A DNA stretch of 64,000 nt from Eledone cirrhosa (GCA_964016885.1 OZ024744.1:128588001-128652000); one strand, 5' to 3'; shown: positions 1-64,000, counted from the stretch's first letter. Program-made: numbers and translations. Notes: generated by a model from the sequence alone, not told the origin.

Positions 1-3000
1 TAATTTAAGTTGGGGTTAAGTTAAGTTGGGGTTAATTTAATTTGTGGTTAAGTTAAGTTGGGGTTAAGTTAAGTTGGCGTTGAGTTAAGCTGGGGTTAAG
101 TTAAGTTGGGGTTAAAATAAGTTGGGGTTAAGTTAAGTTGGGGTTGAGTTAAGTTGGGGTTGAGTTAATTTGGGGTTAAGTTGGGGTTAACTTAAGTTGG
201 GTTTAATTTAAGTTGGGGTTAAGTTAAGTTGGGGTTATAATTAAGTTGGGGTTAAGTTAAGTTGGGGGTAAGATAAGTTGGGGTTAAGTTAAGCTGGGGC
301 TAAGTTAAGTTGGGGCTAAGTTAAGTTGGGGCTAAGTTAAGTTGGGGTTAAGTTAACTTTGGGTTAAGTTAATTTGGGTTTGAGTTAAGTTGGGGTTAAT
401 TAAGTTGGGGTTAAGTTAAGTTGGGGTTAAGTTAAGTTGGGGTTAAGTTAAGTTGCGGTTAAGTTAAGTTGATGTTAAGTTAATTTGGGGTTAAGTTAAG
501 TTGGGGTTAAGTTAAGTTGGGGTTAAGTTAAGGTAGGGTTAAGTTAAGTTGGGGTCAACTTAAGTTGGGGTTAAGTTAAGTTGGGGTTAACTTAAGTTGG
601 GGTTAAGTTAAGTTGGGGTTAATTTAAGTTGAGGTTAAGTTAAGTTGGTGTTAAGTTAAGTTGGGGCTAATTTAAGTTGGGGCTGAGTTAAGTTGGGGCT
701 GAGTTAAGTTGGAGTTAAGTTAAGTTGGGGTTGAGTTAAGTTGCGGTTAAGTTAAGTTGGGGTTAAGTTAAGTTGGGGTTAAGTTAAGTTGGGGTTTATT
801 TAAGTTGGGGTTCAGTTAATTTGGGGTTAAGTTAAGTTTGGGTTAAGTTGGGGTTAAATTAAGTTGGGGTTAAATTAAGTTGGGGTTAAGCTAATTTGGG
901 GTTAAGTTAAGTTGGGGGTAAGTTAAGTTGCGGGTAATTTAAGTCGGGGTTAAGTTAAGTTGGGGTTAAGTTAAGTTGGGGTTAAGTTAAGGTGGGGTTT
1001 AGTTAAGTTGGGGTTAAGTTAAGTTGGGGGTAAGTTAAGTTGGGGGTAAGTTAAGTTGGGGGTAAGTTAAGTTGGGGTTAAGTTAAGTCGGGGTTAAGTT
1101 AAGTTGGGGTTAAGTTAAGTTGGGGTTAATTTAAGTTGGGGTTAAGTTAAGTTGGGGGTAAGTTAAGTTGGGGGTAAGTTAAGTTAGGGTTAAGTTAAGT
1201 TGGGGTTGAGTTAAGTTGGGGTTAAGTTAAGTTGGGGTTATGTTAAGTTGGGGTTAAGTTAAGTTGGGGTTAAGTTAAGTTGGGGTTAAGTTAAGTTGCG
1301 GTTAAGTTAAGTTGGGGTTAAATTAAGTTGGGGTTAAGTTAAGTTGGGATTAAGTTAAGTTGGGGTTAAGTTAAGTTGGGGTTAAGTTAAGTTGGGGTTA
1401 AGTTAGATTGTTGTTAAGTTAAGTTGGGGTTAAGTTAAGTTGGGGTTAAGTTAAGTTGGGGTTAATTTAAGTTGGGGTTAAGTTATGTCGGGGTTAAGTT
1501 GAGTTGGGGTTAAGTTAAGTTGGGGTTAAGTTAAGTTGGGGTTAAGTTAAGTTGGGGTTAAGATAAGTTGGGGTTAAGTTAAGTTGGGGTTAAATTAAGT
1601 TCGGGTTAAGTTAATTTGGGGTTGACTTAAGTTGGGGTTAACTTAAGTTGGGATTAAGTTAAGTTGGGGTTAAGTTAAGTTGGGGTTAAATTAAGTTCGG
1701 GTTAAGTTAAGTTGGGGTTAAGTTAAGTTGGGGTTAAGTTAAGTTGGGGTTAAGTTAGGTTGGGGTTAAGTTAAGTTGGGGGTAAGTTAAGTTGGGGTTA
1801 AGTTAAGTTGGGGGTAAGTTAAGTTGGGGGTAAGTTAAGTTGGGGTTAATTTAAGTTGGGTCGAATTAAGTTGGTGTTAAGTTAAGTTGGGGTTAAGTTA
1901 AGTTGGGGTTAAGTTAAGTTGGGGTTAAGTTAAGATGGGGTTTAGTTAAGTTGGGGTTAAGTTAAGTTGGGGTTACGTTAAGTTGGGGGTAAGTTAAGTT
2001 GGTGGTAAGTTAAGTTGGGGGTAAGTTAAGATGGGGTTAAATTAAGTTGGGGTTAAGTTAATTTGGGGTTGACTTAATTTGGGGTTGACTTAAGTTGGGG
2101 TTAACTTAAGTTGGGGTTAAGTTAAGATGGGGTTTAGTTAAGTTGGGGTTAAGTTAAGTTGGGGTTTAGTTAAGTTGGGGTTAAGTTAAGTTGGGGTTAA
2201 GTTAAGTTGGTGGTAAGTTAAGTTGGGGGTAAGTTAAGTTGGGGGTAAGTTAAGTTGGGGTTAATTTAAGTTGGGTCGAATTAAGTTGGTGTTAAGTTAA
2301 GTTGGGGTTAAGTTAAGTTGGGGTTAAGTTAAGTTGGGGTTAAGTTAAGTTGGGGGTAAGTTAAGTTGGGGGTAAGTTAAGTTGGGGTTAATTTAAGTTG
2401 GGTCGAATTAAGTTGGTGTTAAGTTAAGTTGGGGTTAAGTTAAGTTGGGGTTAAGTTAAGTTGGGGTTGAGTTAAGTCGGGGTTAAGTTAAGTTGGGGTT
2501 ATGTTAAGTTGGGGTTAAGTTAAGTTGGGGTTAAGTTAAGTTGGGGTTCAATTAAGTTGCGGTTAATTTAAGTTGGGGTTAAGTTAAGTTGGGGTTAAGT
2601 TAAGTTGGGGTTAAGTTAAGTTGGGGTTAAATTAAGTTGGGGTTAAATTAAGTTGGGGTTAAGTTAAGTTGGGGTTATGTTAAGTTGGTGTTAAGTTAAG
2701 TTGGGGTTAAGTTAAGTTGGGGTTAAGTTAAGTTGGGGTTAAGTTAGGTTGGTGTTAAGTTAAGTTGGGGGTAAGTTAAGTTGGGGGTAAGTTAAGTTGG
2801 TGTTAAGTTAAGTTGGGGTTAAGTTAAGTTGGGGTTAAGTTAAGTTGGGTTTAAGTTAAGTTGGGGCTAAGTTAAGTTAGGGCTAAGTTAAGTTGGGGTT
2901 AAGTAAAGTTAGGGCTAAGTTAAGTTGGGTTAAGTTAAGTTGGGGTTAATTTAACTTGGGGTTACATTAAGTTGAGGTTAAGTTAAGTTGGTGTTAAGTT

Positions 3001-4509
3001 AAGTTGGGGTTAATTTAAGTTGGGGTTAATTAAGTTGGGGTTAATTTAAGTTGGGGTTAAGTTAAGTTGGGGTTAATTTCAGTTGGGGTTGAGTTAAGTT
3101 GGGGTTAAGTTTAGTTGGGGTTAATTTAAGTTGGGGTTGAGTTAAGTTGGGGTTAAGTTAAGTTGGGGTTAAGTTATGTTCGGGTTAAGTTAAGTTGCGG
3201 CTAAGTTAAGTTGGGTCTAAGTTAAGTTGGGGTTAAGTTAAGTTGGGGTTAAGTTAAGTGAGGGTTAATTTAAGTTGGGGTTATTTTAAGTTGGGGTTAA
3301 GTTAAGTTGGGGTTAAGTTAGGTTGGTGTTAAGTTAAGTTGGGGGTAAGTTAAGTTGGGGGTAAGTTAAGTTGGTGTTAAGTTAAGTTGGGTTTAAGTTA
3401 AGTTGGGGGTAAGTTAAGTTGGTGGTAAGTTAAGTTGGGGGTAAGTTAAGATGGGGTTAAGTTAAGTTGGGGTTGAGTTAAGTTGGGGCTAAGTTAAGTT
3501 GGGGTTTAGTTAAGTTGGGGTTAAGTTAAGGTGGGGTTAAGTTAAGTTGGGGTCAACTAAAGTTGGGGTTAAGTTAAGTTGGGGTTAACTTAAGTTGGGG
3601 TTAAATTAAGTTGGGGTTAAGTTAAGTTGGGGTTAAGTTAAGTTGGGGTTAAGTTAAGTTGCGGGTAATTTAAGTTGGGGTTAAGTTAAGTTGGGGTTAA
3701 GTTAAGTTGGGGGTAAGTTAAGTTGGGGGTAAGTTAAGTTGGGGTTAAGTTAAGTTAGGGTTAAGTTAAGTTGGGGTTGAGTTAAGTTGGGGTTAAGTTA
3801 AGTTGGGGTTATGTTAAGTTGGGGTTAAGTTAAGTTGGGGTTAATTTAAGTTGGCGTTAAGTTAAGTTGCGGTTAAGTTAAGTTGGGGTTAAATTAAGTT
3901 GGGGTTAAGTTAAGTTGGGATTAAGTTAAGTTGGGGTTAAGTTAAGTTGGGGTTAAGTTAGATTGTTGTTAAGTTAAGTTGGGGTTAAGTTAAGTTGGGG
4001 TTAATTTAAGTTGGGGTTAATTTAAGTTGGGTCTAATTAAGTTGGGGTTAAGTTAAGTTGGGGTTAAGTTAAGTTGGGGTTAAGTTAAGTTGGGGTTAAG
4101 TTAAGTTGCGTTTACGTTAAGTTGGGGGTAAGTTAAGTTGGTGGTAAGTTAAGTTGGGGGTAAGTTAAGATGGGGTTAAGTTAAGTTGGGGTTAATTTAA
4201 TTTGGGGTTAAGTTAAGTTAGGGTTAAGTTAAGTTGGGGTTGAGTTAAGTCGGGGTTCAGTTAAGTTGGGGTTATGTTAAGTTGGGGTTAAGTTAAGTTG
4301 GGGTTAAGTTAAGTTGGGGTTCAATTAAGTTGCGGGTAATTTAAGTTGGGGTTAAGTTAAGTTGGGGGTACGTTAAGTTGGGGGTAAGTTAAGTTGGGGT
4401 TAAGTTAAGTTGGGGTTAAGTTAAGTCGGGGTTAATTTAAGTTGCGGTTAAGTTAAGTTGGGGTTAAGTTAAGTTGGGGTTAAGTTAAGTTGGGATTAAG
4501 TTAAGTTGG

Positions 4510-7500
4510 GGTTAAGTTAAGTTGGGGTTGAGTTAAGTTGGGGTTAAGTTAGATTATTGTTAATTTATTTTGGGGTTAAGTTAAGTTGGGGTTAAGTTAA
4601 GTTGGGGTTAATTTAAGTTGGGGTTAAGTTAAGTGGGGGTTAAGTTGAGTTGGGGTTAAGTTAAGTTGGGGTTAAGTTAAGTTGGGGTTAAGATAAGTTG
4701 GGGTTAAGTTAAGTTGGGGTTGAGTTAAGTTCGGGTTGAGTTAATTTGGGGTTAACTTAAGTTGGGGTTAACTTAAGTTGGGGTTAAGTTAAGTTGGGTT
4801 TATGTTAAGTTGGGGATAAGTTAAGTTGGGGTTAAGTTAAGTTGGGGTTCAATTAAGTTGCGGTTAATTTAAGTTGGGGTTAAGTTAAGTTGGGGTTAAG
4901 TTAAGTTGGGGTTAAGTTAAGTTGGGGGTAAGTTAAGTTGAGGGTAAGTCAAGTTGGGGTTAAGTCAAGTTGGGGTTAAGTTAAGTTGGGGTTAAGTTAA
5001 GTTGGGGTTGAGTTAAGTTGGGGTTGAGTTAAGTTGGGGTTAAGTTAAGTTGGGTGTAAGTTAAGTTGGGGTTAAGTTAAGTTGGGGTTAAGTTAAGTTG
5101 GGGTTAAGTTAAGTTGGGGGTAAGTTAAGTTGGGGGCAAGTTAAGTTGGGGTTAAGTTAAGTTGGGGTTAAGTTAAGTTGGGGTTAAGTTAAGTTGGGGT
5201 TAAGTTAAGTTGGGGTTAAGTTAATTTGGGGTTAAGTTAAGTTGGGGTTAAATTAAGTTGGGGGTAAGATAAGTTGGGGCTAAGTTAAGTTGGGGCTAAG
5301 TCAAGTTGGGGTTAAGTCAAGTTGAGGTTAACTTAAGTTGGGGTTAAGTTAAGTTGGGGTTAAGTTAAGTTGGGGTTAAGGTAAGGTGGGGTTAAGTTAA
5401 GTTGGGGTTAAGTTAAGTTGGGGTTAAGTTAAGTTGGGGTTAAGTTAAGTTAGGGTTAATTTCAGTTGGGGTTATGTTAAGTTGGGGTTAAGTTAAGTTG
5501 GGGTTAAGTTAAGTTGAGGTTAAGTTAAGTTGGAGTTAAGTTAAGTTGGGGTTAAGCTAAGTTGGGGTTAAGTTAATTTGCGGTTAAGTTAGGTTGTGGG
5601 TTAAGTTAAGTTGGGGTTAAGTTAAGCTGGGGTTAAGTTAGGGTAAGTTAAGTTGGGGTTAAGTTAAGTTGGGGTTAAGTTAGGTTGGGGTTAAGTTAAG
5701 TTGGGGTTAAGTTAAGTTGGGGTTGAGTTAAGTTGGGGTTGAGTTAAGTTGGGGTTAAGTTAAGTTGGGGTTAAGTTAAGTTGGGGTTAAGTTAAGTTGG
5801 GGTTAAGTTAAGTTGGGGTTAAGTTAAGTTGGGGGCAAGTTAAGTTGGGGTTAATTTAAGTTGAGGTTAAGTTAAGTTGGTGTTAAGTTAAGTTGGGGCT
5901 AAGTTAAGTTGGGGCTGAGTTAAGTTGGGGCTGAGTTAAGTTGCAGTTAAGTTAAGTTGGGGTTGAGTTAAGTTGCGGTTAAGTTAAGTTGGGGTTAAGT
6001 TAAGTTGGGGTTAAGTTAAGTTGGGGTTTATTTAAGTTGGGGTTCAGTTAATTTGGGGTTAAGTTAAGTTTGGGTTAAGTTGGGGTTAAATTAAGTTGGG
6101 GTTAAATTAAGTTGGGGTTAAGCTAATTTGGGGTTAAGTTAAGTTGGGGTTAATTTAAGTTGGGGTTAAGTTAAGTTGCGGGTAATTTAAGTCGGGGTTA
6201 AGTTAAGTTGGGGTTAAGTTAAGTTGGGGTTAAGTTAAGGTGGGGTTTAGTTAAGTTGGGGTTAAGTTAAGTTGGGGGTAAGTTAAGTTGGGGGTAAGTT
6301 AAGTTGGGGGTAAGTTAAGTTGGGGTTAAGTTAAGTCGGGGTTAAGTTAAGTTGGGGTTAAGTTAAGTTGGGGTTAATTTAAGTTGGGGTTAAGTTAAGT
6401 TGGGGGTAAGTTAAGTTGGGGGTAAGTTAAGTTAGGGTTAAGTTAAGTTGGGGTTGAGTTAAGTTGGGGTTAAGTTAAGTTGGGGTTATGTTAAGTTGGG
6501 GTTAAGTTAAGTTGGGGTTAAGTTAAGTTGGGGTTAAGTTAAGTTGCGGTTAAGTTAAGTTGGGGTTAAATTAAGTTGGGGTTAAGTTAAGTTGGGATTA
6601 AGTTAAGTTGGGGTTAAGTTAAGTTGGGGTTAAGTTAAGTTGGGGTTAAGTTAAGTTGGGGTTGAGTTAAGTTGGGGTTAAGTTAGATTATTGTTAATTT
6701 ATTTTGGGGTTAAGTTAAGTTGGGGTTAAGTTAAGTTGGGGTTAATTTAAGTTGGGGTTAAGTTAAGTGGGGGTTAAGTTGAGTTGGGGTTAAGTTAAGT
6801 TGGGGTTAAGTTAAGTTGGGGTTAAGATAAGTTGGGGTTAAGTTAAGTTGGGGTTGAGTTAAGTTCGGGTTGAGTTAATTTGGGGTTAACTTAAGTTGGG
6901 GTTAACTTAAGTTGGGGTTAAGTTAAGTTGGGTTTATGTTAAGTTGGGGATAAGTTAAGTTGGGGTTAAGTTAAGTTGGGGTTCAATTAAGTTGCGGTTA
7001 ATTTAAGTTGGGGTTAAGTTAAGTTGGGGTTAAGTTAAGTTGGGGTTAAGTTAAGTTGGGGGTAAGTTAAGTTGAGGGTAAGTCAAGTTGGGGTTAAGTC
7101 AAGTTGGGGTTAAGTTAAGTTGGGGTTAAGTTAAGTTGGGGTTGAGTTAAGTTGGGGTTGAGTTAAGTTGGGGTTAAGTTAAGTTGGGTGTAAGTTAAGT
7201 TGGGGTTAAGTTAAGTTGGGGTTAAGTTAAGTTGGGGTTAAGTTAAGTTGGGGGTAAGTTAAGTTGGGGGCAAGTTAAGTTGGGGTTAAGTTAAGTTGGG
7301 GTTAAGTTAAGTTGGGGTTAAGTTAAGTTGGGGTTAAGTTAAGTTGGGGTTAAGTTAATTTGGGGTTAAGTTAAGTTGGGGTTAAATTAAGTTGGGGGTA
7401 AGATAAGTTGGGGCTAAGTTAAGTTGGGGCTAAGTCAAGTTGGGGTTAAGTCAAGTTGAGGTTAACTTAAGTTGGGGTTAAGTTAAGTTGGGGTTAAGTT

Positions 7501-8780
7501 AAGTTGGGGTTAAGGTAAGGTGGGGTTAAGTTAAGTTGGGGTTAAGTTAAGTTGGGGTTAAGTTAAGTTGGGGTTAAGTTAAGTTAGGGTTAATTTCAGT
7601 TGGGGTTATGTTAAGTTGGGGTTAAGTTAAGTTGGGGTTAAGTTAAGTTGAGGTTAAGTTAAGTTGGAGTTAAGTTAAGTTGGGGTTAAGCTAAGTTGGG
7701 GTTAAGTTAATTTGCGGTTAAGTTAGGTTGTGGGTTAAGTTAAGTTGGGGTTAAGTTAAGCTGGGGTTAAGTTAGGGTAAGTTAAGTTGGGGTTAAGTTA
7801 AGTTGGGGTTAAGTTAGGTTGGGGTTAAGTTAAGTTGGGGTTAAGTTAAGTTGGGGTTGAGTTAAGTTGGGGTTGAGTTAAGTTGGGGTTAAGTTAAGTT
7901 GGGGTTAAGTTAAGTTGGGGTTAAGTTAAGTTGGGGTTAAGTTAAGTTGGGGTTAAGTTAAGTTGGGGGCAAGTTAAGTTGGGGTTAATTTAAGTTGAGG
8001 TTAAGTTAAGTTGGTGTTAAGTTAAGTTGGGGCTAAGTTAAGTTGGGGCTGAGTTAAGTTGGGGCTGAGTTAAGTTGCAGTTAAGTTAAGTTGGGGTTGA
8101 GTTAAGTTGCGGTTAAGTTAAGTTGGGGTTAAGTTAAGTTGGGGTTAAGTTAAGTTGGGGTTTATTTAAGTTGGGGTTCAGTTAATTTGGGGTTAAGTTA
8201 AGTTTGGGTTAAGTTGGGGTTAAATTAAGTTGGGGTTAAATTAAGTTGGGGTTAAGCTAATTTGGGGTTAAGTTAAGTTGGGGTTAATTTAAGTTGGGGT
8301 TAAGTTAAGTTGCGGGTAATTTAAGTCGGGGTTAAGTTAAGTTGGGGTTAAGTTAAGTTGGGGTTAAGTTAAGGTGGGGTTTAGTTAAGTTGGGGTTAAG
8401 TTAAGTTGGGGGTAAGTTAAGTTGGGGGTAAGTTAAGTTGGGGGTAAGTTAAGTTGGGGTTAAGTTAAGTCGGGGTTAAGTTAAGTTGGGGTTAAGTTAA
8501 GTTGGGGTTAATTTAAGTTGGGGTTAAGTTAAGTTGGGGGTAAGTTAAGTTGGGGGTAAGTTAAGTTAGGGTTAAGTTAAGTTGGGGTTGAGTTAAGTTG
8601 GGGTTAAGTTAAGTTGGGGTTATGTTAAGTTGGGGTTAAGTTAAGTTGGGGTTAAGTTAAGTTGGGGTTAAGTTAAGTTGCGGTTAAGTTAAGTTGGGGT
8701 TAAATTAAGTTGGGGTTAAGTTAAGTTGGGATTAAGTTAAGTTGGGGTTAAGTTAAGTTGGGGTTAAGTTAAGTTGGGGT
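4510..8780 (+). repeat. Higher-order tandem duplication, period 2134 bp (carried along in the larger duplications at ~14.5-18.7 kb and partly ~21.6-25.2 kb)
   Basis: GATTATTGTTAATTTATTTT at 4552 and 6686; TTGCAG at 5941 and 8075; same intervening order of variants. Boundaries approximate. Confidence 0.9.
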
Positions 8781-11700
8781 TAAGTTAGATTGTTGTTAAG
8801 TTAAGTTGGGGTTAAGTTAAGTTGGGGTTAAGTTAAGTTGGGGTTAATTTAAGTTGGGGTTAAGTTATGTCGGGGTTAAGTTGAGTTGGGGTTAAGTTAA
8901 GTTGGGGTTAAGTTAAGTTGGGGTTAAGTTAAGTTGGGGTTAAGATAAGTTGGGGTTAAGTTAAGTTGGGGTTAAATTAAGTTCGGGTTAAGTTAATTTG
9001 GGGTTGACTTAAGTTGGGGTTAACTTAAGTTGGGATTAAGTTAAGTTGGGGTTAAGTTAAGTTGGGGTTAAATTAAGTTCGGGTTAAGTTAAGTTGGGGT
9101 TAAGTTAAGTTGGGGTTAAGTTAAGTTGGGGTTAAGTTAGGTTGGGGTTAAGTTAAGTTGGGGGTAAGTTAAGTTGGGGTTAAGTTAAGTTGGGGTTAAG
9201 TTAAGTTGGGGGTAAGTTAAGTTGGGGGTAAGTTAAGTTGGGGTTAATTTAAGTTGGGTCGAATTAAGTTGGTGTTAAGTTAAGTTGGGGTTAAGTTAAG
9301 TTGGGGTTAAGTTAAGTTGGGGTTAAGTTAAGATGGGGTTTAGTTAAGTTGGGGTTAAGTTATGTTGGGGTTACGTTAAGTTGGGGGTAAGTTAAGTTGG
9401 TGGTAAGTTAAGTTGGGGGTAAGTTAAGATGGGGTTAAATTAAGTTGGGGTTAAGTTAATTTGGGGTTGACTTAATTTGGGGTTGACTTAAGTTGGGGTT
9501 AACTTAAGTTGGGGTTAAGTTAAGATGGGGTTTAGTTAAGTTGGGGTTAAGTTAAGTTGGGGTTTAGTTAAGTTGGGGTTAAGTTAAGTTGGGGTTAAGT
9601 TAAGTTGGTGGTAAGTTAAGTTGGGGGTAAGTTAAGTTGGGGGTAAGTTAAGTTGGGGTTAATTTAAGTTGGGTCGAATTAAGTTGGTGTTAAGTTAAGT
9701 TGGGGTTAAGTTAAGTTGGGGTTAAGTTAAGTTGGGGTTAAGTTAAGTTGGGGGTAAGTTAAGTTGGGGTTAATTTAAGTTGGGTCGAATTAAGTTGGTG
9801 TTAAGTTAAGTTGGGGTTAAGTTAAGTTGGGGTTAAGTTAAGTTGGGGTTGAGTTAAGTCGGGGTTAAGTTAAGTTGGGGTTATGTTAAGTTGGGGTTAA
9901 GTTAAGTTGGGGTTAAGTTAAGTTGGGGTTCAATTAAGTTGCGGTTAATTTAAGTTGGGGTTAAGTTAAGTTGGGGTTAAGTTAAGTTGGGGTTAAGTTA
10001 AGTTGGGGTTAAATTAAGTTGGGGTTAAATTAAGTTGGGGTTAAGTTAAGTTGGGGTTATGTTAAGTTGGTGTTAAATTAAGTTGGGGTTAAGTTAAGTT
10101 GGGGTTAAGTTAAGTTGGGGTTAAGTTAGGTTGGTGTTAAGTTAAGTTGGGGGTAAGTTAAGTTGGGGGTAAGTTAAGTTGGTGTTAAGTTAAGTTGGGG
10201 TTAAGTTAAGTTGGGGTTAAGTTAAGTTGGGTTTAAGTTAAGTTGGGGCTAAGTTAAGTTAGGGCTAAGTTAAGTTGGGGTTAAGTAAAGTTAGGGCTAA
10301 GTTAAGTTGGGTTAAGTTAAGTTGGGGTTAATTTAACTTGGGGTTACATTAAGTTGAGGTTAAGTTAAGTTGGTGTTAAGTTAAGTTGGGGTTAATTTAA
10401 GTTGGGGTTAATTAAGTTGGGGTTAATTTAAGTTGGGGTTAAGTTAAGTTGGGGTTAATTTCAGTTGGGGTTGAGTTAAGTTGGGGTTAAGTTTAGTTGG
10501 GGTTAATTTAAGTTGGGGTTGAGTTAAGTTGGGGTTAAGTTAAGTTGGGGTTAAGTTATGTTCGGGTTAAGTTAAGTTGCGGCTAAGTTAAGTTGGGTCT
10601 AAGTTAAGTTGGGGTTAAGTTAAGTTGGGGTTAAGTTAAGTGAGGGTTAATTTAAGTTGGGGTTATTTTAAGTTGGGGTTAAGTTAAGTTGGGGTTAAGT
10701 TAGGTTGGTGTTAAGTTAAGTTGGGGGTAAGTTAAGTTGGGGGTAAGTTAAGTTGGTGTTAAGTTAAGTTGGGTTTAAGTTAAGTTGGGGCTAAGTTAAG
10801 TTAGGGCTAAGTTAAGTTGGGGCTGAGTTAAGTTGGGGTTAAGTTAAGTTGGGGTTGAGTTAAGTTGGGGCTAAGTTAAGTTGGGGTTTAGTTAAGTTGG
10901 GGTTAAGTTAAGGTGGGGTTAAGTTAAGTTGGGGTCAACTAAAGTTGGGGTTAAGTTAAGTTGGGGTTAACTTAAGTTGGGGTTAAATTAAGTTGGGGTT
11001 AAGTTAAGTTGGGGTTAAGTTAAGTTGGGGTTAAGTTAAGTTGCGGGTAATTTAAGTTGGGGTTAAGTTAAGTTGGGGTTAAGTTAAGTTGGGGGTAAGT
11101 TAAGTTGGGGGTAAGTTAAGTTGGGGTTAAGTTAAGTTAGGGTTAAGTTAAGTTGGGGTTGAGTTAAGTTGGGGTTAAGTTAAGTTGGGGTTATGTTAAG
11201 TTGGGGTTAAGTTAAGTTGGGGTTAATTTAAGTTGGGGTTAAGTTAAGTTGCGGTTAAGTTAAGTTGGGGTTAAATTAAGTTGGGGTTAAGTTAAGTTGG
11301 GATTAAGTTAAGTTGGGGTTAAGTTAAGTTGGGGTTAAGTTAGATTGTTGTTAAGTTAAGTTGGGGTTAAGTTTAGTTGGGGTTAATTTAAGTTGGGGTT
11401 AATTTAAGTTGGGTCTAATTAAGTTGGGGTTAAGTTAAGTTGGGGTTAAGTTAAGTTGGGGTTAAGTTAAGTTGGGGTTAAGTTAAGTTGCGTTTACGTT
11501 AAGTTGGGGGTAAGTTAAGTTGGTGGTAAGTTAAGTTGGGGGTAAGTTAAGATGGGGTTAAGTTAAGTTGGGGTTAATTTAATTTGGGGTTAAGTTAAGT
11601 TAGGGTTAAGTTAAGTTGGGGTTGAGTTAAGTCGGGGTTCAGTTAAGTTGGGGTTATGTTAAGTTGGGGTTAAGTTATGTTGGGGTTAAGTTAAGTTGGG

Positions 11701-14700
11701 GTTCAATTAAGTTGCGGGTAATTTAAGTTGGGGTTAAGTTAATTTGGGGGTACGTTAAGTTGGGGGTAAGTTAAGTTGGGGTTAAGTTAAGTTGGGGTTA
11801 AGTTAAGTCGTGGTTAATTTAAGTTGCGGTTAAGTTAAGTTGGGGTTAAGTTAAGTTGGGGTTAAGTTAAGTTGGGATTAAGTTAAGTTGGGGTTAAGTT
11901 AAGTTGGGGTTGAGTTAAGTTGGGGTTAAGTTAGATTATTGTTAATTTATTTTGGGGTTAAGTTAAGTTGGGGTTAAGTTAAGTTGGGGTTAATTTAAGT
12001 TGGGGTTAAGTTAAGTGGGGGTTAAGTTGAGTTGGGGTTAAGTTAAGTTGGGGTTAAGTTAAGTTGGGGTTAAGATAAGTTGGGGTTAAGTTAAGTTGGG
12101 GTTGAGTTAAGTTCGGGTTGAGTTAATTTGGGGTTAACTTAAGTTGGGGTTAACTTAAGTTGGGGTTAAGTTAAGTTGGGTTTATGTTAAGTTGGGGATA
12201 AGTTAAGTTGGGGTTAAGTTAAGTTGGGGTTCAATTAAGTTGCGGTTAATTTAAGTTGGGGTTAAGTTAAGTTGGGGTTAAGTTAAGTTGGGGTTAAGTT
12301 AAGTTGGGGTTAAATTAAGTTAGGGCTAAGTTAAGTTGAGGTTATGTTAAGTTGGTGTTAAGTTAAGTTGGGGTTAAGTTAAGTTGGGGTTTAAGTTAAG
12401 TTGGGGTTAAGTTAAGTTGGGGTTAAGTTAGGTTGGGGTCAAGTTATGTTGGGGGTAAGTTAAGTTGGGGGTAAGTTAAGTTGGGGGTAAGTTAAGTTGG
12501 GGGTGAGTTAAGTTGGTGGTAAGTTAAGTTGGGGGTAAGTTAAGATGGGGTTAAGTTAAGTTGGGGTTAATTTAATTTGGGGTTAAGTTAAGTTAGGGTT
12601 AAGTTAAGTTGGGGTTGAGTTAAGTTGGGGTTAAGTTAAGTTGGGGTTATGTTAAGTTGGGGATAAGTTAAGTTGGGGTTAAGTTAAGTTGGGGTTCAAT
12701 TAAGTTGCGGTTAATTTAAGTTGGGGTTAAGTTAAGTTCGGGTTAAGTTAAGTTGGTGTTAAGTTAAGTTGGGGTTAAGTTAAGTTGGGGTTAAGTTAAG
12801 TTGGGTTTAAGTTAAGTTGGGGCTAAGTTAAGTTAGGGCTAAGTTAAGTTGGGGTTAAGTAAAGTTAGGGCTAAGTTAAGTTGGGTTAAGTTAAGTTGGG
12901 GTTAATTTAACTTGGGGTTACATTAAGTTGAGGTTAAGTTAAGTTGGTGTTAAGTTAAGTTGGGGTTAATTTAAGTTGGGGTTAATTAAGTTGGGGTTAA
13001 TTTAAGTTGGGGTTAAGTTAAGTTGGGGTTAATTTCAGTTGGGGTTGAGTTAAGTTGGGGTTAAGTTTAGTTGGGGTTAATTTAAGTTGGGGTTGAGTTA
13101 AGTTGGGGTTAAGTTAAGTTGGGGTTAAGTTATGTTCGGGTTAAGTTAAGTTGCGGCTAAGTTAAGTTGGGTCTAAGTTAAGTTGGGGTTAAGTTAAGTT
13201 GGGGTTAAGTTAAGTGAGGGTTAATTTAAGTTGGGGTTATTTTAAGTTGGGGTTAAGTTAAGTTGGGGTTAAGTTAGGTTGGTGTTAAGTTAAGTTGGGG
13301 GTAAGTTAAGTTGGGGGTAAGTTAAGTTGGTGTTAAGTTAAGTTGGGTTTAAGTTAAGTTGGGGGTAAGTTAAGTTGGTGGTAAGTTAAGTTGGGGGTAA
13401 GTTAAGATGGGGTTAAGTTAAGTTGGGGTTGAGTTAAGTTGGGGCTAAGTTAAGTTGGGGTTTAGTTAAGTTGGGGTTAAGTTAAGGTGGGGTTAAGTTA
13501 AGTTGGGGTCAACTAAAGTTGGGGTTAAGTTAAGTTGGGGTTAACTTAAGTTGGGGTTAAATTAAGTTGGGGTTAAGTTAAGTTGGGGTTAAGTTAAGTT
13601 GGGGTTAAGTTAAGTTGCGGGTAATTTAAGTTGGGGTTAAGTTAAGTTGGGGTTAAGTTAAGTTGGGGGTAAGTTAAGTTGGGGGTAAGTTAAGTTGGGG
13701 TTAAGTTAAGTTAGGGTTAAGTTAAGTTGGGGTTGAGTTAAGTTGGGGTTAAGTTAAGTTGGGGTTATGTTAAGTTGGGGTTAAGTTAAGTTGGGGTTAA
13801 TTTAAGTTGGCGTTAAGTTAAGTTGCGGTTAAGTTAAGTTGGGGTTAAATTAAGTTGGGGTTAAGTTAAGTTGGGATTAAGTTAAGTTGGGGTTAAGTTA
13901 AGTTGGGGTTAAGTTAGATTGTTGTTAAGTTAAGTTGGGGTTAAGTTAAGTTGGGGTTAATTTAAGTTGGGGTTAATTTAAGTTGGGTCTAATTAAGTTG
14001 GGGTTAAGTTAAGTTGGGGTTAAGTTAAGTTGGGGTTAAGTTAAGTTGGGGTTAAGTTAAGTTGCGTTTACGTTAAGTTGGGGGTAAGTTAAGTTGGTGG
14101 TAAGTTAAGTTGGGGGTAAGTTAAGATGGGGTTAAGTTAAGTTGGGGTTAATTTAATTTGGGGTTAAGTTAAGTTAGGGTTAAGTTAAGTTGGGGTTGAG
14201 TTAAGTCGGGGTTCAGTTAAGTTGGGGTTATGTTAAGTTGGGGTTAAGTTAAGTTGGGGTTAAGTTAAGTTGGGGTTCAATTAAGTTGCGGGTAATTTAA
14301 GTTGGGGTTAAGTTAAGTTGGGGGTACGTTAAGTTGGGGGTAAGTTAAGTTGGGGTTAAGTTAAGTTGGGGTTAAGTTAAGTCGGGGTTAATTTAAGTTG
14401 CGGTTAAGTTAAGTTGGGGTTAAGTTAAGTTGGGGTTAAGTTAAGTTGGGATTAAGTTAAGTTGGGGTTAAGTTAAGTTGGGGTTGAGTTAAGTTGGGGT
14501 TAAGTTAGATTATTGTTAATTTATTTTGGGGTTAAGTTAAGTTGGGGTTAAGTTAAGTTGGGGTTAATTTAAGTTGGGGTTAAGTTAAGTGGGGGTTAAG
14601 TTGAGTTGGGGTTAAGTTAAGTTGGGGTTAAGTTAAGTTGGGGTTAAGATAAGTTGGGGTTAAGTTAAGTTGGGGTTGAGTTAAGTTCGGGTTGAGTTAA

Positions 14701-15109
14701 TTTGGGGTTAACTTAAGTTGGGGTTAACTTAAGTTGGGGTTAAGTTAAGTTGGGTTTATGTTAAGTTGGGGATAAGTTAAGTTGGGGTTAAGTTAAGTTG
14801 GGGTTCAATTAAGTTGCGGTTAATTTAAGTTGGGGTTAAGTTAAGTTGGGGTTAAGTTAAGTTGGGGTTAAGTTAAGTTGGGGGTAAGTTAAGTTGAGGG
14901 TAAGTCAAGTTGGGGTTAAGTCAAGTTGGGGTTAAGTTAAGTTGGGGTTAAGTTAAGTTGGGGTTGAGTTAAGTTGGGGTTGAGTTAAGTTGGGGTTAAG
15001 TTAAGTTGGGTGTAAGTTAAGTTGGGGTTAAGTTAAGTTGGGGTTAAGTTAAGTTGGGGTTAAGTTAAGTTGGGGGTAAGTTAAGTTGGGGGCAAGTTAA
15101 GTTGGGGTT

Positions 15110-18100
15110 AAGTTAAGTTGGGGTTAAGTTAAGTTGGGGTTAAGTTAAGTTGGGGTTAAGTTAAGTTGGGGTTAAGTTAATTTGGGGTTAAGTTAAGTTG
15201 GGGTTAAATTAAGTTGGGGGTAAGATAAGTTGGGGCTAAGTTAAGTTGGGGCTAAGTCAAGTTGGGGTTAAGTCAAGTTGAGGTTAACTTAAGTTGGGGT
15301 TAAGTTAAGTTGGGGTTAAGTTAAGTTGGGGTTAAGGTAAGGTGGGGTTAAGTTAAGTTGGGGTTAAGTTAAGTTGGGGTTAAGTTAAGTTGGGGTTAAG
15401 TTAAGTTAGGGTTAATTTCAGTTGGGGTTATGTTAAGTTGGGGTTAAGTTAAGTTGGGGTTAAGTTAAGTTGAGGTTAAGTTAAGTTGGAGTTAAGTTAA
15501 GTTGGGGTTAAGCTAAGTTGGGGTTAAGTTAATTTGCGGTTAAGTTAGGTTGTGGGTTAAGTTAAGTTGGGGTTAAGTTAAGCTGGGGTTAAGTTAGGGT
15601 AAGTTAAGTTGGGGTTAAGTTAAGTTGGGGTTAAGTTAGGTTGGGGTTAAGTTAAGTTGGGGTTAAGTTAAGTTGGGGTTGAGTTAAGTTGGGGTTGAGT
15701 TAAGTTGGGGTTAAGTTAAGTTGGGGTTAAGTTAAGTTGGGGTTAAGTTAAGTTGGGGTTAAGTTAAGTTGGGGTTAAGTTAAGTTGGGGGCAAGTTAAG
15801 TTGGGGTTAATTTAAGTTGAGGTTAAGTTAAGTTGGTGTTAAGTTAAGTTGGGGCTAAGTTAAGTTGGGGCTGAGTTAAGTTGGGGCTGAGTTAAGTTGC
15901 AGTTAAGTTAAGTTGGGGTTGAGTTAAGTTGCGGTTAAGTTAAGTTGGGGTTAAGTTAAGTTGGGGTTAAGTTAAGTTGGGGTTTATTTAAGTTGGGGTT
16001 CAGTTAATTTGGGGTTAAGTTAAGTTTGGGTTAAGTTGGGGTTAAATTAAGTTGGGGTTAAATTAAGTTGGGGTTAAGCTAATTTGGGGTTAAGTTAAGT
16101 TGGGGTTAATTTAAGTTGGGGTTAAGTTAAGTTGCGGGTAATTTAAGTCGGGGTTAAGTTAAGTTGGGGTTAAGTTAAGTTGGGGTTAAGTTAAGGTGGG
16201 GTTTAGTTAAGTTGGGGTTAAGTTAAGTTGGGGGTAAGTTAAGTTGGGGGTAAGTTAAGTTGGGGGTAAGTTAAGTTGGGGTTAAGTTAAGTCGGGGTTA
16301 AGTTAAGTTGGGGTTAAGTTAAGTTGGGGTTAATTTAAGTTGGGGTTAAGTTAAGTTGGGGGTAAGTTAAGTTGGGGGTAAGTTAAGTTAGGGTTAAGTT
16401 AAGTTGGGGTTGAGTTAAGTTGGGGTTAAGTTAAGTTGGGGTTATGTTAAGTTGGGGTTAAGTTAAGTTGGGGTTAAGTTAAGTTGGGGTTAAGTTAAGT
16501 TGCGGTTAAGTTAAGTTGGGGTTAAATTAAGTTGGGGTTAAGTTAAGTTGGGATTAAGTTAAGTTGGGGTTAAGTTAAGTTGGGGTTAAGTTAAGTTGGG
16601 GTTAAGTTAAGTTGGGGTTGAGTTAAGTTGGGGTTAAGTTAGATTATTGTTAATTTATTTTGGGGTTAAGTTAAGTTGGGGTTAAGTTAAGTTGGGGTTA
16701 ATTTAAGTTGGGGTTAAGTTAAGTGGGGGTTAAGTTGAGTTGGGGTTAAGTTAAGTTGGGGTTAAGTTAAGTTGGGGTTAAGATAAGTTGGGGTTAAGTT
16801 AAGTTGGGGTTGAGTTAAGTTCGGGTTGAGTTAATTTGGGGTTAACTTAAGTTGGGGTTAACTTAAGTTGGGGTTAAGTTAAGTTGGGTTTATGTTAAGT
16901 TGGGGATAAGTTAAGTTGGGGTTAAGTTAAGTTGGGGTTCAATTAAGTTGCGGTTAATTTAAGTTGGGGTTAAGTTAAGTTGGGGTTAAGTTAAGTTGGG
17001 GTTAAGTTAAGTTGGGGGTAAGTTAAGTTGAGGGTAAGTCAAGTTGGGGTTAAGTCAAGTTGGGGTTAAGTTAAGTTGGGGTTAAGTTAAGTTGGGGTTG
17101 AGTTAAGTTGGGGTTGAGTTAAGTTGGGGTTAAGTTAAGTTGGGTGTAAGTTAAGTTGGGGTTAAGTTAAGTTGGGGTTAAGTTAAGTTGGGGTTAAGTT
17201 AAGTTGGGGGTAAGTTAAGTTGGGGGCAAGTTAAGTTGGGGTTAAGTTAAGTTGGGGTTAAGTTAAGTTGGGGTTAAGTTAAGTTGGGGTTAAGTTAAGT
17301 TGGGGTTAAGTTAATTTGGGGTTAAGTTAAGTTGGGGTTAAATTAAGTTGGGGGTAAGATAAGTTGGGGCTAAGTTAAGTTGGGGCTAAGTCAAGTTGGG
17401 GTTAAGTCAAGTTGAGGTTAACTTAAGTTGGGGTTAAGTTAAGTTGGGGTTAAGTTAAGTTGGGGTTAAGGTAAGGTGGGGTTAAGTTAAGTTGGGGTTA
17501 AGTTAAGTTGGGGTTAAGTTAAGTTGGGGTTAAGTTAAGTTAGGGTTAATTTCAGTTGGGGTTATGTTAAGTTGGGGTTAAGTTAAGTTGGGGTTAAGTT
17601 AAGTTGAGGTTAAGTTAAGTTGGAGTTAAGTTAAGTTGGGGTTAAGCTAAGTTGGGGTTAAGTTAATTTGCGGTTAAGTTAGGTTGTGGGTTAAGTTAAG
17701 TTGGGGTTAAGTTAAGCTGGGGTTAAGTTAGGGTAAGTTAAGTTGGGGTTAAGTTAAGTTGGGGTTAAGTTAGGTTGGGGTTAAGTTAAGTTGGGGTTAA
17801 GTTAAGTTGGGGTTGAGTTAAGTTGGGGTTGAGTTAAGTTGGGGTTAAGTTAAGTTGGGGTTAAGTTAAGTTGGGGTTAAGTTAAGTTGGGGTTAAGTTA
17901 AGTTGGGGTTAAGTTAAGTTGGGGGCAAGTTAAGTTGGGGTTAATTTAAGTTGAGGTTAAGTTAAGTTGGTGTTAAGTTAAGTTGGGGCTAAGTTAAGTT
18001 GGGGCTGAGTTAAGTTGGGGCTGAGTTAAGTTGCAGTTAAGTTAAGTTGGGGTTGAGTTAAGTTGCGGTTAAGTTAAGTTGGGGTTAAGTTAAGTTGGGG

Positions 18101-21100
18101 TTAAGTTAAGTTGGGGTTTATTTAAGTTGGGGTTCAGTTAATTTGGGGTTAAGTTAAGTTTGGGTTAAGTTGGGGTTAAATTAAGTTGGGGTTAAATTAA
18201 GTTGGGGTTAAGCTAATTTGGGGTTAAGTTAAGTTGGGGTTAATTTAAGTTGGGGTTAAGTTAAGTTGCGGGTAATTTAAGTCGGGGTTAAGTTAAGTTG
18301 GGGTTAAGTTAAGTTGGGGTTAAGTTAAGGTGGGGTTTAGTTAAGTTGGGGTTAAGTTAAGTTGGGGGTAAGTTAAGTTGGGGGTAAGTTAAGTTGGGGG
18401 TAAGTTAAGTTGGGGTTAAGTTAAGTCGGGGTTAAGTTAAGTTGGGGTTAAGTTAAGTTGGGGTTAATTTAAGTTGGGGTTAAGTTAAGTTGGGGGTAAG
18501 TTAAGTTGGGGGTAAGTTAAGTTAGGGTTAAGTTAAGTTGGGGTTGAGTTAAGTTGGGGTTAAGTTAAGTTGGGGTTATGTTAAGTTGGGGTTAAGTTAA
18601 GTTGGGGTTAAGTTAAGTTGGGGTTAAGTTAAGTTGCGGTTAAGTTAAGTTGGGGTTAAATTAAGTTGGGGTTAAGTTAAGTTGGGATTAAGTTAAGTTG
18701 GGGTTAAGTTAAGTTGGGGTTAAGTTAAGTTGGGGTTAAGTTAGATTGTTGTTAAGTTAAGTTGGGGTTAAGTTAAGTTGGGGTTAAGTTAAGTTGGGGT
18801 TAATTTAAGTTGGGGTTAAGTTATGTCGGGGTTAAGTTGAGTTGGGGTTAAGTTAAGTTGGGGTTAAGTTAAGTTGGGGTTAAGTTAAGTTGGGGTTAAG
18901 ATAAGTTGGGGTTAAGTTAAGTTGGGGTTAAATTAAGTTCGGGTTAAGTTAATTTGGGGTTGACTTAAGTTGGGGTTAACTTAAGTTGGGATTAAGTTAA
19001 GTTGGGGTTAAGTTAAGTTGGGGTTAAATTAAGTTCGGGTTAAGTTAAGTTGGGGTTAAGTTAAGTTGGGGTTAAGTTAAGTTGGGGTTAAGTTAGGTTG
19101 GGGTTAAGTTAAGTTGGGGGTAAGTTAAGTTGGGGTTAAGTTAAGTTGGGGTTAAGTTAAGTTGGGGGTAAGTTAAGTTGGGGGTAAGTTAAGTTGGGGT
19201 TAATTTAAGTTGGGTCGAATTAAGTTGGTGTTAAGTTAAGTTGGGGTTAAGTTAAGTTGGGGTTAAGTTAAGTTGGGGTTAAGTTAAGATGGGGTTTAGT
19301 TAAGTTGGGGTTAAGTTATGTTGGGGTTACGTTAAGTTGGGGGTAAGTTAAGTTGGTGGTAAGTTAAGTTGGGGGTAAGTTAAGATGGGGTTAAATTAAG
19401 TTGGGGTTAAGTTAATTTGGGGTTGACTTAATTTGGGGTTGACTTAAGTTGGGGTTAACTTAAGTTGGGGTTAAGTTAAGATGGGGTTTAGTTAAGTTGG
19501 GGTTAAGTTAAGTTGGGGTTTAGTTAAGTTGGGGTTAAGTTAAGTTGGGGTTAAGTTAAGTTGGTGGTAAGTTAAGTTGGGGGTAAGTTAAGTTGGGGGT
19601 AAGTTAAGTTGGGGTTAATTTAAGTTGGGTCGAATTAAGTTGGTGTTAAGTTAAGTTGGGGTTAAGTTAAGTTGGGGTTAAGTTAAGTTGGGGTTAAGTT
19701 AAGTTGGGGGTAAGTTAAGTTGGGGTTAATTTAAGTTGGGTCGAATTAAGTTGGTGTTAAGTTAAGTTGGGGTTAAGTTAAGTTGGGGTTAAGTTAAGTT
19801 GGGGTTGAGTTAAGTCGGGGTTAAGTTAAGTTGGGGTTATGTTAAGTTGGGGTTAAGTTAAGTTGGGGTTAAGTTAAGTTGGGGTTCAATTAAGTTGCGG
19901 TTAATTTAAGTTGGGGTTAAGTTAAGTTGGGGTTAAGTTAAGTTGGGGTTAAGTTAAGTTGGGGTTAAATTAAGTTGGGGTTAAATTAAGTTGGGGTTAA
20001 GTTAAGTTGGGGTTATGTTAAGTTGGTGTTAAATTAAGTTGGGGTTAAGTTAAGTTGGGGTTAAGTTAAGTTGGGGTTAAGTTAGGTTGGTGTTAAGTTA
20101 AGTTGGGGGTAAGTTAAGTTGGGGGTAAGTTAAGTTGGTGTTAAGTTAAGTTGGGGTTAAGTTAAGTTGGGGTTAAGTTAAGTTGGGTTTAAGTTAAGTT
20201 GGGGCTAAGTTAAGTTAGGGCTAAGTTAAGTTGGGGTTAAGTAAAGTTAGGGCTAAGTTAAGTTGGGTTAAGTTAAGTTGGGGTTAATTTAACTTGGGGT
20301 TACATTAAGTTGAGGTTAAGTTAAGTTGGTGTTAAGTTAAGTTGGGGTTAATTTAAGTTGGGGTTAATTAAGTTGGGGTTAATTTAAGTTGGGGTTAAGT
20401 TAAGTTGGGGTTAATTTCAGTTGGGGTTGAGTTAAGTTGGGGTTAAGTTTAGTTGGGGTTAATTTAAGTTGGGGTTGAGTTAAGTTGGGGTTAAGTTAAG
20501 TTGGGGTTAAGTTATGTTCGGGTTAAGTTAAGTTGCGGCTAAGTTAAGTTGGGTCTAAGTTAAGTTGGGGTTAAGTTAAGTTGGGGTTAAGTTAAGTGAG
20601 GGTTAATTTAAGTTGGGGTTATTTTAAGTTGGGGTTAAGTTAAGTTGGGGTTAAGTTAGGTTGGTGTTAAGTTAAGTTGGGGGTAAGTTAAGTTGGGGGT
20701 AAGTTAAGTTGGTGTTAAGTTAAGTTGGGTTTAAGTTAAGTTGGGGCTAAGTTAAGTTAGGGCTAAGTTAAGTTGGGGCTGAGTTAAGTTGGGGTTAAGT
20801 TAAGTTGGGGTTGAGTTAAGTTGGGGCTAAGTTAAGTTGGGGTTTAGTTAAGTTGGGGTTAAGTTAAGGTGGGGTTAAGTTAAGTTGGGGTCAACTAAAG
20901 TTGGGGTTAAGTTAAGTTGGGGTTAACTTAAGTTGGGGTTAAATTAAGTTGGGGTTAAGTTAAGTTGGGGTTAAGTTAAGTTGGGGTTAAGTTAAGTTGC
21001 GGGTAATTTAAGTTGGGGTTAAGTTAAGTTGGGGTTAAGTTAAGTTGGGGGTAAGTTAAGTTGGGGGTAAGTTAAGTTGGGGTTAAGTTAAGTTAGGGTT

Positions 21101-24100
21101 AAGTTAAGTTGGGGTTGAGTTAAGTTGGGGTTAAGTTAAGTTGGGGTTATGTTAAGTTGGGGTTAAGTTAAGTTGGGGTTAATTTAAGTTGGGGTTAAGT
21201 TAAGTTGCGGTTAAGTTAAGTTGGGGTTAAATTAAGTTGGGGTTAAGTTAAGTTGGGATTAAGTTAAGTTGGGGTTAAGTTAAGTTGGGGTTAAGTTAGA
21301 TTGTTGTTAAGTTAAGTTGGGGTTAAGTTTAGTTGGGGTTAATTTAAGTTGGGGTTAATTTAAGTTGGGTCTAATTAAGTTGGGGTTAAGTTAAGTTGGG
21401 GTTAAGTTAAGTTGGGGTTAAGTTAAGTTGGGGTTAAGTTAAGTTGCGTTTACGTTAAGTTGGGGGTAAGTTAAGTTGGTGGTAAGTTAAGTTGGGGGTA
21501 AGTTAAGATGGGGTTAAGTTAAGTTGGGGTTAATTTAATTTGGGGTTAAGTTAAGTTAGGGTTAAGTTAAGTTGGGGTTGAGTTAAGTCGGGGTTCAGTT
21601 AAGTTGGGGTTAAGTTAAGTTGGGGTTAAGTTAAGTTGGGGTTAAGTTAAGTTGGGGTTAAGTTAAGTTGGGGTTAAGTTAATTTGGGGTTAAGTTAAGT
21701 TGGGGTTAAATTAAGTTGGGGGTAAGATAAGTTGGGGCTAAGTTAAGTTGGGGCTAAGTCAAGTTGGGGTTAAGTCAAGTTGAGGTTAACTTAAGTTGGG
21801 GTTAAGTTAAGTTGGGGTTAAGTTAAGTTGGGGTTAAGGTAAGGTGGGGTTAAGTTAAGTTGGGGTTAAGTTAAGTTGGGGTTAAGTTAAGTTGGGGTTA
21901 AGTTAAGTTAGGGTTAATTTCAGTTGGGGTTATGTTAAGTTGGGGTTAAGTTAAGTTGGGGTTAAGTTAAGTTGAGGTTAAGTTAAGTTGGAGTTAAGTT
22001 AAGTTGGGGTTAAGCTAAGTTGGGGTTAAGTTAATTTGCGGTTAAGTTAGGTTGTGGGTTAAGTTAAGTTGGGGTTAAGTTAAGCTGGGGTTAAGTTAGG
22101 GTAAGTTAAGTTGGGGTTAAGTTAAGTTGGGGTTAAGTTAGGTTGGGGTTAAGTTAAGTTGGGGTTAAGTTAAGTTGGGGTTGAGTTAAGTTGGGGTTGA
22201 GTTAAGTTGGGGTTAAGTTAAGTTGGGGTTAAGTTAAGTTGGGGTTAAGTTAAGTTGGGGTTAAGTTAAGTTGGGGTTAAGTTAAGTTGGGGGCAAGTTA
22301 AGTTGGGGTTAATTTAAGTTGAGGTTAAGTTAAGTTGGTGTTAAGTTAAGTTGGGGCTAAGTTAAGTTGGGGCTGAGTTAAGTTGGGGCTGAGTTAAGTT
22401 GCAGTTAAGTTAAGTTGGGGTTGAGTTAAGTTGCGGTTAAGTTAAGTTGGGGTTAAGTTAAGTTGGGGTTAAGTTAAGTTGGGGTTTATTTAAGTTGGGG
22501 TTCAGTTAATTTGGGGTTAAGTTAAGTTTGGGTTAAGTTGGGGTTAAATTAAGTTGGGGTTAAATTAAGTTGGGGTTAAGCTAATTTGGGGTTAAGTTAA
22601 GTTGGGGTTAATTTAAGTTGGGGTTAAGTTAAGTTGCGGGTAATTTAAGTCGGGGTTAAGTTAAGTTGGGGTTAAGTTAAGTTGGGGTTAAGTTAAGGTG
22701 GGGTTTAGTTAAGTTGGGGTTAAGTTAAGTTGGGGGTAAGTTAAGTTGGGGGTAAGTTAAGTTGGGGGTAAGTTAAGTTGGGGTTAAGTTAAGTCGGGGT
22801 TAAGTTAAGTTGGGGTTAAGTTAAGTTGGGGTTAATTTAAGTTGGGGTTAAGTTAAGTTGGGGGTAAGTTAAGTTGGGGGTAAGTTAAGTTAGGGTTAAG
22901 TTAAGTTGGGGTTGAGTTAAGTTGGGGTTAAGTTAAGTTGGGGTTATGTTAAGTTGGGGTTAAGTTAAGTTGGGGTTAAGTTAAGTTGGGGTTAAGTTAA
23001 GTTGCGGTTAAGTTAAGTTGGGGTTAAATTAAGTTGGGGTTAAGTTAAGTTGGGATTAAGTTAAGTTGGGGTTAAGTTAAGTTGGGGTTAAGTTAAGTTG
23101 GGGTTAAGTTAAGTTGGGGTTGAGTTAAGTTGGGGTTAAGTTAGATTATTGTTAATTTATTTTGGGGTTAAGTTAAGTTGGGGTTAAGTTAAGTTGGGGT
23201 TAATTTAAGTTGGGGTTAAGTTAAGTGGGGGTTAAGTTGAGTTGGGGTTAAGTTAAGTTGGGGTTAAGTTAAGTTGGGGTTAAGATAAGTTGGGGTTAAG
23301 TTAAGTTGGGGTTGAGTTAAGTTCGGGTTGAGTTAATTTGGGGTTAACTTAAGTTGGGGTTAACTTAAGTTGGGGTTAAGTTAAGTTGGGTTTATGTTAA
23401 GTTGGGGATAAGTTAAGTTGGGGTTAAGTTAAGTTGGGGTTCAATTAAGTTGCGGTTAATTTAAGTTGGGGTTAAGTTAAGTTGGGGTTAAGTTAAGTTG
23501 GGGTTAAGTTAAGTTGGGGGTAAGTTAAGTTGAGGGTAAGTCAAGTTGGGGTTAAGTCAAGTTGGGGTTAAGTTAAGTTGGGGTTAAGTTAAGTTGGGGT
23601 TGAGTTAAGTTGGGGTTGAGTTAAGTTGGGGTTAAGTTAAGTTGGGTGTAAGTTAAGTTGGGGTTAAGTTAAGTTGGGGTTAAGTTAAGTTGGGGTTAAG
23701 TTAAGTTGGGGGTAAGTTAAGTTGGGGGCAAGTTAAGTTGGGGTTAAGTTAAGTTGGGGTTAAGTTAAGTTGGGGTTAAGTTAAGTTGGGGTTAAGTTAA
23801 GTTGGGGTTAAGTTAATTTGGGGTTAAGTTAAGTTGGGGTTAAATTAAGTTGGGGGTAAGATAAGTTGGGGCTAAGTTAAGTTGGGGCTAAGTCAAGTTG
23901 GGGTTAAGTCAAGTTGAGGTTAACTTAAGTTGGGGTTAAGTTAAGTTGGGGTTAAGTTAAGTTGGGGTTAAGGTAAGGTGGGGTTAAGTTAAGTTGGGGT
24001 TAAGTTAAGTTGGGGTTAAGTTAAGTTGGGGTTAAGTTAAGTTAGGGTTAATTTCAGTTGGGGTTATGTTAAGTTGGGGTTAAGTTAAGTTGGGGTTAAG

Positions 24101-27100
24101 TTAAGTTGAGGTTAAGTTAAGTTGGAGTTAAGTTAAGTTGGGGTTAAGCTAAGTTGGGGTTAAGTTAATTTGCGGTTAAGTTAGGTTGTGGGTTAAGTTA
24201 AGTTGGGGTTAAGTTAAGCTGGGGTTAAGTTAGGGTAAGTTAAGTTGGGGTTAAGTTAAGTTGGGGTTAAGTTAGGTTGGGGTTAAGTTAAGTTGGGGTT
24301 AAGTTAAGTTGGGGTTGAGTTAAGTTGGGGTTGAGTTAAGTTGGGGTTAAGTTAAGTTGGGGTTAAGTTAAGTTGGGGTTAAGTTAAGTTGGGGTTAAGT
24401 TAAGTTGGGGTTAAGTTAAGTTGGGGGCAAGTTAAGTTGGGGTTAATTTAAGTTGAGGTTAAGTTAAGTTGGTGTTAAGTTAAGTTGGGGCTAAGTTAAG
24501 TTGGGGCTGAGTTAAGTTGGGGCTGAGTTAAGTTGCAGTTAAGTTAAGTTGGGGTTGAGTTAAGTTGCGGTTAAGTTAAGTTGGGGTTAAGTTAAGTTGG
24601 GGTTAAGTTAAGTTGGGGTTTATTTAAGTTGGGGTTCAGTTAATTTGGGGTTAAGTTAAGTTTGGGTTAAGTTGGGGTTAAATTAAGTTGGGGTTAAATT
24701 AAGTTGGGGTTAAGCTAATTTGGGGTTAAGTTAAGTTGGGGTTAATTTAAGTTGGGGTTAAGTTAAGTTGCGGGTAATTTAAGTCGGGGTTAAGTTAAGT
24801 TGGGGTTAAGTTAAGTTGGGGTTAAGTTAAGGTGGGGTTTAGTTAAGTTGGGGTTAAGTTAAGTTGGGGGTAAGTTAAGTTGGGGGTAAGTTAAGTTGGG
24901 GGTAAGTTAAGTTGGGGTTAAGTTAAGTCGGGGTTAAGTTAAGTTGGGGTTAAGTTAAGTTGGGGTTAATTTAAGTTGGGGTTAAGTTAAGTTGGGGGTA
25001 AGTTAAGTTGGGGGTAAGTTAAGTTAGGGTTAAGTTAAGTTGGGGTTGAGTTAAGTTGGGGTTAAGTTAAGTTGGGGTTATGTTAAGTTGGGGTTAAGTT
25101 AAGTTGGGGTTAAGTTAAGTTGGGGTTAAGTTAAGTTGCGGTTAAGTTAAGTTGGGGTTAAATTAAGTTGGGGTTAAGTTAAGTTGGGATTAAGTTAAGT
25201 TGGGGTTAAGTTAAGTTGGGGTTAAGTTAAGTTGGGGTTAAGTTAGATTGTTGTTAAGTTAAGTTGGGGTTAAGTTAAGTTGGGGTTAAGTTAAGTTGGG
25301 GTTAATTTAAGTTGGGGTTAAGTTATGTCGGGGTTAAGTTGAGTTGGGGTTAAGTTAAGTTGGGGTTAAGTTAAGTTGGGGTTAAGTTAAGTTGGGGTTA
25401 AGATAAGTTGGGGTTAAGTTAAGTTGGGGTTAAATTAAGTTCGGGTTAAGTTAATTTGGGGTTGACTTAAGTTGGGGTTAACTTAAGTTGGGATTAAGTT
25501 AAGTTGGGGTTAAGTTAAGTTGGGGTTAAATTAAGTTCGGGTTAAGTTAAGTTGGGGTTAAGTTAAGTTGGGGTTAAGTTAAGTTGGGGTTAAGTTAGGT
25601 TGGGGTTAAGTTAAGTTGGGGGTAAGTTAAGTTGGGGTTAAGTTAAGTTGGGGTTAAGTTAAGTTGGGGGTAAGTTAAGTTGGGGGTAAGTTAAGTTGGG
25701 GTTAATTTAAGTTGGGTCGAATTAAGTTGGTGTTAAGTTAAGTTGGGGTTAAGTTAAGTTGGGGTTAAGTTAAGTTGGGGTTAAGTTAAGATGGGGTTTA
25801 GTTAAGTTGGGGTTAAGTTATGTTGGGGTTACGTTAAGTTGGGGGTAAGTTAAGTTGGTGGTAAGTTAAGTTGGGGGTAAGTTAAGATGGGGTTAAATTA
25901 AGTTGGGGTTAAGTTAATTTGGGGTTGACTTAATTTGGGGTTGACTTAAGTTGGGGTTAACTTAAGTTGGGGTTAAGTTAAGATGGGGTTTAGTTAAGTT
26001 GGGGTTAAGTTAAGTTGGGGTTTAGTTAAGTTGGGGTTAAGTTAAGTTGGGGTTAAGTTAAGTTGGTGGTAAGTTAAGTTGGGGGTAAGTTAAGTTGGGG
26101 GTAAGTTAAGTTGGGGTTAATTTAAGTTGGGTCGAATTAAGTTGGTGTTAAGTTAAGTTGGGGTTAAGTTAAGTTGGGGTTAAGTTAAGTTGGGGTTAAG
26201 TTAAGTTGGGGGTAAGTTAAGTTGGGGTTAATTTAAGTTGGGTCGAATTAAGTTGGTGTTAAGTTAAGTTGGGGTTAAGTTAAGTTGGGGTTAAGTTAAG
26301 TTGGGGTTGAGTTAAGTCGGGGTTAAGTTAAGTTGGGGTTATGTTAAGTTGGGGTTAAGTTAAGTTGGGGTTAAGTTAAGTTGGGGTTCAATTAAGTTGC
26401 GGTTAATTTAAGTTGGGGTTAAGTTAAGTTGGGGTTAAGTTAAGTTGGGGTTAAGTTAAGTTGGGGTTAAATTAAGTTGGGGTTAAATTAAGTTGGGGTT
26501 AAGTTAAGTTGGGGTTATGTTAAGTTGGTGTTAAATTAAGTTGGGGTTAAGTTAAGTTGGGGTTAAGTTAAGTTGGGGTTAAGTTAGGTTGGTGTTAAGT
26601 TAAGTTGGGGGTAAGTTAAGTTGGGGGTAAGTTAAGTTGGTGTTAAGTTAAGTTGGGGTTAAGTTAAGTTGGGGTTAAGTTAAGTTGGGTTTAAGTTAAG
26701 TTGGGGCTAAGTTAAGTTAGGGCTAAGTTAAGTTGGGGTTAAGTAAAGTTAGGGCTAAGTTAAGTTGGGTTAAGTTAAGTTGGGGTTAATTTAACTTGGG
26801 GTTACATTAAGTTGAGGTTAAGTTAAGTTGGTGTTAAGTTAAGTTGGGGTTAATTTAAGTTGGGGTTAATTAAGTTGGGGTTAATTTAAGTTGGGGTTAA
26901 GTTAAGTTGGGGTTAATTTCAGTTGGGGTTGAGTTAAGTTGGGGTTAAGTTTAGTTGGGGTTAATTTAAGTTGGGGTTGAGTTAAGTTGGGGTTAAGTTA
27001 AGTTGGGGTTAAGTTATGTTCGGGTTAAGTTAAGTTGCGGCTAAGTTAAGTTGGGTCTAAGTTAAGTTGGGGTTAAGTTAAGTTGGGGTTAAGTTAAGTG

Positions 27101-28114
27101 AGGGTTAATTTAAGTTGGGGTTATTTTAAGTTGGGGTTAAGTTAAGTTGGGGTTAAGTTAGGTTGGTGTTAAGTTAAGTTGGGGGTAAGTTAAGTTGGGG
27201 GTAAGTTAAGTTGGTGTTAAGTTAAGTTGGGTTTAAGTTAAGTTGGGGCTAAGTTAAGTTAGGGCTAAGTTAAGTTGGGGCTGAGTTAAGTTGGGGTTAA
27301 GTTAAGTTGGGGTTGAGTTAAGTTGGGGCTAAGTTAAGTTGGGGTTTAGTTAAGTTGGGGTTAAGTTAAGGTGGGGTTAAGTTAAGTTGGGGTCAACTAA
27401 AGTTGGGGTTAAGTTAAGTTGGGGTTAACTTAAGTTGGGGTTAAATTAAGTTGGGGTTAAGTTAAGTTGGGGTTAAGTTAAGTTGGGGTTAAGTTAAGTT
27501 GCGGGTAATTTAAGTTGGGGTTAAGTTAAGTTGGGGTTAAGTTAAGTTGGGGGTAAGTTAAGTTGGGGGTAAGTTAAGTTGGGGTTAAGTTAAGTTAGGG
27601 TTAAGTTAAGTTGGGGTTGAGTTAAGTTGGGGTTAAGTTAAGTTGGGGTTATGTTAAGTTGGGGTTAAGTTAAGTTGGGGTTAATTTAAGTTGGGGTTAA
27701 GTTAAGTTGCGGTTAAGTTAAGTTGGGGTTAAATTAAGTTGGGGTTAAGTTAAGTTGGGATTAAGTTAAGTTGGGGTTAAGTTAAGTTGGGGTTAAGTTA
27801 GATTGTTGTTAAGTTAAGTTGGGGTTAAGTTTAGTTGGGGTTAATTTAAGTTGGGGTTAATTTAAGTTGGGTCTAATTAAGTTGGGGTTAAGTTAAGTTG
27901 GGGTTAAGTTAAGTTGGGGTTAAGTTAAGTTGGGGTTAAGTTAAGTTGCGTTTACGTTAAGTTGGGGGTAAGTTAAGTTGGTGGTAAGTTAAGTTGGGGG
28001 TAAGTTAAGATGGGGTTAAGTTAAGTTGGGGTTAATTTAATTTGGGGTTAAGTTAAGTTAGGGTTAAGTTAAGTTGGGGTTGAGTTAAGTCGGGGTTCAG
28101 TTAAGTTGGGGTTA
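15110..28114 (+). repeat. Higher-order tandem duplication, period 6502 bp
   Basis: Markers at +6502: 16642/23144, 18744/25246, 21299/27801. Junction near 21612, where the GTCGGGGTTCAG context runs into the context seen at ~15110-15180. Confidence 0.88.
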
Positions 28115-29640
28115 TGTTAAGTTGGGGTTAAGTTATGTTGGGGTTAAGTTAAGTTGGGGTTCAATTAAGTTGCGGGTAATTTAAGTTGGGGTTAAGTTAA
28201 TTTGGGGGTACGTTAAGTTGGGGGTAAGTTAAGTTGGGGTTAAGTTAAGTTGGGGTTAAGTTAAGTCGTGGTTAATTTAAGTTGCGGTTAAGTTAAGTTG
28301 GGGTTAAGTTAAGTTGGGGTTAAGTTAAGTTGGGATTAAGTTAAGTTGGGGTTAAGTTAAGTTGGGGTTGAGTTAAGTTGGGGTTAAGTTAGATTATTGT
28401 TAATTTATTTTGGGGTTAAGTTAAGTTGGGGTTAAGTTAAGTTGGGGTTAATTTAAGTTGGGGTTAAGTTAAGTGGGGGTTAAGTTGAGTTGGGGTTAAG
28501 TTAAGTTGGGGTTAAGTTAAGTTGGGGTTAAGATAAGTTGGGGTTAAGTTAAGTTGGGGTTGAGTTAAGTTCGGGTTGAGTTAATTTGGGGTTAACTTAA
28601 GTTGGGGTTAACTTAAGTTGGGGTTAAGTTAAGTTGGGTTTATGTTAAGTTGGGGATAAGTTAAGTTGGGGTTAAGTTAAGTTGGGGTTCAATTAAGTTG
28701 CGGTTAATTTAAGTTGGGGTTAAGTTAAGTTGGGGTTAAGTTAAGTTGGGGTTAAGTTAAGTTGGGGTTAAATTAAGTTAGGGCTAAGTTAAGTTGAGGT
28801 TATGTTAAGTTGGTGTTAAGTTAAGTTGGGGTTAAGTTAAGTTGGGGTTTAAGTTAAGTTGGGGTTAAGTTAAGTTGGGGTTAAGTTAGGTTGGGGTCAA
28901 GTTATGTTGGGGGTAAGTTAAGTTGGGGGTAAGTTAAGTTGGGGGTAAGTTAAGTTGGGGGTGAGTTAAGTTGGTGGTAAGTTAAGTTGGGGGTAAGTTA
29001 AGATGGGGTTAAGTTAAGTTGGGGTTAATTTAATTTGGGGTTAAGTTAAGTTAGGGTTAAGTTAAGTTGGGGTTGAGTTAAGTTGGGGTTAAGTTAAGTT
29101 GGGGTTATGTTAAGTTGGGGATAAGTTAAGTTGGGGTTAAGTTAAGTTGGGGTTCAATTAAGTTGCGGTTAATTTAAGTTGGGGTTAAGTTAAGTTCGGG
29201 TTAAGTTAAGTTGGGGTTAAGTTAAGTTGGGGTTAAATTAAGTTAGGGCTAAGTTAAGTTGAGGTTATGTTAAGTTGGTGTTAAGTTAAGTTGGGGTTAA
29301 GTTAAGTTGGGGTTAAGTTAAGTTGGGGTTAAGTTAAGTTGGGTTTAAGTTAAGTTGGGGCTAAGTTAAGTTGGGGCTAAGTTAAGTTGGGGTTAAGTTA
29401 AGTTGGAGTTAAGTTAAGTTGGGGTTAAGTTAGGTTGGTGTTAAGTTAAGTTGGGGGTAAGTTAAGTTGGGGGTAAGTTAAGTTGGTGTTAAGTTAAGTT
29501 GGGGTTAAGTTAAGTTGGGGCTAAGTTAAGTTGGGTTTAAGTTAAGTTGGGTCTCAGTTAAGTTGGGGTTAAGTTAAGTTGGGGTTAACTTAAGTTGGGG
29601 GTAAGTTAAGTTGGGTTTGAGTTAAGTTGGGGTTAAGTTA

Positions 29641-30232
29641 GGTTTTTCGAAAACCTTATATAATCATTTTTTTTTAGGTTTTTCGAAACACCTTATATAA
29701 TCAATTTTTTTATGTTTTTCCAAAAACCTTATATAATAATTTTTTTTATACTTTTAGAAATATTTATATCTGATTTCAAATATTTATTTTTCTAGGTTTT
29801 TCGAAAACCTTATATAATCAATTTTTTTTAGGTTTTTCGAAAAATGTTATATAATCAATTTTTTTTAGGTTTTTCGAAAAACCTTATATAATCAATTTTT
29901 TTTTAGGTTTTTCGAAACACCTTATATAATCAATTTTTTTTAGGTTTTTCGAAAAACCTTATATAATCAATTTTTTTTAGGTTTTTCGAAAAACCTTATA
30001 TAATCAATTTTTTTAGGTTTTTCGTAAAACCTTATATAATCAATTTTTTTAGGTTTTTCGAAAAACCTTATATAATCAATTTTTTTTAGGTTTTTCGAAA
30101 TACCTTATATAATTAATTTTTTTTAGGTTTTTCGAAAAATCTTATATAATTAATTTATATCTGATTTCAAATATTGATTTTTTTAGGTTTTTCGAAAACC
30201 TTATATAATCAATTTTTTTTAGGTTTTTCGAA
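29641..30232 (+). repeat. 36-38-bp minisatellite AGGTTTTTCGAAAAACCTTATATAATCAATTTTTTTT (left flank of island 1)
   Basis: Unit starts at 29942, 29979, 30015, 30051, 30088; consensus contains the perfect 18-bp palindrome AGGTTTTTCGAAAAACCT. Interrupted twice by the ATTTATATCTGATTTCAAATATT motif. Confidence 0.95.
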
Positions 30233-32470
30233 AAAGAATGAATTCATATTCGAAATATATACTTCTGCATTAATCTTTTTACGTTTTTCTGATTTTTTGC
30301 ATGTTTTGAAATTTAAAAAAAACGTAAAAAATTAATGCTTTTACAAATATTTTGAAATATTTACTTTCTGGTTTCAAATTTTGCAAATTAAATTTTTTTC
30401 TAAAAAAATCAGTTTTCGAAATCAGAAGTTAATATTTCGAAAAACGCAATTTAAAAAACTCATATTAATTTTTTTTCGAATGAAGTTTTTTTATGCTTTT
30501 AGAAATATTTATATCTGATTTAAAATATTGATTTTTTTAGGTTTACCTTATATAATCAAATTTTTTTAGGTTTTTCGAAATATCTTATATAATCAATTTT
30601 TTTTAGGTTTTTCGAAAAAGAATGAATTTGAGTTCATAGTCGAAATATATACTTCTGCATTAATCTTTGATTTTTTGCATGTTTTGAAATCTAAAAAAAA
30701 CGTAAAAAATTAATGCTTTTACAAATATTTTGAAATATTTACTTTCTGGTTTCTAAGTTTGCAAATTAAATTTTTTTCGAAAAACCTAAAAAAATCAGTT
30801 TTTGAAATCAGAAGTTAATATTTCGAAAAACGCAATTTGAAAAACTCATATTAATTTTTTTTCGAATGAAGTTTTTTATACTTTTAGAAATATTTATATC
30901 TGATTTCAAATATTGATTTTTTTAGGTTTTTCGAAAAAGAATGAATTTGAGTTCATAGTCGAAATATATATTTCTGCATTAAGCTTTTTACGTTTTTCTG
31001 ATTTTTTGCATGTTTTGAAATTTAAAAAAAACGTAAAAAAACAATATTTCGAAAAACGCAATTTGAAAAACTCATATTCATTTTTTTTCGAATGAATTCT
31101 TTCATACTTTTAGAAATATTTATATCTGATTTTAAATATTGATTTTTTTAGGTTTACCTTATATAATCAAATGTTTTTAGGTTTTTCGAAAAAGAATGAA
31201 TTTGAGTTCATAGTCGAAATATATACTTCTGCATTAATCTTTTTACGTTTTTCTGATTTTTTGCATGTTTTGAAATTTAAAAAATAACGTAAAAAATTAA
31301 TGCTTTTACAAATATTTTGAAATATTTACTTTCTGGTTTCGAATTTTGCAAATTAAATTTTTTTCGAAAAAAACCTAAAAAAATCAGTTTTCGAAATCAG
31401 AAGTTAATATTTCGAAAAACGCAATTTGAAAAACTCATATTAATTTTTTTTCGAATGAAGTTTTTTTATGCTTTTAGAAATATTTATATCTGATTTCAAA
31501 TATTGATTTTTTTTAGGTTTTTCGAAAAAGAATGAATTTGAGTTCATAGTCGAAATATATATTTCTGCATTGATCTTTGATTTTTTGCATGTTTTGAAAT
31601 TTAAAAAAAAAGTAAAAAATTAATGCTTTTACAAATATTTTGAAATATTTACTTTCTGGTTTCAAAGTTTGCAAATTAAATTTTTTTCGAAAAACCTAAA
31701 AAAATCAGTTTTCGAAATCAGAAGTTAATATTTCGAAAAACGCAATTTGAAAAACTCATATTAATTTTTTTTCGAATGAATTCTTTCATACTTTTAGAAA
31801 TATTTATATCTGATTTCAAATATTGATTTTTTTTAGGTTTTTCGAAAAATCTTATATAATCAATTTTTTTTAGGTTTTTCGAAAAAGAATGAATTTGAGT
31901 TCATAGTCGAAATATATACTTCTGCATTAATCTTTGATTTTTTGCATGTTTTGAAATTTAAAAAAAACGTAAAAAATTAATATTTCGAAAAACGCAATTT
32001 GAAAAACTCATATTAATTTTTTTTCGAATGAATTCTTTTATACTTTTAGAAATATTTATATCTGATTTTAAATATTGATTTTTTTAGGTTTACCTTATAT
32101 AATCAAATTTTTTTAGGTTGTTCGAAAAATCTTATATAATCAAATTTTTTTAGGTTTTTCGAAAAAGAATTTGAGTTCATAGTCGAAATATATACTTCTG
32201 CATTAATCTTTTTACGTTTTTCTGATTTTTTGCATGTTTTGAAATTTAAAAAAAACGTAAAAAATTAATGCTTTTACAAATATTTTGAAATATTTACTTT
32301 CTGGTTTCAAATTTTGTAAATTAAATTTTTTTCGAAAAACCTAAAAAAATCAGTTTTCGAAATCAGAAGTTAATATTTCGAAAAACGCAATTTAAAAAAC
32401 TCATATTAATTTTTTTTCGAATGAATTCTTTTAGAAATATTTATATCTGATTTCAAATATTGATTTTTTT
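30233..32470 (+). repeat. Seven tandem modules (255-385 bp) with nested internal inverted repeats (core of island 1)
   Basis: Module head (consensus GAATGAATTTGAGTTCATAGTCGAAATATATAC, truncated in modules 1 and 7) at 30236, 30620, 30939, 31194, 31530, 31887, 32167. Modules 3 and 6 lack the middle block. Confidence 0.92.
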
Positions 32471-32866
32471 AGGTTTACCTTATATAATCAAATTTTTTTA
32501 GGTTTTTCAAAAACCTTATATAATCAATTTTTTTTAGGTTTTTCGAAAAACCTTACATAATCAATTTTTTTTAGGTTTTTTCGAAAAACCTTATATAATC
32601 AATTTTTTACGTTTTTAGAAAAACCTTATATAATCAATTTTTTTTATACTTTTAGAAATATTTATATCTTATTTCAAATATTGATTTTTTTTAGATTTTT
32701 CGAAATAACTTATATAATCAATTTTTCTAGGTGTTTCGAAAAACCTTATATAATCAATTTTTTTTAGGTTTTTCGAAAGACCTTATATAATCAATTTTTT
32801 TTAGGTTTTTCGAAAAACCTTATATAATCAATTTTTTTAAGTTTTTCGACAACCTTATATAATCAA
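32471..32866 (+). repeat. 36-38-bp minisatellite (right flank of island 1), same orientation as left flank, more degenerate
   Basis: Repeats of AGGTTTTTCGAAAAACCTTATATAATCAATTTT with variants (TTCAAAAA, TTACATAA, GGTGTTTCG, CGAAAGACC, CGACAACC). Confidence 0.93.
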
Positions 32867-33691
32867 GTTGAGTTTAAGTTAAGTTGGGATTAAGTTAAGT
32901 TGGGGTTAAGTTAAGATGGGGTTAAGTTATGTTGAGGTTAAGTTAAGTTGGGGTTAAATTAAGTTGGGGTTAAGTTAAGTTGGGGTTAAGTTAAGTTGGG
33001 GTTAGGTTAAGTTGGGTTTAAGTTAAGTTGGGGATAAGTTAAGTTGGGGTTAAGTTAAGTTGGGTTTAAGTTAAGTTGGGGTTAAGTTAAGTTGGGGTTA
33101 AGTTAAGTTGGGGTTAAATTAAGTTGGGGTTAAGTTAAGTTGGGGTTGAGTGAAGTTGGGGTTAAGTTAAGTTGGGGTTAAATTAAATTGGGGTTAAGTT
33201 AAGTTGGGGTTGAGTGAAGTTGGGGTTAAGTTAAGTTGGGGTTAAATTAAGTTGGGGTTAAGTTTAGTTGGGGTTGAGTTAAGTTGGGGTTAATTTAAGT
33301 TGGGGCTAAGTTAATTTGTGGTTAAGTTAAGTTGGGGTTAAGTTAAGTTGGGGTTAAGTTAAGTTGGGGTTGAGTTAAGTTGGGGTTAAGTTAAGTTGGG
33401 TTTAAGTTAAGTTGGGGTTAAATTAAGTTGGGGTTAAATTAAGTTGGGGTTAAGTTAAGTTGGGGGTAAGTTAAGTTGGGGGCAAGTTAAGTTGGGGTTA
33501 AGTTAAGTTGGGGTTAAGTTAAGTTGGGGTTAATTTAAGTTGGGGTTATGTTAAGTCGGGGTTAAGTTAAGTTGGGGTTAAGTTAAGTTGGGGGTAAGTT
33601 ACGTTAGGGCTAAGTTAAGTTGGGGTTAAGTTAAGTTGGTGTTAAGTTAAGTTGGGGGTAAGTTACGTTAGGGCTAAGTTACGTTGGGGTT
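32867..33691 (+). repeat. 16-bp satellite between island 1 and the inversion
   Basis: TTAAGTTAAGTTGGGG monomers with private variants (TTGAGTGAAG, TTACGTTAGGGC). Confidence 0.97.
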
Positions 33692-33920
33692 AACTTAACC
33701 CCAACTTAACTTAACCCCAACTTAACTTAGACCCAACTTAACTGAGCCCCAACTTAACTTAACCCCAACGTAACTTAGCCCTAACGTAACTTACCCCCAA
33801 CTTAACTTAACACCAACTTAACTTAACCCCAACTTAACTTACCCCCAACTTAACTTACCCCCAACTTAACTTACCCCCAACTTAACTTAACCCCAACTTA
33901 ACTTAACTTAACCCCAACTT
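33692..33920 (-). repeat. Inverted block of the 16-bp satellite (CCCCAACTTAACTTAA)n, 229 bp, copy 1
   Basis: C-rich monomers on the + strand. Junctions centred on the palindromes GTTAAC (33689-33694) and AACTTAAGTT (33916-33925). Confidence 0.98.
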
Positions 33921-36900
33921 AAGTTAAGTTTGGGTTAAGGTTGGGGTTAAATTAAGTTGGGGTTAAGTTAAGTTGGGGTTAAGTTAAGTTGGGGTTAAGT
34001 TAAGTTGGGGGTAAGTTAAGTTGGGGTTAAGTTAAGTTCGGGTTAAGTTAAGTTGGTGTTAAGTTAAGTTGGGGCTGAGTTAAGTTGGGGCTAAGTTAAG
34101 TTGGGTCTAAGTTAAGTTGGGGTTAAGTTAAGTTGGGGTTAAGTTAAGTTGGTTTTAAATTAAGTTGGGGTTAAATTAAGTTGGTGTTAAGTTAAGTTGG
34201 GGTTAAGTTAAGTTGGGGTTAATTAAATTGGGGTTAAGTTAAGTTGGGGTTAAGTTAATTGGGGTTAAATTAAGTTAGGGTTGAGTTAAGTTGGGGTTAA
34301 GTTAAGTTGGGGTTATATTAAGTTGGGGTTAAGTTAAGTTGGGGTTAAGTAAAGTTGGGGTTCAGTTAAGTTGGGGTTAAGTTAAGTTAGGCTTAACTTA
34401 AGTTGGGGTTAAGTTAAGTTGGGGGTGAGTTAAGTTGGGGGTAAGTTAAGTTGGGGTTAAGTTAAGTTGGGGTTAAGTTGGGGTTAAGTTAATTTAGGGT
34501 TAAGTTAAGTTGGGGTTGAGTTAAGTTGGGGTTAAGTTAAGTGGTGGTTATGTTAAGTTGGGGTTAAGTTAAGTTGGGGTTAATTTAAATTGGGGTTAAT
34601 TTAACTTTGTGGTTAAGTTAATTTGGGGTTAATTTAAGTTGGGGTTAAGTTAAGTTGGGGTTAATTTAATTTGTGGTTAAGTTAAGTTGGGGTTAAGTTA
34701 AGTTGGCGTTGAGTTAAGCTGGGGTTAAGTTAAGTTGGGGTTAAAATAAGTTGGGGTTAATTTAAGTTGGGGCTGAGTTAAGTTGGGGTTAAGTTGGGGT
34801 TGAGTTAAGTTGGGGTTAAGTTAAGTTGGGATTAAGTTAAGTTGGGGTTAAGTTAAGTTCGGGTTGAGTTAAGTTGGGGTTAAATTAAGTTGGGGTTAAT
34901 TTAAGTTGGGGTTAAGTTAAGTTGGGGTTAAGATAAGTTGGGGTTAAGTTAAGTTGGGGTTAAGTTAAGTTGGGGTTGAGTTAATTTGGGGTTAAGTTAA
35001 GTTGGGGTTAACTTAAGTTGGGGTTAAGTTAAGTTGGGGTTAAGTTAAGTTGGGGGTAAGTTAAGTTGGGGGCAAGTTGAGTTGGGGTTAAGTTAAGTTG
35101 GGGTTAAGTTAAGGTGGGGGTAAGTTAAGTTGGGGGTAAGTTAAGTTGGGGTTAAGTTAAGTTGGGGTTAAGTTAAGTTGGGTTTGAGTTAAGTTGGGGC
35201 TAAGTTAAGTTGGGGCTAAGTTAAGTTGGGGCTAAGTTAAGTTGGGGCTGAGTTAAGTTGGGGTTAAGTTAAGTTGGGGTTGAGTTAAGTTGGGGTTAAC
35301 TTAAGTTGGGGTTAAGTTGGGGTTAAGTTAAGTTGGGGTTAAGTTAAGTTGGGGGTTAGTTAAGTTGGGGGCAAGTTAAGTTGGGGTTAATTTAAGTTGG
35401 GGTTAAGTTAAGTTGGGGTTATGTTAAGTTGGGGTTAAGTTAAGTTGGGGTTAAGTTAAGTTGGGGGTAAGTTATGTTGGGGTTAAGTTAAGTTGGGGGT
35501 AAGTTAAGTTGAGGGTAAGTTAAGTTGGGGTTAAGTTACGTTGGGGTTAAATTAAGTTGGGGTAAGTTAAGCCGGGGGTAAGTTAAGTTGGGGTTAAGTT
35601 AAGTTGGGGTTAAATTAAGTTGAGGTTAAGTTAAGTTGGGGTTAAGTTAAGTTGGGGGTAAGATAAGTTGGGGCTAAGTTAAGTTGGGGCTAAGTCAAGT
35701 TGGGGTTAAGTCAAGTTGAGGTTAACTTAAGTTGGGGTTAAGTTAAGTTGGGGTTAAGTTAAGTTGGGGTTAAGGTAAGTTGGGGTTATGTTAAGTTGGG
35801 GCTAAGTTAAGTTGGGGCTAAGTTGGGGCTAAGTTAAGTTGGGGCTGAGTTAAGTTGGGGTTAAGTTAAGTTGGGGTTGAGTTAAGTTGGGGTTAAGTTA
35901 AGTTGGGATTCAATTAAGTTGGGGTTAAGTTACGTTCGGCTTGAGTTAAGTTGGGGTTAAGTTAAGTTGGGGTTAATTTAAGTTGGGGTTAAGTTAAGTT
36001 GGGGTTAAGATAAGTTGGGGTTAAGTTAAGTTGGGGTTAAGTTAAGTTGGAGTTGAGTTAATTTGGGGTTAAGTTAAGTTGGGGTTAACTTAAGTTGGGG
36101 TTAAGTTGGGGTTAAGTTAAGTTGGGGGTAGGTTAAGTTGGGGGCAAGTTAAGTTGGGTTTAAGTTAAGTTGGGGTTAAGTTAAGTTGGGGGTAAGTTAC
36201 GTTGGGGTTAAGTTAAGTTGGTGTTAAGTTAAGTTGGGTTTAAGTTAAGTTGGGGCTAAGTTAAGTTGGGGCTAAGTTAAGTTGGGGCTGAGTTAAGTTG
36301 GGGGTAAGTTAAGTTGGGTGTGAGTTAAGTTGGGGTTAAGTTAAGTTGGGGTTCAGTTCAGTTGGGGTTAAGTTAAGCTGGGGTTAAGTTAAGCTGGGGG
36401 TATGTTAAGTTGGGTGTCAGTTAAGTTGGGGTTAAGTTAAGTTGGGGTTAAGTTAAGTTGGGGTTAAGTTAAGTTGGGGTTAAATTAAGTTGGGGTTAAG
36501 TTAAGTTGGGGTTAAGTTAAGTTGGGGTTAAGTTAAGTTGGGGTTAAGTTAAGTTGGAGTTAAGTTAAGTTGGGGTTAAGCTAAGTTGGGGTTCAGTTAA
36601 GTTGGGGTTAAGTTAATTTGGGGTTAAGTTAAGTTCGGGTTGAGTTAAGTTGGGGTTAAGTTAAGTTGGGGTTAAGTTAAGTTGGGGTTAAGTTAAGTTG
36701 GGGTTAAGATAAGTTGGGGTTAAGTTAAGTTGGGGTTAATTTAAGTTGGGGTTGAGTTAATTTGGGGTTAAGTTAAGTTCGGGTTGAGTTAAGTTGGGGT
36801 TAAGTTAAGTTGGGCTTAACTTAAGTTGGGGTTAAGTTAAGTTGGGGTTAAGTTAAGTTGGGGTTAAGTTAAGTTGGGGGTAAGTTAAGTTGGGGGCAAG

Positions 36901-39900
36901 TTGAGTTGGAGTTAAGTTAAGTTGGGGTTAAGTTAAGGTGGGGGTAAGTTAAGTTGGGGGTAAGTTAAGTTGGGGTTAAGTTAAGTTGGGGTTAAGTTAA
37001 GTTAAGTTTAAGTTAAGTTGGGGCTAAGTTAAGTTGGGGCTGAGTTAAGTTGGGGTTAAGTTAAGTTGGGGTTGAGTTAAGTTGGGGTTAACTTAAGTTG
37101 GGGTTTAGTTGGGGTTAAGTTAAGTTGGGGTTAAATTAAGTTGGGGGTTAGTTAAGTTGGGGCAAGTTAAGTTGGGGTTAATTTAAGTTGGGGTTAAGTT
37201 AAGTTGGGGTTATGTTAAGTTGGGGTTAAGTTAAGTTGGGGTTAAGTTAAGTTGGGGGTAAGTTAAGTTGGAGTTAAGTTAAGTTGGGGGTAAGTTAAGT
37301 TGAGGGTAAGTTAAGTTGGGGTTAAGTTAAGTTGGGGTTAAATTAAGTTGGGGGTAAGTTAAGTTGGGGGTAAGTTAAGTTGGGGTTAAGTTAAGTTGGG
37401 GTTAAATTAAGTTGAGGTTAAGTTAAGTTGGGGTTAAGTTAAGTTGGGGTAAGATAAGTTGGGGGTAAAATAAGTTGGGGCTAAGTTAAGTTGGGGCTAA
37501 GTCAAGTTGGGGTTAAGTCAAGTTGAGGTTAACTTAAGTTGGGGTTAAGTTAAGTTGGGGTTAAGTTAAGTTGGGGTTAAGGTAAGTTGGGGTTATGTTA
37601 AGTTGGGGCTAAGTTAAGTTGGGGCTAAGTTAAGTTGGGGCTGAGTTAAGTTGGGGTTAAGTTAAGTTGGGGTTGAGTTAAGTTGGGGTTAAGTTAAGTT
37701 GGGATTAAGTTAAGTTGGAGTTAAGTTAAGTTGGGGTTAAGTTAAGTTCGGCTTGAGTTAAGTTGGGGTTAAGTTAAGTTGGGGTTAAATTAAGTTGGGG
37801 TTAAGTTAAGTTGGGGTTAAATTAAGTTGGGGTTCAGTTAAGTTGGGGTTAAATTAAGTTGGGGTTAAGTTAAGTTGGGGTTAAGTTAATTTGGAGTTAA
37901 GTTAAGTTGGGGTTAAGCTAAGTTGGGGTTCAGTTAAGTTGGGGTTAAGTTAATTTGGGGCTGAGTTAAGTTGGGGTTAAGTTAAGTTCGGGTTGAGTTA
38001 AGTTGGGGTTAAGTTAAGTTCGGGTTAAGTTAAGTTGGGGTTAAGATAAGTTGGGGTTAATTTAAGTTGGGGTTAATTTAAGTTGGGGTTGAGTTAATTT
38101 GGGTTTAAGTTAAGTTGGGCTTAACTTAAGTTGGGGTTAAGTTGGGGTTAAGTTAAGTTGGGGTTAAGTTAAGTTGGGGGTAAGTTAAGTTGGGGGCAAG
38201 TTAAGTTGGGGTTAATTTAAGTTGGGGTTAAGTTAAGTTGGGGGTAAGTTACGTTGGGGTTAAGTTAAGTTGGGGTTCAGTTAAGTTGGGTTTAAGTTAA
38301 GTTGGGGCTAAGTTAAGTTGGGGCTAAGTTAAGTTGGGGCTGAGTTAAGTTGGGGGTAAGTTAAGTTGGGTGTGAGTTAAGTTGGGGTTAAGTTAAGTTG
38401 GGGTTCAGTTCAGTTGGGGTTAAGTTAAGCTGGGGTTAAGTTAAGCTGGGGGTATGTTAAGTTGGGTGTAAGTTAAGTTGGGGTTAAGTTAAGTTGGGGT
38501 TAAGTTAAGTTGGGGTTAAGTGGGGGTTAAATTAAGTTGGGGTTAAGTTAAGTTGGGGTTAAGTTAAGTTGGGGTTAAGTTAAGTTGGGGTTAAGTTAAG
38601 GTGGAGTTAAGTTAAGTTGGGGTTAAGCTAAGTTGGGGTTCAGTTAAGTTGGGGTTAAGTTAATTTGGGGTTAAGTTAAGTTCGGGTTGAGTTAAGTTGG
38701 GGTTAAGTTAAGTTGGGGTTAAGTTAAGTTGGGGTTAAGTTAAGTTGGGGTTAAGATAAGTTGGGGTTAAGTTAAGTTGGGGTTAATTTAAGTTGGGGTT
38801 GAGTTAATTTGGGGTTAAGTTAAGTTCGGGTTGAGTTAAGTTGGGGTTAAGTTAAGTTGGGCTTAACTTAAGTTGGGGTTAAGTTAAGTTGGGGTTAAGT
38901 TAAGTTGGGGTTAAGTTAAGTTGGGGGTAAGTTAAGTTGGTGTTAAGTTAAGTTGGGGTTAAGTTAAGTTGGGGTTAAGTTAAGTTGGGGTTAAGTTAAG
39001 TTGGTTTTAAATTAAGTTGGGGTTAAATTAAGTTGGTGTTAAGTTAAGTTGGGGTTAAGTTAAGTTGGGGTTAATTAAGTTGGGGTTAAGTTAAGTTGGG
39101 GTTAAGTTAATTGGGGTTAAATTAAGTTAGGGTTGAGTTAAGTTGGGGTTAAGTTAAGTTGGGGTTATATTAAGTTGGGGTTAAGTTAAGTTGGGGTTAA
39201 GTAAAGTTGGGGTTCAGTTAAGTTGGGGTTAAGTTAAGTTAGGCTTAACTTAAGTTGGGGTTAAGTTAAGTTGGGGGTGAGTTAAGTTGGGGGTAAGTTA
39301 AGTTGGGGTTAAGTTAAGTTGGGGTTAAGTTGGGGTTAAGTTAATTTAGGGTTAAGTTAAGTTGGGGTTGAGTTAAGTTGGGGTTAAGTTAAGTGGTGGT
39401 TATGTTAAGTTGGGGTTAAGTTAAGTTGGGGTTAATTTAAATTGGGGTTAATTTAACTTTGTGGTTAAGTTAATTTGGGGTTAATTTAAGTTGGGGTTAA
39501 GTTAAGTTGGGGTTAATTTAATTTGTGGTTAAGTTAAGTTGGGGTTAAGTTAAGTTGGCGTTGAGTTAAGCTGGGGTTAAGTTAAGTTGGGGTTAAAATA
39601 AGTTGGGGTTAAGTTAAGTTGGGGTTGAGTTAAGTTGGGGTTGAGTTAATTTGGGGTTAAGTTGGGGTTAACTTAAGTTGGGTTTAATTTAAGTTGGGGT
39701 TAAGTTAAGTTGGGGTTATAATTAAGTTGGGGTTAAGTTAAGTTGGGGGTAAGATAAGTTGGGGTTAAGTTAAGCTGGGGCTAAGTTAAGTTGGGGCTAA
39801 GTTAAGTTGGGGCTAAGTTAAGTTGGGGTTAAGTTAACTTTGGGTTAAGTTAATTTGGGTTTGAGTTAAGTTGGGGTTAATTAAGTTGGGGTTAAGTTAA

Positions 39901-42900
39901 GTTGGGGTTAAGTTAAGTTGGGGTTAAGTTAAGTTGCGGTTAAGTTAAGTTGATGTTAAGTTAATTTGGGGTTAAGTTAAGTTGGGGTTAAGTTAAGTTG
40001 GGGTTAAGTTAAGGTAGGGTTAAGTTAAGTTGGGGTCAACTTAAGTTGGGGTTAAGTTAAGTTGGGGTTAACTTAAGTTGGGGTTAAGTTAAGTTGGGGT
40101 TAATTTAAGTTGAGGTTAAGTTAAGTTGGTGTTAAGTTAAGTTGGGGCTAAGTTAAGTTGGGGCTGAGTTAAGTTGGGGCTGAGTTAAGTTGGAGTTAAG
40201 TTAAGTTGGGGTTGAGTTAAGTTGCGGTTAAGTTAAGTTGGGGTTAAGTTAAGTTGGGGTTAAGTTAAGTTGGGGTTTATTTAAGTTGGGGTTCAGTTAA
40301 TTTGGGGTTAAGTTAAGTTTGGGTTAAGTTGGGGTTAAATTAAGTTGGGGTTAAATTAAGTTGGGGTTAAGCTAATTTGGGGTTAAGTTAAGTTGGGGTT
40401 AATTTAAGTTGGGGTTAAGTTAAGTTGCGGGTAATTTAAGTCGGGGTTAAGTTAAGTTGGGGTTAAGTTAAGTTGGGGTTAAGTTAAGGTGGGGTTTAGT
40501 TAAGTTGGGGTTAAGTTAAGTTGGGGGTAAGTTAAGTTGGGGGTAAGTTAAGTTGGGGGTAAGTTAAGTTGGGGTTAAGTTAAGTCGGGGTTAAGTTAAG
40601 TTGGGGTTAAGTTAAGTTGGGGTTAATTTAAGTTGGGGTTAAGTTAAGTTGGGGGTAAGTTAAGTTGGGGGTAAGTTAAGTTAGGGTTAAGTTAAGTTGG
40701 GGTTGAGTTAAGTTGGGGTTAAGTTAAGTTGGGGTTATGTTAAGTTGGGGTTAAGTTAAGTTGGGGTTAAGTTAAGTTGGGGTTAAGTTAAGTTGCGGTT
40801 AAGTTAAGTTGGGGTTAAATTAAGTTGGGGTTAAGTTAAGTTGGGATTAAGTTAAGTTGGGGTTAAGTTAAGTTGGGGTTAAGTTAAGTTGGGGTTAAGT
40901 TAGATTGTTGTTAAGTTAAGTTGGGGTTAAGTTAAGTTGGGGTTAAGTTAAGTTGGGGTTAATTTAAGTTGGGGTTAAGTTATGTCGGGGTTAAGTTGAG
41001 TTGGGGTTAAGTTAAGTTGGGGTTAAGTTAAGTTGGGGTTAAGTTAAGTTGGGGTTAAGATAAGTTGGGGTTAAGTTAAGTTGGGGTTAAATTAAGTTCG
41101 GGTTAAGTTAATTTGGGGTTGACTTAAGTTGGGGTTAACTTAAGTTGGGATTAAGTTAAGTTGGGGTTAAGTTAAGTTGGGGTTAAATTAAGTTCGGGTT
41201 AAGTTAAGTTGGGGTTAAGTTAAGTTGGGGTTAAGTTAAGTTGGGGTTAAGTTAGGTTGGGGTTAAGTTAAGTTGGGGGTAAGTTAAGTTGGGGTTAAGT
41301 TAAGTTGGGGGTAAGTTAAGTTGGGGGTAAGTTAAGTTGGGGTTAATTTAAGTTGGGTCGAATTAAGTTGGTGTTAAGTTAAGTTGGGGTTAAGTTAAGT
41401 TGGGGTTAAGTTAAGTTGGGGTTAAGTTAAGATGGGGTTTAGTTAAGTTGGGGTTTAGTTAAGTTGGGGTTACGTTAAGTTGGGGGTAAGTTAAGTTGGT
41501 GGTAAGTTAAGTTGGGGGTAAGTTAAGATGGGGTTAAATTAAGTTGGGGTTAAGTTAATTTGGGGTTGACTTAATTTGGGGTTGACTTAAGTTGGGGTTA
41601 ACTTAAGTTGGGGTTAAGTTAAGATGGGGTTTAGTTAAGTTGGGGTTAAGTTAAGTTGGGGTTTAGTTAAGTTGGGGTTAAGTTAAGTTGGGGTTAAGTT
41701 AAGTTGGTGGTAAGTTAAGTTGGGGGTAAGTTAAGTTGGGGGTAAGTTAAGTTGGGGTTAATTTAAGTTGGGTCGAATTAAGTTGGTGTTAAGTTAAGTT
41801 GGGGTTAAGTTAAGTTGGGGTTAAGTTAAGTTGGGGTTAAGTTAAGTTGGGGGTAAGTTAAGTTGGGGGTAAGTTAAGTTGGGGTTAATTTAAGTTGGGT
41901 CGAATTAAGTTGGTGTTAAGTTAAGTTGGGGTTAAGTTAAGTTGGGGTTAAGTTAAGTTGGGGTTGAGTTAAGTCGGGGTTAAGTTAAGTTGGGGTTATG
42001 TTAAGTTGGGGTTAAGTTAAGTTGGGGTTAAGTTAAGTTGGGGTTCAATTAAGTTGCGGTTAATTTAAGTTGGGGTTAAGTTAAGTTGGGGTTAAGTTAA
42101 GTTGGGGTTAAGTTAAGTTGGGGTTAAATTAAGTTGGGGTTAAATTAAGTTGGGGTTAAGTTAAGTTGGGGTTATGTTAAGTTGGTGTTAAGTTAAGTTG
42201 GGGTTAAGTTAAGTTGGGGTTAAGTTAAGTTGGGGTTAAGTTAGGTTGGTGTTAAGTTAAGTTGGGGGTAAGTTAAGTTGGGGGTAAGTTAAGTTGGTGT
42301 TAAGTTAAGTTGGGGTTAAGTTAAGTTGGGGTTAAGTTAAGTTGGGTTTAAGTTAAGTTGGGGCTAAGTTAAGTTAGGGCTAAGTTAAGTTGGGGTTAAG
42401 TAAAGTTAGGGCTAAGTTAAGTTGGGTTAAGTTAAGTTGGGGTTAATTTAACTTGGGGTTACATTAAGTTGAGGTTAAGTTAAGTTGGTGTTAAGTTAAG
42501 TTGGGGTTAATTTAAGTTGGGGTTAATTAAGTTGGGGTTAATTTAAGTTGGGGTTAAGTTAAGTTGGGGTTAATTTCAGTTGGGGTTGAGTTAAGTTGGG
42601 GTTAAGTTTAGTTGGGGTTAATTTAAGTTGGGGTTGAGTTAAGTTGGGGTTAAGTTAAGTTGGGGTTAAGTTATGTTCGGGTTAAGTTAAGTTGCGGCTA
42701 AGTTAAGTTGGGTCTAAGTTAAGTTGGGGTTAAGTTAAGTTGGGGTTAAGTTAAGTGAGGGTTAATTTAAGTTGGGGTTATTTTAAGTTGGGGTTAAGTT
42801 AAGTTGGGGTTAAGTTAGGTTGGTGTTAAGTTAAGTTGGGGGTAAGTTAAGTTGGGGGTAAGTTAAGTTGGTGTTAAGTTAAGTTGGGTTTAAGTTAAGT

Positions 42901-45900
42901 TGGGGCTAAGTTAAGTTAGGGCTAAGTTAAGTTGGGGCTGAGTTAAGTTGGGGTTAAGTTAAGTTGGGGTTGAGTTAAGTTGGGGCTAAGTTAAGTTGGG
43001 GTTTAGTTAAGTTGGGGTTAAGTTAAGGTGGGGTTAAGTTAAGTTGGGGTCAACTAAAGTTGGGGTTAAGTTAAGTTGGGGTTAACTTAAGTTGGGGTTA
43101 AATTAAGTTGGGGTTAAGTTAAGTTGGGGTTAAGTTAAGTTGGGGTTAAGTTAAGTTGCGGGTAATTTAAGTTGGGGTTAAGTTAAGTTGGGGTTAAGTT
43201 AAGTTGGGGGTAAGTTAAGTTGGGGGTAAGTTAAGTTGGGGTTAAGTTAAGTTAGGGTTAAGTTAAGTTGGGGTTGAGTTAAGTTGGGGTTAAGTTAAGT
43301 TGGGGTTATGTTAAGTTGGGGTTAAGTTAAGTTGGGGTTAATTTAAGTTGGCGTTAAGTTAAGTTGCGGTTAAGTTAAGTTGGGGTTAAATTAAGTTGGG
43401 GTTAAGTTAAGTTGGGATTAAGTTAAGTTGGGGTTAAGTTAAGTTGGGGTTAAGTTAGATTGTTGTTAAGTTAAGTTGGGGTTAAGTTAAGTTGGGGTTA
43501 ATTTAAGTTGGGGTTAATTTAAGTTGGGTCTAATTAAGTTGGGGTTAAGTTAAGTTGGGGTTAAGTTAAGTTGGGGTTAAGTTAAGTTGGGGTTAAGTTA
43601 AGTTGCGTTTACGTTAAGTTGGGGGTAAGTTAAGTTGGTGGTAAGTTAAGTTGGGGGTAAGTTAAGATGGGGTTAAGTTAAGTTGGGGTTAATTTAATTT
43701 GGGGTTAAGTTAAGTTAGGGTTAAGTTAAGTTGGGGTTGAGTTAAGTCGGGGTTCAGTTAAGTTGGGGTTATGTTAAGTTGGGGTTAAGTTAAGTTGGGG
43801 TTAAGTTAAGTTGGGGTTCAATTAAGTTGCGGGTAATTTAAGTTGGGGTTAAGTTAAGTTGGGGGTACGTTAAGTTGGGGGTAAGTTAAGTTGGGGTTAA
43901 GTTAAGTTGGGGTTAAGTTAAGTCGGGGTTAATTTAAGTTGCGGTTAAGTTAAGTTGGGGTTAAGTTAAGTTGGGGTTAAGTTAAGTTGGGATTAAGTTA
44001 AGTTGGGGTTAAGTTAAGTTGGGGTTGAGTTAAGTTGGGGTTAAGTTAGATTATTGTTAATTTATTTTGGGGTTAAGTTAAGTTGGGGTTAAGTTAAGTT
44101 GGGGTTAATTTAAGTTGGGGTTAAGTTAAGTGGGGGTTAAGTTGAGTTGGGGTTAAGTTAAGTTGGGGTTAAGTTAAGTTGGGGTTAAGATAAGTTGGGG
44201 TTAAGTTAAGTTGGGGTTGAGTTAAGTTCGGGTTGAGTTAATTTGGGGTTAACTTAAGTTGGGGTTAACTTAAGTTGGGGTTAAGTTAAGTTGGGTTTAT
44301 GTTAAGTTGGGGATAAGTTAAGTTGGGGTTAAGTTAAGTTGGGGTTCAATTAAGTTGCGGTTAATTTAAGTTGGGGTTAAGTTAAGTTGGGGTTAAGTTA
44401 AGTTGGGGTTAAGTTAAGTTGGGGGTAAGTTAAGTTGAGGGTAAGTCAAGTTGGGGTTAAGTCAAGTTGGGGTTAAGTTAAGTTGGGGTTAAGTTAAGTT
44501 GGGGTTGAGTTAAGTTGGGGTTGAGTTAAGTTGGGGTTAAGTTAAGTTGGGTGTAAGTTAAGTTGGGGTTAAGTTAAGTTGGGGTTAAGTTAAGTTGGGG
44601 TTAAGTTAAGTTGGGGGTAAGTTAAGTTGGGGGCAAGTTAAGTTGGGGTTAAGTTAAGTTGGGGTTAAGTTAAGTTGGGGTTAAGTTAAGTTGGGGTTAA
44701 GTTAAGTTGGGGTTAAATTAAGTTGAGGTTAAGTTAATTTGGGGTTAAGTTAAGTTGGGGTTAAATTAAGTTGGGGGTAAGATAAGTTGGGGCTAAGTTA
44801 AGTTGGGGCTAAGTCAAGTTGGGGTTAAGTCAAGTTGAGGTTAACTTAAGTTGGGGTTAAGTTAAGTTGGGGTTAAGTTAAGTTGGGGTTAAGGTAAGGT
44901 GGGGTTAAGTTAAGTTGGGGTTAAGTTAAGTTGGGGTTAAGTTAAGTTGGGGTTAAGTTAAGTTAGGGTTAATTTCAGTTGGGGTTATGTTAAGTTGGGG
45001 TTAAGTTAAGTTGGGGTTAAGTTAAGTTGAGGTTAAGTTAAGTTGGAGTTAAGTTAAGTTGGGGTTAAGCTAAGTTGGGGTTAAGTTAATTTGCGGTTAA
45101 GTTAGGTTGTGGGTTAAGTTAAGTTGGGGTTAAGTTAAGCTGGGGTTAAGTTAGGGTAAGTTAAGTTGGGGTTAAGTTAAGTTGGGGTTAAGTTAGGTTG
45201 GGGTTAAGTTAAGTTGGGGTTAAGTTAAGTTGGGGTTGAGTTAAGTTGGGGTTGAGTTAAGTTGGGGTTAAGTTAAGTTGGGGTTAAGTTAAGTTGGGGT
45301 TAAGTTAAGTTGGGGTTAAGTTAAGTTGGGGTTAAGTTAAGTTGGGGGCAAGTTAAGTTGGGGTTAATTTAAGTTGAGGTTAAGTTAAGTTGGTGTTAAG
45401 TTAAGTTGGGGCTAAGTTAAGTTGGGGCTGAGTTAAGTTGGGGCTGAGTTAAGTTGCAGTTAAGTTAAGTTGGGGTTGAGTTAAGTTGCGGTTAAGTTAA
45501 GTTGGGGTTAAGTTAAGTTGGGGTTAAGTTAAGTTGGGGTTTATTTAAGTTGGGGTTCAGTTAATTTGGGGTTAAGTTAAGTTTGGGTTAAGTTGGGGTT
45601 AAATTAAGTTGGGGTTAAATTAAGTTGGGGTTAAGCTAATTTGGGGTTAAGTTAAGTTGGGGTTAATTTAAGTTGGGGTTAAGTTAAGTTGCGGGTAATT
45701 TAAGTCGGGGTTAAGTTAAGTTGGGGTTAAGTTAAGTTGGGGTTAAGTTAAGGTGGGGTTTAGTTAAGTTGGGGTTAAGTTAAGTTGGGGGTAAGTTAAG
45801 TTGGGGGTAAGTTAAGTTGGGGGTAAGTTAAGTTGGGGTTAAGTTAAGTCGGGGTTAAGTTAAGTTGGGGTTAAGTTAAGTTGGGGTTAATTTAAGTTGG

Positions 45901-48900
45901 GGTTAAGTTAAGTTGGGGGTAAGTTAAGTTGGGGGTAAGTTAAGTTAGGGTTAAGTTAAGTTGGGGTTGAGTTAAGTTGGGGTTAAGTTAAGTTGGGGTT
46001 ATGTTAAGTTGGGGTTAAGTTAAGTTGGGGTTAAGTTAAGTTGGGGTTAAGTTAAGTTGCGGTTAAGTTAAGTTGGGGTTAAATTAAGTTGGGGTTAAGT
46101 TAAGTTGGGATTAAGTTAAGTTGGGGTTAAGTTAAGTTGGGGTTAAGTTAAGTTGGGGTTAAGTTAGATTGTTGTTAAGTTAAGTTGGGGTTAAGTTAAG
46201 TTGGGGTTAAGTTAAGTTGGGGTTAATTTAAGTTGGGGTTAAGTTATGTCGGGGTTAAGTTGAGTTGGGGTTAAGTTAAGTTGGGGTTAAGTTAAGTTGG
46301 GGTTAAGTTAAGTTGGGGTTAAGATAAGTTGGGGTTAAGTTAAGTTGGGGTTAAATTAAGTTCGGGTTAAGTTAATTTGGGGTTGACTTAAGTTGGGGTT
46401 AACTTAAGTTGGGATTAAGTTAAGTTGGGGTTAAGTTAAGTTGGGGTTAAATTAAGTTCGGGTTAAGTTAAGTTGGGGTTAAGTTAAGTTGGGGTTAAGT
46501 TAAGTTGGGGTTAAGTTAGGTTGGGGTTAAGTTAAGTTGGGGGTAAGTTAAGTTGGGGTTAAGTTAAGTTGGGGTTAAGTTAAGTTGGGGGTAAGTTAAG
46601 TTGGGGTTAAGCTAATTTGGGGTTAAGTTAAGTTGGGGTTAATTTAAGTTGGGGTTAAGTTAAGTTGCGGGTAATTTAAGTCGGGGTTAAGTTAAGTTGG
46701 GGTTAAGTTAAGTTGGGGTTAAGTTAAGGTGGGGTTTAGTTAAGTTGGGGTTAAGTTAAGTTGGGGGTAAGTTAAGTTGGGGGTAAGTTAAGTTGGGGGT
46801 AAGTTAAGTTGGGGTTAAGTTAAGTCGGGGTTAAGTTAAGTTGGGGTTAAGTTAAGTTGGGGTTAATTTAAGTTGGGGTTAAGTTAAGTTGGGGGTAAGT
46901 TAAGTTGGGGGTAAGTTAAGTTAGGGTTAAGTTAAGTTGGGGTTGAGTTAAGTTGGGGTTAAGTTAAGTTGGGGTTATGTTAAGTTGGGGTTAAGTTAAG
47001 TTGGGGTTAAGTTAAGTTGGGGTTAAGTTAAGTTGCGGTTAAGTTAAGTTGGGGTTAAATTAAGTTGGGGTTAAGTTAAGTTGGGATTAAGTTAAGTTGG
47101 GGTTAAGTTAAGTTGGGGTTAAGTTAAGTTGGGGTTAAGTTAGATTGTTGTTAAGTTAAGTTGGGGTTAAGTTAAGTTGGGGTTAAGTTAAGTTGGGGTT
47201 AATTTAAGTTGGGGTTAAGTTATGTCGGGGTTAAGTTAAGTTGGGGTTAAGTTAAGTTGGGGTTAAGTTAAGTTGGGGTTAAGATAAGTTGGGGTTAAGT
47301 TAAGTTGGGGTTAAATTAAGTTCGGGTTAAGTTAATTTGGGGTTGACTTAAGTTGGGGTTAACTTAAGTTGGGATTAAGTTAAGTTGGGGTTAAGTTAAG
47401 TTGGGGTTAAATTAAGTTCGGGTTAAGTTAAGTTGGGGTTAAGTTAAGTTGGGGTTAAGTTAAGTTGGGGTTAAGTTAGGTTGGGGTTAAGTTAAGTTGG
47501 GGGTAAGTTAAGTTGGGGTTAAGTTAAGTTGGGGTTAAGTTAAGTTGGGGGTAAGTTAAGTTGGGGGTAAGTTAAGTTGGGGTTAATTTAAGTTGGGTCG
47601 AATTAAGTTGGTGTTAAGTTAAGTTGGGGTTAAGTTAAGTTGGGGTTAAGTTAAGTTGGGGTTAAGTTAAGATGGGGTTTAGTTAAGTTGGGGTTAAGTT
47701 ATGTTGGGGTTACGTTAAGTTGGGGGTAAGTTAAGTTGGTGGTAAGTTAAGTTGGGGGTAAGTTAAGATGGGGTTAAATTAAGTTGGGGTTAAGTTAATT
47801 TGGGGTTGACTTAATTTGGGGTTGACTTAAGTTGGGGTTAACTTAAGTTGGGGTTAAGTTAAGATGGGGTTTAGTTAAGTTGGGGTTAAGTTAAGTTGGG
47901 GTTTAGTTAAGTTGGGGTTAAGTTAAGTTGGGGTTAAGTTAAGTTGGTGGTAAGTTAAGTTGGGGGTAAGTTAAGTTGGGGGTAAGTTAAGTTGGGGTTA
48001 ATTTAAGTTGGGTCGAATTAAGTTGGTGTTAAGTTAAGTTGGGGTTAAGTTAAGTTGGGGTTAAGTTAAGTTGGGGTTAAGTTAAGTTGGGGGTAAGTTA
48101 AGTTGGGGTTAATTTAAGTTGGGTCGAATTAAGTTGGTGTTAAGTTAAGTTGGGGTTAAGTTAAGTTGGGGTTAAGTTAAGTTGGGGTTGAGTTAAGTCG
48201 GGGTTAAGTTAAGTTGGGGTTATGTTAAGTTGGGGTTAAGTTAAGTTGGGGTTAAGTTAAGTTGGGGTTCAATTAAGTTGCGGTTAATTTAAGTTGGGGT
48301 TAAGTTAAGTTGGGGTTAAGTTAAGTTGGGGTTAAGTTAAGTTGGGGTTAAATTAAGTTGGGGTTAAATTAAGTTGGGGTTAAGTTAAGTTGGGGTTATG
48401 TTAAGTTGGTGTTAAATTAAGTTGGGGTTAAGTTAAGTTGGGGTTAAGTTAAGTTGGGGTTAAGTTAGGTTGGTGTTAAGTTAAGTTGGGGGTAAGTTAA
48501 GTTGGGGGTAAGTTAAGTTGGTGTTAAGTTAAGTTGGGGTTAAGTTAAGTTGGGGTTAAGTTAAGTTGGGTTTAAGTTAAGTTGGGGCTAAGTTAAGTTA
48601 GGGCTAAGTTAAGTTGGGGTTAAGTAAAGTTAGGGCTAAGTTAAGTTGGGTTAAGTTAAGTTGGGGTTAATTTAACTTGGGGTTACATTAAGTTGAGGTT
48701 AAGTTAAGTTGGTGTTAAGTTAAGTTGGGGTTAATTTAAGTTGGGGTTAATTAAGTTGGGGTTAATTTAAGTTGGGGTTAAGTTAAGTTGGGGTTAATTT
48801 CAGTTGGGGTTGAGTTAAGTTGGGGTTAAGTTTAGTTGGGGTTAATTTAAGTTGGGGTTGAGTTAAGTTGGGGTTAAGTTAAGTTGGGGTTAAGTTATGT

Positions 48901-51761
48901 TCGGGTTAAGTTAAGTTGCGGCTAAGTTAAGTTGGGTCTAAGTTAAGTTGGGGTTAAGTTAAGTTGGGGTTAAGTTAAGTGAGGGTTAATTTAAGTTGGG
49001 GTTATTTTAAGTTGGGGTTAAGTTAAGTTGGGGTTAAGTTAGGTTGGTGTTAAGTTAAGTTGGGGGTAAGTTAAGTTGGGGGTAAGTTAAGTTGGTGTTA
49101 AGTTAAGTTGGGTTTAAGTTAAGTTGGGGCTAAGTTAAGTTAGGGCTAAGTTAAGTTGGGGCTGAGTTAAGTTGGGGTTAAGTTAAGTTGGGGTTGAGTT
49201 AAGTTGGGGCTAAGTTAAGTTGGGGTTTAGTTAAGTTGGGGTTAAGTTAAGGTGGGGTTAAGTTAAGTTGGGGTCAACTAAAGTTGGGGTTAAGTTAAGT
49301 TGGGGTTAACTTAAGTTGGGGTTAAATTAAGTTGGGGTTAAGTTAAGTTGGGGTTAAGTTAAGTTGGGGTTAAGTTAAGTTGCGGGTAATTTAAGTTGGG
49401 GTTAAGTTAAGTTGGGGTTAAGTTAAGTTGGGGGTAAGTTAAGTTGGGGGTAAGTTAAGTTGGGGTTAAGTTAAGTTAGGGTTAAGTTAAGTTGGGGTTG
49501 AGTTAAGTTGGGGTTAAGTTAAGTTGGGGTTATGTTAAGTTGGGGTTAAGTTAAGTTGGGGTTAATTTAAGTTGGGGTTAAGTTAAGTTGCGGTTAAGTT
49601 AAGTTGGGGTTAAATTAAGTTGGGGTTAAGTTAAGTTGGGATTAAGTTAAGTTGGGGTTAAGTTAAGTTGGGGTTAAGTTAGATTGTTGTTAAGTTAAGT
49701 TGGGGTTAAGTTTAGTTGGGGTTAATTTAAGTTGGGGTTAATTTAAGTTGGGTCTAATTAAGTTGGGGTTAAGTTAAGTTGGGGTTAAGTTAAGTTGGGG
49801 TTAAGTTAAGTTGGGGTTAAGTTAAGTTGCGTTTACGTTAAGTTGGGGGTAAGTTAAGTTGGTGGTAAGTTAAGTTGGGGGTAAGTTAAGATGGGGTTAA
49901 GTTAAGTTGGGGTTAATTTAATTTGGGGTTAAGTTAAGTTAGGGTTAAGTTAAGTTGGGGTTGAGTTAAGTCGGGGTTCAGTTAAGTTGGGGTTATGTTA
50001 AGTTGGGGTTAAGTTAAGTTGGGGTTAAGTTAAGTTGGGGTTCAATTAAGTTGCGGGTAATTTAAGTTGGGGTTAAGTTAATTTGGGGGTACGTTAAGTT
50101 GGGGGTAAGTTAAGTTGGGGTTAAGTTAAGTTGGGGTTAAGTTAAGTCGTGGTTAATTTAAGTTGCGGTTAAGTTAAGTTGGGGTTAAGTTAAGTTGGGG
50201 TTAAGTTAAGTTGGGATTAAGTTAAGTTGGGGTTAAGTTAAGTTGGGGTTGAGTTAAGTTGGGGTTAAGTTAGATTATTGTTAATTTATTTTGGGGTTAA
50301 GTTAAGTTGGGGTTAAGTTAAGTTGGGGTTAATTTAAGTTGGGGTTAAGTTAAGTGGGGGTTAAGTTGAGTTGGGGTTAAGTTAAGTTGGGGTTAAGTTA
50401 AGTTGGGGTTAAGATAAGTTGGGGTTAAGTTAAGTTGGGGTTGAGTTAAGTTCGGGTTGAGTTAATTTGGGGTTAACTTAAGTTGGGGTTAACTTAAGTT
50501 GGGGTTAAGTTAAGTTGGGTTTATGTTAAGTTGGGGATAAGTTAAGTTGGGGTTAAGTTAAGTTGGGGTTCAATTAAGTTGCGGTTAATTTAAGTTGGGG
50601 TTAAGTTAAGTTGGGGTTAAGTTAAGTTGGGGTTAAGTTAAGTTGGGGTTAAATTAAGTTAGGGCTAAGTTAAGTTGAGGTTATGTTAAGTTGGTGTTAA
50701 GTTAAGTTGGGGTTAAGTTAAGTTGGGGTTTAAGTTAAGTTGGGGTTAAGTTAAGTTGGGGTTAAGTTAGGTTGGTGTTAAGTTAAGTTGGGGGTAAGTT
50801 AAGTTGGGGGTAAGTTAAGTTGGTGTTAAGTTAAGTTGGGGTTAAGTTAAGTTGGGGTTAATTTAAGTTGGGGTTAAGTTAAGTTGGGTTTAAGTTAAGT
50901 TGGGTCTAAGTTAAGTTGGGGTTAAGTTAAGTTGAGGTTAAGTTAAGTTGGGATTAAGTTAAGTTGGGGTCAAGTTAAGTTGGGGTTAAGTTAAGTTGGG
51001 GTTAAGTTAGGTTGGGGTCAAGTTATGTTGGGGGTAAGTTAAGTTGGGGGTAAGTTAAGTTGGGGGTAAGTTAAGTTGGGGGTGAGTTAAGTTGGTGGTA
51101 AGTTAAGTTGGGGGTAAGTTAAGATGGGGTTAAGTTAAGTTGGGGTTAATTTAATTTGGGGTTAAGTTAAGTTAGGGTTAAGTTAAGTTGGGGTTGAGTT
51201 AAGTTGGGGTTAAGTTAAGTTGGGGTTATGTTAAGTTGGGGATAAGTTAAGTTGGGGTTAAGTTAAGTTGGGGTTCAATTAAGTTGCGGTTAATTTAAGT
51301 TGGGGTTAAGTTAAGTTCGGGTTAAGTTAAGTTGGGGTTAAGTTAAGTTGGGGTTAAATTAAGTTAGGGCTAAGTTAAGTTGAGGTTATGTTAAGTTGGT
51401 GTTAAGTTAAGTTGGGGTTAAGTTAAGTTGGGGTTAAGTTAAGTTGGGGTTAAGTTAAGTTGGGTTTAAGTTAAGTTGGGGCTAAGTTAAGTTGGGGCTA
51501 AGTTAAGTTGGGGTTAAGTTAAGTTGGAGTTAAGTTAAGTTGGGGTTAAGTTAGGTTGGTGTTAAGTTAAGTTGGGGGTAAGTTAAGTTGGGGGTAAGTT
51601 AAGTTGGTGTTAAGTTAAGTTGGGGTTAAGTTAAGTTGGGGCTAAGTTAAGTTGGGTTTAAGTTAAGTTGGGTCTAAGTTAAGTTGGGGTTAAGTTAAGT
51701 TGGGGTTAACTTAAGTTGGGGGTAAGTTAAGTTGGGTTTGAGTTAAGTTGGGGTTAAGTTA
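33921..51761 (+). repeat. Tandem satellite array, 16-bp monomer (~1115 monomers)
   Basis: Direct reading. 39482 onward matches window position 1 onward (offset 39481, then 39497). Confidence 0.99.
45630..47580 (+). repeat. Higher-order tandem duplication, period 976 bp (61 monomers)
   Basis: TTAAGCTAATTTGGGG at 45631 and 46607; GATTGTTG at 46167 and 47143. The same junction recurs at ~63740 in the next macro-unit. Confidence 0.88.
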
Positions 51762-54700
51762 GGTTTTTCGAAAACCTTATATAATCATTTTTTTTTAGGT
51801 TTTTCGAAACACCTTATATAATCAATTTTTTTATGTTTTTCCAAAAACCTTATATAATCATTTTTTTTATACTTTTAGAAATATTTATATCTGATTTCAA
51901 ATATTTATTTTTCTAGGTTTTTCGAAAACCTTATATAATCAATTTTTTTTAGGTTTTTCGAAAAATGTTATATAATCAATTTTTTTTAGGTTTTTCGAAA
52001 AACCTTATATAATCAATTTTTTTTTAGGTTTTTCGAAACACCTTATATAATCAATTTTTTTTAGGTTTTTCGAAAAACCTTATATAATCAATTTTTTTTA
52101 GGTTTTTCGAAAAACCTTATATAATCAATTTTTTTAGGTTTTTCGTAAAACCTTATATAATCAATTTTTTTAGGTTTTTCGAAAAACCTTATATAATCAA
52201 TTTTTTTTAGGTTTTTCGAAATACCTTATATAATTAATTTTTTTTAGGTTTTTCGAAAAATCTTATATAATTAATTTATATCTGATTTCAAATATTGATT
52301 TTTTTAGGTTTTTCGAAAACCTTATATAATCAATTTTTTTTAGGTTTTTCGAAAAAGAATGAATTCATATTCGAAATATATACTTCTGCATTAATCTTTT
52401 TACGTTTTTCTGATTTTTTGCATGTTTTGAAATTTAAAAAAAACGTAAAAAATTAATGCTTTTACAAATATTTTGAAATATTTACTTTCTGGTTTCAAAT
52501 TTTGCAAATTAAATTTTTTTCTAAAAAAATCAGTTTTCGAAATCAGAAGTTAATATTTCGAAAAACGCAATTTAAAAAACTCATATTAATTTTTTTTCGA
52601 ATGAAGTTTTTTTATGCTTTTAGAAATATTTATATCTGATTTAAAATATTGATTTTTTTAGGTTTACCTTATATAATCAAATTTTTTTAGGTTTTTCGAA
52701 ATATCTTATATAATCAATTTTTTTTAGGTTTTTCGAAAAAGAATGAATTTGAGTTCATAGTCGAAATATATACTTCTGCATTAATCTTTGATTTTTTGCA
52801 TGTTTTGAAATCTAAAAAAAACGTAAAAAATTAATGCTTTTACAAATATTTTGAAATATTTACTTTCTGGTTTCTAAGTTTGCAAATTAAATTTTTTTCG
52901 AAAAACCTAAAAAAATCAGTTTTTGAAATCAGAAGTTAATATTTCGAAAAACGCAATTTGAAAAACTCATATTAATTTTTTTTCGAATGAAGTTTTTTAT
53001 ACTTTTAGAAATATTTATATCTGATTTCAAATATTGATTTTTTTAGGTTTTTCGAAAAAGAATGAATTTGAGTTCATAGTCGAAATATATATTTCTGCAT
53101 TAATCTTTTTACGTTTTTCTGATTTTTTGCATGTTTTGAAATTTAAAAAAAACGTAAAAAAACAATATTTCGAAAAACGCAATTTGAAAAACTCATATTC
53201 ATTTTTTTTCGAATGAATTCTTTCATACTTTTAGAAATATTTATATCTGATTTTAAATATTGATTTTTTTAGGTTTACCTTATATAATCAAATGTTTTTA
53301 GGTTTTTCGAAAAAGAATGAATTTGAGTTCATAGTCGAAATATATACTTCTGCATTAATCTTTTTACGTTTTTCTGATTTTTTGCATGTTTTGAAATTTA
53401 AAAAAAAACGTAAAAAATTAATGCTTTTACAAATATTTTGAAATATTTACTTTCTGGTTTCGAATTTTGCAAATTAAATTTTTTTCGAAAAAAACCTAAA
53501 AAAATCAGTTTTCGAAATCAGAAGTTAATATTTCGAAAAACGCAATTTGAAAAACTCATATTAATTTTTTTTCGAATGAAGTTTTTTTATGCTTTTAGAA
53601 ATATTTATATCTGATTTCAAATATTGATTTTTTTTAGGTTTTTCGAAAAAGAATGAATTTGAGTTCATAGTCGAAATATATATTTCTGCATTGATCTTTG
53701 ATCTTTTGCATGTTTTGAAATTTAAAAAAAAAGTAAAAAATTAATGCTTTTACAAATATTTTGAAATATTTACTTTCTGGTTTCAAAGTTTGCAAATTAA
53801 ATTTTTTTCGAAAAACCTAAAAAAATCAGTTTTCGAAATCAGAAGTTAATATTTCGAAAAACGCAATTTGAAAAACTCATATTAATTTTTTTTCGAATGA
53901 ATTCTTTCATACTTTTAGAAATATTTATATCTGATTTCAAATATTGATTTTTTTTAGGTTTTTCGAAAAATCTTATATAATCAATTTTTTTTAGGTTTTT
54001 CGAAAAAGAATGAATTTGAGTTCATAGTCGAAATATATACTTCTGCATTAATCTTTGATTTTTTGCATGTTTTGAAATTTAAAAAAAACGTAAAAAATTA
54101 ATATTTCGAAAAACGCAATTTGAAAAACTCATATTAATTTTTTTTCGAATGAATTCTTTTATACTTTTAGAAATATTTATATCTGATTTTAAATATTGAT
54201 TTTTTTAGGTTTACCTTATATAATCAAATTTTTTTAGGTTGTTCGAAAAATCTTATATAATCAAATTTTTTTAGGTTTTTCGAAAAAGAATTTGAGTTCA
54301 TAGTCGAAATATATACTTCTGCATTAATCTTTTTACGTTTTTCTGATTTTTTGCATGTTTTGAAATTTAAAAAAAACGTAAAAAATTAATGCTTTTACAA
54401 ATATTTTGAAATATTTACTTTCTGGTTTCAAATTTTGTAAATTAAATTTTTTTCGAAAAACCTAAAAAAATCAGTTTTCGAAATCAGAAGTTAATATTTC
54501 GAAAAACGCAATTTAAAAAACTCATATTAATTTTTTTTGAATGAATTCTTTTAGAAATATTTATATCTGATTTCAAATATTGATTTTTTTAGGTTTACCT
54601 TATATAATCAAATTTTTTTAGGTTTTTCAAAAACCTTATATAATCAATTTTTTTTAGGTTTTTCGAAAAACCTTACATAATCAATTTTTTTTAGGTTTTT

Positions 54701-54986
54701 TCGAAAAACCTTATATAATCAATTTTTTACGTTTTTAGAAAAACCTTATATAATCAATTTTTTTTATACTTTTAGAAATATTTATATCTTATTTCAAATA
54801 TTGATTTTTTTTAGATTTTTCGAAATAACTTATATAATCAATTTTTCTAGGTGTTTCGAAAAACCTTATATAATCAATTTTTTTTAGGTTTTTCGAAAGA
54901 CCTTATATAATCAATTTTTTTTAGGTTTTTCGAAAAACCTTATATAATCAATTTTTTTAAGTTTTTCGACAACCTTATATAATCAA
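51762..54986. repeat. AT-rich composite repeat island, copy 2
   Basis: Offset 22121/22120 from copy 1 with identical junctions. By eye it differs by four substitutions and one 1-bp indel. Confidence 0.97.
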
Positions 54987-55811
54987 GTTGAGTTTAAGTT
55001 AAGTTGGGATTAAGTTAAGTTGGGGTTAAGTTAAGATGGGGTTAAGTTATGTTGAGGTTAAGTTAAGTTGGGGTTAAATTAAGTTGGGGTTAAGTTAAGT
55101 TGGGGTTAAGTTAAGTTGGGGTTAGGTTAAGTTGGGTTTAAGTTAAGTTGGGGATAAGTTAAGTTGGGGTTAAGTTAAGTTGGGTTTAAGTTAAGTTGGG
55201 GTTAAGTTAAGTTGGGGTTAAGTTAAGTTGGGGTTAAATTAAGTTGGGGTTAAGTTAAGTTGGGGTTGAGTGAAGTTGGGGTTAAGTTAAGTTGGGGTTA
55301 AATTAAATTGGGGTTAAGTTAAGTTGGGGTTGAGTGAAGTTGGGGTTAAGTTAAGTTGGGGTTAAATTAAGTTGGGGTTAAGTTTAGTTGGGGTTGAGTT
55401 AAGTTGGGGTTAATTTAAGTTGGGGCTAAGTTAATTTGTGGTTAAGTTAAGTTGGGGTTAAGTTAAGTTGGGGTTAAGTTAAGTTGGGGTTGAGTTAAGT
55501 TGGGGTTAAGTTAAGTTGGGTTTAAGTTAAGTTGGGGTTAAATTAAGTTGGGGTTAAATTAAGTTGGGGTTAAGTTAAGTTGGGGGTAAGTTAAGTTGGG
55601 GGCAAGTTAAGTTGGGGTTAAGTTAAGTTGGGGTTAAGTTAAGTTGGGGTTAATTTAAGTTGGGGTTATGTTAAGTCGGGGTTAAGTTAAGTTGGGGTTA
55701 AGTTAAGTTGGGGGTAAGTTACGTTAGGGCTAAGTTAAGTTGGGGTTAAGTTAAGTTGGTGTTAAGTTAAGTTGGGGGTAAGTTACGTTAGGGCTAAGTT
55801 ACGTTGGGGTT
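54987..55811 (+). repeat. 16-bp satellite between island 2 and the inversion
   Basis: Matches 32867-33691 at offset 22120. Confidence 0.97.
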
Positions 55812-56040
55812 AACTTAACCCCAACTTAACTTAACCCCAACTTAACTTAGACCCAACTTAACTGAGCCCCAACTTAACTTAACCCCAACGTAACTTAGCC
55901 CTAACGTAACTTACCCCCAACTTAACTTAACACCAACTTAACTTAACCCCAACTTAACTTACCCCCAACTTAACTTACCCCCAACTTAACTTACCCCCAA
56001 CTTAACTTAACCCCAACTTAACTTAACTTAACCCCAACTT
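55812..56040 (-). repeat. Inverted block of the 16-bp satellite, 229 bp, copy 2
   Basis: Matches 33692-33920 at offset 22120, including both junctions. Confidence 0.98.
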
Positions 56041-59000
56041 AAGTTAAGTTTGGGTTAAGGTTGGGGTTAAATTAAGATGGGGTTAAGTTAAGTTGGGGTT
56101 AAGTTAAGTTGGGGTTAAGTTAAGTTGGGGGTAAGTTAAGTTGGGGTTAAGTTAAGTTCGGGTTAAGTTAAGTTGGTGTTAAGTTAAGTTGGGGCTGAGT
56201 TAAGTTGGGGCTAAGTTAAGTTGGGTCTAAGTTAAGTTGGGGTTAAGTTAAGTTGGGGTTAAGTTAAGTTGGTTTTAAATTAAGTTGGGGTTAAATTAAG
56301 TTGGTGTTAAGTTAAGTTGGGGTTAAGTTAAGTTGGGGTTAATTAAATTGGGGTTAAGTTAAGTTGGGGTTAAGTTAATTGGGGTTAAATTAAGTTAGGG
56401 TTGAGTTAAGTTGGGGTTAAGTTAAGTTGGGGTTATATTAAGTTGGGGTTAAGTTAAGTTGGGGTTAAGTAAAGTTGGGGTTCAGTTAAGTTGGGGTTAA
56501 GTTAAGTTAGGCTTAACTTAAGTTGGGGTTAAGTTAAGTTGGGGGTGAGTTAAGTTGGGGGTAAGTTAAGTTGGGGTTAAGTTAAGTTGGGGTTAAGTTG
56601 GGGTTAAGTTAATTTAGGGTTAAGTTAAGTTGGGGTTGAGTTAAGTTGGGGTTAAGTTAAGTGGTGGTTATGTTAAGTTGGGGTTAAGTTAAGTTGGGGT
56701 TAATTTAAATTGGGGTTAATTTAACTTTGTGGTTAAGTTAATTTGGGGTTAATTTAAGTTGGGGTTAAGTTAAGTTGGGGTTAATTTAATTTGTGGTTAA
56801 GTTAAGTTGGGGTTAAGTTAAGTTGGCGTTGAGTTAAGCTGGGGTTAAGTTAAGTTGGGGTTAAAATAAGTTGGGGTTAATTTAAGTTGGGGCTGAGTTA
56901 AGTTGGGGTTAAGTTGGGGTTGAGTTAAGTTGGGGTTAAGTTAAGTTGGGATTAAGTTAAGTTTGGGTTAAGTTAAGTTCGGGTTGAGTTAAGTTGGGGT
57001 TAAATTAAGTTGGGGTTAATTTAAGTTGGGGTTAAGTTAAGTTGGGGTTAAGATAAGTTGGGGTTAAGTTAAGTTGGGGTTAAGTTAAGTTGGGGTTGAG
57101 TTAATTTGGGGTTAAGTTAAGTTGGGGTTAACTTAAGTTGGGGTTAAGTTAAGTTGGGGTTAAGTTAAGTTGGGGGTAAGTTAAGTTGGGGGCAAGTTGA
57201 GTTGGGGTTAAGTTAAGTTGGGGTTAAGTTAAGGTGGGGGTAAGTTAAGGTGGGGGTAAGTTAAGTTGGGGTTAAGTTAAGTTGGGGTTAAGTTAAGTTG
57301 GGTTTGAGTTAAGTTGGGGCTAAGTTAAGTTGGGGCTAAGTTAAGTTGGGGCTAAGTTAAGTTGGGGCTGAGTTAAGTTGGGGTTAAGTTAAGTTGGGGT
57401 TGAGTTAAGTTGGGGTTAACTTAAGTTGGGGTTAAGTTGGGGTTAAGTTAAGTTGGGGTTAAGTTAAGTTGGGGGTTAGTTAAGTTGGGGGCAAGTTAAG
57501 TTGGGGTTAATTTAAGTTGGGGTTAAGTTAAGTTGGGGTTATGTTAAGTTGGGGTTAAGTTAAGTTGGGGTTAAGTTAAGTTGGGGGTAAGTTATGTTGG
57601 GGTTAAGTTAAGTTGGGGGTAAGTTAAGTTGAGGGTAAGTTAAGTTGGGGTTAAGTTACGTTGGGGTTAAATTAAGTTGGGGTAAGTTAAGCCGGGGGTA
57701 AGTTAAGTTGGGGTTAAGTTAAGTTGGGGTTAAATTAAGTTGAGGTTAAGTTAAGTTGGGGTTAAATTAAGTTGAGGTTAACTTAAGTTGGGGTTAAGTT
57801 GGGGGTAAGTTAAGTTAGGGTTAAGTTAAGTTGGGGTTGAGTTAAGTTGGGGTTAAGTTAAGTTGGGGTTATGTTAAGTTGGGGTTAAGTTAAGTTGGGG
57901 TTAAGTTAAGTTGGGGTTAAGTTAAGTTGCGGTTAAGTTAAGTTGGGGTTAAATTAAGTTGGGGTTAAGTTAAGTTGGGATTAAGTTAAGTTGGGGTTAA
58001 GTTAAGTTGGGGTTAAGTTAAGTTGGGGTTAAGTTAGATTGTTGTTAAGTTAAGTTGGGGTTAAGTTAAGTTGGGGTTAAGTTAAGTTGGGGTTAATTTA
58101 AGTTGGGGTTAAGTTATGTCGGGGTTAAGTTGAGTTGGGGTTAAGTTAAGTTGGGGTTAAGTTAAGTTGGGGTTAAGTTAAGTTGGGGTTAAGATAAGTT
58201 GGGGTTAAGTTAAGTTGGGGTTAAATTAAGTTCGGGTTAAGTTAATTTGGGGTTGACTTAAGTTGGGGTTAACTTAAGTTGGGATTAAGTTAAGTTGGGG
58301 TTAAGTTAAGTTGGGGTTAAATTAAGTTCGGGTTAAGTTAAGTTGGGGTTAAGTTAAGTTGGGGTTAAGTTAAGTTGGGGTTAAGTTAGGTTGGGGTTAA
58401 GTTAAGTTGGGGGTAAGTTAAGTTGGGGTTAAGTTAAGTTGGGGGTAAGTTAAGTTGGGGGTAAGTTAAGTTGGGGTTAATTTAAGTTGGGTCGAATTAA
58501 GTTGGTGTTAAGTTAAGTTGGGGTTAAGTTAAGTTGGGGTTAAGTTAAGTTGGGGTTAAGTTAAGATGGGGTTTAGTTAAGTTGGGGTTAAGTTAAGTTG
58601 GGGTTACGTTAAGTTTGGGGTAAGTTAAGTTGGTGGTAAGTTAAGTTGGGGGTAAGTTAAGATGGGGTTAAATTAAGTTGGGGTTAAGTTAATTTGGGGT
58701 TGACTTAATTTGGGGTTGACTTAAGTTGGGGTTAACTTAAGTTGGGGTTAAGTTAAGATGGGGTTTAGTTAAGTTGGGGTTAAGTTAAGTTGGGGTTTAG
58801 TTAAGTTGGGGTTAAGTTAAGTTGGGGTTAAGTTAAGTTGGTGGTAAGTTAAGTTGGGGGTAAGTTAAGTTGGGGGTAAGTTAAGTTGGGGTTAATTTAA
58901 GTTGGGTCGAATTAAGTTGGTGTTAAGTTAAGTTGGGGTTAAGTTAAGTTGGGGTTAAGTTAAGTTGGGGTTAAGTTAAGTTGGGGGTAAGTTAAGTTGG

Positions 59001-62000
59001 GGGTAAGTTAAGTTGGGGTTAATTTAAGTTGGGTCGAATTAAGTTGGTGTTAAGTTAAGTTGGGGTTAAGTTAAGTTGGGGTTAAGTTAAGTTGGGGTTG
59101 AGTTAAGTCGGGGTTAAGTTAAGTTGGGGTTATGTTAAGTTGGGGTTAAGTTAAGTTGGGGTTAAGTTAAGTTGGGGTTCAATTAAGTTGCGGTTAATTT
59201 AAGTTGGGGTTAAGTTAAGTTGGGGTTAAGTTAAGTTGGGGTTAAGTTAAGTTGGGGTTAAATTAAGTTGGGGTTAAATTAAGTTGGGGTTAAGTTAAGT
59301 TGGGGTTATGTTAAGTTGGTGTTAAGTTAAGTTGGGGTTAAGTTAAGTTGGGGTTAAGTTAAGTTGGGGTTAAGTTAGGTTGGTGTTAAGTTAAGTTGGG
59401 GGTAAGTTAAGTTGGGGGTAAGTTAAGTTGGTGTTAAGTTAAGTTGGGGTTAAGTTAAGTTGGGGTTAAGTTAAGTTGGGTTTAAGTTAAGTTGGGGCTA
59501 AGTTAAGTTAGGGCTAAGTTAAGTTGGGGTTAAGTAAAGTTAGGGCTAAGTTAAGTTGGGTTAAGTTAAGTTGGGGTTAATTTAACTTGGGGTTACATTA
59601 AGTTGAGGTTAAGTTAAGTTGGTGTTAAGTTAAGTTGGGGTTAATTTAAGTTGGGGTTAATTAAGTTGGGGTTAATTTAAGTTGGGGTTAAGTTAAGTTG
59701 GGGTTAATTTCAGTTGGGGTTGAGTTAAGTTGGGGTTAAGTTTAGTTGGGGTTAATTTAAGTTGGGGTTGAGTTAAGTTGGGGTTAAGTTAAGTTGGGGT
59801 TAAGTTATGTTCGGGTTAAGTTAAGTTGCGGCTAAGTTAAGTTGGGTCTAAGTTAAGTTGGGGTTAAGTTAAGTTGGGGTTAAGTTAAGTGAGGGTTAAT
59901 TTAAGTTGGGGTTATTTTAAGTTGGGGTTAAGTTAAGTTGGGGTTAAGTTAGGTTGGTGTTAAGTTAAGTTGGGGGTAAGTTAAGTTGGGGGTAAGTTAA
60001 GTTGGTGTTAAGTTAAGTTGGGTTTAAGTTAAGTTGGGGCTAAGTTAAGTTAGGGCTAAGTTAAGTTGGGGCTGAGTTAAGTTGGGGTTAAGTTAAGTTG
60101 GGGTTGAGTTAAGTTGGGGCTAAGTTAAGTTGGGGTTTAGTTAAGTTGGGGTTAAGTTAAGGTGGGGTTAAGTTAAGTTGGGGTCAACTAAAGTTGGGGT
60201 TAAGTTAAGTTGGGGTTAACTTAAGTTGGGGTTAAATTAAGTTGGGGTTAAGTTAAGTTGGGGTTAAGTTAAGTTGGGGTTAAGTTAAGTTGCGGGTAAT
60301 TTAAGTTGGGGTTAAGTTAAGTTGGGGTTAAGTTAAGTTGGGGGTAAGTTAAGTTGGGGGTAAGTTAAGTTGGGGTTAAGTTAAGTTAGGGTTAAGTTAA
60401 GTTGGGGTTGAGTTAAGTTGGGGTTAAGTTAAGTTGGGGTTATGTTAAGTTGGGGTTAAGTTAAGTTGGGGTTAATTTAAGTTGGCGTTAAGTTAAGTTG
60501 CGGTTAAGTTAAGTTGGGGTTAAATTAAGTTGGGGTTAAGTTAAGTTGGGATTAAGTTAAGTTGGGGTTAAGTTAAGTTGGGGTTAAGTTAGATTGTTGT
60601 TAAGTTAAGTTGGGGTTAAGTTAAGTTGGGGTTAATTTAAGTTGGGGTTAATTTAAGTTGGGTCTAATTAAGTTGGGCTTAAGTTAAGTTGGGGTTAAGT
60701 TAAGTTGGGGTTAAGTTAAGTTGGGGTTAAGTTAAGTTGCGTTTACGTTAAGTTGGGGGTAAGTTAAGTTGGTGGTAAGTTAAGTTGGGGGTAAGTTAAG
60801 ATGGGGTTAAGTTAAGTTGGGGTTAATTTAATTTGGGGTTAAGTTAAGTTAGGGTTAAGTTAAGTTGGGGTTGAGTTAAGTCGGGGTTCAGTTAAGTTGG
60901 GGTTATGTTAAGTTGGGGTTAAGTTAAGTTGGGGTTAAGTTAAGTTGGGGTTCAATTAAGTTGCGGGTAATTTAAGTTGGGGTTAAGTTAAGTTGGGGGT
61001 ACGTTAAGTTGGGGGTAAGTTAAGTTGGGGTTAAGTTAAGTTGGGGTTAAGTTAAGTCGGGGTTAATTTAAGTTGCGGTTAAGTTAAGTTGGGGTTAAGT
61101 TAAGTTGGGGTTAAGTTAAGTTGGGATTAAGTTAAGTTGGGGTTAAGTTAAGTTGGGGTTGAGTTAAGTTGGGGTTAAGTTAGATTATTGTTAATTTATT
61201 TTGGGGTTAAGTTAAGTTGGGGTTAAGTTAAGTTGGGGTTAATTTAAGTTGGGGTTAAGTTAAGTGGGGGTTAAGTTGAGTTGGGGTTAAGTTAAGTTGG
61301 GGTTAAGTTAAGTTGGGGTTAAGATAAGTTGGGGTTAAGTTAAGTTGGGGTTGAGTTAAGTTCGGGTTGAGTTAATTTGGGGTTAACTTAAGTTGGGGTT
61401 AACTTAAGTTGGGGTTAAGTTAAGTTGGGTTTATGTTAAGTTGGGGATAAGTTAAGTTGGGGTTAAGTTAAGTTGGGGTTCAATTAAGTTGCGGTTAATT
61501 TAAGTTGGGGTTAAGTTAAGTTGGGGTTAAGTTAAGTTGGGGTTAAGTTAAGTTGGGGGTAAGTTAAGTTGAGGGTAAGTCAAGTTGGGGTTAAGTCAAG
61601 TTGGGGTTAAGTTAAGTTGGGGTTAAGTTAAGTTGGGGTTGAGTTAAGTTGGGGTTGAGTTAAGTTGGGGTTAAGTTAAGTTGGGTGTAAGTTAAGTTGG
61701 GGTTAAGTTAAGTTGGGGTTAAGTTAAGTTGGGGTTAAGTTAAGTTGGGGGTAAGTTAAGTTGGGGGCAAGTTAAGTTGGGGTTAAGTTAAGTTGGGGTT
61801 AAGTTAAGTTGGGGTTAAGTTAAGTTGGGGTTAAGTTAAGTTGGGGTTAAATTAAGTTGAGGTTAAGTTAATTTGGGGTTAAGTTAAGTTGGGGTTAAAT
61901 TAAGTTGGGGGTAAGATAAGTTGGGGCTAAGTTAAGTTGGGGCTAAGTCAAGTTGGGGTTAAGTCAAGTTGAGGTTAACTTAAGTTGGGGTTAAGTTAAG

Positions 62001-64000
62001 TTGGGGTTAAGTTAAGTTGGGGTTAAGGTAAGGTGGGGTTAAGTTAAGTTGGGGTTAAGTTAAGTTGGGGTTAAGTTAAGTTGGGGTTAAGTTAAGTTAG
62101 GGTTAATTTCAGTTGGGGTTATGTTAAGTTGGGGTTAAGTTAAGTTGGGGTTAAGTTAAGTTGAGGTTAAGTTAAGTTGGAGTTAAGTTAAGTTGGGGTT
62201 AAGCTAAGTTGGGGTTAAGTTAATTTGCGGTTAAGTTAGGTTGTGGGTTAAGTTAAGTTGGGGTTAAGTTAAGCTGGGGTTAAGTTAGGGTAAGTTAAGT
62301 TGGGGTTAAGTTAAGTTGGGGTTAAGTTAGGTTGGGGTTAAGTTAAGTTGGGGTTAAGTTAAGTTGGGGTTGAGTTAAGTTGGGGTTGAGTTAAGTTGGG
62401 GTTAAGTTAAGTTGGGGTTAAGTTAAGTTGGGGTTAAGTTAAGTTGGGGTTAAGTTAAGTTGGGGTTAAGTTAAGTTGGGGGCAAGTTAAGTTGGGGTTA
62501 ATTTAAGTTGAGGTTAAGTTAAGTTGGTGTTAAGTTAAGTTGGGGCTAAGTTAAGTTGGGGCTGAGTTAAGTTGGGGCTGAGTTAAGTTGCAGTTAAGTT
62601 AAGTTGGGGTTGAGTTAAGTTGCGGTTAAGTTAAGTTGGGGTTAAGTTAAGTTGGGGTTAAGTTAAGTTGGGGTTTATTTAAGTTGGGGTTCAGTTAATT
62701 TGGGGTTAAGTTAAGTTTGGGTTAAGTTGGGGTTAAATTAAGTTGGGGTTAAATTAAGTTGGGGTTAAGCTAATTTGGGGTTAAGTTAAGTTGGGGTTAA
62801 TTTAAGTTGGGGTTAAGTTAAGTTGCGGGTAATTTAAGTCGGGGTTAAGTTAAGTTGGGGTTAAGTTAAGTTGGGGTTAAGTTAAGGTGGGGTTTAGTTA
62901 AGTTGGGGTTAAGTTAAGTTGGGGGTAAGTTAAGTTGGGGGTAAGTTAAGTTGGGGGTAAGTTAAGTTGGGGTTAAGTTAAGTCGGGGTTAAGTTAAGTT
63001 GGGGTTAAGTTAAGTTGGGGTTAATTTAAGTTGGGGTTAAGTTAAGTTGGGGGTAAGTTAAGTTGGGGGTAAGTTAAGTTAGGGTTAAGTTAAGTTGGGG
63101 TTGAGTTAAGTTGGGGTTAAGTTAAGTTGGGGTTATGTTAAGTTGGGGTTAAGTTAAGTTGGGGTTAAGTTAAGTTGGGGTTAAGTTAAGTTGCGGTTAA
63201 GTTAAGTTGGGGTTAAATTAAGTTGGGGTTAAGTTAAGTTGGGATTAAGTTAAGTTGGGGTTAAGTTAAGTTGGGGTTAAGTTAAGTTGGGGTTAAGTTA
63301 GATTGTTGTTAAGTTAAGTTGGGGTTAAGTTAAGTTGGGGTTAAGTTAAGTTGGGGTTAATTTAAGTTGGGGTTAAGTTATGTCGGGGTTAAGTTGAGTT
63401 GGGGTTAAGTTAAGTTGGGGTTAAGTTAAGTTGGGGTTAAGTTAAGTTGGGGTTAAGATAAGTTGGGGTTAAGTTAAGTTGGGGTTAAATTAAGTTCGGG
63501 TTAAGTTAATTTGGGGTTGACTTAAGTTGGGGTTAACTTAAGTTGGGATTAAGTTAAGTTGGGGTTAAGTTAAGTTGGGGTTAAATTAAGTTCGGGTTAA
63601 GTTAAGTTGGGGTTAAGTTAAGTTGGGGTTAAGTTAAGTTGGGGTTAAGTTAGGTTGGGGTTAAGTTAAGTTGGGGGTAAGTTAAGTTGGGGTTAAGTTA
63701 AGTTGGGGTTAAGTTAAGTTGGGGGTAAGTTAAGTTGGGGTTAAGCTAATTTGGGGTTAAGTTAAGTTGGGGTTAATTTAAGTTGGGGTTAAGTTAAGTT
63801 GCGGGTAATTTAAGTCGGGGTTAAGTTAAGTTGGGGTTAAGTTAAGTTGGGGTTAAGTTAAGGTGGGGTTTAGTTAAGTTGGGGTTAAGTTAAGTTGGGG
63901 GTAAGTTAAGTTGGGGGTAAGTTAAGTTGGGGGTAAGTTAAGTTGGGGTTAAGTTAAGTCGGGGTTAAGTTAAGTTGGGGTTAAGTTAAGTTGGGGTTAA
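56041..64000 (+). repeat. Tandem satellite array, 16-bp monomer, open at window end
   Basis: Matches 33921-~35640 at offset 22120, then ~40660-46866 at offset 17134 (markers 40903/58037, 43458/60592, 44049/61183, 46167/63301). Confidence 0.99.

What the first reader, a model, noticed from the sequence alone, without database searches (positions are those of the whole stretch)
29641..54986. ~22.1-kb macro-unit (island + inversion + satellite) present as three length-polymorphic copies, with exactly closing arithmetic
Seen: islands and inversions recur at offset 22121/22120, and the window start matches 39482 onward with markers at offset 39497. The first unit has extra 2134+9956+6502 = 18592 bp and the second has extra 16+976-16+240 = 1216 bp, so 22121+18592-1216 = 39497, the observed offset. 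A 16-bp satellite therefore carries a nested hierarchy of periods from 5 bp to 22 kb, reminiscent of alpha-satellite higher-order repeats but with embedded foreign islands. Inference: the true amplification unit is the macro-unit, not the monomer.
Basis: seen in the sequence. Interest (0 to 1): 0.7.

Follow-up and report, generated by a model that had tools for sequence, protein, structure and literature searches.

The report
Passenger island in expanding satellite array
The repeated island-plus-satellite blocks are real but have no fixed 22-kb size: a 3-kb piece of a second, AT-rich repeat likely entered a giant 16-base satellite once and was likely copied along by ordinary kilobase-scale duplications, which also occur where no island is present.

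Summary
The window sits in an 8.4-Mb block of a 16-bp G-rich satellite on a 136-Mb contig of a cephalopod genome. The island is not foreign: it is a piece of an AT-rich satellite that forms its own array on another contig. One 5' junction occurs 59 times, all on this contig, so the island likely entered once. Spacing runs from 7 to 420 kb (median about 15 kb); 22.1 kb occurs in 2 of 55 intervals. The first 'copy' starts at a fold-back remnant and measures 34.6 kb, not 39.5 kb. Island-free flanks carry equally large near-exact duplications (16 and 31 kb), and all large junctions keep monomer register. This is block duplication with a passenger, as described for Arabidopsis centromeres and interstitial telomere arrays, human Yq12 and Tribolium; it is not an alpha-type higher-order repeat. 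The closing arithmetic is an identity, not independent evidence. Read-level support and a centromere role are untested. The scan noted this architecture before in the next window and 3.7 Mb away.

The parts
1..29637 (+). 16-bp G-rich satellite, rest of the unit that starts at a fold-back island remnant about 1.8 kb left of the window; unit length 34,629 bp between 3' junctions
4496..8787 (+). 2,134-bp tandem duplication, 0 mismatches, 24-bp junction overlap; likely the oldest of the three nested events (carried in three places)
2788..21612 (+). 9,956-bp tandem duplication, 8,869 bp exact until cut by the 6,502 event; 13-bp junction overlap
15095..28114 (+). 6,502-bp tandem duplication, 6,518 bp exact, 16-bp overlap; likely the youngest
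29638..32866 (+). Island 1: AT-rich (about 20% GC) modular satellite piece of 37-bp, 45-bp and about 250-bp modules; non-coding; holds the BstBI sites
   Evidence: (longest stop-free frame 68 codons)
32867..33693 (+). 826-bp satellite spacer between island and inversion
33694..33923 (-). About 230-bp inverted satellite patch holding an exact 83-bp mirror (33759-33841) of 33611-33693
33924..51758 (+). Satellite body of the 22,121-bp unit
34761..39612 (+). 4,852-bp segment bounded by long direct repeats (533 bp exact); absent from the three units to the left, largely present in two units further right
51759..54986 (+). Island 2, 99.8% identical to island 1
55814..56043 (-). Inversion copy 2 (+22120)
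56044..64000 (+). Satellite of the 17,150-bp unit, lacking 4,986 bp; next island starts at 68912

Best explanation
The island is a 3-kb piece of a second, AT-rich satellite that likely entered the 16-bp array once and was then likely copied as a passenger by in-register duplications and deletions of varying size, so the 22.1-kb unit is one local interval, not a fixed period. Shown: shared junctions, variable spacing, register kept, equal block duplications without islands, a stand-alone array of the island family. Inferred: capture by a template switch at a few shared bases; growth by homology-directed repair or unequal exchange between any two monomers; separation of the clusters by later island-free expansion; no function for the islands.
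For: One 21-base 5' junction occurs 59 times genome-wide, all on C28: 31 at 128.56-129.60 Mb, 26 at 132.04-132.74 Mb, 2 inverted at 124.64 Mb. One 3' junction occurs 40 times, all in the first cluster. In 664 kb read whole, 29 of 31 islands share the 5' and 31 of 31 the 3' junction. Spacing medians 15.6 and 13.5 kb, CV 0.46 and 0.51 below 60 kb; 22.1 kb in 2 of 55. The 200 kb to the left has no island yet holds 12,652 bp at offset 16,130 with 2 mismatches and 7,795 bp at offsets 31,350 and 47,480. 0 of 8 single-diagonal tandem duplications contain or break in an island. 33 of 33 junction rows over 100 bp (19 distinct events) and 53 of 54 satellite rows keep monomer register; 26 of 33 overlaps are 7-49 bp, against a random in-register median of 14 bp. 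The island family forms a pure array in 3 of 3 samples over C18:12.846-12.910 Mb at 81-86% identity. A neutral simulation with a 2.7-kb island reaches the observed CV in 8-24% and the median in 3-59% of runs across 9 settings.
Against: No reads of this organism were available, so the zero-mismatch duplications and the fold-back could be assembly errors. Next-copy distance is about twice as long in the island cluster (15.7 kb) as in island-free flanks (about 7 kb); partly expected, since a block must exceed 3 kb to carry an island. A first simulation with point markers failed (median 4.5-6 kb, CV about 0.9). The refined one rarely gives a minimum spacing of 7.4 kb (at most 2.5% of runs), though truncated islands do sit about 3 kb apart. 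Its length distribution was chosen from my own calls. The register test covers only abutting blocks in 7 units against one reference unit. Seven rows (3 events) have 181-653 bp overlaps.
Confidence: 0.78

Rival explanations
1. The islands promote their own copying: 2-3 kb of non-satellite homology anchors island-to-island exchange, as proposed for transposons in Arabidopsis interstitial telomere arrays.
For: Island interiors vary from 0.8 to 6.6 kb by whole modules; next-copy distance doubles in the cluster; about 65 copies from one entry; precedent in 10.64898/2026.05.10.723265 section 9.
Against: 0 of 8 young tandem duplications involve an island; equal blocks occur without islands; island-free stretches up to 2.4 Mb lie between junction hits.
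Confidence: 0.1
2. The islands are functional centromere seeds of a second satellite, spaced about 15 kb apart by selection.
For: Similar median spacing in two clusters. The 16-bp satellite also sits at the midpoints of C2 (50%) and C3 (49%) and on C18, where the island family has its own array. Tribolium cassettes are proposed to be structural (PMC13081366).
Against: Spacing is compatible with neutral runs; islands are truncated, folded back or absent over most of the array; no chromatin data.
Confidence: 0.07
3. A fixed 22.1-kb higher-order repeat of alpha-satellite type, with length polymorphism.
For: Neighbouring units are collinear and differ by 10 mismatches in 17,096 aligned bases; two intervals measure 22,121 and 22,144 bp.
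Against: The two 22.1-kb intervals differ inside; 53 of 55 intervals have other sizes; median unbroken flank homology between islands is at most 354 bp.
Confidence: 0.02
4. The macro-structure as a whole is an assembly artefact.
For: The three nested duplications and the 1,265-bp fold-back arms are exact; no listed contig piece spans the island.
Against: Island copies differ by substitutions and whole-module indels in graded fashion; the longest exact repeat is 8.9 kb; no N in 864 kb. Single duplications remain open (my estimate about 0.15 for the 9,956 and 6,502 events).
Confidence: 0.03

Closest known systems
Arabidopsis interstitial telomeric repeat arrays with TE-HOR block duplications (10.64898/2026.05.10.723265; abstract and section 9 read)
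   Same: One insertion in a G-rich short-unit array copied in tandem with its flanking block (10 blocks from one ENSPM insertion).
   Different: Here the insert is a second satellite, not a transposon, and equal blocks occur without it.
Arabidopsis CEN178 mutation spectrum (10.1101/2025.06.02.657473; abstract and sections 5, 7, 11 read)
   Same: Kilobase duplications and deletions that keep register (56 of 56 there); homogenised blocks and split, distant look-alike blocks arise from these alone.
   Different: 16-bp monomer, events up to about 31 kb, an embedded marker; centromere status unknown here.
Human Yq12 DYZ1/DYZ2 (10.1101/2022.12.01.518724; passages read)
   Same: Two unrelated satellites, one AT-rich, interleaved by iterative tandem duplications that span both.
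   Different: Yq12 blocks are 20-1,600 kb; here islands are 0.8-6.6 kb and fill a minority of the array.
Tribolium madens TmSat2 cassettes in TmSat1 (PMC13081366; passages read)
   Same: Minor satellite embedded in a major one, conserved transition zones, elastic interior, conserved inversion sites.
   Different: There the satellites share an ancestor, cassettes number 5,764, are dyad-symmetric and lie on all chromosomes; here about 65 direct-oriented copies on one contig.
Primate alpha-satellite higher-order repeats (recalled; contrast with small local HORs in PMC13011684, abstract only)
   Same: Multi-monomer blocks more alike than chance monomer order.
   Different: No fixed period, no long homogeneous run of one unit.

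Membership tests
Alpha-satellite-type higher-order repeat | Multi-monomer unit whose copies are near-identical in monomer order | tested here: met
   10 mismatches in 17,096 bases between neighbours; shuffle control
Alpha-satellite-type higher-order repeat | One period repeated many times in tandem (recalled) | tested here: not met
   22.1 kb in 2 of 55 intervals; CV about 0.5
Alpha-satellite-type higher-order repeat | The unit builds most of the array (recalled) | tested here: not met
   Junction hits span 1.04 and 0.70 Mb of an array of about 8.4 Mb
Alpha-satellite-type higher-order repeat | CENP-A occupancy | not testable with these tools
   No chromatin data
Transposable element | Coding capacity, terminal inverted repeats or target-site duplication | tested here: not met
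   Longest stop-free frame 68 codons; junction flanks show neither feature by inspection
Transposable element | Independent insertion sites | tested here: not met
   29 of 31 islands share one 5' junction and flank; cluster 2 shares the homologous flank
Tribolium-type satellite cassette | Conserved transition zones with a variable interior | tested here: met
Tribolium-type satellite cassette | Dyad symmetry of the cassette around a fixed inversion point | tested here: not met
   30 of 31 islands are one-directional; the inversion lies 826 bp outside and is often missing
Yq12-type interleaved satellites | Two unrelated satellites duplicated together in tandem | tested here: met
Yq12-type interleaved satellites | Position on a sex chromosome | not tested
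Telomere or telomere-associated array | Terminal position | tested here: not met
   Window 7.8 Mb and array edge about 1.2 Mb from the contig end; the last 3 kb hold neither repeat

The most novel reading that the evidence does not exclude
The AT-rich family is the true cephalopod centromere satellite, and the two clusters are centromere domains in which short seeds of it are held about 15 kb apart inside a G-rich spacer satellite. The array would then be a first mapped octopod centromere with a built-in marker for tracing its turnover.
Probability: 0.08. Interest if true: 0.65.

Novelty: new member of a known kind. Interest (0 to 1): 0.27.

Why it matters
As it stands it is a well-marked natural record of how a short-unit satellite grows: about 65 tagged copies from one entry let duplication sizes, order and register be read directly, and they fit the model measured in Arabidopsis. 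I found no paper holding this 16-bp repeat (four rotations, 0 hits) and none on cephalopod satellite or centromere DNA among the listings of three searches, so the two families are usable probes for cephalopod cytogenetics. It would matter more if the clusters prove to be centromeres.

Tried and rejected
Fixed 22.1-kb period: rejected. Foreign or mobile island: rejected; no Rfam match in the island locus L001. Telomere: rejected by position. Point-marker simulation did not fit and was replaced by one with a finite island. Public runs: no holder had half of the island's words, best 0.27; no RNA holder listed. Laying four runs showed both repeat families with many fixed differences, likely a related organism, and no piece spanning the island, so it cannot test the assembly. 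Genome-wide mapping of the 16-bp repeat is incomplete because lists stop at 100 places; the complete lists show only C28 and C18. A density-based estimate of 12.7 Mb is rough. PMC5932611 (abstract only) was not used. No supplements were read. Of the 1.04-Mb first cluster, 129.20-129.60 Mb was read only in 4 stretches of 10 kb; of the second cluster, 130 kb of 700 kb.

Full report
Observation. The window is a 16-bp G-rich satellite (mean 94.5% identity to consensus, about 97% of monomers 16 bp long) interrupted by two AT-rich islands and two small inversions. The structure is far beyond chance: 79% of 400-mers recur, against none in 10 monomer shuffles.

Predictions. The next island starts at 68912, one monomer beyond the predicted 68896. 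The leftward prediction fails. The left unit starts at a 683-bp island remnant at the centre of a fold-back with exact 1,265-bp arms and a 36-bp spacer; it lacks 4,852 bp and measures 34,629 bp. All 1,317 BstBI sites in 664 kb lie in islands, but the 30 fragments over 1 kb range from 1.8 to 120 kb.

Context. The window lies at C28:128.59-128.65 Mb of a 3.0-Gb genome; C28 is 136.5 Mb long. The array begins at about 126.97 Mb and ends between 135.33 and 135.35 Mb; between these it was sampled, not read whole. A haemocyanin exon scores best against chains 4yd9_C and 1js8_A (659 and 650 bits, against 460 and 372 for 8tnv_A and 1lnl_A), which I recall as squid, octopus and two gastropods. Seven strong domain hits per gene fit the octopod type (recalled). 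So the genome is a cephalopod, likely an octopod.

What the island is. It is built from 37-bp, 45-bp and about 250-bp modules whose number varies between copies and has no stop-free frame over 68 codons. The same family forms a pure array on C18 in 3 of 3 samples over 64 kb, 81-86% identical over a 360-bp module, and a 1.7-kb tract at the edge of a second 16-bp array on C2. It is a second satellite, not foreign DNA.

One entry, many copies. The 5' junction occurs 59 times, all on C28, in three groups. The 3' junction of this window occurs 40 times, only in the first cluster; the other groups have different 3' ends. The 5' join lies in a short word shared by an island module and a common monomer variant (46 occurrences in the window), which suggests capture by a microhomology template switch; this is inference.

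No fixed period. Spacing is 7.4-420 kb in the first cluster and 8.1-256 kb in the second, medians 15.6 and 13.5 kb; 22.1 kb occurs in 2 of 55 intervals, and those two differ inside. One duplicated block of 23.8 kb carries two islands. The inversion follows the island at 826 bp in this neighbourhood but is displaced, doubled or absent elsewhere.

Islands are not needed. The 200 kb to the left holds no island motif and no BstBI site, yet carries 12,652 bp repeated at offset 16,130 with 2 mismatches and a 7,795-bp block in three copies. None of 8 single-diagonal tandem duplications in 664 kb contains or breaks in an island.

Mechanism. All 33 junction rows over 100 bp (19 distinct events, in 7 units against one reference) keep monomer register; 26 have 7-49 bp of overlap, near the 14-bp median of random in-register pairs, and 7 rows have 181-653 bp. 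Any monomer can thus likely pair with any other. The 2,134, 9,956 and 6,502 events nest in that order and have no mismatches, so they are very young or, less likely, assembly errors. This matches Arabidopsis mutation-accumulation data, where 56 of 56 large centromeric indels kept register and simulations gave homogenised and split blocks. My neutral simulation with a finite island reaches the observed CV in 8-24% and the median in 3-59% of runs; a point-marker version did not fit. Next-copy distance is about twice as long in the island cluster, which leaves room for islands aiding their own copying. The G-runs every 16 bp could form long-loop quadruplexes and stall forks; this was not tested.

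Comparison. It works like the TE-HOR block duplications of Arabidopsis interstitial telomere arrays, human Yq12 and Tribolium cassettes. It fails membership of alpha-type higher-order repeats on period and extent, and of transposons on anatomy and insertion sites.

Earlier notes. My reading was set before the look-ups. Notes on the next window and on the second cluster reach similar conclusions; they are not independent support. They supplied the Tribolium and Yq12 papers and prompted the search that found the C18 array.

Verdict. A real, neatly marked case of block-wise satellite growth with a passenger; a new instance of a known kind. Centromere role and read support are open. Interest 0.27.

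Noticed in passing
G000:C2:209.30-209.37 and 209.78-209.82 Mb (L126-L133): The same 16-bp satellite has captured a different, 277-bp GC-richer piece, and here the composite is a regular new unit: median 520 bp in 3 of 3 samples (154 units), with a 6,493-bp higher period. It lies at the midpoint of a 416-Mb contig.
   Followed up: partly
G000:C3:184.74-184.77 Mb (L021, L134): A degenerate telomere-type hexamer tract directly abuts the 16-bp array at 49% of a 379-Mb contig; a possible chromosome-fusion scar.
   Followed up: partly
window -3385 to -820 (L028): Single fold-back with exact 1,265-bp arms and a 36-bp spacer, centred in an island tail; real hairpin event or read artefact.
   Followed up: partly
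G000:C28:126.0 Mb (L093 1195-2000): 5' piece of an 18S rRNA gene followed by internally repeated sequence and preceded by a tandem repeat of about 160 bp; looks like rearranged rDNA 1 Mb from the array.
   Followed up: no
G000:C28:132.04-132.74 Mb (L146-L158): Second island cluster with the same 5' junction, other 3' junctions, islands of 0.8-6.6 kb and many 0.14-0.35 kb inversions.
   Followed up: partly
G000:C28:124.60-124.67 Mb (L016, L138, L139, L165): Separate inverted block of the satellite with two diverged islands 6,051 bp apart that share the 5' junction.
   Followed up: partly
G000:C18:4.8, 6.75, 10.15 and 12.85 Mb (L144, L166-L171): A 44-Mb contig carries arrays of the 16-bp satellite, the GC-rich family and the island family; a diverged 22-27 bp relative of the 16-bp repeat lines array edges on C18, C2 and C28.
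   Followed up: partly
G000:C28:133.0 Mb (L015): The satellite runs on the opposite strand here, so a large inversion lies inside the array.
   Followed up: no
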